A stretch of DNA of 64,000 nucleotides, from positions 1 through 64,000 of the IMG/VR virus record IMGVR_UViG_3300026484_000382. One strand, given 5' to 3'. The notes beneath the pieces are model-generated. The model did not search any database, was not told where the DNA came from, and saw nothing but the letters and a program-made list of their open reading frames with translations. Positions 1 through 64,000 of this stretch are shown here, one piece after another. This DNA comes from a virus. Made by a program: the position numbers and the translations under genes. Every line of letters begins with the position of its first letter. Position 1 is the stretch's first letter.

Positions 1-213
1 CCTGATAAAGCATTTGATGATACTACAGAGTTCTTTAAGATAGTTAAAAAAATAACATCTGACACTCATATTCCTATGAAAATAAAATTTAAATTCAAAG
101 TGCCTAAATGGGTAACAAGACAAACAGCAGGAATGATGCAACTTAAATTAACTTCTGTCGAAGATATTATATGGTATCATTATAAAAAATTTAAGACAGG
201 AGAATGGCTCTAA
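1..213 (+). CDS. 3' end of a hypothetical (possibly tail-associated) protein, partial
   Basis: Frame 1 is open from base 1 to TAA at 211-213 (...HIPMKIKFKFKVPKWVTRQTAGMMQLKL...GEWL); the C-terminal beta-strand pattern resembles the ends of ORFs 23116 and 26154. Confidence 0.6.
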   Translation, partial: PDKAFDDTTEFFKIVKKITSDTHIPMKIKFKFKVPKWVTRQTAGMMQLKLTSVEDIIWYHYKKFKTGEWL

Positions 214-214
214 C

Positions 215-338
215 CTTAAATGAAACTTAAGGCTTTTTACTGTTTTTACAGAAATCCTTAAGCAAACTTTAAGAAAAGTGTTGTTTTTCGTATATAGAGA
301 TAAGGGTAAACCCCCCACTTTTCTTAAATGAAACTTAA
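215..338. repeat. Intergenic direct and inverted repeats
   Basis: CTTAAATGAAACTTAA at 215-230 and 323-338; 13-bp inverted repeat TTTAAGAAAAGTG 268-280 / CACTTTTCTTAAA 316-328 enclosing GGGTAAACCC. Confidence 0.6.
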
Positions 339-363
339 ATTGTTAAAAAATTGGAGTATATTT

Positions 364-1515
364 ATGAATTTATTAAAAGAAGCAAAAACAAGATTGTGGA
401 AAGAAGTGGATAGGCTGCTAAATTCAGGAACAGAAGAAGATAGAGCAAAAGCAATGTCTATTCTAAGTCAAGTATCAGTTCATACTAATAGAAGAAATTC
501 TTTTTATGGAATGCCAACTAAAAATAGAAAGAAACTGTCTTTAAGAGAAATTAACAGTATTGTTAGTGAGAATGGTTCTAGTGAAAACTATAAGAAAGCA
601 TACAGAAAGAATTTAAAGTCAAAAGAAGATGAGTATTTTAAAGGTGGGAAAAACAGTGTTTTTGCTACTGATGAAAGAACCTTTTTGAAATATAAAAACA
701 GACTTCCTTTGAAGACATACGACTCTATAAAAGATGAAGTATTGTTTTCCCCAAAAGATGCAGAAGATAAAATAATGTTTTTCTCAAAAGACACTTTTAA
801 TAACCATAAGTTCAATGCTTTTAATTATTTAAAAAGCAAAAATTTATATTTTAAAAATAAAGAAGATGAAGTTAAAGCATTAGATAAATTATTCTTAGAT
901 CCAGAAGAGATGCAAAAAGAACTTCAATTGGAAAAGACTTTTGAAAAAGGACGCATTCCTTCATCTCCAGACAAAATAAATTTAATACACAAATATAAAA
1001 ATAAAAACCCAAACAATCCTGTATTCCCTGCTTCTACAGTAGGGGTTAGTAATTTAAAATATCAGTACAAAAGAAATAAATATTTTGTTCCTAAAAATGG
1101 TAAGGTGGTTTATGGTAGAAATGGATATGCTACAGCAATAGAGCCAGGATTGTATGCTACAGACCAGATGCCATTACTGTATCAAAGATATGCAGAAAAA
1201 GGCAAATTAACAGATGATGATATAAACAATATATTATCATCAGAACATATGATGACTCATTATAGAGGTTTTAAAATGGATGATGGTGATATCCCAGCAA
1301 TTATGAGGCTTAAAGGAACAAATTATTCTAAAAAATATAAGGATACTATTAAACCTGATGTAATAGACTCTGAAGATGAAGTAATTGTCCCTTTAAAGGA
1401 TTATAAAAATTATAATGTAGAACCTTTTCACAAAGGTAGAATTTTAGAAGATAAAATTCATTCAAAGATAATATCTGAATTTAACACAAATACAAAAAGG
1501 AATAGAAATGGCTAA
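364..1515 (+). CDS. LxKxA-leader protein, putative packaged effector; C-terminus possibly ADP-ribosyltransferase-like
   Basis: Start moved to ATG 364 behind GGAG; begins MNLLKEA; C-terminal VYGRNG...GLYATD...YA...PAIMRL...SEDEVIVP pattern. Confidence 0.6.
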   Translation: MNLLKEAKTRLWKEVDRLLNSGTEEDRAKAMSILSQVSVHTNRRNSFYGMPTKNRKKLSLREINSIVSENGSSENYKKAYRKNLKSKEDEYFKGGKNSVFATDERTFLKYKNRLPLKTYDSIKDEVLFSPKDAEDKIMFFSKDTFNNHKFNAFNYLKSKNLYFKNKEDEVKALDKLFLDPEEMQKELQLEKTFEKGRIPSSPDKINLIHKYKNKNPNNPVFPASTVGVSNLKYQYKRNKYFVPKNGKVVYGRNGYATAIEPGLYATDQMPLLYQRYAEKGKLTDDDINNILSSEHMMTHYRGFKMDDGDIPAIMRLKGTNYSKKYKDTIKPDVIDSEDEVIVPLKDYKNYNVEPFHKGRILEDKIHSKIISEFNTNTKRNRNG

Positions 1516-2602
1516 AAACAAAAAAAACAATAATTATACAGGCTTGGGAATAGGTGTTGCTGGTGGTGGTTTATACGGACTTGGTTCATATTTTAAAAAA
1601 GATGTTGGTAGACAACTAAAAGAGAGTACAAAAACACTGCAAGATATAGAAAAAGGAATAGCACAGGAAGAAAAAGATATTAATATGGGTAAAAAGTATA
1701 TAAAAGAAATAAAAGACAAATACGGAAATAGTGAGACTTTTGATACATTAAGTTTTCAATACAAAAATAAATTAAATAATAATATTATAACACTACCTGG
1801 GTTAATTAGGGAAAATAGAGACAATATTAAAAAGTTAAAGAAAGAAATAACCCTAAAAGAAAAGAATAGTATCAGTATATTAAGAAGAGAATTAGAAACT
1901 CAAGAAAGAGAAAGAAAAATGTTAATGGATGAAATAGAAAAAATAGATAAAACCATAAAGAATATGGATAAATTAAAAAATAATGTAAAACAAACTATGA
2001 AAAGCGTAAGTGAAGAAAAAAAGAGAATGGAAAATAGAATGATGACAGAAGCTGAATTTAATAGCTTTAAAAAGAATATAGACAAAAAAATTAAAGATAA
2101 TGAAAATCTCCATAAAATAATAAAAAAAGATAGGGAGTTAATTAAGCAAAGAGATGAAACAATTAGAAAGATTAAAAAGATAGACAAAAGAATAGAATCA
2201 TTAGAAAGACAAATTAGTAAAATAGGGCACAATAGTGTAAAAGAAACAGAAATAATTAATCTTAGAAGTAAGTATTCTAAATTAGAGAAAGAAAATCTAG
2301 ATTTAGTTGATAAATTAACAGATTCTAAAAGAGCACTAAGAGAGTTAGAAGAGTATTTAAAAAAAATTGAAAGCGAAGTTAATAATACTAGTGTGTTGGA
2401 TGAAGAATTACTTGCTTCGGCTCAAAAGGGATTGGAATATGAAAAAAACAATACTTTACCAACTTGGCAAAAAATAGTTAAAAACAATAACATTAAAATG
2501 AAAGCTGCTGATTATATAGGTAAAGCAGGTATAGGTGTAGGTATAGCAGGCGCTTCTAAGTTTATTTATGACAAGTATCAAAACAGAAAAAAATCCTTAT
2601 AA
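1508..2602 (+). CDS. Long coiled-coil protein with glycine-zipper helices at both ends
   Basis: GLGIGVAGGGLYGLG at N-terminus, ~300 aa K/E heptad coil, GKAGIGVGIAGASKFIYDKY at C-terminus. Confidence 0.8.
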   Translation: MAKNKKNNNYTGLGIGVAGGGLYGLGSYFKKDVGRQLKESTKTLQDIEKGIAQEEKDINMGKKYIKEIKDKYGNSETFDTLSFQYKNKLNNNIITLPGLIRENRDNIKKLKKEITLKEKNSISILRRELETQERERKMLMDEIEKIDKTIKNMDKLKNNVKQTMKSVSEEKKRMENRMMTEAEFNSFKKNIDKKIKDNENLHKIIKKDRELIKQRDETIRKIKKIDKRIESLERQISKIGHNSVKETEIINLRSKYSKLEKENLDLVDKLTDSKRALRELEEYLKKIESEVNNTSVLDEELLASAQKGLEYEKNNTLPTWQKIVKNNNIKMKAADYIGKAGIGVGIAGASKFIYDKYQNRKKSL

Positions 2603-2675
2603 ATAATGGGTTTTTTCTTGAAATTGTGTTATTTTTGTGATATTATTTTACAATAAATAAAACAAGGAGAAAAAA

Positions 2676-3689
2676 ATGTTTAAAAGAATGCTTAGTTTTG
2701 ACCCAAGGACAAGGATCCATATGAAACAAGAACTTACAAGAGAGGCAGCGATACTTGATTTTTTAAATCATATAGATGAAATAATTGAGAGTATAAGACA
2801 AGAAGAAAAAGAGTTTACAAAAAAAACACTTGAGACAGAGCAAGAAGAAAAAAAAGAATTTTGGAATGTTAGTGAAGCTATGACGATGTTTGAAGTGATA
2901 GAGAGAAGTAATGATAGAAAAATATCTTCTGTGTTGTTTCCTAAAGAAAATGGTCTTTTTGTAAAAGTTTCAAGAGCTGATAATGGAGTTGTTATTGTTA
3001 AAGATAACTACAGACCTAACAAAAAAGAGATGAATGCAGCAAGAAAAGTAAACCAAGAAGAAAACAAACCGAAAATAGAGAAAAACGAACCAAAAGAAGA
3101 GAATGCACCTAAAGAATTAAGAAACTTACTTGATAAAATGATTGCACATAAGCTACCAGAACCAGATGAGCCTGTTTTTAAAGGACCGCTTAAAGGTAAG
3201 TTTAGAAGACATGATATGCATAGTAGATTATCTAAAATTAGAAAATGTAAAAGTGGAGAGTGCAAACACAATGGTGAAGTAAAATATAAACAACCAGAAC
3301 CTGCAAAAACAAATTCTTATACTTGTGAATTTTGTGGAGCAGAGAAAGAACTTTTAGATGGTATTTGTGTTTTACCAAACAATGGAGCATTAAAAACAAA
3401 AACAGTATTATGTGACAAATGTTTTAATAAGTTATTTGGAGAACTTAAGCCTGCTATTGAGAGAAGATTAAAAATGGGTGTATCAGATAAAGCGCCAGAA
3501 CACTATAAAGCACTTATTCAACCAGTAGAAGCAATTAAAATGTGGGGATTAGATTTCACAATAGGTAATATTGTTAAATATGCTGCAAGAGTCGGTAAGA
3601 AAAAAGGTGTAGATCCAATAGATGATTTAAACAAAATTATTCATTATGCAGAAATTGCTAAAAAAGAAATCTTAAACAAAAGGGATTAA
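2676..3689 (+). CDS. DUF3310 (T7 gp1.7 nucleotide-kinase-like) domain protein with CxxC zinc finger
   Basis: PEHY..IQPVEAI...F..GNIVKYAARVGKK...DDLNKIIHY matches the DUF3310 pattern; CEFC and CDKC upstream. Confidence 0.75.
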   Translation: MFKRMLSFDPRTRIHMKQELTREAAILDFLNHIDEIIESIRQEEKEFTKKTLETEQEEKKEFWNVSEAMTMFEVIERSNDRKISSVLFPKENGLFVKVSRADNGVVIVKDNYRPNKKEMNAARKVNQEENKPKIEKNEPKEENAPKELRNLLDKMIAHKLPEPDEPVFKGPLKGKFRRHDMHSRLSKIRKCKSGECKHNGEVKYKQPEPAKTNSYTCEFCGAEKELLDGICVLPNNGALKTKTVLCDKCFNKLFGELKPAIERRLKMGVSDKAPEHYKALIQPVEAIKMWGLDFTIGNIVKYAARVGKKKGVDPIDDLNKIIHYAEIAKKEILNKRD

Positions 3690-3691
3690 AA

Positions 3692-4588
3692 ATGAATGCT
3701 CCAGGTACAATTACAACAAAAGGTGATGAAGTATATGCGGTTCTTCCGCGTATAGTTGCTAAAGGTGCTCCACAAAAAAGAATAACAGAAACAATCTATA
3801 AATTGGTTATGTATGTGTTTAGTTTAGTTGATATTAGAACTGATGATTTATCTGGTAAAAGAATAAAAATAAATGTTCAAGATCTAAATAAACATATGGG
3901 GAGAAAGACGCTTTTTAGTGCTGATGTTTTGCAGAGAGCTAAAAAAAAAGATGTAATTTTTAGTGATAAAAAAACAAATGTAAAAATATTTTCTGAAATT
4001 GGAGATTTTGAAGGTAATTATTTTGTTGTTTTACATGACTCACTAATAGATTATATTCAAGAAAACAAAGATAAAGAGAATATGTTCTTTAAAGTAGATA
4101 TAAAACCTGTATTACAAATGAATACAAAGAAAAATTATTACACATTAATGATGTATGTTTATCTATCTATATACCTTGAAGAGAAAGATGAAAAACTAAT
4201 TAAAAACTGTTTGTGTGAAGCAGGTGTAATTAAAGCTGCTTTGGGTGTAGAAAATTATAATATTTACTTATTAAAGAAAAATGTATTGTCTAGAATTACA
4301 GAAATATTCAATAAAGAACCTTACTCTAAAATATTTGTTACTTATGAAATAAATGGGCATAAAGTAGAATTGTTTGTTGCTAAAAAGAAATACTTCTCTG
4401 ATTATGATGATTTTTTTAATGAAACATTTAATAGAGCATACGGAGAAGGATTTAAAGAAAAAATTGCTTATATGTCAGAACAAGATAAGACTAATGAAGA
4501 TAAAAAATACAATGGTTTTGTGTTTGGGTTATTCACAGGTATATTTGTTGGTGGGATTGTTGGAGGTATTATTTCTGCTCTTTTATAA
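3692..4588 (+). CDS. Rep_3/RepB-like winged-helix protein with C-terminal hydrophobic helix
   Basis: FFKVDIKPVLQM..KNYYTLMMYVYL...IKAALGVENY....KKNVL..I..IFN......VTYEINGHKV follows the Rep_3 pattern; ends GFVFGLFTGIFVGGIVGGIISALL. Confidence 0.5.
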   Translation: MNAPGTITTKGDEVYAVLPRIVAKGAPQKRITETIYKLVMYVFSLVDIRTDDLSGKRIKINVQDLNKHMGRKTLFSADVLQRAKKKDVIFSDKKTNVKIFSEIGDFEGNYFVVLHDSLIDYIQENKDKENMFFKVDIKPVLQMNTKKNYYTLMMYVYLSIYLEEKDEKLIKNCLCEAGVIKAALGVENYNIYLLKKNVLSRITEIFNKEPYSKIFVTYEINGHKVELFVAKKKYFSDYDDFFNETFNRAYGEGFKEKIAYMSEQDKTNEDKKYNGFVFGLFTGIFVGGIVGGIISALL

Positions 4589-4686
4589 ACCAACAACTTC
4601 TTCTCCTTCTTTTTTCCTTACAAATAACATCATTTTGAATATTTGTTTTTTTTAATATAATTGTGTTAAAAAAAAGGAATAAAAAC

Positions 4687-5115
4687 ATGGAAAAACGATC
4701 ATTTACCTTAATAGAATTAATCTTTGTTATTGTGATTATTGGTTTATTGGCAGCAGTAGCAGTTCCTAAGTTCTTAACAACTAAAAAGAATGCAGAAACG
4801 GCTAATTTACCAAGTGTGGGACATCAAGTTGTAACTAAAGCAACAGAACAATACACTATAGTACAAGAAGAGAATTTGTCTAAAATTATAGATGAAGATA
4901 AAGACTTAAAAAGATATTATAATGAAATTAAAGATAATCCATTGTTTGATACTGATAAAAATTACGAAGAATTTAATATATCATGGCATTCAACAGGAGA
5001 AGTGTGTTTGAAAGTGTATAGAGATACTACTGTATATAAAATTAATAAAAATGATGAAGGTATTACATACGACTTCATTGTTAAAGAATTAAATACATCT
5101 TGTAATGCAGATTAA
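4687..5115 (+). CDS. Type IV pilin/pseudopilin-like protein with class III (prepilin) signal
   Basis: MEKRS|FTLIELIFVIVIIGLLAAVAVPKF with E at +5; C-terminal Cys pair; AAGGA RBS favours start 4687. Confidence 0.9.
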   Translation: MEKRSFTLIELIFVIVIIGLLAAVAVPKFLTTKKNAETANLPSVGHQVVTKATEQYTIVQEENLSKIIDEDKDLKRYYNEIKDNPLFDTDKNYEEFNISWHSTGEVCLKVYRDTTVYKINKNDEGITYDFIVKELNTSCNAD

Positions 5116-5161
5116 TTAAATTTTAAGTTAAAATTAAGAATTAGTTAGATATAATTCTATT

Positions 5162-5247
5162 GCTATGTATAATTATAGTCTTACAAGTGGTTCACCCCCT
5201 TTCCACTTGTTTTACCTACACTCAAAAAATATCCCCCTTATGTAAAA
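5162..5247 (+). ncRNA. Candidate small RNA with C/U-rich loops
   Basis: AGATATAAT at 5147-5155 upstream; stem ACAAGTGG 5183-5190 / CCACTTGT 5203-5210 with loop TTCACCCCCTTT; second CCCCCTT near 5233; no ORF. Confidence 0.4.
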
Positions 5248-5351
5248 TAAAATAAAAAAACTCTCTATATATAATGTTTTTTTGGTATAATTATAACAGT
5301 TATATGCTACAAAAATAAATGTAATAGCGTATAAAAAACAAGGAGAGAATA

Positions 5352-5741
5352 ATGAGTAATTTTACTGAGCCATTAGTTGTAGAATATTTAGACAACAACA
5401 AGTGGAAAGTTTGTAGAGAATTCAGTTACTACACATCAATACCGTATGATAATGTGATTGTTAATGAAACAAAAAACCCATATTGGATAACGATAAAAAA
5501 AGGGTTTACTACAGATTTCGCATCTATTCCAAGAGTATTCTGGAATGTTATGAGTCCTTACGACAAACATGCAAAAGCAGCTGTAATTCACGATTTTTTA
5601 TACAAGACCAGAGAATTGCCTAGAGAAATATGCGATAAGATATTCTTGGAAGGTATGGAAGTATTAGGTGTTTCTTGGTGGAGAAGAAATTTGATGTATG
5701 GTGCAGTTAGAATGTTTGGGAGAAGATATTATGGAAACTAG
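5352..5741 (+). CDS. DUF1353 family protein
   Basis: GFTTDFASIPRVFW...AAVIHDFLY...DKIFLEGM...GV.WWRR..MY.AVR.FG. Confidence 0.9.
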   Translation: MSNFTEPLVVEYLDNNKWKVCREFSYYTSIPYDNVIVNETKNPYWITIKKGFTTDFASIPRVFWNVMSPYDKHAKAAVIHDFLYKTRELPREICDKIFLEGMEVLGVSWWRRNLMYGAVRMFGRRYYGN

Positions 5742-6171
5742 AAGTAGAATAAATAGAATATTACCAACAAGTGAAATATTAAAACATAGTGAGTGTGTTA
5801 GTATGGATGCTTTTTTTGATGATTTGATTGAAGAGTTGTTTAGAGAGAATGTTGAAGTTTTGGATGATGTAAAACTAAGCACAGCGTTAATTAAAGATAT
5901 ATATGAAGAATCTGATATGAGGTTTGCAATAGAGATGATATCTGAATTGTTTCCACATGATGGTTTTTTAGTTAAAATAGAAATCCCAGTGCCTACGAAG
6001 ATAAAATACAATGCAGATATAGAAGAATATGAATGGGATGAATCGTTTTGTGTGCATAGTATTGTGTTTATGTATGTTGGCAGTTTAGATGATATAGAAG
6101 GCAAAATTAGCGAAGTAGAAGAAAAAAAGATTAAAGCTTTTATCGAAAAAAGAATAAAAGACTCAGAGTAA
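5731..6171 (+). CDS. Hypothetical acidic protein
   Basis: ORF in tightly packed operon; start METRSR chosen. Confidence 0.65.
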   Translation: METRSRINRILPTSEILKHSECVSMDAFFDDLIEELFRENVEVLDDVKLSTALIKDIYEESDMRFAIEMISELFPHDGFLVKIEIPVPTKIKYNADIEEYEWDESFCVHSIVFMYVGSLDDIEGKISEVEEKKIKAFIEKRIKDSE

Positions 6172-6380
6172 TGATAACAGTAGAAATATTCGATTTAAAA
6201 ATAAAAAATGTGGACTATGAAATGGTGAGAAAAAGTTTTGCAGGGATTGTGTATGGTAACAGTTCTCTGCCAGGCGATGTTTGGAGTGATGACAAAACAG
6301 AATACAATGGAACCTGTTCCGATAAAGAACTTAACGACTTTTTAGAAGAAATAGGTTGTGGAAGAGTGTTTGAGGAGTAA
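6171..6380 (+). CDS. Hypothetical protein
   Basis: TAATG overlap with the upstream gene. Confidence 0.65.
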   Translation: MITVEIFDLKIKNVDYEMVRKSFAGIVYGNSSLPGDVWSDDKTEYNGTCSDKELNDFLEEIGCGRVFEE

Positions 6381-6383
6381 ATA

Positions 6384-6590
6384 ATGCCGTATAGTTATAA
6401 AATAAACACATGTAAAAGAGTATCCATAATGTGTGGTAAATACGGAAAAGCATGTGTTGAAAATAAAACACAGCAGAGGGCCTTTGAGGCCCTTGAAAGA
6501 ATATTATGCCAAATGGCAAGAGATAGTTGTAAAAAGTACAGAAGAAAAAGAAAAGAATACAGAAACAGAAGAATGTTTAAAAGGAAATAA
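6384..6590 (+). CDS. Small basic Cys-containing hypothetical protein
   Basis: GAGGAG RBS; fills the gap exactly to the next start at 6592. Confidence 0.55.
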   Translation: MPYSYKINTCKRVSIMCGKYGKACVENKTQQRAFEALERILCQMARDSCKKYRRKRKEYRNRRMFKRK

Positions 6591-6591
6591 A

Positions 6592-7146
6592 ATGAAAAAA
6601 CACAAATCAAATAAAGGAAACAAAATGGAAAAAAAACATAAATCGAATGTTGAAGAAAAGTCAGGATTAATGTCTCAAGAGGAGATTGAAGCGTTATTAG
6701 AAGTTGTGGAAGAAGATGATTTACAACCTTTAAGTAATAATGGTGATAAATATAAACATAAACATGAAGATAAAATACATTGTCATATTCCAGATAAAAA
6801 ACCAATTTTTTTTGTGAATAATGTAAAACTAAAAAATACTACTGCCAATAGAATGGCGGAGATAGTTGATAGTTTTAATCCAAATACAATTAAAAAGGTA
6901 AAATTGATTTTAACTGGTTCTACTAATCATATGTGTGGAATAGGGTTGTTTTTATTAGTGGGAGATAGAGGTTATTGTGTTTCAAATATTTCAATTAGAT
7001 CATATATAGTTATAAAATCTACCTTATTTGAGAAAAATATTAAAGTAACAGAAACAATGTCTTGTTTAAAAATAGGTGATAATATGGAGATATATGAAAG
7101 CAAAATAACTTTCAAAAACAAATTAGTAGAAAAGAGTACAGAATGA
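6592..7146 (+). CDS. Protein containing a FliM N-terminal (CheY-binding)-like peptide
   Basis: AAGGA RBS before ATG 6592 (second in-frame RBS/ATG at 6625); LMSQEEIEALLEVVEEDD at 6667-6720. Confidence 0.7.
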   Translation: MKKHKSNKGNKMEKKHKSNVEEKSGLMSQEEIEALLEVVEEDDLQPLSNNGDKYKHKHEDKIHCHIPDKKPIFFVNNVKLKNTTANRMAEIVDSFNPNTIKKVKLILTGSTNHMCGIGLFLLVGDRGYCVSNISIRSYIVIKSTLFEKNIKVTETMSCLKIGDNMEIYESKITFKNKLVEKSTE

Positions 7147-7580
7147 GTAAGTTAGCATTTGATTATGATAATTTTAAGTTCGTAAAAACAGAAGATAAAA
7201 AAGATGAAGAAGTAAAAACACCTGTTTTAGCTTCTTTCCCTATGGCTTTAGGTAGAAGTATAGATGTAATATCTGAAGACGGAGAACTCTATATGAAAGG
7301 CATACAGAAAATTAAAATGTCCAATATGAGAATTACTTCTATCAGATGGAATTGTTTGTTTGGTGATAAAATTAAGCAACAAATGAGTGAATATGATAAA
7401 TTATCTGATGGGCAATTATATGATGTTGTAACAATACCTGACATAAACAATGAAATAGGTTTTACATATGTGTTTGGAAATAGTGAAAGTGCAAAAATAT
7501 TCATTAACTCTATGATGGATTTCGCTTCGTCTTTAGTGATAATGGGAAAAGTAAAAGAACAGGAAAGTGTTCATGAGTGA
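7143..7580 (+). CDS. Hypothetical protein
   Basis: ATGA overlap, 145 aa. Confidence 0.7.
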   Translation: MSKLAFDYDNFKFVKTEDKKDEEVKTPVLASFPMALGRSIDVISEDGELYMKGIQKIKMSNMRITSIRWNCLFGDKIKQQMSEYDKLSDGQLYDVVTIPDINNEIGFTYVFGNSESAKIFINSMMDFASSLVIMGKVKEQESVHE

Positions 7581-7764
7581 ATTTGAAAAACTATTTGGGA
7601 AACAGGGTAAAGATTGGGAAACAAAATCAGACTTAATAGCAAAAATCAGAGATGACTTTTTTGAACAGTTAGAACAATTTGTTCCCGGTAGTAGTTTGGT
7701 TAGTTCCGAAGAATGTACTTTATATGCTGTATATAAAACATTGAAAGAATGTAAAAATGGATGA
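7573..7764 (+). CDS. Hypothetical protein
   Basis: AGGA RBS; operon packing. Confidence 0.6.
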   Translation: MSEFEKLFGKQGKDWETKSDLIAKIRDDFFEQLEQFVPGSSLVSSEECTLYAVYKTLKECKNG

Positions 7765-7978
7765 TTTAAAAAAACAAAGATATTTGCAAAACTTTCAAAA
7801 TAGAATAGACGAATTGGAAGAACAGAAAGGTGTTTGTAAGGACAAAGAAAGATTGAATAGGATAGAACAAGAGCTGTATGCATATAAACAAGAAATAAGA
7901 ATGCTTACAGAAACAAAAGAAGAACCTAAAAATAATAAAAAAAGGAAAAGAAGATGTTTAAAGAAGAAGATTATATAA
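7757..7978 (+). CDS. Small coiled-coil hypothetical protein
   Basis: Operon packing, helical charged sequence. Confidence 0.6.
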   Translation: MDDLKKQRYLQNFQNRIDELEEQKGVCKDKERLNRIEQELYAYKQEIRMLTETKEEPKNNKKRKRRCLKKKII

Positions 7979-8142
7979 CAAAGAAAACAAATAAAATATT
8001 TGGTTTTATAGCAGGAGCTATTGTTACTGTTGTAGCTGCACAGGTTGCTTTTAATTTCCATCAAGATATAATCGGTTTTGCTTGCCTTATTGCCACTGCT
8101 GGATTTGCTGGTGGTCTTTGGATGGAATTAAGTTTTGAGTAG
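7954..8142 (+). CDS. Small two-helix membrane protein
   Basis: AAGGA RBS; two hydrophobic segments. Confidence 0.65.
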   Translation: MFKEEDYITKKTNKIFGFIAGAIVTVVAAQVAFNFHQDIIGFACLIATAGFAGGLWMELSFE

Positions 8143-8178
8143 AATTGAGTAAAGTTGATTGAATGTATTTATTTTTTT

Positions 8179-8202
8179 TGATACAATAAACAAAAAAAAG
8201 GA
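8179..8202 (+). promoter_or_regulatory. Extended -10 promoter plus RBS cassette
   Basis: TGATACAAT-AAACAAAAAAAAGGA, a layout shared with many cassettes in this window. Confidence 0.7.
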
Positions 8203-8208
8203 TAAACA

Positions 8209-8424
8209 ATGATTTCAAAAGGTTATGTTGAGTATAAAGGTGATATAGGACCAATTAAGGCTGGGTGGCCAGATTTAGGGACTTGTGGTGATGCAGGTTC
8301 AATTAAAGCTGGGTGGCCCGATATGGGAACTTGCAGTAAGATAGGTGATGGTGGAGATGCTTTAATGGCTAACACTGAATGGCCTCCTGCTTTAATGGCT
8401 AATACTGATTGGCCACCACTATAA
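8209..8424 (+). CDS. 71-aa repeat peptide, (IKAGWPDxGTC)x2 + (ALMANTxWPP)x2
   Basis: Own promoter/RBS; the repeats differ mostly at synonymous positions. Confidence 0.8.
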   Translation: MISKGYVEYKGDIGPIKAGWPDLGTCGDAGSIKAGWPDMGTCSKIGDGGDALMANTEWPPALMANTDWPPL

Positions 8425-8438
8425 GAGGAGTGATAAAA

Positions 8439-8993
8439 ATGAATAATAGAGAAAAAGAAAGAGATAGATTATCTCGAAATATTGAACTATTAAGCAATTC
8501 TATACCAGTAGGTCTTTCTATGGGTATAGGAGGATTAGCTTCTAAAAACAATAAGATGGTAGCAGCTGGTCTTGGTACTACAGTAGCAGGTGGGTTAATG
8601 ACACACGCTTATTGTGAAAAAAATAAAAAGAAACTAAAAGAAATATATGGTAAAAACTTTAGTTGCTCTGGTTCTAAAGACCCTGTAACAAAAAAACACA
8701 GGGTAATTTCAGCATTAGGTGGCGCTGGATTGTCTGCTGCTGGATTTTTAGCTTCTAAAGATAATAAATTATTAAGAAATATCTCTTTAGCTGGTGGTGG
8801 TATATCTGCTATTAGATTAGGGGCTGCATTACTTGGTAATGATAGGAAACTTAACGAAAACGAAAAAGATATGGATAAAGAACTAAAAAAAATATATAAA
8901 AAACAAGTGGAAACAGATAAAGCCTATAGAGAAAAATATAAAACATTGGAAGCATTAGACATGATAGGTGCGATTCCAACTAGTGCTTATTAA
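8439..8993 (+). CDS. Glycine-zipper multi-helix protein
   Basis: GAGGAG RBS before 8439; four G/A-rich segments arranged as two ASK(N/D)NK-linked hairpins. Confidence 0.75.
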   Translation: MNNREKERDRLSRNIELLSNSIPVGLSMGIGGLASKNNKMVAAGLGTTVAGGLMTHAYCEKNKKKLKEIYGKNFSCSGSKDPVTKKHRVISALGGAGLSAAGFLASKDNKLLRNISLAGGGISAIRLGAALLGNDRKLNENEKDMDKELKKIYKKQVETDKAYREKYKTLEALDMIGAIPTSAY

Positions 8994-9061
8994 TAAAAGG
9001 GATAATGATAAATGAAATAATTGGGTGGTCCACCACTTAACTTAAAGTTAAAGGATATAAG

Positions 9062-9391
9062 ATGAAAACTAAAAAACTATACAAAGTATATAATGTTGAA
9101 GATATTTCAGGAATTTGGAAACTTGCTGAAAAAGAACACGATAGTTCAAATTTAATTGGAGTTAGTCATTGCAGTAGTAAAGGTTTAGTAGATTATACAA
9201 TTTGGTTAGGAGATGTAAATGATTTTATTAAAGATAAGAAATATGTTAAATATCAATTTAATATAAATGATCGTCTTTCTGACAATATTGCATATACATA
9301 TAATGAATTAGAAGAAAAAGGCTTTAAAGTAAATACTATTATTGAAAACTCTCAAAATAAAGAATATCTTGATGTTTTTTATATTATTTAA
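9062..9391 (+). CDS. Hypothetical protein
   Basis: AAGGA RBS, 109 aa. Confidence 0.7.
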   Translation: MKTKKLYKVYNVEDISGIWKLAEKEHDSSNLIGVSHCSSKGLVDYTIWLGDVNDFIKDKKYVKYQFNINDRLSDNIAYTYNELEEKGFKVNTIIENSQNKEYLDVFYII

Positions 9392-9400
9392 GGAAAGAAA

Positions 9401-9547
9401 ATGACAGCACAAGATTATGCAAACAACACTCCACATAAACAACAAGATAATAGTAAATTAGGAGTAGGAATGCAGATAGGGGGGGGCTGGCAACAGCCGG
9501 AGGCAAACTTTATGATACTTTTAGAGATAAGGGAGAACAATGAATAA
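9401..9547 (+). pseudogene. Small glycine-zipper gene interrupted at a G8 tract (possibly phase-variable, OFF state)
   Basis: AAGGA RBS + ATG 9401; G8 at 9479-9486; with G9 the frame reads LGVGMQIGGGLATAGGKLYDTFRDKGEQ and stops at TGA 9541-9543 overlapping the next ATG. Confidence 0.6.
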
Positions 9548-10004
9548 AATAATCTGTTTCGATATAGATGACTGTATATTACCACACTACAATATGTTAC
9601 CTAAAGAGCATAGGTTGCAAATTTTTAAACTTAATCTTGAGCGACTCGTTCACTTGTGTCAACAAACAGAGGCTAAATTGTTTATGACTTCAAGTTGGGG
9701 GATGTTATTTAAAATAAATGACAATGGTTTGATTATTTTTAAAGATGAATTTGATTACGGAGATGAATTTGAGCAAGAAATTGTAGATGTTATGAATTCC
9801 TATTTACAACCTTATATAATAGGAGTAAGCTGTGGTGATAGGAGAGAAGATATTAAAATCCTATTATTACAAGAAGATATACTTGTTGTAGCCATAGATG
9901 ATATGGATTTGTCTGATATAAAAGACAAGAACTTTAAATATATCAATGTGGAAACTATGATTACTGATAGACAATTAAGAGAGATAAAACAATATTTTTC
10001 TTAA
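9540..10004 (+). CDS. HAD-family phosphatase (HAD_SAK-like)
   Basis: IICFDIDDCIL motif I, MTSSW motif II, VVAIDD motif IV. Confidence 0.8.
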   Translation: MNKIICFDIDDCILPHYNMLPKEHRLQIFKLNLERLVHLCQQTEAKLFMTSSWGMLFKINDNGLIIFKDEFDYGDEFEQEIVDVMNSYLQPYIIGVSCGDRREDIKILLLQEDILVVAIDDMDLSDIKDKNFKYINVETMITDRQLREIKQYFS

Positions 10005-10057
10005 TTCTACTTATTTTAAAAAAAACTTCTATTTATAATCTCTTTTTAAGTTTTTTT

Positions 10058-10066
10058 TGTTATAAT
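10058..10066 (+). promoter_or_regulatory. Extended -10 promoter of the rha operon
   Basis: TGTTATAAT after a T-tract. Confidence 0.65.
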
Positions 10067-10088
10067 TATTACTGATAAAAACATTTCG

Positions 10089-10185
10089 TTGTAGCATTTT
10101 GTTCTACAAAGAACATTTTGTGGAGGGTGGCACACTTGAGACCTACCCACCACCCTCTACAAAGTGTTTAATGTTGGTAGGTCTC
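10089..10185 (+). ncRNA. Structured leader RNA (19-bp stem plus pseudoknot) upstream of rha
   Basis: 10112-10130 pairs with 10150-10168 (two G-U, no mismatches); loop GAGACCTACC 10138-10147 is complementary to GGTAGGTCTC 10176-10185. Confidence 0.65.
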
Positions 10186-10225
10186 TTCCACACATTCTGC
10201 ACTTAATACATTTAAAGGAAACCTT

Positions 10226-10927
10226 ATGAAGCAAGAAGTTGTTAGTTTGAATGGGAAAAACATTAGGTTTGAAATAGCTACAGACAATGGTAATGATGTT
10301 GTGTTTACAGACAGCATAACTATCGCTGATGTGTTTGGTAAAAAACATAAAGTAGTTATTAGAGCTATAGAAGATGATGTTGCTTGTAACGAATTTTTAA
10401 CTGAGCATAAAATTGTGCCCAGTGAATACACAGATAGATCAGGTAAAAAAAACAAAATGTATTTACTTGATAGAGATGCTTTCTCATATTATGTAATGGG
10501 ATTTACAGGTGAAAAAGCAAAGAAGTGGAAGTTGGAATATATTAAAGCATTTAATAATATGGAAAAAACATTAAAACAAAAACAACAACAAAAACTACCT
10601 TCAAATCCAATGGAAATATTAGAACTTGTTTTTCAAGTGCAAAAAGACCATGAGAAGAAGTTAGTGGAAGTGGAAACAAAAGTTAAAGTTCTTGAAGACA
10701 CAAAAAGACTTGAAGGATGGCAAGAAAAAAAACTTATTGACTTAAAAAATCAAAAAGTATTTGCACTAGCAGGAGACAATAAAGAACTTGCTACAAAATT
10801 ACACAGAAGAGTTTGGAGTTTATTTAAAAAAAATTTTAGTTTACCTAGATATAATGAATTACCTGCGGTTAAATTCAATGAAGGTGTAATGTTTATTAAT
10901 AAAATAAAATTAGAAGATATGTTATAA
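10226..10927 (+). CDS. rha: Rha family phage regulator with ORF6C-like C-terminus
   Basis: TDSITIADVFGKKHKVVIRAIE...MYLLDRDAFSYYVMGFTGEKAKKWKLEYIKAFNNME; C-terminal FSLPRYNELP..KF. Confidence 0.9.
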   Translation: MKQEVVSLNGKNIRFEIATDNGNDVVFTDSITIADVFGKKHKVVIRAIEDDVACNEFLTEHKIVPSEYTDRSGKKNKMYLLDRDAFSYYVMGFTGEKAKKWKLEYIKAFNNMEKTLKQKQQQKLPSNPMEILELVFQVQKDHEKKLVEVETKVKVLEDTKRLEGWQEKKLIDLKNQKVFALAGDNKELATKLHRRVWSLFKKNFSLPRYNELPAVKFNEGVMFINKIKLEDML

Positions 10928-10938
10928 AAAGGATTAAT

Positions 10939-11463
10939 ATGGATGAATTAAAAGAATACAAATCTATTAAAGTAGTTAAAGCAAAACCAATGAAATATCA
11001 CGAAGCAGGTCATTGGGGATATGTTAGAGATTATGATGTGGGGAAAGACGAACAAGAAGGGTATTATGTTGAATATGAAGATGGTTACAAAAGTTGGAGT
11101 CCAAAAGAGGCTTTTGAGAAAGGTTATGTGGAGATAGAGAAAGAATCAAAAACATATGGAAATACTTGTGCTAATGCTGTAAAGAAAAATGTAAAAGATA
11201 TTAAGATTTGGGGTAATGGTGATTTGTTTGAATTAATAAGCAAAGCATCTAGTGAAAGTGAAGGTTGGATGAAATCAACAAAAGCTATGGAAATTCCAAG
11301 AATAGGAGTGGTTATTCAAGTTACTACTCAACAAGGTGATAATGTAGCTGAAGCTGTAACTTTTGTTCCTGGAGCTAAAATCGATAGAGAGTTGGAAACG
11401 GATGAGAATGGTAAAAAAATAGTTATATCAAGAAGAATTATAAAGGATTCAATGTGGAGTTAA
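10939..11463 (+). CDS. Two-domain protein; C-terminal domain resembles the Acb4 anti-CBASS nucleotide sponge
   Basis: GNGDLFELISKASSESEGWMKSTKAM...QVTTQQGDNVAEAVTFVPG (recalled Acb4-family pattern); N-terminal GYYVEYEDGYKSWSPKEAFEKGY domain. Confidence 0.6.
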   Translation: MDELKEYKSIKVVKAKPMKYHEAGHWGYVRDYDVGKDEQEGYYVEYEDGYKSWSPKEAFEKGYVEIEKESKTYGNTCANAVKKNVKDIKIWGNGDLFELISKASSESEGWMKSTKAMEIPRIGVVIQVTTQQGDNVAEAVTFVPGAKIDRELETDENGKKIVISRRIIKDSMWS

Positions 11464-12014
11464 AACAATATTTAAGAGATGGAAGAATACACACAGGGTT
11501 AGAAGTAACAAGATTGGATTTAGATAATCTGCTAAAGAAATATGACTTTATTGGTGTAGCAAAAGCAGACAAGCCTGCTATTGTGGAAGCGTTATCAGGA
11601 GATGTTGTTGGTGTAATTATGGGGGATATAAATAATATAGACGAGATACATAATAATGAAGAACCTATTGCAGAAAATCCAGATTGTTGGTTTGTTAGCA
11701 ACAGAGCGATGAAGCCATACAAATCATTAGATGGTGAGTTTAATATTGGTGAAGCAAAAGAATTATTGAAATTAGGTTACAGAGTGAGACATAAGCTCTG
11801 GAAAGATAGTTTTTTAATTTATGTGCCAGGAAGTAAATTTAAGGTAAACAGACCGCCTTTATTAGGTGTATTTGAAGAAGGTACGGAAGTGAATTATGAA
11901 GCCCATATCGATGTTGTTGATATTTGTCCTATAACACAAAAAATCTTTGTTAAACCTTATGTGTTTACACAAGATGACATAATGCGTTATAAATGGGTTA
12001 TAGAGAAAGAATAA
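11454..12014 (+). CDS. Two-domain protein with C-terminal DUF2829/Tad2-like sponge domain
   Basis: FNIGEAKELLKLGYRV...W...FLIYVPGSKFKVNRPPLLG...HID....PY..TQDDIM..KW matches DUF2829; GTG start behind AAGGA. Confidence 0.75.
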   Translation: MELKQYLRDGRIHTGLEVTRLDLDNLLKKYDFIGVAKADKPAIVEALSGDVVGVIMGDINNIDEIHNNEEPIAENPDCWFVSNRAMKPYKSLDGEFNIGEAKELLKLGYRVRHKLWKDSFLIYVPGSKFKVNRPPLLGVFEEGTEVNYEAHIDVVDICPITQKIFVKPYVFTQDDIMRYKWVIEKE

Positions 12015-12044
12015 TTTCTTTCTTTATAACTTAAAGGATTTAAA

Positions 12045-12245
12045 ATGTGCTGTGATAAAATAAAACAAATAGAAGTTGAAATAGGAATGTTGGATAGAAG
12101 GATTGCTACTTTGGAATATCGTGAAACACAAGTAAAGAAAAATGAAAGAGAGATAGAAGAAATTAAAAATGAATTAAAAGAAACTATCGACGAATTGTAT
12201 AGATTGGGTAATGAGTTCGAAAAAATCTACAAAAAAGGAAAATGA
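12045..12245 (+). CDS. Small coiled-coil protein
   Basis: AAGGA RBS; heptad pattern. Confidence 0.65.
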   Translation: MCCDKIKQIEVEIGMLDRRIATLEYRETQVKKNEREIEEIKNELKETIDELYRLGNEFEKIYKKGK

Positions 12246-12877
12246 TGGAAGTTTTAGAAATTGGTGCAATAAATAATGCTTTTAATAAAAAAGGAGAAAA
12301 GATGAATACAGTAAAACAATTAGAAGAATTAAGAAACAATATCTCTGAATGGGGTAGAAAAAATGGTATTACTATTAATGGTAAAGTAGAAGGACAAATG
12401 TTAAAACTTAACAGTGAAGCAAGTGAAATATCTGAAGCTATATTAGAAGGTGATGGTTCTAAATTTATTGATGCAATTGGAGATACTTTTGTTGTAATGG
12501 TTATGGTAGCAGATATCCTAAAAAGAGAACTAAATAGTGATGAGTTAGATTTGAGAATGGTTGGGTATGATAAAACGCTTGAAGAACTACGCGATGATAT
12601 TGATTTTGTAATATTACTTAAAATTCAGGTTGAATTAGGAGAACTTAATGATTTAATTGCAAAAGGAAGATATGAAACTTCTTTTACTACATTAAATAAA
12701 ATGTTAAGTGTTTTAAATGCTCTTGCAGAAGATAGTGATAATAAGTTAGTTGAATGTATTGAAGCGGCTTATAATGAAATTAAAGACAGAGTAGGTTTTT
12801 TAACTCCTGATGGGGTGTTTGTGAAAAGCACAGACCCAGAATATGAGAATGTAGTTAAGCAGTTTAAAGGCAAATAA
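12242..12877 (+). CDS. MazG-like nucleotide pyrophosphohydrolase (internally duplicated)
   Basis: QMLKLNSEASEISEAI...IDAIGD...ELGELNDLI...ECIEAAYNEIKDRVG...GVFVK; alternative start 12302. Confidence 0.8.
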   Translation: MMEVLEIGAINNAFNKKGEKMNTVKQLEELRNNISEWGRKNGITINGKVEGQMLKLNSEASEISEAILEGDGSKFIDAIGDTFVVMVMVADILKRELNSDELDLRMVGYDKTLEELRDDIDFVILLKIQVELGELNDLIAKGRYETSFTTLNKMLSVLNALAEDSDNKLVECIEAAYNEIKDRVGFLTPDGVFVKSTDPEYENVVKQFKGK

Positions 12878-12878
12878 C

Positions 12879-13067
12879 ATGGAAGACATGAGAATGAAAA
12901 TAATTATGGTCTTTGTAATAGTATATGCAATGGGATATGTTACATCAATTGCTTCTAATTATGTAAAAGGAACAGTATTAAAATTATTAGTTCCTTTTCT
13001 GTCTGGAATAATAAGTGGTGCTATCATTGGATATTTTACTAGAATAATGGTTGCATCATGTATGTGA
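12879..13067 (+). CDS. Small membrane protein
   Basis: Two hydrophobic helices. Confidence 0.6.
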   Translation: MEDMRMKIIMVFVIVYAMGYVTSIASNYVKGTVLKLLVPFLSGIISGAIIGYFTRIMVASCM

Positions 13068-13327
13068 TAAAAGATTTCAAAGGGACTAAATATAAAGCAA
13101 GAACTAAATTTGCTTGGTTGCCGAAACAGTTAGATGATGGCTATAAAGCTTTCTTCAGTTTTTATGTAGCCATTGAAAAACTTTGTTATCCATGTCAGGA
13201 TTTGCCTTTCTGGGTTGAGATATACTCAATGACATTGCCAGACATACCAGTGGATATAAAATCTGTATTAGAAGTAGAGCTTGAAGAATGTATAGAAAAA
13301 TTAAAAATAAAAGATAAGGAAAAATAA
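13058..13327 (+). CDS. Hypothetical protein
   Basis: KFAWLP motif; operon packing. Confidence 0.6.
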   Translation: MYVIKDFKGTKYKARTKFAWLPKQLDDGYKAFFSFYVAIEKLCYPCQDLPFWVEIYSMTLPDIPVDIKSVLEVELEECIEKLKIKDKEK

Positions 13328-13812
13328 TGCTAAAAAATAAAATTGTTAAAAAAGGTATGGATGCTTTAAAAGTGGGAACTGTAGTTGTGTTTAGATTACC
13401 TGCTATTACAAATGAAAATCATTTAGGGTATTGGCCCAAAGAAATTGTATCAGATAAAGATATAAAAGAAATAAAAAAATCTGTTGATAAGACAGAACCA
13501 TTAATTGGTGTTATTAGAAGAAGAATTGAAACTGATGACGGAATGACATTTGATGTTGCGTTTTTCACAAGAAGACATGATGGAACTATTTCCGGTTACA
13601 TAGAACTAAAAGAGGTTATGATTTGGAGATACTTTGTTGACCCTTGTAGTTCTGGAATACCACCTAAATGGTTTAAGGAAATTGTTAGAACATCTCAAAA
13701 AGAAGAAGGTTATTTTGTTGAAATTCCTGCCGATAAGATTCATTATCTAAAAGAATGTAAAAAGAAACCGAAATACGCAAAAGTTAAATATATTGTAAAG
13801 GATGAAAAATGA
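13327..13812 (+). CDS. Hypothetical protein
   Basis: TAATG overlap, AAGGA RBS. Confidence 0.7.
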   Translation: MLKNKIVKKGMDALKVGTVVVFRLPAITNENHLGYWPKEIVSDKDIKEIKKSVDKTEPLIGVIRRRIETDDGMTFDVAFFTRRHDGTISGYIELKEVMIWRYFVDPCSSGIPPKWFKEIVRTSQKEEGYFVEIPADKIHYLKECKKKPKYAKVKYIVKDEK

Positions 13813-14015
13813 AAGTAATATTAGAACACGACGAAATTTTAGATGCAATAGCAGAATATGCTGCTAAAAAGTTAAATGTAAAACCAAGTGAAATTACTAT
13901 TAGACTTAATGCAAGAAAAGGTAGAAGTTTTGATGCCGATATAGAAATGGTTGAGTATGTAAAAACTGATGATAAACCTTTAACAGATAATGTGTTAGAA
14001 GAGGAACATCACTAA
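13809..14015 (+). CDS. Hypothetical protein
   Basis: ATGA overlap, AAGGA RBS. Confidence 0.7.
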   Translation: MKVILEHDEILDAIAEYAAKKLNVKPSEITIRLNARKGRSFDADIEMVEYVKTDDKPLTDNVLEEEHH

Positions 14016-14647
14016 TGTTTGATTTCTTTAATGTAAAAAAACGAGTAAATGAGTTTGATGACTCTTTTATTCGTTTTAGGCTTTATCTGAACTTTATTTA
14101 TGCAATAGGTCTTGCTTTTGCATCACCTGTATCTACAGCTCTTAAAGGGATAGAATTTCAAGGCATTTTGTGGTTAATTCCATTTTTTACATTACTTGGT
14201 GTAATCCTATCTAAATACACTGAATTCCTTGTTAAGAAGTTAACGATACAAATTGCTCATAAATTAATAGGAGTATCTACATTGCTTATAGTTTTTATTC
14301 CATTTATTTATGCTTATAATCACTTTTTAGCAGCCATATATCTATCTGCATTGATTGTTTTTGATGGATTGATATTTGGTGTTTATGGTGTATTTTTAAC
14401 TAACTACATAACAAAAATTAATCCCGAGTTGATAAGCAAATATCAAACAACAAGAATTCATGTTTGGGCAGATGGGGCTTTAATAGGAGGAGTTTTAGCG
14501 TTATTTATCATAGGTAATGATGATATTTGGTATGGAATGTTAGCAGCTGCTGTTGTAGATACAACTATTGTAATAATGTTTATAAATAATTACAAACATA
14601 TAAAAGACATAAAAGAAGAGGAATACAAAATAAAGGATAAAAAATGA
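14015..14647 (+). CDS. Six-helix membrane protein (half-MFS-like)
   Basis: About six hydrophobic segments; spacing like one MFS half. Confidence 0.6.
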   Translation: MFDFFNVKKRVNEFDDSFIRFRLYLNFIYAIGLAFASPVSTALKGIEFQGILWLIPFFTLLGVILSKYTEFLVKKLTIQIAHKLIGVSTLLIVFIPFIYAYNHFLAAIYLSALIVFDGLIFGVYGVFLTNYITKINPELISKYQTTRIHVWADGALIGGVLALFIIGNDDIWYGMLAAAVVDTTIVIMFINNYKHIKDIKEEEYKIKDKK

Positions 14648-15420
14648 TTAGAGAAATAGAATTACTAGGAAACGCAGGAGCATTTGATTTTGATAAGGTG
14701 TCATCAAGTTTCTTAATGAGAAAAGAAAATGATTCCCTTGCACTTATTGATTGTGGACACGGAGTAAATAATGTATTAAAAAAGAGAGGTCTTATAGGGC
14801 AAATCGAGGAAGTTTATATCACTCATACTCATTTTGACCATATAGCTGATTTAGAAGGTTTAATTTATTGTAGATATTTTGTTTACGGTAAAAAAACAAC
14901 TATTAGAACATCAACTACTATTATTGAAGAGTTAAAAAACATATTTGGTAATAGATTTGATACAGAATATTTTAATGGTGAGAATATTCCTGCTCGAATG
15001 GTTGAATATAAAAAAGTAGGAAAGTGTAATGACTATAGACATGGAGATTATGCAGAAGAGTGTTATTTTGATGTAAATCATGGAACTATGAATGCTGTTG
15101 GGTTTAAATTTGTGTCTTATAAACAAGCAGATGGTTATAAAAAAGCAAACAATGTAGTTATAGTATCAGGAGATACAAAAGCTTGTAAAACAATACTTAA
15201 TGAGATTGAAACAATGCCGCAGTGGGTAAATGGTAAATTTATTGTTTTCCACGATTACAGTATGTTTAATAATCCTTGTAAGAATATTCATATGTGCGAG
15301 ATTGATTATGATTTAATGTATGAGAAAGCAGTAGAAGAAGCTAAAGAAAAATGCAAAGATTTTCAACTTTTATTATATCATGATAACTTTAATAATAAAT
15401 TACATAAGGTAGTATTATGA
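14644..15420 (+). CDS. Metallo-beta-lactamase-fold hydrolase, Apyc1/RNase Z-like
   Basis: LIDCGH, ITHTHFDHIADLE (HxHxDH), SGDT, VFHD...H, LYH. Confidence 0.85.
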   Translation: MIREIELLGNAGAFDFDKVSSSFLMRKENDSLALIDCGHGVNNVLKKRGLIGQIEEVYITHTHFDHIADLEGLIYCRYFVYGKKTTIRTSTTIIEELKNIFGNRFDTEYFNGENIPARMVEYKKVGKCNDYRHGDYAEECYFDVNHGTMNAVGFKFVSYKQADGYKKANNVVIVSGDTKACKTILNEIETMPQWVNGKFIVFHDYSMFNNPCKNIHMCEIDYDLMYEKAVEEAKEKCKDFQLLLYHDNFNNKLHKVVL

Positions 15421-15872
15421 ATATAGATATAATAAAAATCTTTTTAATAATATTTAGTATTATAATGATACTACTTATTAGTGTATTGATAATGGATGTA
15501 AAAAATTCACCTACTCTTTTAAACTTTTATGTGTTTATGCTGATTTTTTATTCTTATATTCTTGGTAATTTTTTGGGTAAAGATAAAGAGATAGAAACTT
15601 GTTATCGCGAAAAGAAAATGTTACTGGAAAGTGAAATGACTTGTCTTAAGGCCTTTAATAAACGCACAGATAGTTTACTAAAAGACTTGTTGTATGAATA
15701 TAAAGGGAAGAGATATGTTTTACTTGAAAATGTAGAATTTAAACCTACAACAAACGGAAGTAATAGAGATTGGGTTGAAGGTGTAGCTTATGCTCCTATA
15801 GATGACAGTTTTAAAACATATGTAAGAGATAAAGAAGAATTTTTTGATAGATTTAAAAAGGTGGAGCAATAA
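15417..15872 (+). CDS. Membrane-anchored protein with DUF1653-like C-terminus
   Basis: Two N-terminal TM segments; YKGKRY...W...VAY......YVR..EEFFDRF. Confidence 0.6.
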   Translation: MNIDIIKIFLIIFSIIMILLISVLIMDVKNSPTLLNFYVFMLIFYSYILGNFLGKDKEIETCYREKKMLLESEMTCLKAFNKRTDSLLKDLLYEYKGKRYVLLENVEFKPTTNGSNRDWVEGVAYAPIDDSFKTYVRDKEEFFDRFKKVEQ

Positions 15873-15884
15873 ATGTTTCCCTTT

Positions 15885-15986
15885 TTAAGGTTCTATTTTA
15901 CACTTCCAATTAAATTCCCCTAAAAATCTTTTAAACTTCTGAAGTTTTACATTTATTCTTTTACATTGTTTTTTTAGTTTTGGCAT
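15885..15986 (-). CDS. 33-aa basic peptide MPKLKKQCKRINVKLQKFKRFLGEFNWKCKIEP (not in ORF track)
   Basis: AAGGA RBS, own minus-strand TATAAT at 16018-16023, paralog at 17963. Confidence 0.75.
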   Translation of the reverse strand: MPKLKKQCKRINVKLQKFKRFLGEFNWKCKIEP

Positions 15987-16073
15987 GTTTTAGTCCTTTA
16001 TTTTTTTTGAAGTTGGAATTATATCTAAAAAAAATAATATTTTTTTGTATAATTTTAAAAAAAAAGGAATAAA

Positions 16074-16952
16074 ATGGGAGCTAATCGTTTTCTATTGTAT
16101 AAACAAGCTATAACAGAACAAGAACTTATAAAATCTATAAATAGACGAATTTCTGGGATAAAGAAAAAAAATAAAGACTTTTCAGTTTTAACACATTCTC
16201 AGCTATTTAATTTTTTTGATTTGAAAAGAAAGTATTTAGATTGGATAAAAGAAAAGAAAAATTCTTTAGATGGTTTTTTAGAAAATGCAAAAGGTGGGAT
16301 GAATAAAAATTACTTTAATAGTTTATTAAAAGATTATCAAGAAATTGAAGAGAAAAAACCAGATTTAGTAAACAAAGCTGCTTACAAAGCATTAGATGAT
16401 TTACTTGATGATGGTTTTTTTCAAGCGAGAGGTATAGGTGGAAAATATTTTAGAGATAAAGGTATAATAATAGGAAAACAAAAACAAACAAATGGAAGAA
16501 GATCTACTCTATTCCATGAATTAAATGAACACTCTAATAGAAATAAGAAAGTAAATTGGTATGATTTGAACAAATCAAAAGATGATGAAATTACACATTA
16601 CAATGTGTCCAATGTAAAGGGATTAGACCATAATTTGTTAGTAACAGCAAAGGGTAAATTAAGAAAAGATTTAGAGTTAGTTGGTAAATACTCGAAAAAT
16701 AATGGAGGTTATACACTAGAAAAACTTGTTAGGAGAGTTCTTGGAAAGGACAATCCAGAATTTTTAAACTGGGAGTATGGAAAAGGAAGAAAATTAAATA
16801 GACATCACAGAAAAAAACTTTTAGAGTTTGAACATAAGCATGCTAGTAACTTTCAAAGCCCTTTAAATGATTCTTACTTAAGAAACATTAAAAATAAAAA
16901 TAGAAACAAAAAGAAAAAAGCAATTTTTTCAGAATATATAAAATACATTTAA
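16074..16952 (+). CDS. LxKxA-leader basic protein with HExxE/H motif
   Basis: MGANRFLLYKQA; TLFHELNEH; own TATAAT (16048-16053) + A-tract AAGGA. Confidence 0.75.
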   Translation: MGANRFLLYKQAITEQELIKSINRRISGIKKKNKDFSVLTHSQLFNFFDLKRKYLDWIKEKKNSLDGFLENAKGGMNKNYFNSLLKDYQEIEEKKPDLVNKAAYKALDDLLDDGFFQARGIGGKYFRDKGIIIGKQKQTNGRRSTLFHELNEHSNRNKKVNWYDLNKSKDDEITHYNVSNVKGLDHNLLVTAKGKLRKDLELVGKYSKNNGGYTLEKLVRRVLGKDNPEFLNWEYGKGRKLNRHHRKKLLEFEHKHASNFQSPLNDSYLRNIKNKNRNKKKKAIFSEYIKYI

Positions 16953-16963
16953 AAGGAACAAAT

Positions 16964-17282
16964 ATGAGTAAATAGCACACACAAGAGAATATGGGATGTG
17001 GATAGCAAAAATAATTAGAAGAGATAAAACTTATTTAATTTGTGGTTCTATTAAAAATAGAAGGGCTCATCATATTAATTCTGGTAGTTACCTTCCTGAA
17101 GATAGGTATAGAGAGAAAAATGGTGTGTGTTTATGTGAAAAACATCATAAATTGTTTCATACATCTTACAAGAACTCTTTTAGAGAGAAATGTACAAAAA
17201 AAAAGATTTTAGTAATTTTTTAGAATTTATATTGAAATTTGTTCCTGTTGATGAAGATTGTGGTATTATAACAGCAACTTGA
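16964..17282 (+). pseudogene. Decayed HNH endonuclease paralog of 17613
   Basis: RBS+ATG 16964, Trp codon changed to TAG (16973-16975), frameshift before 16996, extra A's near 17196-17204; DFSNFLE continues in another frame. Confidence 0.8.
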
Positions 17283-17371
17283 CATATATGTAAGAGAGAA
17301 AAAAGAGTTTTTTAGAAAATTTAAACGAATAACCCCTTGATTTAATTTGAACTATAAGGTATAATCTCTAT

Positions 17372-17528
17372 CGTCCTGAGAATAGTTAATTTTTACAATT
17401 TTTTTACCTTGTTTGTAATAATTTTTAACTCATATTTCTTGCTATTAAAAGTTTTAATTTTTTTAACAAGGGTATCCCCCTTTGTGTGTTCCTTATAATA
17501 TTTTACATTTTAGTTTCTTCTCAGGACG
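17372..17528 (+). ncRNA. Candidate ~157-nt small RNA with paired ends
   Basis: GGTATAAT 17358-17365 upstream; CGTCCTGAGAA 17372-17382 pairs with TTCTCAGGACG 17518-17528; internal stem 17405-17413 / 17465-17474; CCCCCTTT segment. Confidence 0.55.
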
Positions 17529-17553
17529 CACTCTTTATTCTCCTCCATATATT

Positions 17554-17584
17554 TAGTATAATGCACTATTAGTGCATTATACTA
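17554..17584. promoter_or_regulatory. 31-bp palindrome (perfect 15-bp arms, 1-nt spacer) containing two facing TATAAT boxes
   Basis: TAGTATAATGCACTA-T-TAGTGCATTATACTA. Confidence 0.75.
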
Positions 17585-17612
17585 TCAAACAAAATCAAGA
17601 AAAAGGAATATT

Positions 17613-17954
17613 ATGGCAACATGGCATTCAAGTAGAGAATATAGAATTTGGAGAGCAAAAATAATTAGAACACAAAAAGAATGTTTAATTTGTTCATCTA
17701 TAAAAAAAAGAGCTGCTCATCACATGGATAGTGGTAGTTATTTCCCAGATGAAAGATATAAAATGGATAATGGTGTATGTTTATGCGGAAAACATCACAG
17801 AATGTTTCATAATTCCTACAAAAATAGTTATAGAGAAAAGTGTACAAAAAAAGACTTTGCTAATTTTTTAGAATTAATGATTAAAATTTCAAATGAAACA
17901 GGTTGCTATAATAAAGAAAAAATGATAGAATTCCGTTCAAAAATTTTAAAATAG
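17613..17954 (+). CDS. HNH endonuclease (zinc-binding, small phage type)
   Basis: CLIC...AAHH...RY..DNGVCLC..HH..FH. Confidence 0.85.
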   Translation: MATWHSSREYRIWRAKIIRTQKECLICSSIKKRAAHHMDSGSYFPDERYKMDNGVCLCGKHHRMFHNSYKNSYREKCTKKDFANFLELMIKISNETGCYNKEKMIEFRSKILK

Positions 17955-17962
17955 GAAAGTAC

Positions 17963-18058
17963 ATGAAAAAGATGCATAAACTAAAAAGAGTTTGTAAAGT
18001 TAAAGTAGAGAAAACAAAAAGGTTTTTAAAGACCTTTAATTGGAAATGTGAATTTTAA
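17963..18058 (+). CDS. 31-aa basic peptide MKKMHKLKRVCKVKVEKTKRFLKTFNWKCEF (not in ORF track)
   Basis: AGGA RBS; paralog of 15885-15986 (KLK..CK...KRFL..FNWKC). Confidence 0.7.
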   Translation: MKKMHKLKRVCKVKVEKTKRFLKTFNWKCEF

Positions 18059-18594
18059 TATCCATTTTCCTCTCTGTTTTGTCTAGCTTTGTAAACACCA
18101 TACCCACCTGCTAATGTTAGAGCACCAGCCCCAATACCAGTCTTTATTTTATTCTCTTTCATCCAGTTTAAAACACTATTACCTGATTTAGTTGTAGTAT
18201 CTATATTTGTATTGTATATCTTTTGCTTAAATCTTTTTCTTTCTTCTGCTTTGTTTTTTAATTTTTTGATAGAAATAGGTGTTTCATTGTTAAGGTTAAT
18301 TTCTTGTTGTATATTTTTAACTTCAGGTGTTTCTTTTTGTGATGCCCTATATTGATCTCTTTCTGCTTTAAACTTTGTTTTAGACCCCTGTCCAGAAATA
18401 TGTTTTAACTCTTTATGTTCTTCTGGGGTAATTAAACCATTTGCTAGCATTTCATCTAGCTTTTTGTGTAATTTGTTTTGTTTCCCGTTAAATTCATTAC
18501 TATTAACAAAATCCATTATAAACTTATTATTACCGAATCTATCTTTTATTTTATTATAATAAGCCGTTTTAATTAAGTATTGTGTTGCATTCAT
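18055..18594 (-). CDS. LxKxA-leader protein with C-terminal glycine zipper
   Basis: MNATQYLIKTA; GIGAGALTLAGGYGVYK; own promoter/RBS cassette (minus TATAAT 18616-18621). Confidence 0.85.
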   Translation of the reverse strand: MNATQYLIKTAYYNKIKDRFGNNKFIMDFVNSNEFNGKQNKLHKKLDEMLANGLITPEEHKELKHISGQGSKTKFKAERDQYRASQKETPEVKNIQQEINLNNETPISIKKLKNKAEERKRFKQKIYNTNIDTTTKSGNSVLNWMKENKIKTGIGAGALTLAGGYGVYKARQNREENGY

Positions 18595-18621
18595 GTTTTT
18601 CCTTTTTTTTTATTTATTATA

Positions 18622-19050
18622 CTAAAGATTGTTTATTGTTGCAATTATTTTATCTGCATCTTCTTCTGTTAATCCATTGTCTCCGTTAATATGATAGAAA
18701 TTTGATTTGTTTATATAGTTGTGTTTTTCTGAACATATGTAAGTATCATCATCATCAACAACTAAAAATTTATCTATATTATATTTTTTAATTGTATTTT
18801 TTATTTGCCCACCTTTTATAACATGAGTATCTAATGTTGTCCCTATTATTTTATCTTTATTTTTTAAAGATGAATTTAATAAGATTTTTTGTACTTCATA
18901 TTTTAGAGATGAATGTATAATAACATTACTATTAGTTTTATCTATTATTAAATTTAATAATTCTAATTTTGAATTTACACTATTTAAATCGTTATTCTTA
19001 TGTGGCAATATAACACCATCAAAATCTAAAAACAATATTTTTTTATACAC
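18622..19050 (-). CDS. HAD-family phosphatase (HAD_SAK_2-like)
   Basis: ILFLDFDGVI, IIHSS, FLVVDDD, GLTEED; GTG start; promoter TGTTAAAAT 19072-19080. Confidence 0.85.
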   Translation of the reverse strand: MYKKILFLDFDGVILPHKNNDLNSVNSKLELLNLIIDKTNSNVIIHSSLKYEVQKILLNSSLKNKDKIIGTTLDTHVIKGGQIKNTIKKYNIDKFLVVDDDDTYICSEKHNYINKSNFYHINGDNGLTEEDADKIIATINNL

Positions 19051-19180
19051 AACTAAATCCTTTTTTTCTAGATTTTAACATTTTTTTGTTATTTAGTAAA
19101 TTATTTTTGTGTTTATATTAAAAATAATATTTGACTAACAAAAAATAGTAAGTTATAATAAACAAAAAAAGGATTTAGTT

Positions 19181-19603
19181 ATGCCAACTATTTCAACAAT
19201 GTTTGATAAACCATTAGAAGAAGATATTGCTTTAGAAACAAAATCTACTTCGGCTTCTAGTATAGTTGATACTTTAAAAAATGCTGAAAACACATATAAA
19301 GCATTTTTATATTTAAGAGCTATGTATTCATTGTATCCAAATAAAGAAACAATACTTAAAATGGATACAGTTAAAAGTGATGATTATGTAGAGATAGATA
19401 AACCTGTTAATGCAAACAGAATATTTGTGGTTAATACGGGAGATGGTAGTTGTTACATTAAATTTAATGATGAAGAGTTTGAGATTGTTGCTGGGAAAGA
19501 ATATGAATTTCCTGTTATTCCTAAAACAGATGAAAATGATGGTGATAAAGTTGAAGTTAAAGGAACACTTTCCTATTACATGAAAAACGTACAGGAGTTC
19601 TAA
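19181..19603 (+). CDS. Putative virion structural protein (paralog of 19605)
   Basis: T.FD.PLEED...LKN.EN.YKAFLY shared with the next gene; promoter TATAAT 19154-19159. Confidence 0.7.
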   Translation: MPTISTMFDKPLEEDIALETKSTSASSIVDTLKNAENTYKAFLYLRAMYSLYPNKETILKMDTVKSDDYVEIDKPVNANRIFVVNTGDGSCYIKFNDEEFEIVAGKEYEFPVIPKTDENDGDKVEVKGTLSYYMKNVQEF

Positions 19604-19604
19604 C

Positions 19605-20012
19605 ATGGGAAATACTATAAAAACAAGATTTGACTCACCTTTAGAAGAAGATGTTACATTTGAACAAACAGAAAATCAACAAGAAATAAGTGATTTATTA
19701 AAAAACACTGAAAATATATATAAAGCTTTTTTATATATGAAAGAAATGTTTTCTAGTGCACCTGTGTTTAATAAAATCGTTAATATTACTTATGTTGATG
19801 ATGTTACTGACGAAGATATCTCAATTAATGAAGAAGCTAATTTATTAACATTTAAAAACAACAACAAAGACACATCTGAAATTTACTATAATGACAATGA
19901 TAAATTAGTGTTGTACGCATATGAACAAATTGATATACCTGTTTTTAGTGGAGACACTATTAAAATTACAGGGACTATGAATATTATACAAATGAAATAC
20001 GAAATTAGATAA
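19605..20012 (+). CDS. Putative virion structural protein (paralog of 19181)
   Basis: Shared N-terminal motif and small beta-sandwich-like C-terminus. Confidence 0.7.
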   Translation: MGNTIKTRFDSPLEEDVTFEQTENQQEISDLLKNTENIYKAFLYMKEMFSSAPVFNKIVNITYVDDVTDEDISINEEANLLTFKNNNKDTSEIYYNDNDKLVLYAYEQIDIPVFSGDTIKITGTMNIIQMKYEIR

Positions 20013-20025
20013 TAAAGGATAAAAA

Positions 20026-22089
20026 ATGGCTAATATTTATTATGTTGATCCAGCTAATGGAGATAATGCAAATGATGGTTTAAGTGTAGACAAACCAATA
20101 AAAGATTTATGGAGTGATAATGTAGATTATGGAGATAAGGATAATATATCAATATTTTACATTAAAAGAGGTACAGAATTAATAATTCCAGAGGATACCA
20201 GTAAATCTCTGCCTTTCGGTATTGTAATGTCTTGGCCGCACTCTAATGATGGTGAGTATTGGGATAATAGACCAGATGATGGTAAGGATTGGGATGATGA
20301 TGATAGTTCAAAAGCAAATTTTGCAGCAGAGAACAAATCGTATATTAGTGTAGATGATGAAAAAATAGTTTATTTTAAAAATATAGACATGCATTACCCA
20401 GATAGAGACACAAACCCAAGTTTTATAATAAAAAACTCAATAATAGGTTTTATTGATTGTGATATATCTGCTGGTTCATGGCCTGAAGGTCGTGACTATG
20501 CTTTTGTTAGGGTTAATGGAACAAGTAATGACACAAAATTAAATAAAACAATAGAAATAACTAGAACAAATATTAGTTTTGATTCTGGTGGTACAGTTAT
20601 GTCATATAATGGTGATGATGATGTTAGAAGTTTTACTAAAAGGGTAAATGTTGTAGATTCAGATATAAACGTTTATAGATTTTTTTGTGCTGATAGTGAC
20701 TATGATGCTGAATACGGAACTTCTGTGTTTAATATTGTTAATTCAACAATTAAAACCAGCAACGACACATTTAGATGTTATGGTGATAAGAATGGAAGTG
20801 ATCGAGCAGGAACAATATATTTAAAAATAAAAGAAACTGAATTTATTTCAGATAGTGTTTTTTTTAAGTTTGGTGATAGTTATTACACAATGTATCTTCT
20901 TGATGTTAATATCGAAAATAGTTCTATTAAAACAGATAAATATATTTTTTATACAAATGCAGATAGTAGTGATATTGTTAACTATTTAAGAATAAATACA
21001 ATAAACACAAAATATAAGTCAACTAAATCATGGATTTATCATAACAATTCAACAGACGATATGCATTTCCGTTTAAATGCGATAAGAAATACTTTCAGTA
21101 ACCAGGATTGTGTAATGGATTTAAATAGGTTGTATGTTTCTGAAGGTATTACACTTATAAATAATAAATATGAAAATATAGGAACTATATTAAAAGAGAG
21201 ATCACATGGTAGTGTAGCCTTTGATAAAGTTAAAATGTTTGAATCAAATCTTAAGGTTGAACATATTGTTGATGGTATAACACTAAATTCAACTTACCAT
21301 TTAAATAATTGTGTTGTAAATGGATATGCGTTTAATAATATATCTAATAGTAATGTTGTGTTGAAAAATTGTAAAGTAGGGCAAATAAATTCTGACTCGC
21401 TTACATCAATAAGAGCAATAAATTGTGAGATAAGTCAAGATGATAGATCACCTATTACCAATGGGGATATTTATTTAGAGAATTGCAAAATAAATAATGA
21501 TGATTATTTGTTGTTTGATGGTGCTTTAAAAGTTAACGGGATTATTGTTGATTCTAACATATCAGGTGATGTTGCATCATCATCATCGTTAGCTGTTTTT
21601 AGTAAAATTTATAATACTAAAATATCAGGAGAAACCGTTTCTTATAGATGCGAAAAAGAAAAGGTGCAAATAATGACAGCTTCCCCTTATAGAGATGGTG
21701 GCTCTAAATTTTCATTAATGCTATATAAGAAAAAATCAGGCATTTACCCTGCAGTAATAGATGAATTATTTACACAATATGATTCAGAAAAAACAACATT
21801 AACATTGTATTTTGCAACAGCGGCTGAAATTAATATTAATAATTATGATATACAGGTTAGTATTTCATATAAAGACAAGACAGATGGGTACACATTTAAA
21901 GATTGCAATATAGAAAAAGACCCAGATAGTGAATGGGATGGTCTTTCTGATGAAGTTAAATATTATAAAGCTACTATTGATATTAGTGATGCTGATTTAG
22001 ACAATGGGGACAAAATTGCTTTTATTTTTACTTCTGTATTAGATAGCATATCTAAATATTATATAGATGCAATTATAAAGAAAAGTTAA
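20026..22089 (+). CDS. Beta-helix (pectin-lyase-like) tail spike/fibre candidate
   Basis: YYVDPANGDNANDGLSVDKP N-terminal motif; repeated I.NS.I / L.NC.I rungs. Confidence 0.65.
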   Translation: MANIYYVDPANGDNANDGLSVDKPIKDLWSDNVDYGDKDNISIFYIKRGTELIIPEDTSKSLPFGIVMSWPHSNDGEYWDNRPDDGKDWDDDDSSKANFAAENKSYISVDDEKIVYFKNIDMHYPDRDTNPSFIIKNSIIGFIDCDISAGSWPEGRDYAFVRVNGTSNDTKLNKTIEITRTNISFDSGGTVMSYNGDDDVRSFTKRVNVVDSDINVYRFFCADSDYDAEYGTSVFNIVNSTIKTSNDTFRCYGDKNGSDRAGTIYLKIKETEFISDSVFFKFGDSYYTMYLLDVNIENSSIKTDKYIFYTNADSSDIVNYLRINTINTKYKSTKSWIYHNNSTDDMHFRLNAIRNTFSNQDCVMDLNRLYVSEGITLINNKYENIGTILKERSHGSVAFDKVKMFESNLKVEHIVDGITLNSTYHLNNCVVNGYAFNNISNSNVVLKNCKVGQINSDSLTSIRAINCEISQDDRSPITNGDIYLENCKINNDDYLLFDGALKVNGIIVDSNISGDVASSSSLAVFSKIYNTKISGETVSYRCEKEKVQIMTASPYRDGGSKFSLMLYKKKSGIYPAVIDELFTQYDSEKTTLTLYFATAAEININNYDIQVSISYKDKTDGYTFKDCNIEKDPDSEWDGLSDEVKYYKATIDISDADLDNGDKIAFIFTSVLDSISKYYIDAIIKKS

Positions 22090-22535
22090 TGATTGTCTTA
22101 TCTTGTAAAGATTATTTTAACCCAACTAATGAGGATAATTATGTAGAATTATTCTCGTTGGGTGAGACTAATTCCGATAGTAGATTAAATAGTAGGGGTG
22201 ATACAACAGTAATTGTGTTTTATCTTAATGATTTACTAAATAAAGTTCTCACAGAAAAAGACACAGATAGATTAAAAAACAGAAGTGATAATATGTTTGT
22301 TGCCCCATACCTTAGTGTTGTGTTAAATAAAATTCTTACAAAAAAAGACACAGATAGATTAAAAAGTAGAGGTAACGAGTTTATTATGGAAGAATTTATC
22401 GAATTTAATTTTTTAAATGATGTTTATATGAAGAATATTGGTTCTAGATTTAAAAGGTTGTTTTTAAAAATAAATAGGGTACTTTACCCTAAAACTGTAC
22501 TACAAAACTATGGTAGGTTGCAAAAAAAAATTTAA
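22089..22535 (+). CDS. Hypothetical protein with internal repeats
   Basis: LNK(V/I)LT(E/K)KDTDRLK(N/S)R twice plus a degenerate copy. Confidence 0.6.
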   Translation: MIVLSCKDYFNPTNEDNYVELFSLGETNSDSRLNSRGDTTVIVFYLNDLLNKVLTEKDTDRLKNRSDNMFVAPYLSVVLNKILTKKDTDRLKSRGNEFIMEEFIEFNFLNDVYMKNIGSRFKRLFLKINRVLYPKTVLQNYGRLQKKI

Positions 22536-22566
22536 TATGTTAAAATTAACAAAAAAAGGATTAACA

Positions 22567-23004
22567 ATGAGAAGTTTTAATTTAATTAAGACAGCGGCTA
22601 AGAAAAAAGATAATGGACTTAACACAGCTGAAAAAGCTGCTATAGCAAGTGCAGGAGTTGGGGCAGCTGCTTTATCACCTTATGCAGCGAAAAGTGTTAT
22701 GAAAATGTTAGCAGAAAGAAGTGGTAAAAAAGCAGATAAATTATTAGCAAAAGCTGATACTTATAAAAATGCTAACAAATCAGGATGGTTCGGTGGTCTA
22801 AGAGAAGGTCACAAGAAAGAACATGAAGAGTTAATGGAAGTTTATAGAAAACAAGCAGAAGCAGCAAATAGAGCTCAAGGTAGAGCAGATTCTGTTGCAG
22901 GGTTTGTAGACAAACATGGTAAAAAATTAAAATATGCCGCAGGTGCAGGTGCCGCAGGTGCAGGAACTGGTTTAGTATATGGACAAGGACAAAGAAGAAG
23001 TTAA
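22567..23004 (+). CDS. LxKxA-leader protein with two glycine/alanine zippers
   Basis: Start moved to 22567 (TGTTAAAAT 22538-22546, AAGGA); MRSFNLIKTA; AAIASAGVGAAA...AAGAGAAGAGTGLVY. Confidence 0.85.
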   Translation: MRSFNLIKTAAKKKDNGLNTAEKAAIASAGVGAAALSPYAAKSVMKMLAERSGKKADKLLAKADTYKNANKSGWFGGLREGHKKEHEELMEVYRKQAEAANRAQGRADSVAGFVDKHGKKLKYAAGAGAAGAGTGLVYGQGQRRS

Positions 23005-23115
23005 TCATTCCTCTTTCTCTTCTTTTTTCTTCACAAAAAAATAATCTTATAATTAATATTTCATTTTTATAAAACACTTTTTTATGTTATAATTAACAAA
23101 AAAAAGGATTTATAT

Positions 23116-23955
23116 ATGGAAAGATTTGGATTTAAATTGTTTAAAGACCCTGATTTAAATTATGAATTGGTTGCAGGTGATGTTAAAATTGCACTTAACT
23201 CTGTAAACCAACAAGAACAAACTGTTACAGTTTATTTTGGGGCTTGGGATCAATATGATCCAGCAAAACAAAAATCAATTAGAACGAAACTTACTTTGTC
23301 GCCAAATGACACCTTACTATGGACATTGGTTAGACTGGTGGATGATGGAGATGGAGGATTAAAAGAAATTCCCGCTGTTGAATTTGTTAAATCTGTAAAA
23401 GTAACTGCTCCTGATGAAGAAGATTTAATCTCTTTAAATCCTAATAATCATGTTGCTAACTTTTATTACAACGATGATGATGATAAGAAATTATCAGAAG
23501 ATGGAGATGATGTTATTTGGGGATTTTTTAATGTAGGTGAATATAAATTTGGATGGTCAACTTCTACAAATGTTGAGGCTGGGTATTTTAGAGCTGCAAA
23601 AAGAGATGATGATGATTCTTCTAAAGAAATTATTATGACTAGAAGAGATGTTTATGGTGATGATGATGACCACCCTGATAGATTTATGTTATGGTCTCAT
23701 GGAGACAGATTACCACATGGTTGGTATATTAAGGACTTTTGGGCATATACTTACCCTAATGATGACGATGATGAAACACAAGCTAATGATATTATCCCTA
23801 AATTAAAAACAATATCAACAGGAGTTGGTAATGCTATTAGATTTGATGTTACTTTTTATATTCCAGAAAATTATACTGGAGATAGTCAAGACCTATCGTT
23901 TAAATTTAAGATACTTGGTCTACAAAATGTTCTTGTTGAACAGAATGAAATCTAA
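23116..23955 (+). CDS. Putative virion structural protein, acidic
   Basis: Promoter TGTTATAAT 23085-23093; FGFKLFKDPDLNYEL N-motif shared with downstream genes. Confidence 0.7.
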   Translation: MERFGFKLFKDPDLNYELVAGDVKIALNSVNQQEQTVTVYFGAWDQYDPAKQKSIRTKLTLSPNDTLLWTLVRLVDDGDGGLKEIPAVEFVKSVKVTAPDEEDLISLNPNNHVANFYYNDDDDKKLSEDGDDVIWGFFNVGEYKFGWSTSTNVEAGYFRAAKRDDDDSSKEIIMTRRDVYGDDDDHPDRFMLWSHGDRLPHGWYIKDFWAYTYPNDDDDETQANDIIPKLKTISTGVGNAIRFDVTFYIPENYTGDSQDLSFKFKILGLQNVLVEQNEI

Positions 23956-24057
23956 TAGAGAGTCTTTGTTTTTTTTGCTGGTAAAGTAAAAACAGTATAT
24001 TAATCGGCGGCACAGGATAGCCGCTATAACAAACAATAATTAAAAAAAGGATAAAAA

Positions 24058-24750
24058 ATGGCAATTAGTGGTAATGTTAATTTATTTGAATTAGGGTTTA
24101 GGTTTTATCATGATCCAAATTTGAGATACGAAATAACTCCGGATTCTCAAATAAGAATAGATCCAGCAACGGGTAAAGCAACAATGTTCTTTGGTATGAG
24201 AGACTATTTGGTTGATGGTGTAAGAACAAGAAAACAGCTAAAAGTTGTTCAAGGTGCTCCAACATTTTTTCTTGAAGCTATAGATGAAACTGGTCAAAGA
24301 AATTGGGATGGTGTAAAAGGAATTCGTTGGGATGACAAAGGAACTATGACGTCTTACAATGATGCCCTTACTGCACCAGAAAGAATAAGTGATTATTACA
24401 ATGCCGACACTGCTTGTCCTAATGATAATACACAAGCTAGAGTTGCATTTGTATTTTGTTATGATAATAACGATACAAGATATAAAATTAAAAACTCTGA
24501 CGATGGTTCAACTAGAGAAGTTTATGCAAGAAACACAACAACTATTACATTAAATAAAAATGAGTACATTTATGGTATTAATTCTCATAGGAGTAGGCTT
24601 TTATCCGAATTGAAATCAGGAATAGATAATGCTTTTAAAATAGAAATTACATTTGATTTGGCTTATGATTTTACTGGACAGCAAAGAGGTTTAAATTTTT
24701 TTACAATGCCTGATACAGTTATTCAAGTTATAGAATATGTATTGGATTAA
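24058..24750 (+). CDS. Putative virion structural protein (paralogous termini with 23116)
   Basis: LGFRFYHDPNLRYEI...LKSGIDNAFKIEITF. Confidence 0.7.
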   Translation: MAISGNVNLFELGFRFYHDPNLRYEITPDSQIRIDPATGKATMFFGMRDYLVDGVRTRKQLKVVQGAPTFFLEAIDETGQRNWDGVKGIRWDDKGTMTSYNDALTAPERISDYYNADTACPNDNTQARVAFVFCYDNNDTRYKIKNSDDGSTREVYARNTTTITLNKNEYIYGINSHRSRLLSELKSGIDNAFKIEITFDLAYDFTGQQRGLNFFTMPDTVIQVIEYVLD

Positions 24751-24762
24751 TAAAGGGTTCTT

Positions 24763-26157
24763 ATGTTAATAACACTAGATTCAATAGGAATGAGGCTAAC
24801 TTATGATAGGGAAGGGAGATACCCTATAGATATCTCCGAACCTATTGATTTACCATCTTATCAAAAAGAATTTGATTGTTACATGTCTTTAAAACAACCA
24901 AAACAATTAGAAGATGGAAGTTGGGAGTGGTATTATAACGACACTATGTTTCAAAATAATGTTGATACAAATTGGGGTTATAATTTTAATAGGATTACTA
25001 CTTGTGGAGGGCCATTTGGTGTAAAAGTTGGGCATAAGTTAGTTAAAAACAAGAGAAATATAAGTATAAATAATATCACCATAGAAGAAATGGTTTGGGC
25101 AGAAAAAGCCATAGATGTTTCTATATTTAAGAATTGGTTTAAAGATAAAGCCCCTTTAATATCTAGTTCTGATGGAGTTATGAATTATGATGAAGCAAAA
25201 TCTCATCAAATTTTCTCTTATTTTAAGCCAGATGGTAATACAGCATTAAGATATGAAGATTACTTTGGTGAAGAATTTTTTTTCTTAGAAAAGCCATATT
25301 ATATATCTGGGATTAACTATGAGTCAGTTGCTTTAAAAAATAATGAATTGTTTTTCAAAAAAACACTTAACAATAAAGAATTTTCATTTGGCGCAAGACT
25401 AATGATACCATCAAGTGTTTGGGACAGTGAAAATACTGTAGATATATACGAGGATAATTATATTAAGATATATGTGGATTTAGCAAATAAAAATATTGTG
25501 TTCGTTACTAAAGGTTTACTAAATACTTCTGCCGAAAAATACATATACTTACCAAATACTTCTAATGAGTTTTTTAATGTATGGCTAACTTATAATAACG
25601 GGGTGGTTAAAGCGGGAGTAAACGATAATATTGAAACTTATTTTTCTAAAGCTATCCTTAAACCAAAGTATATTTTAAATAGAGAAGAGCTGTCTAATAT
25701 AAGGGTAGAAGTTGTTGAAAGTGTTGGAAGAGTTGGAAGATCAAAATATTCATTAAAAATTATAAACGATGAAGATGATAAATTCTTAAAGTATTTATAT
25801 TATAATGATTATGATGAATTAAGCTACAAATATGATTTATGCCAAGGATATCGTTCAACTTCAAGATGCGGTCATAAATATCATTATTCTAACGAATATG
25901 AAGTACACAAATATGGATTGTCAAATATGGTATATCGCTCTTATGGATGTTGTTCGGGTGGTAATGCAATAGAAACATTGCGTTCACCAATAATTGGAAA
26001 AGGTTCTAAAATAAAAATAAGTAACATAGATGGACCATTCTATTTATGGCCATGGTTAAATGTAGGTGTAAAACAAAGAATATATAAAAATATACAAAGA
26101 ATACATCCAATATCTGGAAAATTAGAAACAGTTTCTTCGGAGTTAATTATAGTATGA
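24763..26157 (+). CDS. Putative tail/baseplate-associated protein, possible ConA/LamG-like segment
   Basis: IGMRLTYDREGRYPI N-motif; EFSFGARL...FFNVWLTYNNG..KAGVN. Confidence 0.55.
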   Translation: MLITLDSIGMRLTYDREGRYPIDISEPIDLPSYQKEFDCYMSLKQPKQLEDGSWEWYYNDTMFQNNVDTNWGYNFNRITTCGGPFGVKVGHKLVKNKRNISINNITIEEMVWAEKAIDVSIFKNWFKDKAPLISSSDGVMNYDEAKSHQIFSYFKPDGNTALRYEDYFGEEFFFLEKPYYISGINYESVALKNNELFFKKTLNNKEFSFGARLMIPSSVWDSENTVDIYEDNYIKIYVDLANKNIVFVTKGLLNTSAEKYIYLPNTSNEFFNVWLTYNNGVVKAGVNDNIETYFSKAILKPKYILNREELSNIRVEVVESVGRVGRSKYSLKIINDEDDKFLKYLYYNDYDELSYKYDLCQGYRSTSRCGHKYHYSNEYEVHKYGLSNMVYRSYGCCSGGNAIETLRSPIIGKGSKIKISNIDGPFYLWPWLNVGVKQRIYKNIQRIHPISGKLETVSSELIIV

Positions 26158-28280
26158 GTAATAATGTAGAAAATATAATGACTCAAGATATTCTCCAATA
26201 TTTTTCTATTTATGGGGATGAACAATTAACTAGGGAAATTGGAGCAAATGATATAATTGATTTGTGTGATATTGACAACACAATAACATTGTATATAACC
26301 CTTAATGATTATTTATCTATCAATGATCAAGGCCAATTGTGTATGGTTATTGATGGGGAATATAGGGTTGTTTTTTTTGATATAGTAAGAGAAATTGAAG
26401 GTAAATTTTTTAGAAATTATGATTTAGTGGAGAGTATAGAAACAGAATTTTTTTTTGACACAAAGCCATTAATAGAAAACCTAATTAAAAAAATAGATGG
26501 AGAACCTTTTATAAATGTAATGGGAGTTCTTAATTTTTTTAGTTTTAAATCTTTGAGTTTTAAAGAAATAAAACCTGATTATATAAAAGGTGAAGGGTAT
26601 TCATATAGTTCGGAGGAGATATTTAATTATACTAATAAAATAATGACAGGAAATTTCTTAGTTCCTTCGTTTGATAAAAAAATAGGAGACCTAGCATCAG
26701 TTTTTCCAAAAGGAAATGTGGAGATGGATAAAGTCTATTTCTCTAAAAATGAGTTGGATAAGTTATTTTATTTAGATGTGTATTTAAAAAAGAAAGTTTA
26801 TTCTTTCCCAATTATTAGGGATGAAGTTACAGTTGGATATATAAAACAAAAGTATTACGAAGAACAAGTTAAAAATAATTTTTTTTTAACAGAGATTCCT
26901 GAAGGGTCAGATGTTAACCCAGATTATTTAACTTTAATAGAAAAAATATACAATACTAATTACATTAAAGATTGTTTACAGATAGAACCTATAAAAGAAT
27001 ATCCAGGTTTATCTATAAGCGATTTATTTACACACTCGGCTTTATATTGGAATGGTTGTCTTGGAAAAGCACATATTAATATATTGGGGGACATAAAACC
27101 TACTTGTTATATAGTGCAAGACAAGTTTAAAAATTATATGGGTGATTTTAGTTCTGATTATAGATTAGGGCTTTCATCTCATGAAGTGTTTCAACGATGG
27201 GCTTGGTATATAGAGAAAGGAATGGAAAGAACTTTAGATGAGAACGAAACAAATGATGAAATATTTATCTACAATACAAAAACAAAAGGTAATCTTAAAC
27301 GAAAATTAATGAACGAGTCAATAGCAACTGGCTTATTGGGGTTAGGTAGAGTATCGACTATTGAAAGATACAACTCACTATATCCTTATTTAGAGAAAGA
27401 CGGTGCCATGAGAGATATGACGATTCGACCTAATTACTTTTTATTTAAAACACCTCCTTATGGGAAAGAACAATATAAAGAAGGAGAAAGGGGGAGTATT
27501 TGGAGTGACTTTTCAATGCAAAAAATAATATATGCTGCAATACATAATAATGGTGATATGTATATGCAAGATAGGGTTAAAAACGTATTAGATTCGCATG
27601 GTGGTGGGACAGAGTATAATTTTTTTGTTTCTTATGATACTTTTTGCAAAAAACACGACATTAATCTTAATTATATAACTAAAACGGATAATGAAGGGAT
27701 AGCTGAAAAATCATATATTTTAATGGAAAGCTTAAGAGCTAATACAGAAATCCCAACTAAAGTATATTGTGAGTTTTATGACAGAAATCACCCTGCTCCA
27801 TTAGATAATATTTATGCTTACGTCCCAATCCCATTAACTCCAGGAAACTATAAATATAAAAATATTCCTTTAAAAGACGAACATGGTATTATTATTTACA
27901 ATAACAAAGGAAAGCCTATTGTAGACATAAATAAAGGTTTATACAGAATAGAAGATAAAATTGCTATGAAAGAAGATATAGGGTCTAATCTAATAATACA
28001 CAAAAGAAAAAGAAGTGAAGATTCCGATGGAAATGTTACAATAGAAGATTTAGGGGAAGTTGAATATCCTGGAAACACATGGAAAATACCTTTTAATGAA
28101 GGGGAGTATTTGTATAAGTGTAAGTGTAATGCTGTGCATACTTTTATTTCTAGAGACATGAAATTTAAGATAAAAATAAAATTTAAAAAAACACCAAATA
28201 GAGAACAAAATATATATTTTAGATTGTTTGCGCATGATTATACTTTTGGTAGAATGTTTTGCATAAAAAGGAAAAGATGA
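26154..28280 (+). CDS. Large putative tail-associated protein
   Basis: YFSIYGDEQLTREI N-motif; position in structural operon. Confidence 0.6.
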   Translation: MSNNVENIMTQDILQYFSIYGDEQLTREIGANDIIDLCDIDNTITLYITLNDYLSINDQGQLCMVIDGEYRVVFFDIVREIEGKFFRNYDLVESIETEFFFDTKPLIENLIKKIDGEPFINVMGVLNFFSFKSLSFKEIKPDYIKGEGYSYSSEEIFNYTNKIMTGNFLVPSFDKKIGDLASVFPKGNVEMDKVYFSKNELDKLFYLDVYLKKKVYSFPIIRDEVTVGYIKQKYYEEQVKNNFFLTEIPEGSDVNPDYLTLIEKIYNTNYIKDCLQIEPIKEYPGLSISDLFTHSALYWNGCLGKAHINILGDIKPTCYIVQDKFKNYMGDFSSDYRLGLSSHEVFQRWAWYIEKGMERTLDENETNDEIFIYNTKTKGNLKRKLMNESIATGLLGLGRVSTIERYNSLYPYLEKDGAMRDMTIRPNYFLFKTPPYGKEQYKEGERGSIWSDFSMQKIIYAAIHNNGDMYMQDRVKNVLDSHGGGTEYNFFVSYDTFCKKHDINLNYITKTDNEGIAEKSYILMESLRANTEIPTKVYCEFYDRNHPAPLDNIYAYVPIPLTPGNYKYKNIPLKDEHGIIIYNNKGKPIVDINKGLYRIEDKIAMKEDIGSNLIIHKRKRSEDSDGNVTIEDLGEVEYPGNTWKIPFNEGEYLYKCKCNAVHTFISRDMKFKIKIKFKKTPNREQNIYFRLFAHDYTFGRMFCIKRKR

Positions 28281-29413
28281 TGGGTTGTTGTTCGTCTAGA
28301 GATTTGTATTGCACGAATGATTATAGTGGTTTTATAGTTTTTAAACCTGACAACTTTACAGTTAAAGGAGTCTATTTTTCTGGGTATGAAGCAAATGGAG
28401 TAGAAACAGCAAATGGTTTTATTTTTTCAGCAGGGAAAGATGGTGTATTTGGGGGTGTTGTAAAAAACGATGAATTTAATGCTATTTTTAATGTTTCTAT
28501 AGATGATTGGTTTCCTGATGTTGATGTCAGTGAATGCAATATAGCTATGATAAAGGCTCTTCCTGTAACTATGGATAAGGTTTATGTTTGTGTTATTGCG
28601 TATAGTGGGTATGATTTGTATTTTTATAGTAAAATAGTAAATGTTTTTACAATATTCAATAATTCGACTATAGAACTAAACAAACAAGAAGAAATTGAGC
28701 CAATTGTAGAATATCAAGCAAACAGTGACAACGAGGAAGTGGTTGACGTAACATCTTCTATTAATAATGATTTTAATGTAGATGAAGCTAGAACTGTTAT
28801 AATGGGAAAAATAAAGGATGATTTAGAAGATATTTTTGATACAAAATTACCTTCTTTTATTGAATTAAAAACTATTTTTTCATTAAACTCAAATGGAGGT
28901 TTTGATGGTATATTATATATGTTAGATGTCGACTGTTTAACTATAAAAAAAAGGAGAATATTTACAGATTTAGATATTAACGCGGGAGATAATATTGAAA
29001 CCGTTAAAACATTAGAAAAGCCTATTGTTATACCTGACAAATATGCTTTCACTAATTTTGCTACATATGGGTTAAGGAATGGTACTTGTTCTAAAATGTA
29101 TAGTGTTGTTAAGAATTCGGATGAAAGTAGTTTTTTGTATTTATTTACGACAGACAAAATAACATTTTTTGGTTATTCAGATGAGAACACTCTTATTTAC
29201 TCTAACACACAAAGCAAAGCAATGTTTTTTAAATGTGATACGGATAAGGTGGATGAGTTTAATATATTTAATAATATTATCATTAACCCAAAAGATGGTG
29301 TTTATGCTAAAACTTTAGATGCGCCCATTGCTTTACCGAGTGGAACATTAGAGCAACAAGATGAAGATATTACTTTTATTAGTTGTTTTGATATTTATTT
29401 TAATTATAAATAA
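28277..29413 (+). CDS. Hypothetical structural protein
   Basis: ATGA overlap, AAGGA RBS (start MMGCC). Confidence 0.6.
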   Translation: MMGCCSSRDLYCTNDYSGFIVFKPDNFTVKGVYFSGYEANGVETANGFIFSAGKDGVFGGVVKNDEFNAIFNVSIDDWFPDVDVSECNIAMIKALPVTMDKVYVCVIAYSGYDLYFYSKIVNVFTIFNNSTIELNKQEEIEPIVEYQANSDNEEVVDVTSSINNDFNVDEARTVIMGKIKDDLEDIFDTKLPSFIELKTIFSLNSNGGFDGILYMLDVDCLTIKKRRIFTDLDINAGDNIETVKTLEKPIVIPDKYAFTNFATYGLRNGTCSKMYSVVKNSDESSFLYLFTTDKITFFGYSDENTLIYSNTQSKAMFFKCDTDKVDEFNIFNNIIINPKDGVYAKTLDAPIALPSGTLEQQDEDITFISCFDIYFNYK

Positions 29414-29425
29414 AAAGGAGATTAT

Positions 29426-31075
29426 ATGTTATCAGTACCCATGGAAGTTTACTTAGATTTTTCTTTAAGAAAAAAAGTAAATAATATAAATATAAATGTA
29501 AATCAGTTAAAATCTCAAATGTCAAATATGGATGTTTTTTATTTATCTAATAGATTCAAACCTACTTCTGACGGGAGAGTGGTGAATACTAAAATAGTAA
29601 CAGACTCTACTTTTTTTATAAGATTTACAGATGAAACAAATAATTTAAATTTTACAATGTTACGATATGCTTATTTTGGTAATGTTTTTGAAAGTGATTT
29701 TGAAACAATGTCTTTTACTCCTCCAGATCCAGAGAATTACGCTAACTATTATGGGGATAAAGTTGTAGAGTTTGAAGAAGGGGATTGGCTTTATTTTGCT
29801 TATGTTCCTTTTGGGAGAAATGTTATAGAGTTAAATGATGGAAAAACTATTACAACTTGTGGAACGCAAGGTAAAGTGTGGATAGAGAAAGGGCAGGCAT
29901 TTAAAAGATATGTTAGTATACCAAAAGTTCCTGAATTGTTTGCTATGGGACCATATAAAATAATGAAGTTAGTAATAGGGTCAATGTGGGAAAAATATGG
30001 GCCACAAAGATATTCTGTATCTATTTTTTCTCCAGATATGAAAGAAGTAGAAGAAAGTGCTTATGATCTTATTCCTATGGATGATGTGCTTTCTTATGTT
30101 AATAATACAGTTGCAACTACAGAAAGGGGTTTACATTTGGTGGATTGGAAAAATCCAGAAACTCCAATAAGAGCAAATGCCTCTATACAAACAGGAACAC
30201 CTATAAGAAATCTAAAAAACAAATTAATTTTAAGTAAAAGTGGATATGTGAATATGAACCATATTGGACCAAAAATAAAAGAAGAATTTACTATTCATAT
30301 GAATTTCTCAGCATATAACACTAACCACAGAGGGACAATCCTTTTTGAGGCCGCTTATGGAATAGATGACGATGGAAATCAAACGCATCATATTACAATA
30401 TGGGCAAATAAAGACGGTTTTATTTGTTATAACTGTAAATTTAATGATGAATATGTGAATACAGGAGAGAAATTACCAACAAATATCTACACAACAATGA
30501 CTTTTGTTTTAGCTAATGTGCAGATTAATCCAGAAAAAATGGATGAAAAAAAATATATGGGATTTATATTTATAAATGGGAGGCAGATATGGCCTAAAGA
30601 GACATATTTAAACCCAGACGAAGTACAAGTTTTAAGTAGGGGATATAAAGCGTATAGAACATATACTGATGTATGTATGAATTTAGAAGCAAACACAACA
30701 ACAATGGCATACATAGATGCAAAAAGTTTATGTATTAAAAAACTACTAAAAGAGTCAGGGTTTGTTTCTATTGAGACTTTAAATCAAGTATATCAACTGT
30801 ATTTAAACGCACCATCTCCAACAAAAGTAGATATAGATAAAGAATTTGTGATTGGGGATGATGATAAAACTACAATAAAAAAGTTATATTTTGGACAAGA
30901 CTCTTATGAAGATATTTTAGACCAAGAATATTATTTTGAAGGTGAAATTTATGAAATTGTAGTATTAAATAGGGCATATACAAGAAGAGAGGTGGAAAAT
31001 ATTAACTTAATCTCATCGTTAGGATATAGTGTAGTTGATATTTATTCACAAGAAATAGAGAAAAAAGATGAATAA
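29426..31075 (+). CDS. LamG/concanavalin-A-like domain protein (tail/receptor-binding candidate)
   Basis: EEFTIHMNF...IFINGRQI...FEGEIYEIVVLNRAYTRREVENI. Confidence 0.7.
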   Translation: MLSVPMEVYLDFSLRKKVNNININVNQLKSQMSNMDVFYLSNRFKPTSDGRVVNTKIVTDSTFFIRFTDETNNLNFTMLRYAYFGNVFESDFETMSFTPPDPENYANYYGDKVVEFEEGDWLYFAYVPFGRNVIELNDGKTITTCGTQGKVWIEKGQAFKRYVSIPKVPELFAMGPYKIMKLVIGSMWEKYGPQRYSVSIFSPDMKEVEESAYDLIPMDDVLSYVNNTVATTERGLHLVDWKNPETPIRANASIQTGTPIRNLKNKLILSKSGYVNMNHIGPKIKEEFTIHMNFSAYNTNHRGTILFEAAYGIDDDGNQTHHITIWANKDGFICYNCKFNDEYVNTGEKLPTNIYTTMTFVLANVQINPEKMDEKKYMGFIFINGRQIWPKETYLNPDEVQVLSRGYKAYRTYTDVCMNLEANTTTMAYIDAKSLCIKKLLKESGFVSIETLNQVYQLYLNAPSPTKVDIDKEFVIGDDDKTTIKKLYFGQDSYEDILDQEYYFEGEIYEIVVLNRAYTRREVENINLISSLGYSVVDIYSQEIEKKDE

Positions 31076-31868
31076 TCAATATATATTACCTGTAAAAATA
31101 ATACTTAATCCCCCAGATGTTTTTTATAAAGCAATTTATTTTAAACAATTTGATTATGTTAAAACCACTTACAAAACTTATAAGCATTATTCCGGCATTA
31201 GTGCTATTAGATTTCCCGGTTTTTACAACGAAGAAGATTTTGATGAATTAAGAATAAAAGACACTTACTTAAAATGGAATAGAAGTAATTATGAAAGTGA
31301 AATTATAACATTCACAAATTTAAAAGAGCTGGCTAATCAAAAGGTGTTTTATGTTGAAAGAGCGATTTTTTTAAAGATAATAAAATATTTTAATTCAGCT
31401 TTTAAAGTAATTGATGTAAAATATAAAGGTAAGAATATATTGTTTTTTAAAGATAAACCTTTCACAAAAATAATAGAACCTACTATAAAAACCATAGATA
31501 TATCTTTAAAGAAAAAACAATGTGTTGCGTTGGATATTAATTATATTGGAATTGATTTTTCAAATATGATTCAGGTTAATGAATACAAGAATTACCGAAT
31601 GTTTACCACAAGTAATAATGTGAAGGGCAAAATTTCTCCTGATATAGTAAAAGAGATAAAGCCTTTTCTGTTTGGAATAAGCTTTAAAATAGAGAATATT
31701 TATGATAAAATACAAGAATATTGTTCTAATTATTTTATAAATTTGGTTTACAGAGGGATTGATAATATAGACACAAAAGAAATGATTTTCAATCGTTTTA
31801 TAAAAGTTAAAATCTCTATTAAAACAAAAGAATATATGGGGCCAACCCATTATTTAATCTTAAATTAA
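31068..31868 (+). CDS. Hypothetical protein
   Basis: 266-aa ORF in operon. Confidence 0.6.
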   Translation: MNNQYILPVKIILNPPDVFYKAIYFKQFDYVKTTYKTYKHYSGISAIRFPGFYNEEDFDELRIKDTYLKWNRSNYESEIITFTNLKELANQKVFYVERAIFLKIIKYFNSAFKVIDVKYKGKNILFFKDKPFTKIIEPTIKTIDISLKKKQCVALDINYIGIDFSNMIQVNEYKNYRMFTTSNNVKGKISPDIVKEIKPFLFGISFKIENIYDKIQEYCSNYFINLVYRGIDNIDTKEMIFNRFIKVKISIKTKEYMGPTHYLILN

Positions 31869-31884
31869 AAAAAAGGAATACAAA

Positions 31885-32850
31885 ATGATTACATATGAAG
31901 ATGTGAAATTTTACAAATCAGAGCATGTTGATTTTGGTGATGACAAAAAGAATGGTGGTTTAATAGGACTAGACCCTATCCCTTCAGGAGAGGTTAATAA
32001 CATTTTACCAGAAGTTACAGCATCAGAAAGAGAAGATGGAGCAGTTAAAAGAATTAAAGTCTATATTAAAAATGAATCAGATGATAGAAATATGAAAGAT
32101 TGTTTTATTTCTATTTCTAAAGATTGTGATTTACCGGACAATATTAAACTTTACGAAGCAACAAAGTTAGAACATTTTCAGTTTGTTTTTGATCAAGATG
32201 TAGATGACGGTACTGAAGCAGGAACTCATATAAAATATAAAGACAATGTTCCTGATGATGCAGAAGCTTTTTCTGATATAAGAGACAGAATGATAAAAGT
32301 TAATGAACAGTATTTGACTATAGATGATTTAGATACAGATAATAATGAAATATGGTTTAAGGAAGATACTGATGGTAGTATTGCTAATGGAGATGTAGCT
32401 GATACGGCAGATGATGACAATAAATATGAGTCTGATGAAGATTGGGACAATATGACTTATTATATTAATGCACCAATAATTAGAACATTGAATAATGGTG
32501 AGGACAAAATAACAGTAAAAAAAGAAGATGCTGACAATATGGTTGAAGGAATGAATATTTTAATTGTTAATAATTATAGAAGACCTATGTTTAGAACACA
32601 AATAGATTCTATTGATAGTGATGATGATGATGATAGCATTAAATATATAGTCTTTAAAAAACCTTATTCTAATGCAACAATACCAGCAATGTATGGTTAT
32701 GTTTGCTCATCCCCTAGTGTAGATATAGGTAGCCACGAATATACTCCTATTTGGTTAGAATTAAATGTTGTAGCTTCAAATGCTTTAGAGGCAGAGCTAA
32801 CAAATTCTTTTCAATTGCAACTTACTTTTGATGATGTGGCTGCTGAGTAA
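31885..32850 (+). CDS. Putative tail-associated structural protein
   Basis: DVKFYKS...NGG....IPSGEVNNILPEVTASEREDG...KVYIKN...PIWLELNV, a pattern I recall from phage tail-region proteins. Confidence 0.65.
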   Translation: MITYEDVKFYKSEHVDFGDDKKNGGLIGLDPIPSGEVNNILPEVTASEREDGAVKRIKVYIKNESDDRNMKDCFISISKDCDLPDNIKLYEATKLEHFQFVFDQDVDDGTEAGTHIKYKDNVPDDAEAFSDIRDRMIKVNEQYLTIDDLDTDNNEIWFKEDTDGSIANGDVADTADDDNKYESDEDWDNMTYYINAPIIRTLNNGEDKITVKKEDADNMVEGMNILIVNNYRRPMFRTQIDSIDSDDDDDSIKYIVFKKPYSNATIPAMYGYVCSSPSVDIGSHEYTPIWLELNVVASNALEAELTNSFQLQLTFDDVAAE

Positions 32851-34685
32851 TGAGTTTTAGTGAAATAACTTTTGTTTCTTTGTTTGAGAAAATAGGTTTT
32901 AGAGTTGTAAAAATGGATGCTAGTTATAAGATCCGTTCTTATAACTCAAAACCAGTTATAAATATAGAATATAGAAACGCTATGAGTTCAAGTGTTTTAA
33001 AATTGTTCTTTAACTATGAAAAATCATATATAAATATGGATGGTATATACAAAAATGGAAATATATTTATATATGATTTTTTTTATGAAAATGTAAAAAT
33101 TAATAACATTAAGTTTAATTCTATTTATTCTAAAAGAAAATTAAGTCATTTTAATATTAAATGTGTTTATTCTGAAGTAGTGCACAATGGAATAACATTT
33201 AAAGCCAAATACATTAAACGCTCTTATAAAAATAAAATAAGAAATGTTTTTTGGACTAACAATGGAATTTATTATCACACCATGAAAGTTGTATTCTCTA
33301 TTGAAAAAAAGAAAGAACTTGTTGTAGAAGAATTTGATAAAAAATATTTAAGTTTTAAATTTGAATATAAATTACCATATAAAAAAATGTATAACCTTCA
33401 TAGTTCGTATGCAGATATTAGTTTTAAGATAAAAAATTTAAGAATAAATACTAACGATTATGTTTACAATAAAAATATCCCTCTTTTGTTTAAAAAATCG
33501 ATTAACACAAAAAGTGTCGGCAACATGTTAAAGATGTCTATAAATAATTATATACATTTATTTGGTATTTATTCACCTTACCAGACATATAAATATGCTA
33601 TTCTAATATCATTAACTGGATATGAATTAGGTATGAATTTTTCTTTAGTAAATACACCTTTAAGAGATTTTTATAGTCATCAGGCTGTTTTAAGAGTAAA
33701 CATGCATAGAATGAAGTGGAGAGAACCTATAGGGGATATAATTGATATACCTTTAAATGTTAAGCAATACAAATTTAAATCAAGTTGCATGGTGTCAATA
33801 TTTCCAAATGTCTGGAAAGACTGTAAAACAAAATACCCAGATGGTTTTATCTTCCCTCCTTTAAGAGATTACAAATATGTTACAAACAAGAAGTTACTTT
33901 CTTGTTTTAAAATAGAACAAAAAAAATATTATAAAAAAGTTATTTCTAATGTAAAAAGTGGAACTTTTAATTATTTAAACAAAATAGATAAATACAAAGG
34001 GACTTCTGCTTCATTTTTATCTCTATTCTATTTATTCTATTCAAGAAAATATCATTTATTTAATTTTGGCTACTTATTTGTTTTGTCTCAAACTAGCGGT
34101 GTAAGCATTGGTTATCTTTTAAAAAAAGAAACAGATATTTATAATATATATTATAAAGTAAATAATTATTCCTATAAAAACATATTTAAATTGATACACA
34201 ATATGGTTGTTCCTTACTGTAATGTTGGTAGCAGTAAATGTAATTTTGTTGTTAATTTTTACTTAGATGAATTAAATGATTTGACAACAAATGTTCCAAT
34301 AGGTTATCATCGGTATTTCTTGTCTAACAAGAATATATATAACACTTATGTTGCGAAACAAACAAGAAACAAGGATTTAAAGCAAATAAAAAGCAATCAG
34401 ATGAAAATAAATATTTCAACACAACAAAATTTGAGTAGTATTTATTCTTTTGGTCAATCGTTTACTCTTAATAAAAATACTAATTTATTATCTCTTGTTA
34501 AGAGTTTTGTTAAAGTAATACTACCAATAAGGCTTAAAAAATGGTATAGTGATACATATTATATTCCTTATAATTATAAAATAAATATTAATGGAAAATA
34601 TAATCAATGGGATTTATCTATACATTCATCTAACTTAGAATGTTATTATGGTCCGATTATGGAGGTTAATCACAAATGGTATTAG
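32850..34685 (+). CDS. Large Y/K/I/N-rich hypothetical protein
   Basis: 611-aa ORF, TAATG overlap. Confidence 0.6.
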   Translation: MSFSEITFVSLFEKIGFRVVKMDASYKIRSYNSKPVINIEYRNAMSSSVLKLFFNYEKSYINMDGIYKNGNIFIYDFFYENVKINNIKFNSIYSKRKLSHFNIKCVYSEVVHNGITFKAKYIKRSYKNKIRNVFWTNNGIYYHTMKVVFSIEKKKELVVEEFDKKYLSFKFEYKLPYKKMYNLHSSYADISFKIKNLRINTNDYVYNKNIPLLFKKSINTKSVGNMLKMSINNYIHLFGIYSPYQTYKYAILISLTGYELGMNFSLVNTPLRDFYSHQAVLRVNMHRMKWREPIGDIIDIPLNVKQYKFKSSCMVSIFPNVWKDCKTKYPDGFIFPPLRDYKYVTNKKLLSCFKIEQKKYYKKVISNVKSGTFNYLNKIDKYKGTSASFLSLFYLFYSRKYHLFNFGYLFVLSQTSGVSIGYLLKKETDIYNIYYKVNNYSYKNIFKLIHNMVVPYCNVGSSKCNFVVNFYLDELNDLTTNVPIGYHRYFLSNKNIYNTYVAKQTRNKDLKQIKSNQMKINISTQQNLSSIYSFGQSFTLNKNTNLLSLVKSFVKVILPIRLKKWYSDTYYIPYNYKININGKYNQWDLSIHSSNLECYYGPIMEVNHKWY

Positions 34686-37600
34686 GGTATCTTAATTTAA
34701 ATACTTTCGAGGTTCTTTATATAGAAGCTCACTTTAATATACAAACATTAAACACTTTAACTATTGAATGTATATCTTTTCAAATAAAAAAAGAAAAATT
34801 AAAAGGTTTTGTAACTCCAGAATGTTATTTGTCAGCAAATAATGTAGTTCAATTTGTTGGAGAGTATTACAATTTTAATGAATATTATATTGATTATATA
34901 GATTTTTCTATTTCTAATTTCGCTAAAAACAAAAAATTAAAAGAAGTTTATAGTTATAATTGTTTTTATTCAACACTAAGAAACCCATTTAACAGAACTC
35001 ACTTTCATGATGTTGGAGCTTTATTTTCAATAAAATCTGTGCTTATGAGAGCCAACTTTGAGTGTAAAATAAATGATTATAAAGTAGATTTTGTTTTACC
35101 TTCTTCAATGTTTTATTTAAAAAACTTAAATCTAAAAGCTTTTGTATTTACGGATTTATGGGGTGTTATTAAAAATGCCAAATTGTTTTTTATGGGTTGC
35201 GATTTTCCTACGTTAACAAGATTAAATGAGAAAAATGAATATACCGGTATGTGGACAAACAGTAAAAACCATTCTTATTATATTACAAATAAAAATTATT
35301 TTTTTAGAATACCATTAAATCCATACATTGGGATAGGAAATATTCCTGTATTAACAGAAGTTGAAGATAATTACACTATAGAAGAACCTACAACCATTTC
35401 TTTAAATTACATTATTAAACCATTTGTTAGGAATGTTAAATTAGACAATGATTTACTTCCTGTAACTTCAAAAGAGCAACATTTAAATATATCTTTGCTT
35501 TATAATTTAAACTCAGTGTATTCATTGAAATTAAAATACAAAGATACATATAATTTAAAATCATTAACTTCGGCTTGTTTACATATAATTCCTGTTGTTG
35601 CACCAAAAGGAAAATATCGTATTATAGACACAAAGGATTTTTATAAACAAATATTCGAAGTTAGTAAAGTTAAAAGTGGAAATGTTGTAAATTTAAACGG
35701 GGTTAGCTTATATCTGTGTGATATGTGGGGTATTTACCAATTAAATGTAGTATATGGAGAGACATCCGAATTTATTCTTAAAACAAAAATAGATAAAATA
35801 GAGGCACTAGATGAAATAATTGGTGATTTTGCTGATTTAAATATTGTTATCTACAAAAAAATAATTAATCTAAGGCCTATTGGAATAAACAATCTAATAA
35901 GACTAAGAATATATTCCACATCAGAATTTCAAAAAAAAGGAATCTATAGAAGTATAAGATTTAATAAAGTACAAAAAAAACCAAACAAAGCTGTCCCTTT
36001 TTATGAGACTGATTGGGTGAAATTAGTTAACTATTCTATGACTAATATAATATTTGATAATTTAATTTCTGGGGACGCATACAAAAGTATGAGAGGGCCT
36101 TATAAAAAAATATTCCATATGCCAATATATTATTCGTTAAAGAGTTCTTCTTGCATTGGTAAACTTTCTTTAATTAAAAAAGGCATTGGTTTTTATGTTG
36201 TTAACAAAAACAACAACAATACTTACAATAAATTATTTGTGTATTTGTATTCTAATAATGGACAAATATCAGGGTATTTACAAAATATATTATATTCTTC
36301 TGATGGGTTAGAAATAGACAAGAAAACTATTTCATCTGTGGAATTGATTTATTTATTAAATGTGTATTTACATCCTTCATATAGAAGAGCTGCCTACATA
36401 TTTAAAACTAAACAAGATGGCACTTTTGACTGGGATGAAGAAACTATGGAGCATTATAGAAAAATACTTCTTTCTGAAGATGTTATAAAAGCAAATAATG
36501 AGTGTAAACGCATGGGTATATCCCCTTATGGAATAAGAAAGGTGGTTGGTTTTGAATTGTCAAAAAAAGAAATGAATAATGTGTATTATTTTGATAATAA
36601 AGAAACTCATTTTAATTATAAAGGAGTGGAGTATTATATAGACACTTATCCTATAGAGAAACAAAATGTATTTTATTCATTTCTTAAAAATTATGAATTC
36701 ATTAAAAATGTAGGGAGCTCTTATTGTTCGTTTACTATAAAAAACGAAGTAACAACCATCAATTCTTCAAAAATAAGTATCGAAGCCAAGACATCAGTGT
36801 TTTATTTACATAAATCAAATTTTTACATTAAAAGTAGCGACATTAGATATTTAAGAGCAATAGATGGCAACAAGGAATATAAAGTATCTTTTGATTATTT
36901 TAGTCAAAGAATTATGGATTTAAAACCTGTTGTGAAAAATTTTGTTTCCACATCAAAACTTTTAAATCTACATAATTTTAAATATCCTTTTTATTTACAA
37001 ATAATAGAAGTAAACATAAAAGATACTTTATTTGATTATTATAATGTGTATATAAATATGCCTAGATCTTTAAATCCTTATTATTCTAAAGAACAAAAAT
37101 TTAGATTAGATAAACCAATATTTTTAAATGAGATTGTATTTAAAGATATTTTTAGGTATAAGTTTATACATATTCTTAAAAAATACAAGGGAGTGTATTC
37201 TAATGTGTTTCATATTAAAATAGCACAAAGAAAAACATTAAAAGAAGTGTATTCAAAATATGATAGCGTTTGGATGCAAATATATTTCTCAAATTATTCT
37301 GACATGGCAATGGATGAAACAATTTTATTTTTATTTAATAAAAATAATGACGAATTTGGTATAGATATGCCAATAAGACATGGGTTTATTGATGAAGTAG
37401 GTGGAGTGGAGGAAATAAAAAAAGACAAATATTGGCCTAGTTTTCTTCAAGACGGAGAACCAGAATATGGGAAATTTTTAGTGGAAGATGTCCCGAACCG
37501 CAAGGCAGAACCAACGAGAGATTGTATAAATGTGTATAATAAGTTATCTTATAGTGGATTTGACTTTGAAATAGAAAGAGATGATAAGGTGTTAGTAGGG

Positions 37601-38089
37601 AATCTTGTTTATAAGACAACAAAAAGATTATATGGGTCAAATATAGAAGAAAAACAATCTTTAATGGTAGAAGGTCGTTCAATTTCAGATAATGGTATGT
37701 TCCATGAAAACTTACAAGAACATATTGCTGCTATTGTTGATAAAGAAAAAGTTAAAGATTTTAGAGAAGAAGATATGAGATTTACTGAGGAAGATTTAAA
37801 GGGGTATACATATCCTAACGAATATATAAAATCTTTAAATAATCAATTAATTAAAGGTGTTGAAGGGGTTAATACTAGTATATCTGCTGAAGATGTGGTC
37901 TCTACTCAGGATGAACAGGTATTGTCAGAAGAAACAATCGAAGAAATAAGAAGATATATTGATGACCTGGGAGATGTTTCAGACTCTATAGTTTATGATA
38001 TGGTTCCAACTAGGCCTATTATTGATGGTAAACTATTGAAAAAAATAATAGTTCCACAAAACATAAATATAACGGACAGGGAGGAGTAA
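34676..38089 (+). CDS. Very large hypothetical protein (tail/baseplate region)
   Basis: 1137-aa ORF, GGAGG RBS, acidic C-terminus. Confidence 0.65.
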   Translation: MVLGYLNLNTFEVLYIEAHFNIQTLNTLTIECISFQIKKEKLKGFVTPECYLSANNVVQFVGEYYNFNEYYIDYIDFSISNFAKNKKLKEVYSYNCFYSTLRNPFNRTHFHDVGALFSIKSVLMRANFECKINDYKVDFVLPSSMFYLKNLNLKAFVFTDLWGVIKNAKLFFMGCDFPTLTRLNEKNEYTGMWTNSKNHSYYITNKNYFFRIPLNPYIGIGNIPVLTEVEDNYTIEEPTTISLNYIIKPFVRNVKLDNDLLPVTSKEQHLNISLLYNLNSVYSLKLKYKDTYNLKSLTSACLHIIPVVAPKGKYRIIDTKDFYKQIFEVSKVKSGNVVNLNGVSLYLCDMWGIYQLNVVYGETSEFILKTKIDKIEALDEIIGDFADLNIVIYKKIINLRPIGINNLIRLRIYSTSEFQKKGIYRSIRFNKVQKKPNKAVPFYETDWVKLVNYSMTNIIFDNLISGDAYKSMRGPYKKIFHMPIYYSLKSSSCIGKLSLIKKGIGFYVVNKNNNNTYNKLFVYLYSNNGQISGYLQNILYSSDGLEIDKKTISSVELIYLLNVYLHPSYRRAAYIFKTKQDGTFDWDEETMEHYRKILLSEDVIKANNECKRMGISPYGIRKVVGFELSKKEMNNVYYFDNKETHFNYKGVEYYIDTYPIEKQNVFYSFLKNYEFIKNVGSSYCSFTIKNEVTTINSSKISIEAKTSVFYLHKSNFYIKSSDIRYLRAIDGNKEYKVSFDYFSQRIMDLKPVVKNFVSTSKLLNLHNFKYPFYLQIIEVNIKDTLFDYYNVYINMPRSLNPYYSKEQKFRLDKPIFLNEIVFKDIFRYKFIHILKKYKGVYSNVFHIKIAQRKTLKEVYSKYDSVWMQIYFSNYSDMAMDETILFLFNKNNDEFGIDMPIRHGFIDEVGGVEEIKKDKYWPSFLQDGEPEYGKFLVEDVPNRKAEPTRDCINVYNKLSYSGFDFEIERDDKVLVGNLVYKTTKRLYGSNIEEKQSLMVEGRSISDNGMFHENLQEHIAAIVDKEKVKDFREEDMRFTEEDLKGYTYPNEYIKSLNNQLIKGVEGVNTSISAEDVVSTQDEQVLSEETIEEIRRYIDDLGDVSDSIVYDMVPTRPIIDGKLLKKIIVPQNINITDREE

Positions 38090-38090
38090 T

Positions 38091-38864
38091 ATGTTTGAAA
38101 TAAGCTTTGATTCTGTTAAAGTTATGGGTTGTGTAATAGGATTGAAAGATGGAGAAAATAGTGTTTATTTAAACCCATCGAATGGTAACATTGTGTCTTA
38201 CCAAAAAGAAGATTATATTAAAATAGCAACCATAAATTATGATAAAAAAACAAAAACAGTAAAAATAGAGAGTGAGACAGAACTTTTTTCTGATGATATT
38301 AAAGATGATTTTGATTTTAAAAAGTATCATAACTGTAGAAATCTAGGAAATGGAAGGATGATAGCAAATGGTCCATATTACGGCAATAGCGCCCTTATGG
38401 GGTCAACAGAATTTCTAGAAGGGCTACCTATTTCATTTAATTACAACAGTTTTATTATGTCAAGCATATCCATAGCTTCATATAACTGGGCTGGTGGGAG
38501 AATGTGCTTTAATACAACTTTAACAAGAGCTAATGTGCATAATCCTCCATTTACAGGACACAGTCCTGGTTGTAGTATTCCTTCATCATTTTCAGTGCCT
38601 CAAATATCTCTTGCAATACCAATGACTTTATTTTATGGTAATTGGTTGGCCGCAATGAAATGGATTAATGGAATGACTAGTATAGTTGATTTTTTTTACA
38701 CTCACAGACAATATACAAATGTTGAAATAAACAAAAATGATTTATTTAGACTTAAAATAAAAGATAGTGAGATAAAAATTAACCCAATAGCATTAGACAA
38801 GGTATCCGCTTCTACTTCACCTGATTGGGCTGCATCAATGTCTATGTTAAATATATTAAAATAA
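38091..38864 (+). CDS. Hypothetical structural protein
   Basis: GGAGGAG RBS. Confidence 0.65.
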   Translation: MFEISFDSVKVMGCVIGLKDGENSVYLNPSNGNIVSYQKEDYIKIATINYDKKTKTVKIESETELFSDDIKDDFDFKKYHNCRNLGNGRMIANGPYYGNSALMGSTEFLEGLPISFNYNSFIMSSISIASYNWAGGRMCFNTTLTRANVHNPPFTGHSPGCSIPSSFSVPQISLAIPMTLFYGNWLAAMKWINGMTSIVDFFYTHRQYTNVEINKNDLFRLKIKDSEIKINPIALDKVSASTSPDWAASMSMLNILK

Positions 38865-38880
38865 AAAAAAAAGGAATAGA

Positions 38881-40257
38881 ATGGCTAGTCTGTTTATATC
38901 AACAGTAAAACCAAAAACATTAGAAGTTATACCAGGCCAAAAACCATGGTTAACAAATATACCTGATGAACAAAAAGACATTATATTGTATAAATTGGTA
39001 GGTCCATGTCCCCCTCCAGAACAAGGTGGGTGCGGTAAATACAAAAATGAAAAAAAAATAGTAATTAAAGTCCCAGCAATGAGAGAAATGTTAACTCCAT
39101 TTTTAATGGACTCAATTGAAAAAGAAATGAAAAACAAATATTACCACAATATTAGATATATAGAAGTAGATAATAAAACATTTTACAAAAGATTAAAAAA
39201 ATACAAAACACATAAATTTAGATATTTCTATAAAGGCGAGTTTAGAACATTGTATTTTAATTTACAATCAAAATCTTTAGTATTGAAGGAAAATTTTGCT
39301 GTTCATTTAACTTTATTTGCTTCTTTTCCTGCAAGAGGTTTAACAGCTGGATTACCAACCCCTTGCAAAACAGCTGGTTCATACAAATCACCTTGTGCAT
39401 GTGATGCATCTGATTGGGCAGTAGCTACATGGCTAAAAGGACTTGACCCATTAAAAGATGAGTGGTGGCAAATACATGGGGAACCAGAATTGGATAAATA
39501 TTGTAGACCAGCCGGAAAACCTTGTTATGGTGCCCCATTGGAATTAGAACATGACACATATTATTATACAAAACCAGGTGACAATGATTATATTGTTGAG
39601 TGTTTTACTGAAGAAATTGTGAATAATAATTTAGAAGGTTGGGCTAAAACTAAATATTTTATATTGGATAGAGAAGGTGAGTATTTTAAAAAAGGAACAA
39701 AAAATAAAGCAAGATATTCCGAATGGATTTTAGATTCATATAATAGTCAAAAATACCAAAGAATAGAATTGTATCATGACAAAAAAAAAGAAGTTAAAGC
39801 TAGATTTGTTGTTGATAACTTTAAAAGTATTGATGAACTGTTTAAAAAAATAGGGTATTCATGGTTTGGTAGACATAATACTTTTTATTTTATGTGGTTA
39901 GGGTGTGTTAATTATTTTAATAATGAAATTATGGAAGGGTTCTACTGCCCTCCAGACCCAGAACTCAAAATAATTGGAGGGGATGGTGCTAAATTAATAG
40001 TTCCTGATGGTGGCGGAATAGAAGCAGATGGTTTTAATGAAATTAGCGATGATAAAGAATTCCTTATTCAACAAACAATAGAATGGTATGAGCAACCAGA
40101 TTTATCTATAAAACATTTAGATGATATAAAAATATTTCAACAAGAACAAATATTGTATTTTAATATAAACACAGATAAATATTTAAACAAAATAAGAATT
40201 AATGGAAATACAAACGATGATTTTATGGATTATGCTGTGGTAAACTATTTTACTTAA
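38881..40257 (+). CDS. Cys/Pro-rich hypothetical structural protein
   Basis: AAGGA RBS; GPCPPPEQGGCG, PCACD, CRPAGKPC. Confidence 0.7.
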   Translation: MASLFISTVKPKTLEVIPGQKPWLTNIPDEQKDIILYKLVGPCPPPEQGGCGKYKNEKKIVIKVPAMREMLTPFLMDSIEKEMKNKYYHNIRYIEVDNKTFYKRLKKYKTHKFRYFYKGEFRTLYFNLQSKSLVLKENFAVHLTLFASFPARGLTAGLPTPCKTAGSYKSPCACDASDWAVATWLKGLDPLKDEWWQIHGEPELDKYCRPAGKPCYGAPLELEHDTYYYTKPGDNDYIVECFTEEIVNNNLEGWAKTKYFILDREGEYFKKGTKNKARYSEWILDSYNSQKYQRIELYHDKKKEVKARFVVDNFKSIDELFKKIGYSWFGRHNTFYFMWLGCVNYFNNEIMEGFYCPPDPELKIIGGDGAKLIVPDGGGIEADGFNEISDDKEFLIQQTIEWYEQPDLSIKHLDDIKIFQQEQILYFNINTDKYLNKIRINGNTNDDFMDYAVVNYFT

Positions 40258-40297
40258 TAATTTTTTATGTTATAATTAAGAAAAAAAAGGAAAAAAA

Positions 40298-40819
40298 ATG
40301 ACTTTTACGAACATAAGTAAAGCAGTTTTAGTGTTAAATGGTAGATTAATAGATCCTAGTAAATCTATCTTTGTAAGTGATGATAGTTTAAAATCAAATG
40401 CTCACAAAGTTCTTCAATATTGTGTTACTAACAAAGGTATTGTAAAAGATGTTACAGGAAAACAAATGTCTGTTGAAACACTTAAAGAATATATTGAACA
40501 TAGTGTATCAACAAAAAACGAACAAGTAGAAAAAGAAAAGGATGATTATCTTGATATACTTAAAGAAACTATTAAAGAGGAAGAAGCAAAAGAAAAGTCT
40601 GTCGCTGAAACTAAAAAAGAAACTGTTAAAGTGGAAAAAGAAAAAGAAGAACCTGTTACTGAAGTAAAAGAGCCTGTTGTTGAAGAAACAAAAGAACCTG
40701 TTGTTGAAGTAAAAGAACCTGTTGTTGAAGTAAAAGAGCCTGTTGTTGAAGAAACAAAAGAACCTGTTGTTGAAACTAAAAAAACTAATTCAAGAAAAAC
40801 AACATCAAGAAGAAAATAA
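40298..40819 (+). CDS. Protein with EPVVE(V/ET)K repeats and basic tail
   Basis: Promoter TGTTATAAT 40268-40276; first gene of neck/tail operon. Confidence 0.75.
   Translation: MTFTNISKAVLVLNGRLIDPSKSIFVSDDSLKSNAHKVLQYCVTNKGIVKDVTGKQMSVETLKEYIEHSVSTKNEQVEKEKDDYLDILKETIKEEEAKEKSVAETKKETVKVEKEKEEPVTEVKEPVVEETKEPVVEVKEPVVEVKEPVVEETKEPVVETKKTNSRKTTSRRK
40647..40778 (+). repeat. Coding tandem repeat (21/24-bp units, AAGAACCTGTTGTTGAAG core)
   Basis: About six units encoding KEPVVE(V/ET). Confidence 0.85.
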
Positions 40820-40822
40820 CAC

Positions 40823-41293
40823 ATGGCTCTATATGTAGATATTGATGACATTAAAGAATTTATTCAAGACAAACCAGAATTAAATTTCCTTAATGACAAT
40901 ATGGAACAGTTTAGAGATGATTTGTACGACGTGATATTACCTATGGTAGAAGATGAGATATTGACTCAATATCCTTCTTTGTCAGGTCGTAAAATAAGAA
41001 AAAGCATTATAATGTTTTTAGTTATAGCTAACTTAATGGGGTCAGAGGCTTTTATTCAAGTTAGAAATCAAGTGAGTGTGGCTGACACAAACAATAATGG
41101 TACTTCATTGTATGGAAAGCAAGGCGAATATTTGCAATTAGAACAAATATATAGACAAAGAGCTAATCTAATGCTCAATGCTATGGCTAAATCTTCTTTC
41201 TATAACGAATGTTGGGGAAGTGTTCGTTCTAATTCATCAGATATGGAAAGTAGTAATGAAATGTACGATGGTTTAATTACTATAGGATATTAG
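40823..41293 (+). CDS. Putative head-tail adaptor (neck) protein
   Basis: Size, helical character and position upstream of sheath. Confidence 0.55.
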   Translation: MALYVDIDDIKEFIQDKPELNFLNDNMEQFRDDLYDVILPMVEDEILTQYPSLSGRKIRKSIIMFLVIANLMGSEAFIQVRNQVSVADTNNNGTSLYGKQGEYLQLEQIYRQRANLMLNAMAKSSFYNECWGSVRSNSSDMESSNEMYDGLITIGY

Positions 41294-42109
41294 ATGATTA
41301 GATTAATAAAAGATACAGTTAATTCTATTATTGTTTATATTTGGGATGAAGATGTAATGGCAGATACTTTACGGGTATGGACAAAGCATTCTTCATCTGA
41401 AAAAAAAATAGTTGGTGAGTTGCCTTACAATAAAGATAAAATAGATTATTTATTTTCAGGGTTTTCTAATTTTATTGACTACAATGTTGATTTTTTTCCT
41501 TTTGAAGTGGAATTTTTAAAAGACAATAAGGTTGTAAAGAATGTTACTGTTAGTACAACTAATTACAAATTAAAACCGTTTCAAAGAGGAGTTTATAGGG
41601 TAAAAAGACAAGAGTTTTACATAAAAGCAAAAAACGTAAATGGAATGAGATTGCTTTTATTTAAAAAACAAAATAAAGAACATTGCCCTGATTGTTGGGA
41701 TGAGGATTATAAATCTTCGAATAATAGCAACTGTAAAACATGTGGTGGGACTGGTTATGTAGATAAATACTCATTACCTGTTTTTAGTTATGGATTTTAT
41801 TTTAATGACCAACCAGTAGATTCTCCAACTATTGAAAGCGGTAAACAACCATTAAATCCTGCGGTAGGAAACAATGCATATATTACTTTACTTCCTGATA
41901 TTGTTTTAACTCAATCGGATTTAATCTATTCTATAGATATTGGTGATTTAAGTATTATACACAAAACAACATTAACGCTTTTCAACAATAACCCTATAAG
42001 TCAAAAAGTATTTACTTCATCACTGCCAACGAATTCCAATGCTTATAAAGCTATAAAAGAAAATTTACATAACAAGATGAAGGAGGTGATGGGTGGCATT
42101 GGACAATAA
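41294..42109 (+). CDS. Putative head-closure/neck protein with zinc finger
   Basis: CPDCWD...CKTCGGTGY in neck position. Confidence 0.6.
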   Translation: MIRLIKDTVNSIIVYIWDEDVMADTLRVWTKHSSSEKKIVGELPYNKDKIDYLFSGFSNFIDYNVDFFPFEVEFLKDNKVVKNVTVSTTNYKLKPFQRGVYRVKRQEFYIKAKNVNGMRLLLFKKQNKEHCPDCWDEDYKSSNNSNCKTCGGTGYVDKYSLPVFSYGFYFNDQPVDSPTIESGKQPLNPAVGNNAYITLLPDIVLTQSDLIYSIDIGDLSIIHKTTLTLFNNNPISQKVFTSSLPTNSNAYKAIKENLHNKMKEVMGGIGQ

Positions 42110-42806
42110 CTCTGTAAAAGTAATAGATGTTGTAGAGAAACAAAAAAATATAGATATTTCTTTTTCCACATCTACAATAAATTCATTTAACAGAAAGGTA
42201 ACCAACCCTAAGGAAATGATTGGTTATTATATGGCATTAACAAACCTGTATCTTTCTGATATAGGTAGAGAAGACATTGAAACTGATGTTTTCTTTAATG
42301 AAAATAAAGCTAGAGAAAATCCAGTTTACATATTATTTAACAGGGGAACATTATCTCCTGCTAATTTAGCTGTGCCTGGCTCAAGCTTTAATCCTGTTGG
42401 TACAGAAAACATATCCGTACATATAAATTCTGGCGAAAACATAAACCCTAATGAAAGTTTGTTGGGAGTTCATATGTTAAATGCTCAAATGCAGATTAAA
42501 TTATATGCACATAACAGGGTTGAGTTAGAAGAATTAGGTTATAAAATCTATAATTTAGTTCTTTCTGTTTCGGACAATATTTTATCTCAAATGTTTTCTG
42601 ATATATCAAGAGTTATGGAACCTTCAATGTCTTCTATTATACCTACTAAAGATTATGATGATATGTACGAATGTGAAATAGATTGGAGTATTTACTATAT
42701 AGAAAGCAATATTTTACTTTTTAAAGAAAAAATGTTAAAATACAATAACTTCATAGTGTTTGACCAACAGGCACAAGATGAAATAAAAATAAATAAAAAA
42801 GGATAA
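42093..42806 (+). CDS. Putative tail terminator/completion protein
   Basis: Immediately upstream of sheath; PVYILFNRG...MQIKLYAHNRVELEELGYKI. Confidence 0.5.
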   Translation: MALDNNSVKVIDVVEKQKNIDISFSTSTINSFNRKVTNPKEMIGYYMALTNLYLSDIGREDIETDVFFNENKARENPVYILFNRGTLSPANLAVPGSSFNPVGTENISVHINSGENINPNESLLGVHMLNAQMQIKLYAHNRVELEELGYKIYNLVLSVSDNILSQMFSDISRVMEPSMSSIIPTKDYDDMYECEIDWSIYYIESNILLFKEKMLKYNNFIVFDQQAQDEIKINKKG

Positions 42807-42809
42807 ATA

Positions 42810-44948
42810 ATGATTTCTATTAGACCTTATGTATCCATACAAGAGGGTATAATTGCTTCTGCACCGGTTATGTTAGACTCTTTACTTAAAGGGTTAATTG
42901 TAGGTCCAGCAATGGATGAATTTCATTCTATTTCTGAAAGTTTTAATTTTTCTGCTTTAAATAGTGTAACTATTGCAGAATTAAATGATCAAATAGGTGA
43001 TAAAGGTAAATATTTTAAAATGGCTGGAGCCAGAGAAGGTAGTACAGTAGATGTTAATTCTATTGAATGGGGTGCTTCTATCGCAAAGTTCTTGTTTGAT
43101 TTTGGTGACAATGACTTAAAAGGACATGTTAAAGATAAAGACCATAAATATATCTTTATTCAAGAAACAGGTGAAGATGGTCAAGCATCAGAAAGTGATT
43201 TAATTGATCAAGGATTGCAAAAAGGAGATACTCTTAGAGTACACGATCCAGATGATGATAGCAAGTTTACTGATATAGTTATTAGGGATTTTGATAGAGA
43301 TGGAGATGACTTATCTATTCTTTTATGGGACGAGATTCCTTATGATGTTGATGAAACTAAATCTTTAAAAGCTGATGTTGTTAAAGAATTTAAAGATGTT
43401 GAATTAGCACAAAAAGATTATAGTTATTCGTCTGCAGCGTACAGTGGAACGGATGTTCTAATTAAAGGTGATGGTAAGCTTTATTTAACTTATTTTGTTT
43501 ATAAGCCTACAGATAAAGATGCTGATTTAAACAACATTGTTGTATCTACAACAAATATGGTAATTCCTAATTACAGTGAGAATGCTTTAACAGTAAAAGT
43601 TTTTGATGGATTTTTAAATAACTTTTTTGATGCATACAGAACGGATTTAGAAAACCAAATTCTTACAGTAAATTATTCTAATTACAGAGAATTATTAGGA
43701 AAGCCTTCTAAGAAAAATAAACTAGGCACAGCATTGCATTTAATTGCCCAAGAAGTGCCAGGTTTTGAAATTAAAGTTATGCCAACAATGAGAGATGATT
43801 TGGAGAGCTATTCTAAAGTTTTTGATTCACTTGTGAATGTAGAGGATTTTTATAGTTTAACTCCACTTACATCGGATAAAAAAGTTATTGGATTATTAAA
43901 TAAATTCACAGAACAAGTATCGAGCGGTGAAATATCTAACTTTAAAATGGGTGTAGCTTCGATTAAGATGCCAATTATTACTAAAAAATTAGAAACATCT
44001 TCTTATAATGTGGAAGATAACGATGACGGTACATATACTATAACATTAGATAACGGTGGTTTTAGTAATAGTGATACTCGTGTGGGTGATTATATTTTTG
44101 GGAACAAAGATATTGAACTTGCGGATGAAGAATATTATGATGACATAGGAGAAACATACTCAGGAAAAGCTGTAGCGAAAATTCAAGATGTTGTAACTGA
44201 TAAAAAAATTATAGTAACTCCTATTATAGAAGGATTAAAAGTAGATGAAGTTTTAGATGGTCAAGATTTAGTTGTTGCTAAATTAAATACAAAAAACGAA
44301 ATCAAAAAAATTATAAAAGAATATCCTGAATCTTTCAATAACATGCATATGGTATTAGTTTTCCCAGATAAATTTGTAAAAGATAACAAAGTGTATGCTG
44401 GTTACTATGGTGCTGCTGTTATTCAAGCTGTTATGGCTCATTTACCGCCTCAACAAGGTTTATCAAATATGGCTATTACTGTTTTTGATAGAGTAATTAA
44501 TTCTTCTTACTATTTTCAAGAATCAGAATTAGATGAAATAGCTAGTGCCGGAATCATGGTAATTTCTCAAAAATCATTTAATTCTTACCCATACATTATA
44601 AGACAATTAACTACAAACATGAATTCTATAGAAGAAATGGAAGTTTCTAAAGTTAGATGTTTGGATTATGTTGCTATTCAAATTAAGCAATCAGTTGATG
44701 GTTATGTAGGAAAAAGAAATGTAACACATGATAATAAAGATGAAATACTTCAAAAAATTGAAGTATTATTAAAAGGTATCATTAAAGATACTTCAAATAT
44801 ATTATTAGGACCAATTATTTTATCTTACTCTAATTTAGTTGTTGAAATAGACACTAATGAAGTTGGAGCAATAGAAGGTTCAGTAGAAGTTGTAACACCT
44901 ACTTCATTAAATGCAATTAAATTAGGTGTAAAATCTAAAAGTAAATAA
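42810..44948 (+). CDS. Contractile tail sheath protein
   Basis: RPYVSIQE N-terminus, LIVGP; C-terminal PQQGLSN...LDEIASAG...IRQLTT...EVSKVRCLDYV...P..LN.I. Confidence 0.85.
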   Translation: MISIRPYVSIQEGIIASAPVMLDSLLKGLIVGPAMDEFHSISESFNFSALNSVTIAELNDQIGDKGKYFKMAGAREGSTVDVNSIEWGASIAKFLFDFGDNDLKGHVKDKDHKYIFIQETGEDGQASESDLIDQGLQKGDTLRVHDPDDDSKFTDIVIRDFDRDGDDLSILLWDEIPYDVDETKSLKADVVKEFKDVELAQKDYSYSSAAYSGTDVLIKGDGKLYLTYFVYKPTDKDADLNNIVVSTTNMVIPNYSENALTVKVFDGFLNNFFDAYRTDLENQILTVNYSNYRELLGKPSKKNKLGTALHLIAQEVPGFEIKVMPTMRDDLESYSKVFDSLVNVEDFYSLTPLTSDKKVIGLLNKFTEQVSSGEISNFKMGVASIKMPIITKKLETSSYNVEDNDDGTYTITLDNGGFSNSDTRVGDYIFGNKDIELADEEYYDDIGETYSGKAVAKIQDVVTDKKIIVTPIIEGLKVDEVLDGQDLVVAKLNTKNEIKKIIKEYPESFNNMHMVLVFPDKFVKDNKVYAGYYGAAVIQAVMAHLPPQQGLSNMAITVFDRVINSSYYFQESELDEIASAGIMVISQKSFNSYPYIIRQLTTNMNSIEEMEVSKVRCLDYVAIQIKQSVDGYVGKRNVTHDNKDEILQKIEVLLKGIIKDTSNILLGPIILSYSNLVVEIDTNEVGAIEGSVEVVTPTSLNAIKLGVKSKSK

Positions 44949-44964
44949 AAAAAAAGGATAAAAG

Positions 44965-45300
44965 ATGGCTTTAACAAAAGGAACTATGAGTTCAACTAAT
45001 GCTCCTGCAACTGGTATTATTATAAACTACAGTTTAACATATGGAGAAGACCCGCAACCATTATATGAGGCGGGTAGTTCAGAAATACATGCTGTATTAA
45101 GAATGGAATCAATGTTACAGTTACAAGTAAGTAAGGCAATGTTTAATAATGGTGATGCTATTCAAAGTGTAAATGGGATACAATTAATAGGGGCTCCTAG
45201 TAAAACAATTCAAAACCCTGCTATAAAATACACTTATTCTGCATCTTCTGGACAAGTTTATGTTGTTGAAAATTTTATGGCAATTGGAAAAGAAGCATAG
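44965..45300 (+). CDS. Putative tail tube protein
   Basis: Directly after sheath; beta-rich, PLYEAGS motif. Confidence 0.6.
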   Translation: MALTKGTMSSTNAPATGIIINYSLTYGEDPQPLYEAGSSEIHAVLRMESMLQLQVSKAMFNNGDAIQSVNGIQLIGAPSKTIQNPAIKYTYSASSGQVYVVENFMAIGKEA

Positions 45301-45303
45301 TTT

Positions 45304-47064
45304 ATGTCAAAAGGGCTCGAAAATACAAAAACCCATCTCTTTTTGGGTTTCGTAACAAAAATAGATCCATTGTATAATACTGTAGAAATAGATTCTGCTT
45401 TATACGGAAAAATATATACTCAATACAACCCTGTTTTAGGATTAGAGAAAAATGATTTAGTGTTAGTTTCTAAGATAGAGGGGTTTTTTAGTGTAATAGA
45501 AAAAACTATAGTGGATTATGATGAGAAACAATTATATATAATTGATACTGAAAAGAAAAATATTGATGAAAGAATAAAAGAAATAAACTCAGAAGATTTG
45601 CCCGAGGAAGTTAAATATCCAGCTGATTTTTATATAAAAAAAGAAGAAGGTGATAAATCTGACAATGTTGGCACAAATGGATATAGAATAACTAAAAAGT
45701 TTATAGAATTTTTTTCAGGTTTAGCAACTATGAGAGTTGATTTTAACAGTGTCAGAATTTTAAGTAAAGCATTTCTATTTTTTGGAATAAAAACAAAGGC
45801 TTTATTTAAAGTTACTGAAAACAAAACAGAAGATAACTCTTACACTTTATTTATACCTAAAAACAATAATAAACCATATTTGATAAATATCAAAGGAGAT
45901 GTTAAGTCTGCGCTACTTGAGCACAAAATAAAAGTTGAATTACCCATACCAACAGAAGATATTGTTTTGTTAAATGCTGTAATATCAGATGTAAAAAACA
46001 TTATTTATGATTTAACTGAAACATCTTATGTTTATGATGATAATAAAAATACATTAACGGTAACAGATAAAGACAAAATGCACAAAATATCAAGAGAAGC
46101 AATAAACCTGTTTACAGAAAATATAAATAAAAAATTATACAAATACTTTTCTTATGGATGTGTAATAGATGATAACAGGTATCAGATAGTGAGTTATGAA
46201 GCGATAGACAAAAAAGGGAATAAGTATAATTTTAACAACAATGTTTTCAATGTGTTAAAAAACAAAGAAGAGATTATTGTTGAAAAAGAAAAAATATACT
46301 CGTCTGATATGATTAGAATATGGGGAAATTCTATGTATATTAAAAATACACCCATATCTGAAAGCCCATGGTATATGGAAATTTTATATAAGAAAGCTAT
46401 AATTAACTTTTATTGTAATTTACAGGTAAATGTATCTGAAGCTGTTTATCTAAATTCAAAAAATACTACATTGAACACATATAAACAATATAAATCGTAT
46501 TTTAATATAAATACAAATATTGTAAATGCTAAATCTAACATTATAAATATATCATTAGATGATTCGCTTGAAGATAAAGCATCATATATATTGAACATTA
46601 AAGATAGTGTAAATATTGTTTCAAATAAAAACAATATATTTGTTGTGCAATCTTTAAAAAGTGGAGATGCAATAAGTTTTTCTATTACAAAAAACAATAA
46701 TGTATATTTTACAAAAACAAATCAAATATATTCTGATTGTAAAACATTTGTTGTTCCTTCTGGGCAAATTATCGCGAAATCACTATATATAAAAAAATTT
46801 TTAATTGTAAAAGATGTTTTTACTGCGTTCGAAAAAGGAGTTTATTTAACTGCTCCAACAACTTACATAAAAGCAGACGATATGTTTTATGTTGACACAG
46901 GGAAAAGTTATGTAAAAGCAAAAACTAATATTGTTTTATATATTGAAAAAGAAAAAATAAATGATGAAGATAAGAATACGACAATGTCATATATTTCTAT
47001 GTCTAAATCAAGTATAATAGGGAATGCGAGTAGTGTTGTTATTCCTAATTTGAATAAAGGTTAA
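45304..47064 (+). CDS. Putative baseplate central spike protein
   Basis: N-terminal OB-like GFVTKID...ND.VLV; beta-repeat C-terminus. Confidence 0.5.
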   Translation: MSKGLENTKTHLFLGFVTKIDPLYNTVEIDSALYGKIYTQYNPVLGLEKNDLVLVSKIEGFFSVIEKTIVDYDEKQLYIIDTEKKNIDERIKEINSEDLPEEVKYPADFYIKKEEGDKSDNVGTNGYRITKKFIEFFSGLATMRVDFNSVRILSKAFLFFGIKTKALFKVTENKTEDNSYTLFIPKNNNKPYLINIKGDVKSALLEHKIKVELPIPTEDIVLLNAVISDVKNIIYDLTETSYVYDDNKNTLTVTDKDKMHKISREAINLFTENINKKLYKYFSYGCVIDDNRYQIVSYEAIDKKGNKYNFNNNVFNVLKNKEEIIVEKEKIYSSDMIRIWGNSMYIKNTPISESPWYMEILYKKAIINFYCNLQVNVSEAVYLNSKNTTLNTYKQYKSYFNINTNIVNAKSNIINISLDDSLEDKASYILNIKDSVNIVSNKNNIFVVQSLKSGDAISFSITKNNNVYFTKTNQIYSDCKTFVVPSGQIIAKSLYIKKFLIVKDVFTAFEKGVYLTAPTTYIKADDMFYVDTGKSYVKAKTNIVLYIEKEKINDEDKNTTMSYISMSKSSIIGNASSVVIPNLNKG

Positions 47065-47069
47065 TTATT

Positions 47070-47504
47070 GTGGTTATAGATGTGAATAATGTTGAAGTTA
47101 AATCAATTTTAAATCAATTCCAATCTTTCGTTAAAATAGAAACGGTTTCTTTTGTAGAAGCGGAACTAAATAAAAAAACTATAATAGAAGCACTAAATGA
47201 TGATAGAGTAAAAATAAAAGTTTTTTCTGATTGTATTAGCGATGTTGAATTTGTTGGGGAGAAAATTGTATTGCCTAGTTTTTATACGCTAAATAACGAA
47301 TCTCAGAAAAATTTAATATCCGTATTTGAATTTGTTATCAATAAAATAAAGTCCATTCCTCCTTACAATAAAGAGAATGGAATATTGGTTGATATAAATA
47401 AAGATAATATAAAAATAATAGATAATGGATCTTTTTTTGAAAAAGAAACGATATTATTGTATAATTTACTAACAATACAATTATGCGAAAAACTAAAAAA
47501 ATAA
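47070..47504 (+). CDS. Hypothetical protein
   Basis: GTG start after AAGG. Confidence 0.55.
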   Translation: MVIDVNNVEVKSILNQFQSFVKIETVSFVEAELNKKTIIEALNDDRVKIKVFSDCISDVEFVGEKIVLPSFYTLNNESQKNLISVFEFVINKIKSIPPYNKENGILVDINKDNIKIIDNGSFFEKETILLYNLLTIQLCEKLKK

Positions 47505-47519
47505 AAAGGAGCAAAAAAA

Positions 47520-48074
47520 ATGAACGATACAATTAATACGGAGTTATTTAAAAACAACAATGCAAACCAAAATAAGGAAGTAAAGAGTGGTACAGACAAT
47601 AAAGATAAGTCTAAAAAAGAGGAATACGATGTTTTTTTTGACAAAACAATGGAAGAGTTAAAATTAAGTGAAGAAGATATTGTTTACAGAATTGTAGAAT
47701 TAGTAGACAAAGGCTATATTGAAGATAAAGTAGCTATTTTAAACAAAATACATGTTACCTTAAGAACTGGTTTTATATCAGAAACAGAAATACTTTATGA
47801 GTATATGGAACAAGAAGCTGATAATTCTGTGGGAGTTTTTGAATTTAAAGTGGCATTAGCTGGTGTTGCTATGTGTTTATTTGAATATAAAGACAAAAAG
47901 TTCGAACCAGTAAAAACACTTCATGATCTAAATAAAAAAGTTGCTTGGATTGAAGAAAATATTCCATTAGCAATACATACCCAAATTCAAATAAAGTTAA
48001 ACCGTTTAAAAAAAATAAGCACATTACTTGGCCACGAAAAGATAAATGATATGCTGGGAAAGTTGGGTGGTTAA
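47520..48074 (+). CDS. Tail assembly chaperone (gpG-like)
   Basis: Position before tape measure; slippery G-GGA-AAG at its 3' end. Confidence 0.75.
   Translation: MNDTINTELFKNNNANQNKEVKSGTDNKDKSKKEEYDVFFDKTMEELKLSEEDIVYRIVELVDKGYIEDKVAILNKIHVTLRTGFISETEILYEYMEQEADNSVGVFEFKVALAGVAMCLFEYKDKKFEPVKTLHDLNKKVAWIEENIPLAIHTQIQIKLNRLKKISTLLGHEKINDMLGKLGG
48056..48062 (+). other. Programmed -1 ribosomal frameshift site GGGAAAG
   Basis: Same heptamer as the lambda G/GT site; the -1 frame is open from 48062 to the stop at 48355. Confidence 0.85.
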
Positions 48075-48355
48075 TAGACTATATTAAAGCTTATGTTGAC
48101 AACAAGACAACCAATGGTACTCTAAAAAAATTATTATTGGCTTGTTTTGTTATTGAAAACTTAAATAAAAAAAGATATTTAAAAATGAAAGCTTTAAATG
48201 AAGTTATGATTGCATCTTTGAAAAAAAGTGATGACTATAAAGCGACTTATTCTTCTATTTTAGAAAATATAGACAAATATTTTAATGTAAAAAAAGAAGA
48301 AAAGAAAGTGACAGAAAAAGATATGTTATTAGGTATAGAATTTTTAAAGGAATAA
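48062..48355 (+). CDS. Frameshift extension of the chaperone (gpT-like)
   Basis: VGWLIDYIKAYVDNK...LLLACFVIENL...EFLKE in frame; no RBS for the TTG start at 48137. Confidence 0.75.
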   Translation, partial: VGWLIDYIKAYVDNKTTNGTLKKLLLACFVIENLNKKRYLKMKALNEVMIASLKKSDDYKATYSSILENIDKYFNVKKEEKKVTEKDMLLGIEFLKE

Positions 48356-48356
48356 A

Positions 48357-51300
48357 ATGAATGATAATTTTATGAATGACCCATATATGATGATGATGAT
48401 GATGCAACATCCTCAAACAAATACATCCCATATGTTTAATAGTATGATGGGTTACAATCAATTCTTTATGCCAAATGCTAATACAGGTTATAACATAACA
48501 GGGAATATGTCGTTTTTAGACAAACAATATAATAATTATGATTTCGGATTATTAGATTATGTTACTCATAATTTATTAGGACTACATAGACATATAGGTA
48601 TGAATGGGGTTGATACTCAACTTGCTGCATCAGCACAACATGATTTATCTATGGCTCATGCCGGTACTTATGGTTTAGAAATGGGGTTAGGTGCCTTAGC
48701 CATGGGATTACCTATGTTTCCAGGTTTAATTATAGGAGCTGGAGTTAGTGTTGCAGCAGATCAAGTAAGAGAAAATATAGATGATAGATACAAAAACTTT
48801 CAAAAAACTGCCCTTATTACGTCTAATTTTATAGGGAAAGATGGGAGCGAAGGGTTTGATAGTGATACAATTAAAGAAATAAATAAACAAATTAGAGATG
48901 AAGCTGCTGATGATACAATGTTTTCTGTAGATGACATTCAAGAAATGATGAAAAAATTTAACTCACATGGATTTCTTAATGATGTTAATTCTAGTAGACA
49001 ATACAAGGATATTATTGGAACATTAAAAGACAGAGTTAGAGATTTGGCGGAATTCTTAGGCGAAACTAATCCTAGTAAATTATTAGATGGTTTAACTAAA
49101 TATAAATCAATAGGGTTTACTAGAGCCGAAACATTTGAAATTATGAAGCAGATAAAAGGAGTATCAAATATATCAGGTATTTCTAAAGAAATTATAGAAC
49201 AACAAATAGGAATGGAAGTAGCGCAGAAAGATAATGTAGGAACGGATGAAAGGATTATAACAAAGAGAGTTTTATCTGAAGCGGCTCAAATAAATGCCTT
49301 AAGTAGAAGTGGGTTTATGCCAGGTGCTTTTTCTGATAAAAAAAAGGCCTTATCTGTGTATTCTTCCTTAAATCAAGCTGCAAACGAAATTATGCAAAGT
49401 GAGCAAGGAATGGGGCAAAATCAATTAATGTTTCTTGCTATGAATTTGCAAAAAGAAAAAGGAGGATCATTAAATAAAAATTACCAAAAAATACTTGATA
49501 TGGACTATTCTGAAAGAAATAAACTTATAGCACATTTTCAGCAAACAAACAAAGAATTCGCTTCTTTCTTCTACGATAATGACTTACTTAGTACAGCAAT
49601 TCAAAACAATAAAGAAGTGGGAAGTGTTGAACAATATAAAAATCCAATTATTCAACTAATAAAACATATAAAAAAAGAAATGCCGCATGCAGATAAAAAT
49701 GAAATCCTTAAGGCTCTTAAATATAGGGGGATAAGAGGTGAACAATTAAGTATGGCGGGTGTTTTAGTGCAAGGCTATGAAACTTATGGAAATTTTAATT
49801 GGCTTACAAGTCAAAATGATTCAGTTAAGTCAAATACTGATATTAGAAATGCATTTAACAAGTATTCTCTTGCAAGAGAAAAAACTAGTACGGTTGCATA
49901 TATTGGAAGAAAATGGAGACATACTACAGAGTGGTTAGGTGATATGTTTGGTGGGGATTATGGAGAAGAGATTGCCGCTGAAATTCAAGATATGAATAGG
50001 AAAATAACAGCTTACCCTAAAGAAAATAAAAGTTTTATTTTACGACATAAAATTGCTGATTTTAAAACAAAACTTGGGGTTAAAAATATTTATAAGTTTT
50101 TAGCAAAAAATTATAGTGATATTATGGATATTTCAAAAGAAGACCCATTAAAAGAAAAAGAAGATCTATTTAAAGATATTCAAAATAATGTATTAGTTAG
50201 GTCTGGTTCAATAGATGCAACAGCAGCATACAAGATGGCTTTCAAGAAAAAATATAAAAATGATAGTAGTATGTCTGCCATTGATTATTTTAAACAAGTA
50301 TACGGAGAAAAAGCGAAAACTTACCATATGTCTCCTTTTACAGGAATGTTTCATGTTTTTGATAGTGATTATATAAAAGCTATGACTGCAGACAATGTTT
50401 TAACAGGGGATTATATATCTGTATTTAAAAAATCTAATGAATTTAAACATGTAAAGAAATCATGGGGAGACATTATAAAAGACAAAGGTAACACAGGATT
50501 AGAGGAAATGTACCTATTAGAAAGAAATACTCCAAAAACAAAGAAAAAAGCAAAAAGACTAATACAGGGGTATGAGTATTATAATGAATTTTTAGAAGAA
50601 AAAAAAGAAAACAAAGATATTACTTTTAAAGATTTTTTAGTTAAACAAAGAAAGATAAAAAATAATAAACTTGTTCGTAGTTTTGTGTCTAATGAGAACG
50701 AATTTAAAGAAATAAAAAATTTAGGTAAAAATCAAGTTAATAAATTATATTTAGCCGCTTCAAAAGGTAATGTGTCTGATTTTAAAGAATTAATTAAATC
50801 TCCTAAAATGGATTTAGTTACAAACCAAAAAGTTTTAGACAGGTTAAGAGCTAATATAAAAAATAGTAAAACCATAGATGGTGAAGATAAAATAGAAATG
50901 ATTGCCGAAATAGATAAAACTGTAGCAATGAGAAATGTAAAATTCTTTACTCCAAAAAAAATAAAAGAGTTGGAAGATGGTGGGGCAATCAAATTTGCTG
51001 TAGGATTACGAACATTAAATAAAGAACAAAGAAATAAGATGCTTGAAGCTGTAAAAAATAACGATACAAAAACTATGTTATCTATAGCAACAGATTCTGG
51101 TGATGGCAACTTATTGCAAAACACTAGACAATTTGTTGCTTCTTACGGTGGCGGTGATATGGCCAAAGTATTAAAAAGTGGTATTGGTGCAGCTAGACAA
51201 AAAGAGTTAGGAATTGTTAACGATATGAAAGATCTTCTTAATGTTAAAGACGATGATGTAATGCAAAAAGTGTTATCCAAAATGGGTGATGGAGATATGT

Positions 51301-51554
51301 ATGGGGCATATTCTATAGTTAAAAAACAGCAAGGTAACCAAAATATGAGTTACGAAGACTTTACTAGAATTCAAAGTTTAGCTAATGTAAGTTCTGAATT
51401 TGGATTTGAAAATAAGGAAGATAAAAAAACACTGGCATCAACAGCTCATCTTACAGATAAACAAACAAAACAAGTAACTTTAGCATTAACAAAAAAGCAA
51501 ACAAGTTTATTAACTGAAATCAAAGATATTTTAGATAAAATAGAAAAAAAATAG
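48357..51554 (+). CDS. Tape measure protein
   Basis: 1065 aa helical, hydrophobic segment near N-terminus, follows the G/GT pair, ends LLTEIKDILDKI. Confidence 0.8.
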   Translation: MNDNFMNDPYMMMMMMQHPQTNTSHMFNSMMGYNQFFMPNANTGYNITGNMSFLDKQYNNYDFGLLDYVTHNLLGLHRHIGMNGVDTQLAASAQHDLSMAHAGTYGLEMGLGALAMGLPMFPGLIIGAGVSVAADQVRENIDDRYKNFQKTALITSNFIGKDGSEGFDSDTIKEINKQIRDEAADDTMFSVDDIQEMMKKFNSHGFLNDVNSSRQYKDIIGTLKDRVRDLAEFLGETNPSKLLDGLTKYKSIGFTRAETFEIMKQIKGVSNISGISKEIIEQQIGMEVAQKDNVGTDERIITKRVLSEAAQINALSRSGFMPGAFSDKKKALSVYSSLNQAANEIMQSEQGMGQNQLMFLAMNLQKEKGGSLNKNYQKILDMDYSERNKLIAHFQQTNKEFASFFYDNDLLSTAIQNNKEVGSVEQYKNPIIQLIKHIKKEMPHADKNEILKALKYRGIRGEQLSMAGVLVQGYETYGNFNWLTSQNDSVKSNTDIRNAFNKYSLAREKTSTVAYIGRKWRHTTEWLGDMFGGDYGEEIAAEIQDMNRKITAYPKENKSFILRHKIADFKTKLGVKNIYKFLAKNYSDIMDISKEDPLKEKEDLFKDIQNNVLVRSGSIDATAAYKMAFKKKYKNDSSMSAIDYFKQVYGEKAKTYHMSPFTGMFHVFDSDYIKAMTADNVLTGDYISVFKKSNEFKHVKKSWGDIIKDKGNTGLEEMYLLERNTPKTKKKAKRLIQGYEYYNEFLEEKKENKDITFKDFLVKQRKIKNNKLVRSFVSNENEFKEIKNLGKNQVNKLYLAASKGNVSDFKELIKSPKMDLVTNQKVLDRLRANIKNSKTIDGEDKIEMIAEIDKTVAMRNVKFFTPKKIKELEDGGAIKFAVGLRTLNKEQRNKMLEAVKNNDTKTMLSIATDSGDGNLLQNTRQFVASYGGGDMAKVLKSGIGAARQKELGIVNDMKDLLNVKDDDVMQKVLSKMGDGDMYGAYSIVKKQQGNQNMSYEDFTRIQSLANVSSEFGFENKEDKKTLASTAHLTDKQTKQVTLALTKKQTSLLTEIKDILDKIEKK

Positions 51555-51565
51555 GACGGTAGAAG

Positions 51566-51919
51566 ATGGGAGATTTAAAAAGAGGAATTATTAACGAAAA
51601 AAAAGAAGATAAAGTAGAAGATTTAATTGTAAGCAAAAATGTTGGTTTACGATATGATTTAGCCATAGATAGAACAATTAGTGGAGATGTGGGCATAAGA
51701 AAAGACATTGATTCTAAAAAAGGTCTTATAAGAGGAACTATTTTAACAATAAATAAAAAAACGCCAAATGAAACAATAAATATTAATGGCATGTTGTTTT
51801 CAGATAAATTCTCAGGAGAGTATATTGCGAACAATATAACAAAAGAAGTTAGTGGGGGTGAAATATCTGCTCCATATAAAAACACATCAGTTGGATTTGT
51901 AGGTGTTTCTAATGGGTAA
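51566..51919 (+). CDS. Hypothetical tail protein (tube initiator-like)
   Basis: Position after tape measure. Confidence 0.45.
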   Translation: MGDLKRGIINEKKEDKVEDLIVSKNVGLRYDLAIDRTISGDVGIRKDIDSKKGLIRGTILTINKKTPNETININGMLFSDKFSGEYIANNITKEVSGGEISAPYKNTSVGFVGVSNG

Positions 51920-53630
51920 TATAACGCTTCAAGACAAAATGCCAAAAAAAACAAATGTTATCACAAGAAGTAGTATATCTCACGTTGCTACAACACAAGA
52001 ATTTTCACCAATAGGTGATAACAAAAAAATATTTTATTACGGAAAGGACATATCTTCTATTAATCTTACTGTGCAATCTTTAGACAAGAAAGGTTTTTCT
52101 CCTGACAAACAATTTAAATTATTTTCAGATGAATTCTCAGGAGAAATAAAATTAGATTCTATAAATGTTAATGAATATTCTGAATTACCATATACTATTA
52201 CACAAATATCAGGGATAGGAAAAAGTAATGAACAGATAAAGGTAGTTAACTCTAACAATATAAAAATAATTAAAGGGTTAGAAGATATTTATAGTTTAAA
52301 TTGGCAAACAACATATACACCACATTTGGGAACAGGTTATAGTTTTAGTGTATCAGCTAAAACAAAAGAACTAGCAAATAAAGAAACATTTAGTTTTAGT
52401 GTAGGGGAAAAAACGTTTAATATAGGTAAAAAAAGTGCTAAATTATTAAATATAACAAAACAATTGAATAGAGTGTATTCAGGAGTAGCTATTTCTAAAT
52501 CAGACCCTTTACCGCTAGTTTTATCAAAAACAGTAGTAATTTCTACAACTGAAAACCCTTTGTTATCTAATATAGTTGATGGGGATAAAGTATTATTTTA
52601 TTCAGCAACAAAAATAAATAATTTATTTCATACTTATATAAAAAAAGGAGATGTTGTAGGTTTTTTATCAGAACTTATAGGGAATGAGATAAAGATAACA
52701 GAAGGGAAAAACATTTCTCCTGTTTTACAAGCTTTAAAAAATACTTCTACAGCAGGTGGAAGTCTTGTAAATAACAGAATCAATGAGGCTATTACAAAAT
52801 TTCTACAACCTAAAATTTGTACAGTTGGGGATATAATTTCCCAAATACTAAATTTTATAGGAATGGAATTTTATTATTCTTATCAAACTGATAGTTATAC
52901 AATAGACTCTCCTAGAATTTTATATTTTGAAGGCAACAAATCTGATATTACTTTATCAAAAGATGATGTTATTTCAATTAATTCTCACAATAACCTAGCT
53001 TCAACTCCATCATTAATGATACCTAATATAGATTTTAAAAATATGACACTTTCGAGTATAGCGCAAAATTGTTCACAAATGTTAGCAGGGTATATTTTAA
53101 AGAAGATGAGTAAGATTAAAGATTTGCCTGTTTTTAAAATAGAAACATTTAGTGTCCCTGAAATATTGTTCCCTGTTGAAAAAGAATTAAATAAGAAAAG
53201 TCTATTTGAAAAAATGAATGGATATTTTTCTGATGTCTGGTTATATTATGCTGGATTATCAATGAGAAGTGTTTTTTCTAATATAAACAATGGAAGCATT
53301 CAAATAGTGCCTAATTTTGATATAATAGAACCCCATAAATGGTATAAAATAGAAGATACTTGGTATTATGTGACAAGTATATCTATTTCTTTTAGTAGGG
53401 GTAGCATAATTATGAACTTGCAGTATTCTGGAATTTATGACCAGGATTTATACAAGATTCTTGATGAATTAAAACAAATAATGGGTAATAGTACTCAATG
53501 TGAAAAAACATTTAATGATTTTTTCAAAGACAAACATACGCCCTTTAACCAAAAAGTAAGTAATAAATCAAAACCATCAGAGGTGATTAAGGATATTAAA
53601 AATCAGAATATTAAGCAATTAGATTTTTAA
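51912..53630 (+). CDS. Putative baseplate hub protein
   Basis: C-terminal GSIQIVPNFDI...YYVTSISISFS...MNL pattern; position. Confidence 0.55.
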   Translation: MGNITLQDKMPKKTNVITRSSISHVATTQEFSPIGDNKKIFYYGKDISSINLTVQSLDKKGFSPDKQFKLFSDEFSGEIKLDSINVNEYSELPYTITQISGIGKSNEQIKVVNSNNIKIIKGLEDIYSLNWQTTYTPHLGTGYSFSVSAKTKELANKETFSFSVGEKTFNIGKKSAKLLNITKQLNRVYSGVAISKSDPLPLVLSKTVVISTTENPLLSNIVDGDKVLFYSATKINNLFHTYIKKGDVVGFLSELIGNEIKITEGKNISPVLQALKNTSTAGGSLVNNRINEAITKFLQPKICTVGDIISQILNFIGMEFYYSYQTDSYTIDSPRILYFEGNKSDITLSKDDVISINSHNNLASTPSLMIPNIDFKNMTLSSIAQNCSQMLAGYILKKMSKIKDLPVFKIETFSVPEILFPVEKELNKKSLFEKMNGYFSDVWLYYAGLSMRSVFSNINNGSIQIVPNFDIIEPHKWYKIEDTWYYVTSISISFSRGSIIMNLQYSGIYDQDLYKILDELKQIMGNSTQCEKTFNDFFKDKHTPFNQKVSNKSKPSEVIKDIKNQNIKQLDF

Positions 53631-53683
53631 TTCCTTGACCATTTTGAATTATTATGATAAAATAAACAAAAAAAGGATAGAAA

Positions 53684-54055
53684 ATGGATTTACTAAAAGT
53701 AGCAAACGACCCATATGCGAGTTATTTAACAAAAACAGCCGCGGTGATCAGTGATTTTGAACAAGGAAGAATTACTGCTGATGAAGCGTTTGGAGCAGCT
53801 CAAGAAATGGGAATTGCACCACAAGATTTAGTTGCAGCTCAAGAAGTTTTATTTAAAGAAGCTTCAGAAAGTGCTAGCCTTGAAAAAGTAGCATCAATTG
53901 TAGATGACCCTTATTGCACACCACTTGAAAAAGTAGCAGCGATTGTAGACGGTATTGCTGCAGGAACTGTTGATTATGATGCAGGAACTCAAGTTGCAGC
54001 TCAATTAGGATTTGATGCTCAAGACATGGAATATATCTACGCACAAACTCACTAA
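53684..54055 (+). CDS. Acidic scaffold/core-like protein with five LxKxA sites
   Basis: LLKVA, LTKTA, LFKEA, LEKVA x2; internal duplication; own promoter TGATAAAAT 53655-53663. Confidence 0.75.
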   Translation: MDLLKVANDPYASYLTKTAAVISDFEQGRITADEAFGAAQEMGIAPQDLVAAQEVLFKEASESASLEKVASIVDDPYCTPLEKVAAIVDGIAAGTVDYDAGTQVAAQLGFDAQDMEYIYAQTH

Positions 54056-54063
54056 GCTAACCT

Positions 54064-54095
54064 AAAAAAAAGGAGGGTGCTTATACCCCCCTTTT
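54064..54095 (-). terminator. Intrinsic terminator (best for minus strand, possibly bidirectional)
   Basis: AAAAGGAGGGT-loop-ACCCCCCTTTT; the A.C mismatch on + is G-U on minus; U8 tail on minus. Confidence 0.7.
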
Positions 54096-54203
54096 AAGAA
54101 CCATCAAAATAAATAAAACCAACTTAACTACTAATTTAACTGAATCAAGTATAGTTTTTTTTAATATCATGATGGATGCACTAGGCTTACTTACATCAAA
54201 CAT
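54081..54203 (-). CDS. 40-aa hydrophobic peptide MFDVSKPSASIMILKKTILDSVKLVVKLVLFILMVLKRGV (not in ORF track)
   Basis: AAGGA RBS 7 nt before ATG; terminator overlaps stop. Confidence 0.55.
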   Translation of the reverse strand: MFDVSKPSASIMILKKTILDSVKLVVKLVLFILMVLKRGV

Positions 54204-54278
54204 TTTATTCCTTTATCTTAAATTTCTCTTTTAATATAGAGATTCCTTTGATAAGGGCCTAGTGCACAAATATATAAC

Positions 54279-55001
54279 TTATTTTGTTTTAATATTTTGA
54301 GTTGAAGAATTGCTTTTAACTAATATTTTAGTGTTTGGCGTAATGTGTTTTGTAGAGTTTGTTTGGTTTATTCTATACATTTCTGAAGTCGATAAAGTTG
54401 TGGGGTTACTAGCTGGTTTCATTCCTGGGGTTATGTTGATAGTTTGTTCAACAATATTATTAGGCTTATTATTACAATCAAATAAATCTTTTTTTGTTTT
54501 TGTTAATTCATTTTGACATTTAGTTAATTGGTCTAGCTCTTTATAACACAAATTACAAACTGTATTTACCCCAAAACTCTGATTTATTTTAATTATTTCA
54601 TTGTCTTCAATCTCATTATAAGAAGCAAAATAAAATCCATATTTTAATTCTGTTAATTGACCTCTTATGTTTTTTGTTATTGACTCCCAGGACAATGAAA
54701 GACCCTCTTCGCTGTTGAAAGCAGAATAAATTATCCTTTTTTTCCCATCTCCATATTTTAAAACAACGGCATCAGTTTTTTCGTCGGAGAATACTATTTG
54801 AATTAAAATATACCCGTTTTTATATGGTGGTTGTATTGTTAGAATAATATAATTATCTCTTTGCAGTGATGGTATAATTTCTGTTCTGTATGTGTTATCA
54901 TCAAAAAAATAAATAGCATTATTTGTTTTGTAAAACTTACTATCTACAATTATTGATTTTTTTTTGTCTATAGGTAAACAAGGAGCAAAAGAAAAACTCA
55001 T
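54279..55001 (-). CDS. Hypothetical protein
   Basis: Start MSFSF at 55001 via ATGA overlap with the upstream gene. Confidence 0.65.
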   Translation of the reverse strand: MSFSFAPCLPIDKKKSIIVDSKFYKTNNAIYFFDDNTYRTEIIPSLQRDNYIILTIQPPYKNGYILIQIVFSDEKTDAVVLKYGDGKKRIIYSAFNSEEGLSLSWESITKNIRGQLTELKYGFYFASYNEIEDNEIIKINQSFGVNTVCNLCYKELDQLTKCQNELTKTKKDLFDCNNKPNNIVEQTINITPGMKPASNPTTLSTSEMYRINQTNSTKHITPNTKILVKSNSSTQNIKTK

Positions 55002-56053
55002 TGTTCTTGTTTCTCTTTTTTGTGTTTTACCCATAATTCAGGTAATTTAACTAATCCATAACCTAACATACCTCCCCATAAAGCTTTACCAGCTGTATGC
55101 CCAAGTAATGACTTATCTAACACAGGACTACCTTTCATTCCTTTATATAAATCAATATCATCACTATTGTAGCCATGTTTTATTTTTGACATCATATTAG
55201 GCAGAAGATATTTTGATAAAGAATGTAATAGTTTTTTTGAACCTTTGGCTCTTTCCCCCGCTTTAGACCATACTTCACCTTTTTTTACATCTTTTAATTC
55301 ATTTTTATCAAAGTAAGTGTCTGGGGTTGAACCAACAGATTTGTAGGCTCTTCCTAATAGTCTTAAAGTTAAAGGTTCTACTCCAGCACCTATTGCCATA
55401 CCTGCTCCACTTAATACTGCAGGAGAAAGAACATTTTCTTCTTTATTGTCTAATTCGGCTGTTGCTGCTGAATTAGCTCCTCCCATAACAGCCATTGGAA
55501 CAAAACCTTTAAGAAATCCTTTTCCCCTAAAGGAACTTATAACACCGCCCATTACACCTCCAACGCCTCCACCGAATAAAGCGGCTTTACCTACATCTTC
55601 CTGGCCTTCTTTTCTTTTTCTTTTTTGTTCATCAAGTTCATCTGTTGCTAATTCAGCAGACCTAGATAAACCAGCTGTTTTCACAATTAAATAATTACCA
55701 GCAGAACTTTGTTTTACCAAATCTATCTTTTTTTTTAAGTATTGGTTTGAAACTCTTTTACCTGCTAATAATTTCCTTGCTTCAATAGCTTTATCTACCT
55801 TTTTATTATTGGATACTTTACCATATGCTCCACCTGCTGCTGCACCAGTTCCAATGTGAGCAAGTGTGCCTATTAATCCAGTTTTCTTACTTCTTGCTGA
55901 ATCAAAAATCCTCAACCCAAGCCCACCAACAAGGGCACCTTTATATGCTCCTTCTAGCACAGGTTCAACGTCTTTCCTTGTGTGTGGGTAGAGAGCATCG
56001 GCTTTAGCTTGTTCTTCAAGAATGTATCCATCAATACTTCTATTTTTATCCAT
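54998..56053 (-). CDS. Multi-glycine-zipper protein with internal LxKxA sites
   Basis: GAYKGALVGGLG, GTGAAAGGAYG, GGGVGGVMGG etc.; LVKQS and LIVKTA at a domain junction. Confidence 0.85.
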   Translation of the reverse strand: MDKNRSIDGYILEEQAKADALYPHTRKDVEPVLEGAYKGALVGGLGLRIFDSARSKKTGLIGTLAHIGTGAAAGGAYGKVSNNKKVDKAIEARKLLAGKRVSNQYLKKKIDLVKQSSAGNYLIVKTAGLSRSAELATDELDEQKRKRKEGQEDVGKAALFGGGVGGVMGGVISSFRGKGFLKGFVPMAVMGGANSAATAELDNKEENVLSPAVLSGAGMAIGAGVEPLTLRLLGRAYKSVGSTPDTYFDKNELKDVKKGEVWSKAGERAKGSKKLLHSLSKYLLPNMMSKIKHGYNSDDIDLYKGMKGSPVLDKSLLGHTAGKALWGGMLGYGLVKLPELWVKHKKEKQEQ

Positions 56054-56070
56054 TTTTATATCCTTAGAAT

Positions 56071-56478
56071 TTATCTAGACAAACTTCCTGCTGTTTGAAT
56101 GTATTTTAATGCTTTTTCTGTTTTAGAACCTCTATTAATATCAGCAATAATTTTAGCTGTTGCTAAATCAACATTACCACCATATTGATGAATTTGATAT
56201 ATAGCATCTGCCATCAATTCTTTATTATCAGCCATTCTAGGAGATAAAGTATAAACTGCTCCAGCCCATGCTTTTAATTTACTGTCAGACACTTCTCCTA
56301 ACTCTGGATGTTTTCTTTTAGCATATTTAACAATACTATTTAATCTAATCTTAAACATTAAATCATCTGTTTGCTGAATTACCTTTTCAGCTCCTACTAA
56401 TGTTGCCGTTGTTCCACCTACTGTCATAGCAATATCTTCTAATTTACTTTTCTCAGCTATTTTTTCTAAATAAGACAT
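56071..56478 (-). CDS. LxKxA-leader protein
   Basis: MSYLEKIA; short G-rich helix. Confidence 0.8.
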   Translation of the reverse strand: MSYLEKIAEKSKLEDIAMTVGGTTATLVGAEKVIQQTDDLMFKIRLNSIVKYAKRKHPELGEVSDSKLKAWAGAVYTLSPRMADNKELMADAIYQIHQYGGNVDLATAKIIADINRGSKTEKALKYIQTAGSLSR

Positions 56479-56500
56479 TTGAAATCCTTTTTTTGTATTA

Positions 56501-56523
56501 ATTATAACATATTTTGATATAAT
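56501..56523. promoter_or_regulatory. Back-to-back extended -10 promoters 5 bp apart
   Basis: Minus TGTTATAAT 56501-56509; plus TGATATAAT 56515-56523; each followed by an A-tract AAGGA. Confidence 0.7.
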
Positions 56524-56544
56524 ATTTAAAAAAAGGATTTTGTA

Positions 56545-57810
56545 ATGTTGAATACGAACGACATATTAGATTCATTTAAAATGATAAATCCAAAAATAAT
56601 ACAAAAAACAATAGACAAATACACAACTATATATAAAAATAAGTATCCCCAAATTGATTTTTCAAAACAAGAAAATATAGATTTTATTGTAATGCCTGTA
56701 GTTGCAGCTGAGCTTACAATAGAACTAAACAAAAATAAATTATTATCAACTAATACAATAAATGGTGTTATAGACTCAAACATGACAGAAGATGAAAAAC
56801 TTTCAGCATTAAAAGCATATGCTAAATTAATAGGATTTAAACCTATTTCTAATTCGTGGGAGAATTTGTATAATGAAATTATTCAATTTACACAAAACAA
56901 TTGGTACAATCTAAAAACACCTATCTCTAATTTTATTTTAAACAAGTTTAATTATATTGAAAACATATACATATCTGATAGCAATTCTTCAGAAATGGTA
57001 AGAAATAGAGTTTACTATATCCAAATACCTGGTATGAAAATAAACACATTTGAACTATCAGACAACAATCAAACTAATTTATTTAATTACGCTTTCTCTA
57101 TAGATGATTATGAAAAATACAAAGCAGCAAAAGAAGGCGGTTTTTTCAGTTTACCTAGCTGTATAGATTTATATTTATTTACAGAAATAAAAGAAAGTAC
57201 TTTAAAAGTAACTCCTATTGATAATTATTTTTCTTTGAAAGAAGGCTATTATGTTAGTGTAGAATGTGATGAACATCAAATAATCCATTCAAATTTTAAT
57301 GATAAAAATGTTGATGGAATTATTTTTTGTAAACCAAGATTTTATGTTGATACAGAAGAAGAAATAGAGATTAAAATAAGAGAATACATTCTGCCCAATA
57401 AAGACGAAATAAAAGTAGACGAGCTAGTTACTACATCCGATATTTTAATAAAAGCACCTTATCCAATCTTTATTTCACTACTTTGTTACAGTTCTGAAAA
57501 ATATTCTTCTTCCGATAAAGAAAATATGAAAAACATTTTAAATGAGTATCTTAAGTCGAAACATAGAAATCCTAAAGAGATATCTTTGAAAGATATGTCT
57601 AATGTTTTGTTAAGTAATAATTATAATGTAGATTTGCAGCCAAAAGTAAATATAGAATTATATCCTTATATAAATTATCAAGTTAAAAAAGAAGCAATTT
57701 TTCCATTAACAAAAAAAGACTACAGATTAAACAATGCTGATTTATATAACCAAATTTCAAACAATACATCTGTATTCTACATAAAGGATATAAATGTTAT
57801 ACCAGAATAA
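56545..57810 (+). CDS. Putative baseplate wedge protein (gpJ/gp6-like)
   Basis: YPQIDFS...DFIVMP N-terminus, EMVR...IDLY, DILIK.P.PIFI; size. Confidence 0.5.
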   Translation: MLNTNDILDSFKMINPKIIQKTIDKYTTIYKNKYPQIDFSKQENIDFIVMPVVAAELTIELNKNKLLSTNTINGVIDSNMTEDEKLSALKAYAKLIGFKPISNSWENLYNEIIQFTQNNWYNLKTPISNFILNKFNYIENIYISDSNSSEMVRNRVYYIQIPGMKINTFELSDNNQTNLFNYAFSIDDYEKYKAAKEGGFFSLPSCIDLYLFTEIKESTLKVTPIDNYFSLKEGYYVSVECDEHQIIHSNFNDKNVDGIIFCKPRFYVDTEEEIEIKIREYILPNKDEIKVDELVTTSDILIKAPYPIFISLLCYSSEKYSSSDKENMKNILNEYLKSKHRNPKEISLKDMSNVLLSNNYNVDLQPKVNIELYPYINYQVKKEAIFPLTKKDYRLNNADLYNQISNNTSVFYIKDINVIPE

Positions 57811-59566
57811 TCAAAATAGTATATTGTTTTATTCCTTATTGGGAGACTATTATATATATATGTATAAAAAAAATGAAAAAAGCGACTGTATAAACACAGG
57901 GACATCTATTTTGCTTGAAGAAATATTTGAAGACACTTCACATATAATAAATAGTAGTTTTTTATATAAAAATACAACATCTTTGTTTTTTATAGGAACA
58001 ATAGAGTATATTGATAGTAATACAATTAGATACTTTGATATTAATGGAAAAGAAATAAACCCAACATCCGTATATATATTAAATAAAGAAAATGATATTA
58101 TTTTTAACACTTTAGAGCAAGATGAAATAATAAAATATTTACAAAAAAATAAACTTTCGTTATCTCTTATTTATTATACAAAAGAACAAAAACTAAATGC
58201 AGATGAAATAGCTGCTATGTTTAATGTAACAGATATAGATGTAAGTAAGTTTATTGCGTATTTAATGTATAAGATGATTCAACATAATGTTTACAATAAG
58301 AAACTAGTTAACAATTTAATAGCAATATATTTCAATACCCCATTCTGTTTAACAGAAAAAGAAAAGATATTAAAATATCAAGACGGAAAAGTTATTACAG
58401 ATGTGAATGAATATGAAATAATTCATGATGTATACATAAAGAAAAAAGGTGATATTAAATTTGGAGAACCTTTATATTATATATCCAAGATTAACAATTC
58501 AAATTCTAGTGTAATCAATAATATTATTGATAAAATGTTTTATATCGATAACTATTCAAATGCTTTTTATTTGAATAAGCTAAAAACATATGTAACATCT
58601 ACCTTTCTTAACGCCAGTATATCTGTTGATGTGCTTATTCAGAATCCAAAAAAAGGAACCGTATTAGCAAATATTTTTAGAAATATTTCTTACATAGATG
58701 CTTCTTTAAATACCTACAAAGAGAAAGAGGAAGAAATTAAGGTTTCGCTTGAAAGTAATTTGAAGTTAATAGAAAAAGGATTATTTGAAGCAAAAGAGAC
58801 CACAGTAATAACAACACATTATTATGATGAAAATGTTAATGCTGTTACATTATTAGATGAAAAACTTAAAATTATAGAGAAAGGGAAAGTAGATACACTT
58901 GAAACTGAATTCAAGAAAGGTATGTCCCTAGAAAAAAATATAATAGATGCAATAGGAGAAGATAAAAACAAAGAATATGTAAAAGAAAATTTATCAAGTG
59001 TTGAAAATTCAAGATTAACAGCATTATGGGAAAAATTTAATTTAAAAAATTTAATAGAAAAAGGTGTTAAAAAAATTATCTATAGTGATACTTTAAAATA
59101 TCCAAAAAACGATAATTTAAAATACAAGTATGTTATTACTCCTACATACAATGTTATTGAAAAATACATAGAAAATATTAGTTATTTTGCTTTTGATTTT
59201 ACCACATTGCCTACTGACGATATTTTAACAAAAATATATGATATTAATACCCCACATACTTATGAAACCTTAAAAAAACAAGGGCTTGTTGAAAGAAGTG
59301 AAAGTAATAAAATGAAAGGGAAAGAAACATTAAAATATTTGTCATTATCTCTTTTTAGTGGAACAGAATTGACTAAAAACAAGACTACTATTGATAGGTC
59401 TCTTTTAAGAACCAGGGATACATTAGGTGGAAACGTTTATTTAAACAAAGAAGAAGTTAACAATCTATTGTCATCAAACAAATTAAGCAAAAAGATTTCT
59501 AATGTGTTTATACAAAAAGACGAATTAACAATGGACAGTAATACACTAATAGACGAGAAAAAATAA
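57794..59566 (+). CDS. Putative baseplate protein
   Basis: Coupled to 56545; VITDVNEY...FGEPL. Confidence 0.45.
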   Translation: MLYQNNQNSILFYSLLGDYYIYMYKKNEKSDCINTGTSILLEEIFEDTSHIINSSFLYKNTTSLFFIGTIEYIDSNTIRYFDINGKEINPTSVYILNKENDIIFNTLEQDEIIKYLQKNKLSLSLIYYTKEQKLNADEIAAMFNVTDIDVSKFIAYLMYKMIQHNVYNKKLVNNLIAIYFNTPFCLTEKEKILKYQDGKVITDVNEYEIIHDVYIKKKGDIKFGEPLYYISKINNSNSSVINNIIDKMFYIDNYSNAFYLNKLKTYVTSTFLNASISVDVLIQNPKKGTVLANIFRNISYIDASLNTYKEKEEEIKVSLESNLKLIEKGLFEAKETTVITTHYYDENVNAVTLLDEKLKIIEKGKVDTLETEFKKGMSLEKNIIDAIGEDKNKEYVKENLSSVENSRLTALWEKFNLKNLIEKGVKKIIYSDTLKYPKNDNLKYKYVITPTYNVIEKYIENISYFAFDFTTLPTDDILTKIYDINTPHTYETLKKQGLVERSESNKMKGKETLKYLSLSLFSGTELTKNKTTIDRSLLRTRDTLGGNVYLNKEEVNNLLSSNKLSKKISNVFIQKDELTMDSNTLIDEKK

Positions 59567-59624
59567 AATAAATTGCAAAATAAAATATTTTATGCTACAA
59601 TAAACAAAAAAAAAGGATTAACAG

Positions 59625-60029
59625 ATGAGAGCATTTGACCTTATCAAAACTGCAGGTGCAGAATATGGATACGACGAACAAGACAATGAAGGACTATCTC
59701 CAGTAGCTAAAGCAGCAATCGCAGCAGGGCTTCTTACAGCAGGTGGAGCAGGATTAAAATATGGTGGTCCTAAATTAGCAGACCACATGATGGATAAAGT
59801 TAATAAATTAGGCGATGAAAGTGAAAAAATTAAAGCAATGTTAAAAAAGAAAAAAGATGATAAACCTCTTTATGAAAATGCTAGTAAGGCTAAAGAAGCT
59901 TTAAATAAAAAATGGCAAAAATTAAAAGAGATCGGTGAGCACAAACATGGTGGGAAAGCACTTATTGGTGGAGGTGTTACAACTGCAGCTCTTGCTGGAA
60001 CAGATTACTACCAAAGAAATAGAGGGTAA
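59625..60029 (+). CDS. LxKxA-leader protein with two glycine zippers (paralog of 22567)
   Basis: Promoter TGCTACAAT 59593-59601; MRAFDLIKTA; GLSPVAKAAIAAG...KHGGKALIGGG. Confidence 0.85.
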   Translation: MRAFDLIKTAGAEYGYDEQDNEGLSPVAKAAIAAGLLTAGGAGLKYGGPKLADHMMDKVNKLGDESEKIKAMLKKKKDDKPLYENASKAKEALNKKWQKLKEIGEHKHGGKALIGGGVTTAALAGTDYYQRNRG

Positions 60030-60116
60030 TCTCTCTTTTCTTCTCCTATTATTTTCTTTACTTACTTCTTTTAATAAAATCAAAATTATGCTACAATAAA
60101 TAAAAAAAGGATTACA

Positions 60117-60578
60117 ATGAATTCAAAAAGTTACTTTTTATTTAAAACAGCTGATGACAATAATAATGGTGTTGGGACAGGAACTATTGCAGGAGGTGCT
60201 TTAGCATTAGGTGGGCTTGGAAGTATGGGATACGGACATAATTTAATTAATAAAGCTACACCTGATACTCCACTATTTTCAAAAGGAAACCAACTTGGTA
60301 CATTAGGATATGGTGCTGCAAATATCCAACAAACTAAAACAATTGGAGAAGCAAATACAAAAAAAATTAATGATTTTGTTGAGTTTAATGGTGGAAAAGA
60401 AAAATTTGATGTTAACAATCTAGATGAAACAGGAAAGAAGACATATAATAAAATGTTAACAGAAGGTGAAAATATAGCTAATTTAGGAAAAGGTTCTAAA
60501 TTTATGCATTATGGGAAAATTGGTGGACTACTTGGTGGTGGAATGATGTTAGGATCAATGCTAACCAATAATAATTAA
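60117..60578 (+). CDS. LxKxA-leader protein with glycine zippers
   Basis: Promoter TGCTACAAT 60089-60097; MNSKSYFLFKTA; GGALALGGLGSMG...GGLLGGGMMLG. Confidence 0.85.
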   Translation: MNSKSYFLFKTADDNNNGVGTGTIAGGALALGGLGSMGYGHNLINKATPDTPLFSKGNQLGTLGYGAANIQQTKTIGEANTKKINDFVEFNGGKEKFDVNNLDETGKKTYNKMLTEGENIANLGKGSKFMHYGKIGGLLGGGMMLGSMLTNNN

Positions 60579-60590
60579 AAAGGATATAAA

Positions 60591-60845
60591 ATGAAGATAG
60601 AACAAATTTCTGAACTATTAGAAAAAACAGCTGCTCATATAGAGATGCTTGAAAATGAAAACAATATGTTAAGAAAAAAATTAGAAGAAAGTGTTTCTGC
60701 AGTTAATTTAAACAAAGAAGCTTCTTTTGATTTTTCAGATGTAGTAAATAACGACTATGATTCTTTAGGGCAACCTTCTAATTATTCCCCGAGTAATCAA
60801 CTTTCTTCTGGGCAAAAATTAGAAGAGTTCTTAAATAATTTATAA
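60591..60845 (+). CDS. Small scaffold-like coiled-coil protein
   Basis: LLEKTA, LNKEA; C-terminal LEEFLNNL amphipathic tip; upstream of capsid genes. Confidence 0.65.
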   Translation: MKIEQISELLEKTAAHIEMLENENNMLRKKLEESVSAVNLNKEASFDFSDVVNNDYDSLGQPSNYSPSNQLSSGQKLEEFLNNL

Positions 60846-60931
60846 AAAAACTCTCTATAAATAAGAGCATTTCTTATTTTTGTTTTTTTTGTATAAAATA
60901 ATGGTAATAAAACCAAAAAAAGGATAAGCAA

Positions 60932-61318
60932 ATGAAGAATATTGATATTGTAAGAGGTTATAGAACCTTTAGTCATGAAGACTTATATGATGCTGATGCA
61001 ACTGTAACAATTGTGCCGGGAGATGTTATAGGTCTTGACGGAAACAAAATAACATTAGAAAAAACGCATAAAGAAGCTGGAATCGCTCTTGAGTCAAACA
61101 AAGATATTGCTGGTAATAAACCAAGTGGAAAAATCCCAGTATGTGTTAGTAATTTTGTTGTAAGATTTTATAGACCGGTTCCGGATGAGGTTAATTTAGG
61201 TGATCCTGTTACAGTTATTGATGGAAAACCATCTAAAACAGACGATGACCATACGGTAATTTGGGGATATGTTACAAGAATAGACGAAACATCTTTTGAT
61301 GTTAGAGTAAATTATTAA
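60932..61318 (+). CDS. Putative head decoration/cement protein
   Basis: Directly upstream of MCP; SGKIPV...GDPVTV..G......GYVT pattern. Confidence 0.6.
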   Translation: MKNIDIVRGYRTFSHEDLYDADATVTIVPGDVIGLDGNKITLEKTHKEAGIALESNKDIAGNKPSGKIPVCVSNFVVRFYRPVPDEVNLGDPVTVIDGKPSKTDDDHTVIWGYVTRIDETSFDVRVNY

Positions 61319-61335
61319 AAAAAAAAGGATAAGAC

Positions 61336-62271
61336 ATGAGTATTAATGTAGAAACTCCAGTAATTCAACAAAACACAGGGTTAATTAAAGCAGCTTATGC
61401 TGGTGGTGACCTTTTAAAACAAGCTATGGATAACAGCACATACTTTATTAGGGATAAAGTAAGAGAACTTGGTTTTGCTAGAAAAGTGATTGAACCCATT
61501 TTTGTTACAAGTGCAGATTTAGATAGAGTTCCAAACAATGAACAACCTGCTATCATCTTAGAAAAAGATATCGAAAGTAAAGGGATGACAGTGCCATTCA
61601 GAGGGCAAGGAGAACAAAGATATTGGGAAAGAGAAGACATGGTTGTTAATTTCCAAAAAATTGAATCAGAAAGAATTAACAAATCTAAATTCGAAATGAT
61701 GACTTCTAAAACTCCATATACTGAAGTTCTTAAAAAAAGAATTGTTGAAGAAGTGCAAAAAGTTGAAGATGAAACTTTAATGAACGGATTTAATGCTATC
61801 ATAGAAAAAGCAGAAGAAGAAGCTCCTGGTACACAATATCAAGAATTAGAAGGTGGATTAAATAAAACAAACATTAAGATATTAATCCAAATGCTTTCAA
61901 GATTAAAAATGATTCCACCAACAGGTCCAAAACCAAAAATCTTAATGACACAAAACCTTAAATTAGAACTAATTGAATTAGGTATGATTGAGATTGGTGA
62001 TTCTAATGTTGGAAAATATTGGAATGAAGGTGTAGTTGGGGTAGATAAATTATTCAATATCCCTGTAGTATCTACAATTAAAAATGATTTAGTAAAAGAT
62101 GATGAAGTGTTTATTATTGCTCCTCAAGATTACTTCGGAAGATTCTTTATTTTACAAGACCACACAATGGTTATTGAGACTAAAGCAGATATGATGAATA
62201 TGTATACTTATGCTGCTATGGGAATGGGATTCGTTAATACAAAAGGTGTATGTAAGATTAAATTATCTTAA
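61336..62271 (+). CDS. Major capsid protein (HK97 fold)
   Basis: IRDKVRELGFARKVI...EVQKVEDE...LFNIPVVSTIK...APQDYFGRF...MGFVNTKGV; 311 aa; LIKAA at residues 17-21. Confidence 0.8.
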   Translation: MSINVETPVIQQNTGLIKAAYAGGDLLKQAMDNSTYFIRDKVRELGFARKVIEPIFVTSADLDRVPNNEQPAIILEKDIESKGMTVPFRGQGEQRYWEREDMVVNFQKIESERINKSKFEMMTSKTPYTEVLKKRIVEEVQKVEDETLMNGFNAIIEKAEEEAPGTQYQELEGGLNKTNIKILIQMLSRLKMIPPTGPKPKILMTQNLKLELIELGMIEIGDSNVGKYWNEGVVGVDKLFNIPVVSTIKNDLVKDDEVFIIAPQDYFGRFFILQDHTMVIETKADMMNMYTYAAMGMGFVNTKGVCKIKLS

Positions 62272-62347
62272 TCTTACTCCTCTTTTGGAATTATTAAGAG
62301 ATATTTATTTATATGTTTTAATAATTCACAAAAAAAAAAGGATAAAT

Positions 62348-63301
62348 ATGATTTTTGGTAATGCTCAAAAGTATGTATCGATAGCAAAACAAATTATTAA
62401 TGAAATAAGTCATGGGGGAGACAACCCAGAGGAATTATTGAATAAGTATGCTAAAGAATACAATCTAAATGACAACATGAAACAAAGAGTTGTAGAAGAA
62501 TATAATGTAAATATGTTTTTAAGTAAATTGAAAGATGGTAGTCACCAAGAGCATTACGTATTATTGAATCCTGTTATTGATGAAACACAAAAATGGAATT
62601 CTATCATTGAAAAAAATAATAAAGAAAATGAACATAAAAAGAATATGACTAAAACAGCTTTTTACAATGAAGAAGCTAATATTGTGTTTAAAAATAATTC
62701 AATGGAATATGACCATGACCCACTTTTAAATGGTTCTTTTTCCGATAAAACATTGGTAAGTTCTTTTGAGTACGGAGATACTTCTGATTTACTTAAAGAT
62801 GCTTCTTACAGAGAAAAACGTAGAGAAGAAGAGAAGTTTAAAGAGTTAGTAAAAACTGCTCACTATAAAGGTCATGAAGTTATAAATCAATTAGCAAATG
62901 ATTTAATAAAAGTAGCAAACATTTCAACAGGAGCTACAAAAACTATAATTTATGATTTAATTAAAGAAGGGCATGAAGATATTGCTAATACTGTTATGGA
63001 AAACTGCAAATACAAACCAAACGAAATACTTGCAGCAAAAATGACAGATGGTATATTTGAGCAAGATTTGCCTTTATTAAAAACATCTCAAGAACTTATA
63101 AAAGAAGCAACTATAAGTAAATTAATTATGAGAGTAATATCAGAAAAAGGTATGGAACATATTGGAAGTGCTTTAAACAAAATAAAAACTATGGTAGGGC
63201 CTAAAAATAGAGCAAAAATATATATGGCTTATGTAATGAGCAAATTCCTTACAGATAAAAAGCCTGGCGCATTACACAATAGTTTTATTCAGAACGCTTA
63301 A
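62348..63301 (+). CDS. Head-core-like protein with multiple LxKxA sites
   Basis: Start moved to 62348 (A-tract AAGGA); MTKTA, LLKDA, LVKTA, LIKVA, LLKTS, LIKEA. Confidence 0.75.
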   Translation: MIFGNAQKYVSIAKQIINEISHGGDNPEELLNKYAKEYNLNDNMKQRVVEEYNVNMFLSKLKDGSHQEHYVLLNPVIDETQKWNSIIEKNNKENEHKKNMTKTAFYNEEANIVFKNNSMEYDHDPLLNGSFSDKTLVSSFEYGDTSDLLKDASYREKRREEEKFKELVKTAHYKGHEVINQLANDLIKVANISTGATKTIIYDLIKEGHEDIANTVMENCKYKPNEILAAKMTDGIFEQDLPLLKTSQELIKEATISKLIMRVISEKGMEHIGSALNKIKTMVGPKNRAKIYMAYVMSKFLTDKKPGALHNSFIQNA

Positions 63302-63312
63302 AAGGATATAAT

Positions 63313-63447
63313 ATGGAAAACAATCAAAATTTAATTAAAATAGCTCAGGTAGTTAAAGAGCACGCAAAAAAATGGTATTTAAAAAAAATGGCAGCGTTAA
63401 AAATAATAGACACTATAGATGCATATAAAGAGGCAATGAAGAACTGA
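63313..63447 (+). CDS. 44-aa LxKxA peptide MENNQNLIKIAQVVKEHAKKWYLKKMAALK... (not in ORF track)
   Basis: AAGGA RBS; LIKIA and LKKMA. Confidence 0.7.
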   Translation: MENNQNLIKIAQVVKEHAKKWYLKKMAALKIIDTIDAYKEAMKN

Positions 63448-63475
63448 TTTACTAATTCAGCTTTCTCAAGCCATA

Positions 63476-63500
63476 GGCCCCAACTTTAATTTATGGGGCT
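63476..63500. terminator. Hairpin between convergent genes
   Basis: GGCCCCA 63476-63482 / TGGGGCT 63494-63500. Confidence 0.5.
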
Positions 63501-64000
63501 TACTGCTCTTTTTTGCTGTTATTGACTGCTTTGTGTGCAAAATAAGCTTGAGCGGCTCCTACAGTACCTATTCCACCCATAGTTTGTCCTTGTAATTTAG
63601 CTTCTTGTTTTATTAATTTTTTAAACAGATCTTTACTTTCAGCTAACAACTCATTTTTTTCACTTTTCGGTATCTCGTCAAGTACTTTTGTTGCCTGTTT
63701 AAGATTATAAATACGGTGTAACCCTTTTCCTAGTGCACCTGCTATTACACCTATCCCCGCACTTCTATTTATCTCAGCATCACTAGAACCCATTTGTTTT
63801 GCTAATAATGGAGCAGCTACAGACCCTCCTAATAAACCTAACTCAACTGGTAAAGAAAAACTTTTATATCCTTTTTTGCCTTGCAAAACTTGAACAAGAT
63901 AAGGAATATCTTCTTGTAGTAGAACCCCTGATGCAGCACCTCCAGCTGCAGAAATCCCATCACTTATCATTTTTTTACTTTTATCAGAATCTTTTTTGTT
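63500..64000 (-). CDS. Glycine-zipper protein, 5'-partial
   Basis: Frame stays open to the window edge; GISAAGGAASG, GLLGGSVAA, GIGVIAGALG, GGIGTVGAA. Confidence 0.75.
   Translation of the reverse strand, partial: NKKDSDKSKKMISDGISAAGGAASGVLLQEDIPYLVQVLQGKKGYKSFSLPVELGLLGGSVAAPLLAKQMGSSDAEINRSAGIGVIAGALGKGLHRIYNLKQATKVLDEIPKSEKNELLAESKDLFKKLIKQEAKLQGQTMGGIGTVGAAQAYFAHKAVNNSKKEQ

Follow-up and report, generated by a model that had tools for sequence, protein, structure and literature searches.

Why do proteins with no detectable kinship, scattered over a phage genome, begin with the same few residues? We analysed a window of 64 kb, part of a 74.7-kb fragment that, according to CheckV, represents 46% of the roughly 160-kb genome of an uncultured phage. 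Here 13–14 N-terminal leaders, each of 7–14 residues, end in Leu-x-Lys-x-Ala (L-x-K-x-A), and the motif recurs within head proteins. The initial annotation had proposed a head-processing system analogous to those of T4 and phiKZ, with a K-x-A specificity and unrelated cargo proteins.

Frequency and position of the motif

The motif was counted in 93 ORFs (23,192 aa) and compared with within-protein shuffles as null. The pattern [LIFM].K.A was observed 44 times (24.4 ± 4.9 expected), and a tight form, defined post hoc after the data had been seen, 24 times (1.9 ± 1.4 expected), in agreement with the enrichment over a composition-matched background that the proposal implied. Five control patterns were flat against the shuffles (reversed order, K changed to R or E, A changed to G or S); the E form, [LIFM].E.A, showed no enrichment in the 93 ORFs. 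The initial regular expression had ended in Ala or Ser. Variants ending in Ser were not enriched and amounted to noise, therefore we kept only Ala at the last position.

The expected clustering in the first residues was also found. Fourteen matches started at one of the first 12 positions of their protein, compared with 29 at the remaining 21,473 positions (odds ratio 9.4, Fisher 1e-8; controls flat). The head-gene block, 53684–74701, had 32 sites (8.1 ± 2.8 expected), and the block 23116–53630, called tail in the initial annotation, had 3 (7.9 expected). At the residue following Ala, which the pattern leaves unconstrained while fixing Ala itself by definition, 97 sites showed 30% Ser (4.6-fold) and 14% Ala (2.9-fold).

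The ten N-terminal leaders listed initially were all at the given positions, each after an AAGGA-type ribosome-binding site. A further match, MSKLA at 7143, is probably due to chance. The codons for K, x and A differed synonymously between leader genes, and in G005, a 96%-related genome, leader substitutions never fell on L, K or A. Selection therefore acts on the peptide. Eight leader genes were preceded by a promoter-like unit, also found upstream of several putative structural genes.

Proteins carrying the motif

The leader proteins were mutually non-homologous, with no paralogy detectable among them. The tagged cargo was mostly basic, and glycine zippers were associated with the leader (Fisher 0.004); glycine-zipper proteins lacking a leader were also present (1508, 3692, 8409). 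Two leader proteins were basic orphans: (i) one of 383 aa, with the leader MNLLKEA (364–1515, plus strand); and (ii) one of 292 aa, with the leader MGANRFLLYKQA (16074–16952, plus strand), preceded by a TATAAT and A-rich RBS unit. The search for homologues found none for (i) outside its own cluster and none for (ii), and neither gave a Pfam or PHROG match. The “ART-like” and “HExxE” domains initially assigned to them were abandoned. For the 383-aa protein the Atlas gave a sub-threshold language-model lead (Arr-type ADP-ribosyltransferase, 0.81), and for the 292-aa protein a sub-threshold lead to Peptidase_M78-like models (TM about 0.3).

The other leader proteins were smaller. A basic protein of 179 aa (18055–18594, minus strand; MNATQYLIKTA) had a C-terminal Gly-rich hydrophobic segment at 149–171, and a basic glycine-zipper protein of 145 aa (22567–23004, plus strand) started with MRSFNLIKTA. 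Among the head genes, a 135-aa protein (56071–56478, minus strand) started with MSYLEKIA; its orthologue in G002, a complete 161-kb uncultured genome, was 52% identical and retained a leader, MGLLHKIA. Glycine-zipper segments at both ends were found in a 134-aa basic protein with MRAFDLIKTA (59625–60029, plus strand) and in a 153-aa protein with MNSKSYFLFKTA (60117–60578, plus strand). The G005 orthologue of the former had a single change in the leader, D to E, at the residue before Leu. A 44-aa protein (63313–63447, plus strand; MENNQNLIKIA) had an orthologue in L007, an uncultured relative's locus, and similar small leader proteins occurred in relatives. The window ends within a gene for a basic glycine-zipper protein of 176 aa, of which it contains the 3' part (63500–64000, minus strand). 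This gene starts with MRSFYLIKTA at genome position 64030, beyond the window; its product was 75% identical to the G005 orthologue, which kept L, K and A. Also outside the window were the leaders MNSISFLYKKA (genome 70016) and MNASDFIKVA (genome 71831). The small cargo proteins had no homologues in G002 or elsewhere in the searches, therefore their packaging is without comparative support.

A second group carried several sites. As initially counted, a 123-aa acidic scaffold/core-like protein (53684–54055, plus strand) had five, with Ala at 7, 19, 60, 70 and 85; its G002 orthologue (24200–24844) had six, one of them N-terminal. The 317-aa head-module protein at 62348–63301 (plus strand) had six K-x-A sites, as reported, plus one K-x-S, and its orthologues in G002, L007 and L004, the locus of another uncultured relative, had 2–7. 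In an 84-aa acidic coiled-coil scaffold-like protein (60591–60845, plus strand), LLEKTA was N-terminal and LNKEA followed; orthologues in relatives retained an N-terminal LEK[IA]A. An acidic protein with multiple sites was encoded outside the window, at genome 66698–67195. For a 351-aa glycine-zipper-rich protein (54998–56053, minus strand), sites at a domain junction had been described. IVKTA (123–127) does lie between glycine-zipper regions, but it is the single K-x-A site, the other being a Ser variant. The G002 orthologue (23101–24123) had K-x-A at a similar position, 115–119.

Pfam and PHROGs returned no match for nearly every head protein submitted. Nothing useful was retrieved for the capsid protein, the 317-aa protein, the glycine-zipper proteins, or the large ORFs initially labelled sheath, tube or baseplate. 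When a tail-block ORF and the head region were run against a phage collection in nucleotide and protein searches, no match came up.

Major capsid protein and prohead protease

The major capsid protein (61336–62271, plus strand) has the HK97 fold, as judged from an AF2 model (pLDDT 84, pTM 0.82) with 329 Foldseek matches in the PDB at E ≤ 0.001, led by encapsulins, HK97, T5 and P4 (E about 1e-9). The motif that the initial annotation saw in this protein is present, with LIKAA at 16–20 instead of 17–21, and there is a second copy, LLKQA, at 26–30. K28 and A30 did not vary among 34 homologues, the most distant at 30% identity, therefore the conserved site is LLKQA and not LIKAA. In the model, LLKQA opens a predicted helix instead of lying in a loop.

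The proposal called for a prohead protease elsewhere in the genome, and a predicted serine prohead protease was found just outside the window, at genome 70767–71432. It matched phrog_18299, “head maturation protease” (E 1.2e-11). Its AF2 model (pLDDT 78) had the T4 gp21/herpes-assemblin fold: the best PDB match was T4 gp21 (5jbl; Foldseek probability 1.0, VIA Z 9.2 over 134 residues), herpes assemblins reached Z 6–8.3 in the fold comparison, and the BFVD matches were prohead serine proteases. In the PDB only fold comparison succeeded; neither the protease sequence nor its profile retrieved a match in sequence searches. Pfam Peptidase_S77 did not match the protease; neither Peptidase_S78 nor Peptidase_Prp had a match in the contig, and the likeness to S78-type proteases was structural only (BFVD). 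The protease carries a CxxC...CxH insert. H95, S146, C156, C159, C171 and H173 were invariant in the family out to PaBG and mycobacteriophage Alice, with His95 and Ser146 as candidate catalytic residues. The protease also has a motif of its own, LQKEA at residues 28–32, of which K30 and A32 were invariant in 13 homologues, down to 35% identity. In the model this stretch is disordered and borders a disordered N-terminal piece.

Related phages

Salmonella phage Arash (OQ632216) and Vibrio phage D69 have head genes related to those of our phage. A survey of 50,697 phage genomes showed the capsid protein only in the records of Arash, D69, D148 and D181. These four share with the phage studied here a homologous protease and K-x-A in the capsid protein, the protease and multi-site head proteins. 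They differ in that capsid-protein identity is 31–34% and their protease has a long C-terminal extension; Arash, moreover, has few N-terminal leader proteins.

Head modules of relatives, two cultured phage groups among them, were also enriched in the motif. The L004 head locus had 23 matches (1.7 expected) and Vibrio phage D69 had 43 (12 expected). In G002 we found 115 matches (61.5 ± 8 expected), proteins with 5–10 sites, and leader and glycine-zipper proteins of its own. Arash gp220, gp223, gp225 and gp242 had 6–9 sites each, and its capsid protein and protease read GLVKEA|G and GLTKQA|A, the bar marking the presumed cut bond. PaBG, Bacillus phage G (gp19) and mycobacteriophage cluster C (Alice gp90) have proteases of the same family, with the conserved His, Ser and Cys/His insert. 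No K-x-A enrichment was found in the head genes adjoining the protease in Alice and PaBG.

Our literature search found no paper mentioning this K-x-A motif or a protease specificity of this kind. The Arash paper does not mention the motif; it describes a virion proteome, makes no report of cleavage, and gives coverage values too coarse for N-termini and no data at peptide level (PMC10585845).

The sole host lead was a homologue of the capsid protein in a Sulfurimonas single-cell genome. Scanning for a host with genome contigs gave matches only in contigs binned into unrelated MAGs.

A probable T4-like cut-and-load system

Given the gp21-fold protease, the invariant capsid-protein motif, the enrichment in relatives and the leaders on non-homologous proteins, a T4/phiKZ-like system with K-x-A specificity is the best reading. 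As a whole, we regard such a cut-and-load system as the probable explanation. Of the initial proposal, the protease, the conserved motif and the non-homologous cargo stood; the ART and HExxE domains, the choice of LIKAA in the capsid protein and the Ser form did not.

That the motif is a prohead-protease site is very likely. Substrates would bear the mark L-x-K-x-A, in many cases with Ser or Ala as the next residue, and the bond cut would be the one after Ala. The capsid protein would lose about 30 N-terminal residues and the protease about 32 of its own. The acidic multi-site proteins at 53684, 60591, 62348 and 66698 would be broken down to small peptides, in the manner of a T4-type scaffold core. 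The mark would also be found on at least nine small proteins, unrelated and mostly basic, in a leader that consists entirely of Met, 2–9 residues and the motif. If it works like the T4 capsid-targeting sequence, this leader would carry them into the prohead and be clipped there. Once mature, these proteins, which mostly have one or two glycine-zipper helices, would remain in the capsid, and might exit with the DNA and act at the host envelope. Our confidence decreases along this chain. The leader proteins are likely to be substrates residing in the prohead; whether the leader itself is the targeting signal, as the T4 analogy suggests, is nearly an even call; and their ejection as membrane-active proteins is conceivable, at somewhat less than even chances.

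The T4 system comprises gp21 and the internal proteins IPI–III, Alt, gp67, gp68, gp22 and gp23, with the motif L/I-x-E. Besides the protease fold, our phage would resemble it in the use of one short motif on the capsid protein, the protease, multi-site acidic core proteins and basic proteins with a leader of ~10 residues. It differs in the motif, L-x-K-x-A (then S/A) in place of L/I-x-E; in the protease, which has no Peptidase_S77 match and has the CxxC...CxH insert; and in the cargo, which consists mainly of glycine-zipper proteins, encoded in single-gene cassettes at dispersed places in the genome. The cut site of herpesvirus assemblin is (V/L)-x-A|S. This enzyme has the fold in common (Z 6–8.3), and its site would resemble ours in the Ala that ends the motif and the 4.6-fold preference for Ser after it, if the cut is placed there; here, in contrast, Lys is invariant two residues before Ala and Leu stands four before, in a bacterial-virus context. 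In giant-phage heads, many head and ejection proteins are processed, propeptides have several motif copies and the protease cleaves itself; the motif is S/A/G-x-E for phiKZ gp175 and A-x-E for SPN3US gp245 (PMC10052503). Multi-protein head processing, several motif copies and a protease self-site would be shared with our phage, which has Lys two before Ala and no Glu. Searches against the phiKZ/SPN3US phages gave no sequence match at E 0.01.

The most serious competitor, which we consider unlikely yet far from negligible, keeps the cleavage and drops the address. The motif would be a mere cleavage or propeptide site, with prohead entry through other determinants such as glycine-zipper helices or scaffold binding, or with trimming by mere exposure to the protease. 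The leaders, 7–14 residues long, indeed hold little beyond the motif, and in the capsid protein, the protease and the scaffold proteins it is purely internal. However, the capsid-targeting sequence of T4 is reportedly just as short, and in the 383-aa orphan and the 44-aa and 134-aa proteins the leader is the sole detectable shared feature. An uncleaved docking peptide for scaffold, portal, capsid protein or protease, retained on the mature proteins, would suit the helical modelling of the capsid-protein site. It is improbable in view of the acidic proteins, whose 5–10 sites at distances of 10–40 residues resemble a degradable core, of the disordered N-terminal piece that the protease motif borders, and of the Ser/Ala preference after Ala, which resembles the assemblin A|S site.

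It is also conceivable that the motif has no function: the leaders would stem from duplication of one DNA cassette with promoter, RBS and leader, or would simply follow from a helical composition rich in K and A. Three leaders (MRSF/MRAF...LIKTA) differ little from one another and have flanking DNA in common, and L-x-K-x-A-like heptad patterns are frequent in helical proteins. This reading is largely refuted already and very improbable: the motif exceeds composition-matched shuffles with the five control patterns flat, K and A are invariant in capsid proteins to 30% identity and in proteases to 35%, leader codon use varies synonymously, and the G005 substitutions spare L, K and A. Finally, a host enzyme, either Prp-like or a signal peptidase, might cut the leaders. 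A Prp-like protease processes staphylococcal phage 80alpha and ribosomal protein L27, and the N-terminal position and the Ala before the presumed cut recall Prp and signal-peptidase systems. The leaders are unlike the L27 extension, and they have no hydrophobic signal-peptide core; the phage protease has a conserved self-site. The same motif occurs in Salmonella and Vibrio phages, whose hosts are not known to have either the L27 extension or Prp. The Prp version was dropped because the contig had no Peptidase_Prp match and relatives infect Salmonella and Vibrio, and we give a host protease the smallest chance of all.

Implications

The T4-like K-x-A system would represent the T4 capsid-targeting principle with a protease specificity for which our literature search found no description. 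At its widest, and only tentatively, the 7–14-residue Leu-x-Lys-x-Ala leader may be a portable load-then-clip capsid address across a clade of 160–190-kb phages, comprising uncultured, probably Campylobacterota-infecting members and the cultured Salmonella and Vibrio phages. In the phage studied here it might load a fast-turning-over set of orphan proteins and basic, membrane-active glycine-zipper proteins, injected along with the DNA, and the protease would join a fold like that of gp21 to an Ala|Ser cut like that of herpesviruses. The glycine-zipper cargo suggests a route by which the host envelope could be breached or conditioned, and we know of no studied example of such a route.

With sequence as the only input, the motif predicts the mature N-termini of capsid protein, protease and scaffold proteins across a nearly unannotated clade, and offers a simple sequence rule by which candidates for proteins inside the capsid, possibly injected, can be listed for these phages. 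With Arash and the Vibrio phages in culture, the prediction is directly testable. Should the leader prove to be a true address tag, it could be used as a handle to package foreign proteins, like the T4 tag.

The phage, its relatives and a host lead

The window covered positions 1–64,000 of one 74,701-bp contig (~28% G + C), linear according to IMG/VR and with a CheckV completeness of 46%. Almost nothing submitted from the contig matched Pfam or PHROGs. The capsid gene had uncultured relatives at 58–96% identity, including G002, a complete genome of 161,461 bp with terminal repeats, and therefore the contig represents about half of a ~160 kb phage. Among 50,697 phage records, the capsid protein was shared only with Salmonella phage Arash and three Vibrio phages (D69, D148 and D181), at 31–34% identity. 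For the lineage, a host was hinted at only by P0061, a homologue of the capsid protein (54% identity) from a Sulfurimonas single-amplified genome. MAG-binned relatives were spread across unrelated phyla, probably due to mis-binning.

Frequency and position of the K-x-A motif

In 93 ORFs (23,192 aa) we found 44 [LIFM].K.A sites, versus 24.4 ± 4.9 expected from within-protein shuffles. A tight form of the motif, chosen post hoc, gave 24 sites versus 1.9 expected. The control patterns (reversed motif; K to R or E; A to G or S) matched expectation in these ORFs. Fourteen of the 44 matches began in the first 12 residues and 29 at any of the remaining 21,473 positions (odds ratio 9.4, Fisher 1e-8), and here the controls were flat. 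The tag proposed in the initial annotation thus exceeded the composition background and was enriched at N-termini. All leaders listed there were present at the coordinates given, each behind an AAGGA-type ribosome-binding site. Its Ser-ending variants were at expectation in the shuffles and are noise, and MSKLA at 7143 is probably a chance match. Further motif-bearing members were found at or past the window end, at 64030(-), 66698, 70016 and 71831.

The head block (genome 53684–74701) had 32 sites versus 8.1 ± 2.8 expected. The presumed tail block (23116–53630) had three [LFIM].K.A sites versus 7.9 expected, with 4% of the shuffles equally low, a shortage which may reflect avoidance or chance. 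Across 97 sites the unconstrained positions were structured, with Leu making up 77% of the hydrophobic position, T/E/I/V between K and A, and acidic residues upstream. The residue following the Ala was Ser in 30% (4.6-fold) and Ala in 14% (2.9-fold). Because of this preference, and by analogy with herpesvirus assemblin, which cuts after Ala, we place the putative cut directly after the motif Ala.

Leader proteins

Compared mutually by BLASTP (E 1e-3), the leader proteins had no similarity, in agreement with the proposal of unrelated cargo, and therefore simple descent together with a paralogous body does not account for the leader. The codons for K, x and A showed synonymous variation. In G005, a 96%-related contig, leader substitutions occurred at variable positions only, with L, K and A never changed. 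An origin of the leaders by cassette duplication, or from compositional bias, is largely refuted. The “ART-like” (364) and “HExxE” (16074) domains initially assigned to two cargo proteins are unsupported, both being orphans with only sub-threshold leads.

Single-leader proteins were mostly basic and multi-site proteins acidic. Gly-rich hydrophobic segments were found in eight leader proteins, and a glycine-zipper pattern in 6 of 14, versus 7 of 79 other proteins (Fisher 0.004). Glycine-zipper proteins without an N-terminal leader were also present (window 1508–2602, 3692–4588 and 8409–8993), so this family is wider than the tagged set.

A conserved unit consisting of TA(T/C/A)AAT and then an A-rich stretch with AAGGA at its end was found directly upstream of 22 ATGs, 19 of them ORF starts (e.g., window 16045–16076, 22539–22569, 38855–38883 and 59594–59627). 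It preceded eight leader genes and several putative structural genes (38881, 40298, 56545, 64077, 66698), and is probably a late-promoter and RBS module. The same unit preceded an ORF at window 4687–5115 (+) with a classical prepilin-type N-terminus (MEKRSFTLIELIFVIVIIGLLAAVAVPKF), similar to type IV pilins or pseudopilins. Two small Cys/His-rich paralogues (window 16996–17223 and 17613–17954; 68% identical over 69 residues, both with “AHH”), which may be HNH-like, lay on either side of a non-coding stretch. Tandem paralogous ORFs of 135–140 aa (window 19181–19603 and 19605–20012; 35% identity) were directly followed by a 687-aa ORF.

Capsid protein and prohead protease

The capsid protein (61336–62271) had the HK97 fold (model pLDDT 84; 329 PDB matches at E ≤ 0.001). 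Its K28 and A30 were invariant in 34 homologues, at identities down to 30%, while adjacent residues varied, the site reading LLKQA, FVKEA, RVKEA, MEKEA or LTKEA. The LIKAA, at residues 16–20 and not 17–21 as initially annotated, was found in close relatives only. Judging from this conservation, the mature protein likely starts at Met31.

The prohead protease that the initial annotation proposed to look for elsewhere in the genome was found at genome 70767–71432 (221 aa). It matched phrog_18299 “head maturation protease” (E 1.2e-11) and no Pfam family, neither S77 nor S78. Its AlphaFold model, built from 13 homologues (pLDDT 78, pTM 0.79), was nearest to T4 gp21 (Foldseek probability 1.0; VIA Z 9.2 over 134 residues, rmsd 3.2 Å), followed by herpesvirus assemblins (Z 6–8.3). 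Matching predicted viral structures included Bacillus phage G gp19, PaBG, phiRSL1 and many “prohead serine proteases”. His95, Ser146 (in S-M-G/A context) and a CxxC...CxH insert (C156, C159, C171, H173) were invariant as far as PaBG and mycobacteriophage Alice. The insert is probably a zinc-binding knuckle; we know of none in T4 gp21. The N-terminus carried its own motif, CDWLQKEA|S, with K30 and A32 invariant in 13/13 homologues and a model pLDDT <50 at residues 29–32, within the motif.

In more distant relatives the protease was fused to a C-terminal extension of 250–330 residues with additional K-x-A sites (L015:8059–9717; Arash gp222, L026:19920–21395; Vibrio phage D69, L027:14929–16344), ending in L015 with a glycine-zipper-like segment. 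The head maturation protease of PaBG (gp260, L029:14746–15510) had an L-P-K-A-A sequence close to the N-terminus that also aligned with this clade's self-site.

The motif in related phages

Head loci of uncultured relatives were strongly enriched, one of them (L004) having 23 matches versus 1.7 expected. The entire G002 genome had 115 [LFIM].K.A sites versus 61.5 ± 8 expected, with 5–10 sites in individual proteins. Sites were also found on orthologues of 53684, 56071, 60591, 62348 and 66698, and the 54998 orthologue had an internal site at 115–119, a similar position to 123–127 in 54998. The head region of D69 had 43 sites versus 12 expected. In Arash, the capsid protein read GLVKEA|G and the protease GLTKQA|A, and gp220, gp223, gp225 and gp242 had 6–9 sites each. 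The Arash paper termed the phage an orphan and mentioned neither protease nor cleavage, and neither its table nor its supplement allows N-termini to be resolved (PMC10585845). The head genes adjoining the more distant protease homologues in Alice and PaBG (in PaBG, a few genes) showed no enrichment. Therefore, the putative K-x-A specificity is a trait of the clade of Arash, D69 and this phage, and not of the entire protease family.

The small cargo proteins had no homologues in G002, which encoded its own leader-plus-glycine-zipper proteins (63545(-), 89023(-), 107632(-)), with a weaker N-terminal enrichment than here (odds ratio 2.6). Arash had few N-terminal leaders. Thus, the tag is retained as the cargo set turns over, with the strongest expansion seen in this phage.

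A putative prohead processing scheme

The best reading of these sequence data is a T4-like scheme, in which a prohead protease would act at K-x-A sites on capsid, core and leader proteins. A live alternative is that the motif is a cut site without an address function; that it is an uncleaved docking element is unlikely. Cutting of the leaders by a host protease was rejected, because the contig had no Prp match, the leaders are not signal peptides and relatives infect Salmonella and Vibrio.

The T4-like scheme shares its principle with the T4 capsid-targeting sequence and with the proteases of phiKZ, cutting after S/A/G-x-E, and SPN3US, cutting after A-x-E (PMC10052503). This phage differs from all three in its K-x-A motif, in a protease outside Pfam S77 and S78 and with a Cys/His insert, and in its dispersed, glycine-zipper-dominated cargo. 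We found no description of a K-x-A protease specificity in the literature.

The data above establish the sequence-level parts of the scheme; cleavage, packaging, a targeting role for the leader, and ejection are what we infer. Co-assembled into the prohead, the protease would shorten both itself and the capsid protein, cut the acidic core proteins down to peptides, and clip the short leaders from basic proteins previously brought inside. The clipped proteins would stay in the capsid and probably exit with the DNA. The glycine-zipper helices of these basic proteins suggest that they act in the host envelope.

Follow-up and report, generated by a model that had tools for sequence, protein, structure and literature searches.

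CheY-P switches the flagellar motor by binding to the N-terminal EIDAL motif of FliM (PMC6946799), and the locus described here raises the question of why a virus should encode a look-alike of this peptide, and which protein of its host would be engaged. The gene in question (6592..7146, + strand) is located in a 64-kb stretch of viral DNA, hereafter referred to as the window, with which a 74.7-kb IMG/VR record of an uncultured virus begins (28% GC; ∼46% complete according to the CheckV estimate). The list of open reading frames and the sequence yield a start codon at ATG 6592, a stop codon at TGA 7144-7146 and a product of 184 residues, or of 173 residues if translation starts from ATG 6625. 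A AAAGGAAA-type ribosome-binding site is located in front of either ATG; a 33-nt stretch comprising ribosome-binding site, ATG and first codons is duplicated in tandem here, and the two starts belong to its two copies. DNA alignment with a syntenic metagenomic locus (L172) reveals a 33-nt gap in the latter, i.e., the duplication is absent there, and the protein starts in L172 and in the homologues P0002 and P0004 correspond to position 6625. Since L172 is devoid of the duplication, we take the equivalent of 6625 as the conserved start, with the motif then beginning 14 residues from the N-terminus. A longer reading from GTG 6433 (237 residues) was rejected: the same DNA encodes, in another frame, a Cys-rich basic protein of 68 residues (6384..6590, + strand; stop codon 2 nt before ATG 6592) of which L172 contains both an orthologue and a diverged paralogue, the paralogue confirming this assignment. 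On the other side, the ATG of a gene for a 145-residue protein (7143..7580, + strand) overlaps the stop codon of the motif gene (ATGA), and the two are probably co-translated. This gene is likewise found 3' of the motif gene in L172, and its product has homologues (P0013-P0016) which are 62–90% identical; a Pfam search remained without match, and with a pLDDT of only 52, its AlphaFold2 model is too unreliable for a fold search.

The earlier note on this DNA had located a FliM-like motif at positions 6667-6720, and residues L26-D43, LMSQEEIEALLEVVEEDD, are encoded exactly there in the + strand reading frame; we delimit the FliM-N-like peptide as residues L26-P46, LMSQEEIEALLEVVEEDDLQP (6667..6729, + strand). 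Such a segment could be a generic acidic amphipathic helix, or a fliM fragment captured in the past and now inert, without any function in mimicry. Scanning IMG/VR with the 9-residue core [S/T]QEEI[DE]ALL yielded 57 loci, and most of these matches are internal and located in unrelated helices, that is, short S/T-Q-E-E-I-D-A-L-L helices occur in many unrelated viral proteins as one would expect if there were no mimicry. Because of these matches, the short core is not diagnostic by itself. The extended motif, however, behaves differently. We scanned one genome for each of 185,579 prokaryote species (596 Gb) for DNA able to encode QEEI[DE]ALLEVV and obtained at least 120 loci; all of the 120 matches listed are FliM N-termini, in which the motif occupies residues 7-17 of ∼355-residue proteins, and all 120 are from Campylobacterota (Campylobacter, Helicobacter, Sulfurospirillum, Arcobacter, Wolinella, Nautiliaceae/Nautiliales and unclassified Campylobacterales). 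One of these loci, L008, is assigned to FliM by the TIGR01397 equivalog (347 bits versus a cut-off of 220), and the matched proteins begin with MA[DE]ILSQEEIDALLEVV[DE].., so that the FliM N-terminus given in the earlier note was correct. Among the matches listed, the 11-residue extended motif appears to be essentially private to Campylobacterota FliM.

The likeness is also longer than the scanned motif. When the phage family was compared by hhalign with a profile of 25 FliMs, the alignment covered FliM columns 3-24 with a probability of 94.7% and an E-value of 5.8e-8, and did not extend beyond this 22-column peptide. Hence, the likeness to FliM spans 21–23 residues, with 14 of 18 residues identical to the best FliM N-termini and 14 of 21 identical to the FliM of G003, a metagenome-assembled genome (MAG) from the Nautiliales. 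The consensus spacing is retained, with L-M-S-Q-E-E-I-E-A-L-L in the phage protein corresponding to I-L-S-Q-E-E-I-D-A-L-L in FliM. A search with the back-translated pattern SQEEI[DE]ALLEVV gave a single match in the window, whereas 100 dinucleotide-preserving shuffles gave none, even if two mismatches were tolerated. This corresponds to an expected chance count of zero in the window and argues that the likeness is not fortuitous. The specificity of the 11-residue core for FliM, the extension of the likeness into a tail of Nautiliales type (see below) and this chance count all speak against a segment without function in mimicry, which we consider highly improbable.

It is then of importance what kind of protein carries the peptide. 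In Pfam searches, the motif protein matched neither PF02154, the middle domain of FliM, nor PF01052, the SpoA/FliN domain, with a FliM homologue and its neighbour in another phage contig (L211, see below) serving as positive controls (71 and 62 bits, respectively). Since the profile alignment is confined to FliM columns 3-24, the segment is a peptide grafted onto a different protein rather than part of a FliM homologue. The alternative proposal of the earlier note, a ‘switch-associated protein’, could not be supported, the FliM middle and FliN/SpoA domains which build the switch being absent. The further statement of the earlier note, that the peptide lies in a flexible N-terminal part followed by an unrelated domain, is borne out by an AlphaFold2 model built from six sequences, in which residues 1-58 do not reach a pLDDT of 50 and an α/β domain follows. 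The model comprises (i) a Lys-rich, poorly conserved leader (6592..6666, + strand) which holds the 33-nt duplication and exhibits pLDDT values of 30–40, (ii) the peptide, with a helix predicted at residues 29-40 inside the disordered N-terminal arm, (iii) a variable linker rich in Asn, Lys and His (6730..6768, + strand; residues 47-59; pLDDT <50), the length of which varies in the alignment, and (iv) the C-terminal α/β domain (6769..7119, + strand; residues 60-176; pLDDT 80–92).

This C-terminal domain appears to belong to no recognisable family or fold. Searches of the motif protein against Pfam (E≤1) and PHROGs identified no family, Foldseek found no match for the domain in PDB or BFVD at E≤0.001, and a PDB sequence search with the whole protein and with the peptide alone revealed no relative. 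In a wide VIA-align search the best Z-score for the domain was 5.7, below the noise level stated for the tool. The weak VIA-align matches are heterogeneous and comprise two-layer sandwiches resembling FtsH-N, L38e and SRP14. Longer proteins that have words in common with the peptide were looked for without useful result, and a second copy of the peptide was looked for in the 74.7-kb record and not found.

The family to which the protein belongs is tiny, comprising five metagenomic homologues (P0002-P0006) which are 55–70% identical. A phmmer search against 1.8 billion representatives recovered only this family and one artefact of low complexity: P0007, a K/E-rich repeat protein of 2135 residues which was matched 11 times, was rejected as a relative. 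A search for IMG/VR relatives of the whole protein gave nothing useful, and tblastn against 50,697 GenBank phage records yielded no significant match. Within the family, mean pairwise identities computed over the six members amount to 0.39 for residues 12-25 preceding the peptide, 0.85 for the peptide itself (residues 26-46), 0.41 for the linker (residues 47-66) and 0.68 for the folded C-terminal domain (residues 67-178). The peptide is hence an island of conservation in a disordered, fast-evolving arm, a pattern classically associated with functional short linear motifs. Across the family alignment there is no variation at its hydrophobic positions (L, I, A, L, L, V, V), and its polar positions vary solely in P0002, the closest homologue, which has SKEVIK in place of SQEEIE. 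Tolerance of three polar changes in P0002 is what might be expected of an inert or generic helix, but the protein evolves fast and the peptide is conserved better than any other part of it, which argues against such a helix. Taken together, genome scan, hhalign alignment and conservation indicate that the FliM docking-peptide look-alike proposed by the earlier note is both specific and conserved, the homologues having kept the motif.

A FliM-derived peptide also bears on the identity of the host. A host from the Campylobacterota, as the earlier note had proposed, is borne out by the 120 listed genomic matches; within this phylum, Nautiliales are singled out by the motif tail, by a pilin gene and by the habitat. 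Following its acidic run, the phage peptide ends with D-L-Q-P; a hydrophobic-x-Pro sequence is found at this place in eight of the listed FliMs (L008, L013, L020, L079, L086, L099, L102 and L118), and all eight are, among the matches listed, labelled Nautiliaceae or Nautiliales. A type IV pilin-like gene of the window (4663..5115, + strand; N_methyl motif PF07963) shares 79% nucleotide identity over 217 nt with MAG G003 (‘uncultured Nautiliales bacterium’), and its product is 60% identical to that of the G003 gene over the whole 140 residues, including the variable globular part. Two hydrothermal-vent metagenome studies from 2018 contain 94–95% of the sampled words of window positions 5300-9300, and the 28% GC content of the phage fits a Nautiliales host. 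A search for CRISPR spacers with window positions 1-20000 against 121 genomes of the host order gave short near-exact matches devoid of flanking repeats. Based on motif tail, pilin-like gene, GC content and vent metagenomes, we assume with moderate confidence that the host belongs to the Campylobacterota and is of Nautiliales type, living at vents.

Such a host possesses the protein to which a FliM N-terminus would be expected to bind. G003 encodes a 125-residue single-domain response regulator whose best PDB match is CheY1 of H. pylori (3gwg, E 3.7e-58), and 30 CheY orthologues of the host order all retain the equivalents of E. coli CheY residues Tyr106, Lys109 and Lys119 (numbering derived from PDB alignment ranges, Tyr106 and Lys119 being given as the Y102 and K115 equivalents). 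In the known complex, Asp12 of FliM forms a salt bridge with Lys119 of CheY, which represents a key contact (bioRxiv 10.1101/762922); the matching position of the phage family is occupied by Glu in five of the six members and by Lys in P0002. Judging from these residues, the canonical docking determinants are present on both sides with a single conservative change. The changes in P0002, i.e., the Lys and the two others in SKEVIK, should weaken canonical docking.

The most likely function of the phage protein is that of a CheY-P decoy or adaptor, and the protein probably interferes with the control of swimming. Its best-supported reading is that of a decoy which docks on CheY-P in competition with the motor, and to this we attach an even chance of being right. 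The protein would then represent a modular mimic, that is, a short linear motif of FliM N-terminal type placed on a disordered arm and tethered to an unrelated small globular domain. In an infected Nautiliales-type cell, the arm would dock as a helix on the α4-β5-α5 face of CheY-P, as does the FliM N-terminus, and would have to compete with the ∼40 copies of FliM per motor. CheY-P might thereby be sequestered, or be handed over to an activity of the C-terminal domain, which may add avidity or contribute a second function. In H. pylori, the motor rotates counter-clockwise by default and CheY-P raises its clockwise bias (PMC7834020); in the proposed scheme, the motor would revert to default counter-clockwise rotation and the cell would lose reversals and steering. 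The phage might benefit in that superinfection dependent on the flagellum is blocked, in that fewer progeny are lost on infected cells, or in that the swimming state is fixed, without tumbling or relocation. It is from specificity, placement, conservation and recurrence of the peptide and from the docking residues kept by CheY of the candidate host, all of which are observed, that we infer CheY binding, competition at the motor and advantage for the phage. Counted against a decoy are the Glu in place of the invariant Asp, the basic leader of 14–25 residues, and the C-terminal domain, which offers no clue to its function.

Mimicry of a sequence by itself would not suffice to name the target, because FlhG reportedly uses the same segment of FliM (PMC12826062). 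This MinD-like ATPase, by which division is also kept from the cell poles in Campylobacter, is the main alternative target: it may be FlhG that is titrated by the peptide, with the consequence that flagellar number, completion of the C-ring or cell division is disturbed. In monotrichous and polar flagellates, FlhG binds the FliM N-terminus during C-ring assembly (PMC12826062), and in C. jejuni it controls both flagellar number and the division site, with C-ring proteins affecting its localisation (PMC6946799). The extent of the mimicry is also relevant here, since the phage peptide does not stop at the EIDAL core but continues through the acidic LEVVEEDD tail, covering the whole of the segment conserved in FliM, and a copied segment of such length would suit a partner which reads more than the residues in contact with CheY. 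However, a stable interaction between FlhG and the C-ring was not detected in C. jejuni by the authors (PMC6946799), and it is the binding of CheY that constitutes the universal and structurally defined function of the motif. Hence, we consider FlhG a decidedly unlikely target.

The folded C-terminal domain, which is conserved at 0.68, leads to a further alternative. The peptide may serve other or broader clients among the receiver domains of Campylobacterota chemotaxis, such as CheV or the CheA-REC fusion, or the protein may act as an adaptor whose peptide only serves to bring in a partner on which the C-terminal domain then acts, for example by dephosphorylation or degradation. The candidate host genomes do encode many receiver domains, CheA-type fusions included, and the architecture parallels that of FliY/CheC-type proteins, in which the EIDAL peptide delivers CheY-P to the attached domain (PMC12826062). 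On the other hand, the searches with the C-terminal domain gave no match to the CheC, CheX or FliM fold or to any other family, and a CheC-type active-site motif was not seen by eye in the family alignment. A test for CheC, CheX and FliY gave no match of Pfam/NCBIfam type, and CheC and the FliM middle domain are not among the top fold matches, in which, as the tool warns, a family may be missing without being excluded. Broader clients or an adaptor of this kind thus appear fairly unlikely to us, and capture of CheY-P by a decoy continues to be the reading that we prefer.

Further support for a function of the peptide comes from its recurrence in other phages. Several low-GC phage contigs encode small proteins which exhibit a FliM-like peptide at their extreme N-terminus. 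Among these is the CP21_042 family, proteins of 121–128 residues beginning with MA[QM]ILSQEEID[AE]LL and hence with a near-exact copy of the N-terminus of host FliM. A tblastn search identified this family in 29 GenBank records, all of Campylobacter phages and belonging to three phage groups: Firehammervirus (CP21, CP220, CPt10, CP20), the CP81/NCTC12673 group (PC14, F-series) and the unrelated 35-kb phage DA10. In all records the protein is annotated as ‘hypothetical protein’. Its ∼100-residue helical body is unrelated to the window protein, and BLASTP detected no homology to it, the alignment being limited to the peptide (12–24 residues; window residues 26-49). In contrast to the window protein, members of the CP21_042 family are devoid of the LEVVEEDD tail and carry the motif at the extreme N-terminus; the hosts are Campylobacterota in either case.

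Two contigs of uncultured phages complement this picture. L191, a 64-kb low-GC contig with RNA-ligase and kinase-type genes, encodes a 181-residue protein starting with ..PEILTQEEIEALLEVIEDETELP, whose peptide is nearly the same as that of the window protein (TQEEIEALLEVIEDE..LP). This protein aligns weakly with FliM over ∼90–150 residues, whereas the window protein does so over the peptide only. The 272-residue protein encoded by L211 (222,650 nt, 21% GC) starts with MADIMSQEEIEAFLEMVEEDDIQP and, with its PF02154 domain, represents a true homologue of FliM; a FliN-like gene (PF01052) comes directly after it, and here too, the peptide is nearly that of the window protein, as captured by MSQEEIEA[LF]LE[VM]VEEDD[LI]QP. 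The CP21_042 family, L191 and L211 have nothing but the peptide in common with the window protein. Its recurrence at the N-terminus of unrelated phage proteins, in phages whose hosts have such a FliM, is difficult to reconcile with an inert remnant or a generic helix. Phages of Campylobacterota thus present a series that leads from a whole FliM-FliN pair via N-terminal fragments of FliM to the bare peptide on a foreign domain, and by inference this series suggests that fliM was captured and that domains were subsequently lost or exchanged. A recent capture from host fliM is not demonstrated: the nucleotide identity between phage peptide and host fliM (42 of 54 positions, at most 39 of 44) does not exceed the level expected from the shared residues and from AT-rich codons.

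It is indeed tempting to speculate that phages of Campylobacterota, from those of vent Nautiliales to the cultured phages of C. jejuni, have repeatedly placed the FliM N-terminal peptide on unrelated carriers. Such proteins would constitute an undescribed class of chemotaxis inhibitors or adaptors which capture CheY-P, or possibly FlhG, and thereby control the direction of the motor, flagellar assembly or division. We rate this generalization at slightly less than an even chance. The window protein would then be one type of carrier, equipped with a domain that may be new at the level of the fold. Short-linear-motif mimicry is well known from eukaryotic viruses; in the literature covered, which is incomplete, we found no description of a phage copy of the FliM N-terminus or of mimicry of a flagellar-switch motif. 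If the peptide binds CheY-P, it would represent a phage-encoded antagonist of chemotaxis signalling that acts by mimicry of a short linear motif. Since the same peptide occurs, unannotated, in the cultured Campylobacter phages CP21, CP220, NCTC12673, CP81 and DA10, whose hosts are genetically tractable, the proposal is directly testable. If it turned out to be true, the peptide would provide (i) a natural and portable CheY-P-binding module, (ii) a sequence-based predictor of hosts, in that the tail of the motif separates Nautiliales from other Campylobacterota, and (iii) a handle on the question of why phages that depend on the flagellum manipulate motility.

When compared with FliM of Campylobacterota, the window protein shares the hydrophobic pattern, the acidic tail, the hydrophobic-x-Pro end of Nautiliales type and the location in a disordered N-terminal arm. 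It differs in that Glu occupies the salt-bridge position at which Asp is invariant in the sampled FliMs, in that Leu-Met replaces the Ile-Leu preceding the Ser, and in that the peptide, which begins at residue 3-5 in FliM and in the other phage proteins, is located behind a basic leader of 14–25 residues. The closest architectural parallel is provided by the FliY/CheC-type proteins of Firmicutes. FliY is a component of the motor and contains a CheC-like phosphatase domain, whereas the window protein is viral and exhibits no detectable CheC-like or SpoA domain; both, however, combine a docking peptide on a flexible arm with a second domain (PMC12826062).

The motif gene begins in a 33-nt tandem duplication (window positions 6581-6646), each copy of which supplies a ribosome-binding site, an ATG and the opening codons. 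The gene thus has two possible starts, the protein starts from the two copies being MKKHKSNKGNK and MEKKHKSN..; the syntenic metagenomic locus L172 carries a single copy of the 33-nt unit where the window carries two. Immediately 5' of the motif gene lies a gene (6384-6590) for a 68-aa Cys-rich protein of no assigned family with a very basic tail (..CQMARDSCKKYRRKRKEYRNRRMFKRK), and L172 holds two copies of this gene (264-479 and 489-695), which are diverged tandem paralogues. On the other side, the downstream gene (7143-7580) is joined to the motif gene by a start/stop overlap, ATGA. The product of this downstream gene shares 86-90% identity with its homologues (62% with one of them), compared with only 55-70% for the motif protein; no family match was found for it, and its structure model is of low confidence.

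Further upstream, the phage encodes a type IV pilin-like protein with an N_methyl motif (4663-5115). Along its entire length, this protein shares 60% identity with the product of a gene of the uncultured Nautiliales MAG G003 (G003:C6). The pilin-like gene is probably a host-derived moron, and it provides a useful pointer to the host. The small genes upstream also include one for a DUF1353 protein (5352-5741; PF07087, 101 bits; PHROG 1158, 'tail assembly chaperone').

FliM-like proteins are encoded on other viral contigs. IMGVR_UViG_3300028534_000001 (L211), a giant viral contig of 222,650 nt with a GC content of 21%, carries a FliM homologue together with a FliN-like gene (2260-3296). The former is compact (272 aa; PF02154 at 71 bits), the latter encodes 72 aa (PF01052 at 62 bits) and overlaps it, and an RlaP-type nucleotidyltransferase gene adjoins the pair. 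If this contig is truly viral, the two genes represent a flagellar switch gene pair carried by a phage. On IMGVR_UViG_3300026512_000010 (L191; 64 kb, GC 23%), a 181-aa phage protein starting ..PEILTQEEIEALLEVIEDETELP (4741-5283) aligns weakly, over 90-150 residues, with FliM and with the FliM-like protein of L211; surrounding genes include RNA-ligase-like, HD+AAA kinase-like and radical-SAM-like ones.

Among cultured systems, a protein of 121-128 aa, annotated as 'hypothetical', is found in 29 GenBank records of Campylobacter phages that belong to three unrelated groups; it is exemplified by CP21_042 of phage CP21 (L193:2538-2900) and its relatives in NCTC12673 (L214:577-960) and DA10 (L231:3501-3884). 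CP21_042 aligns weakly with FliM residues 1-90 (BLASTP without composition correction), and the N-terminus of the family, MA[QM]ILSQEEID[AE]LL, is that of the host FliM.
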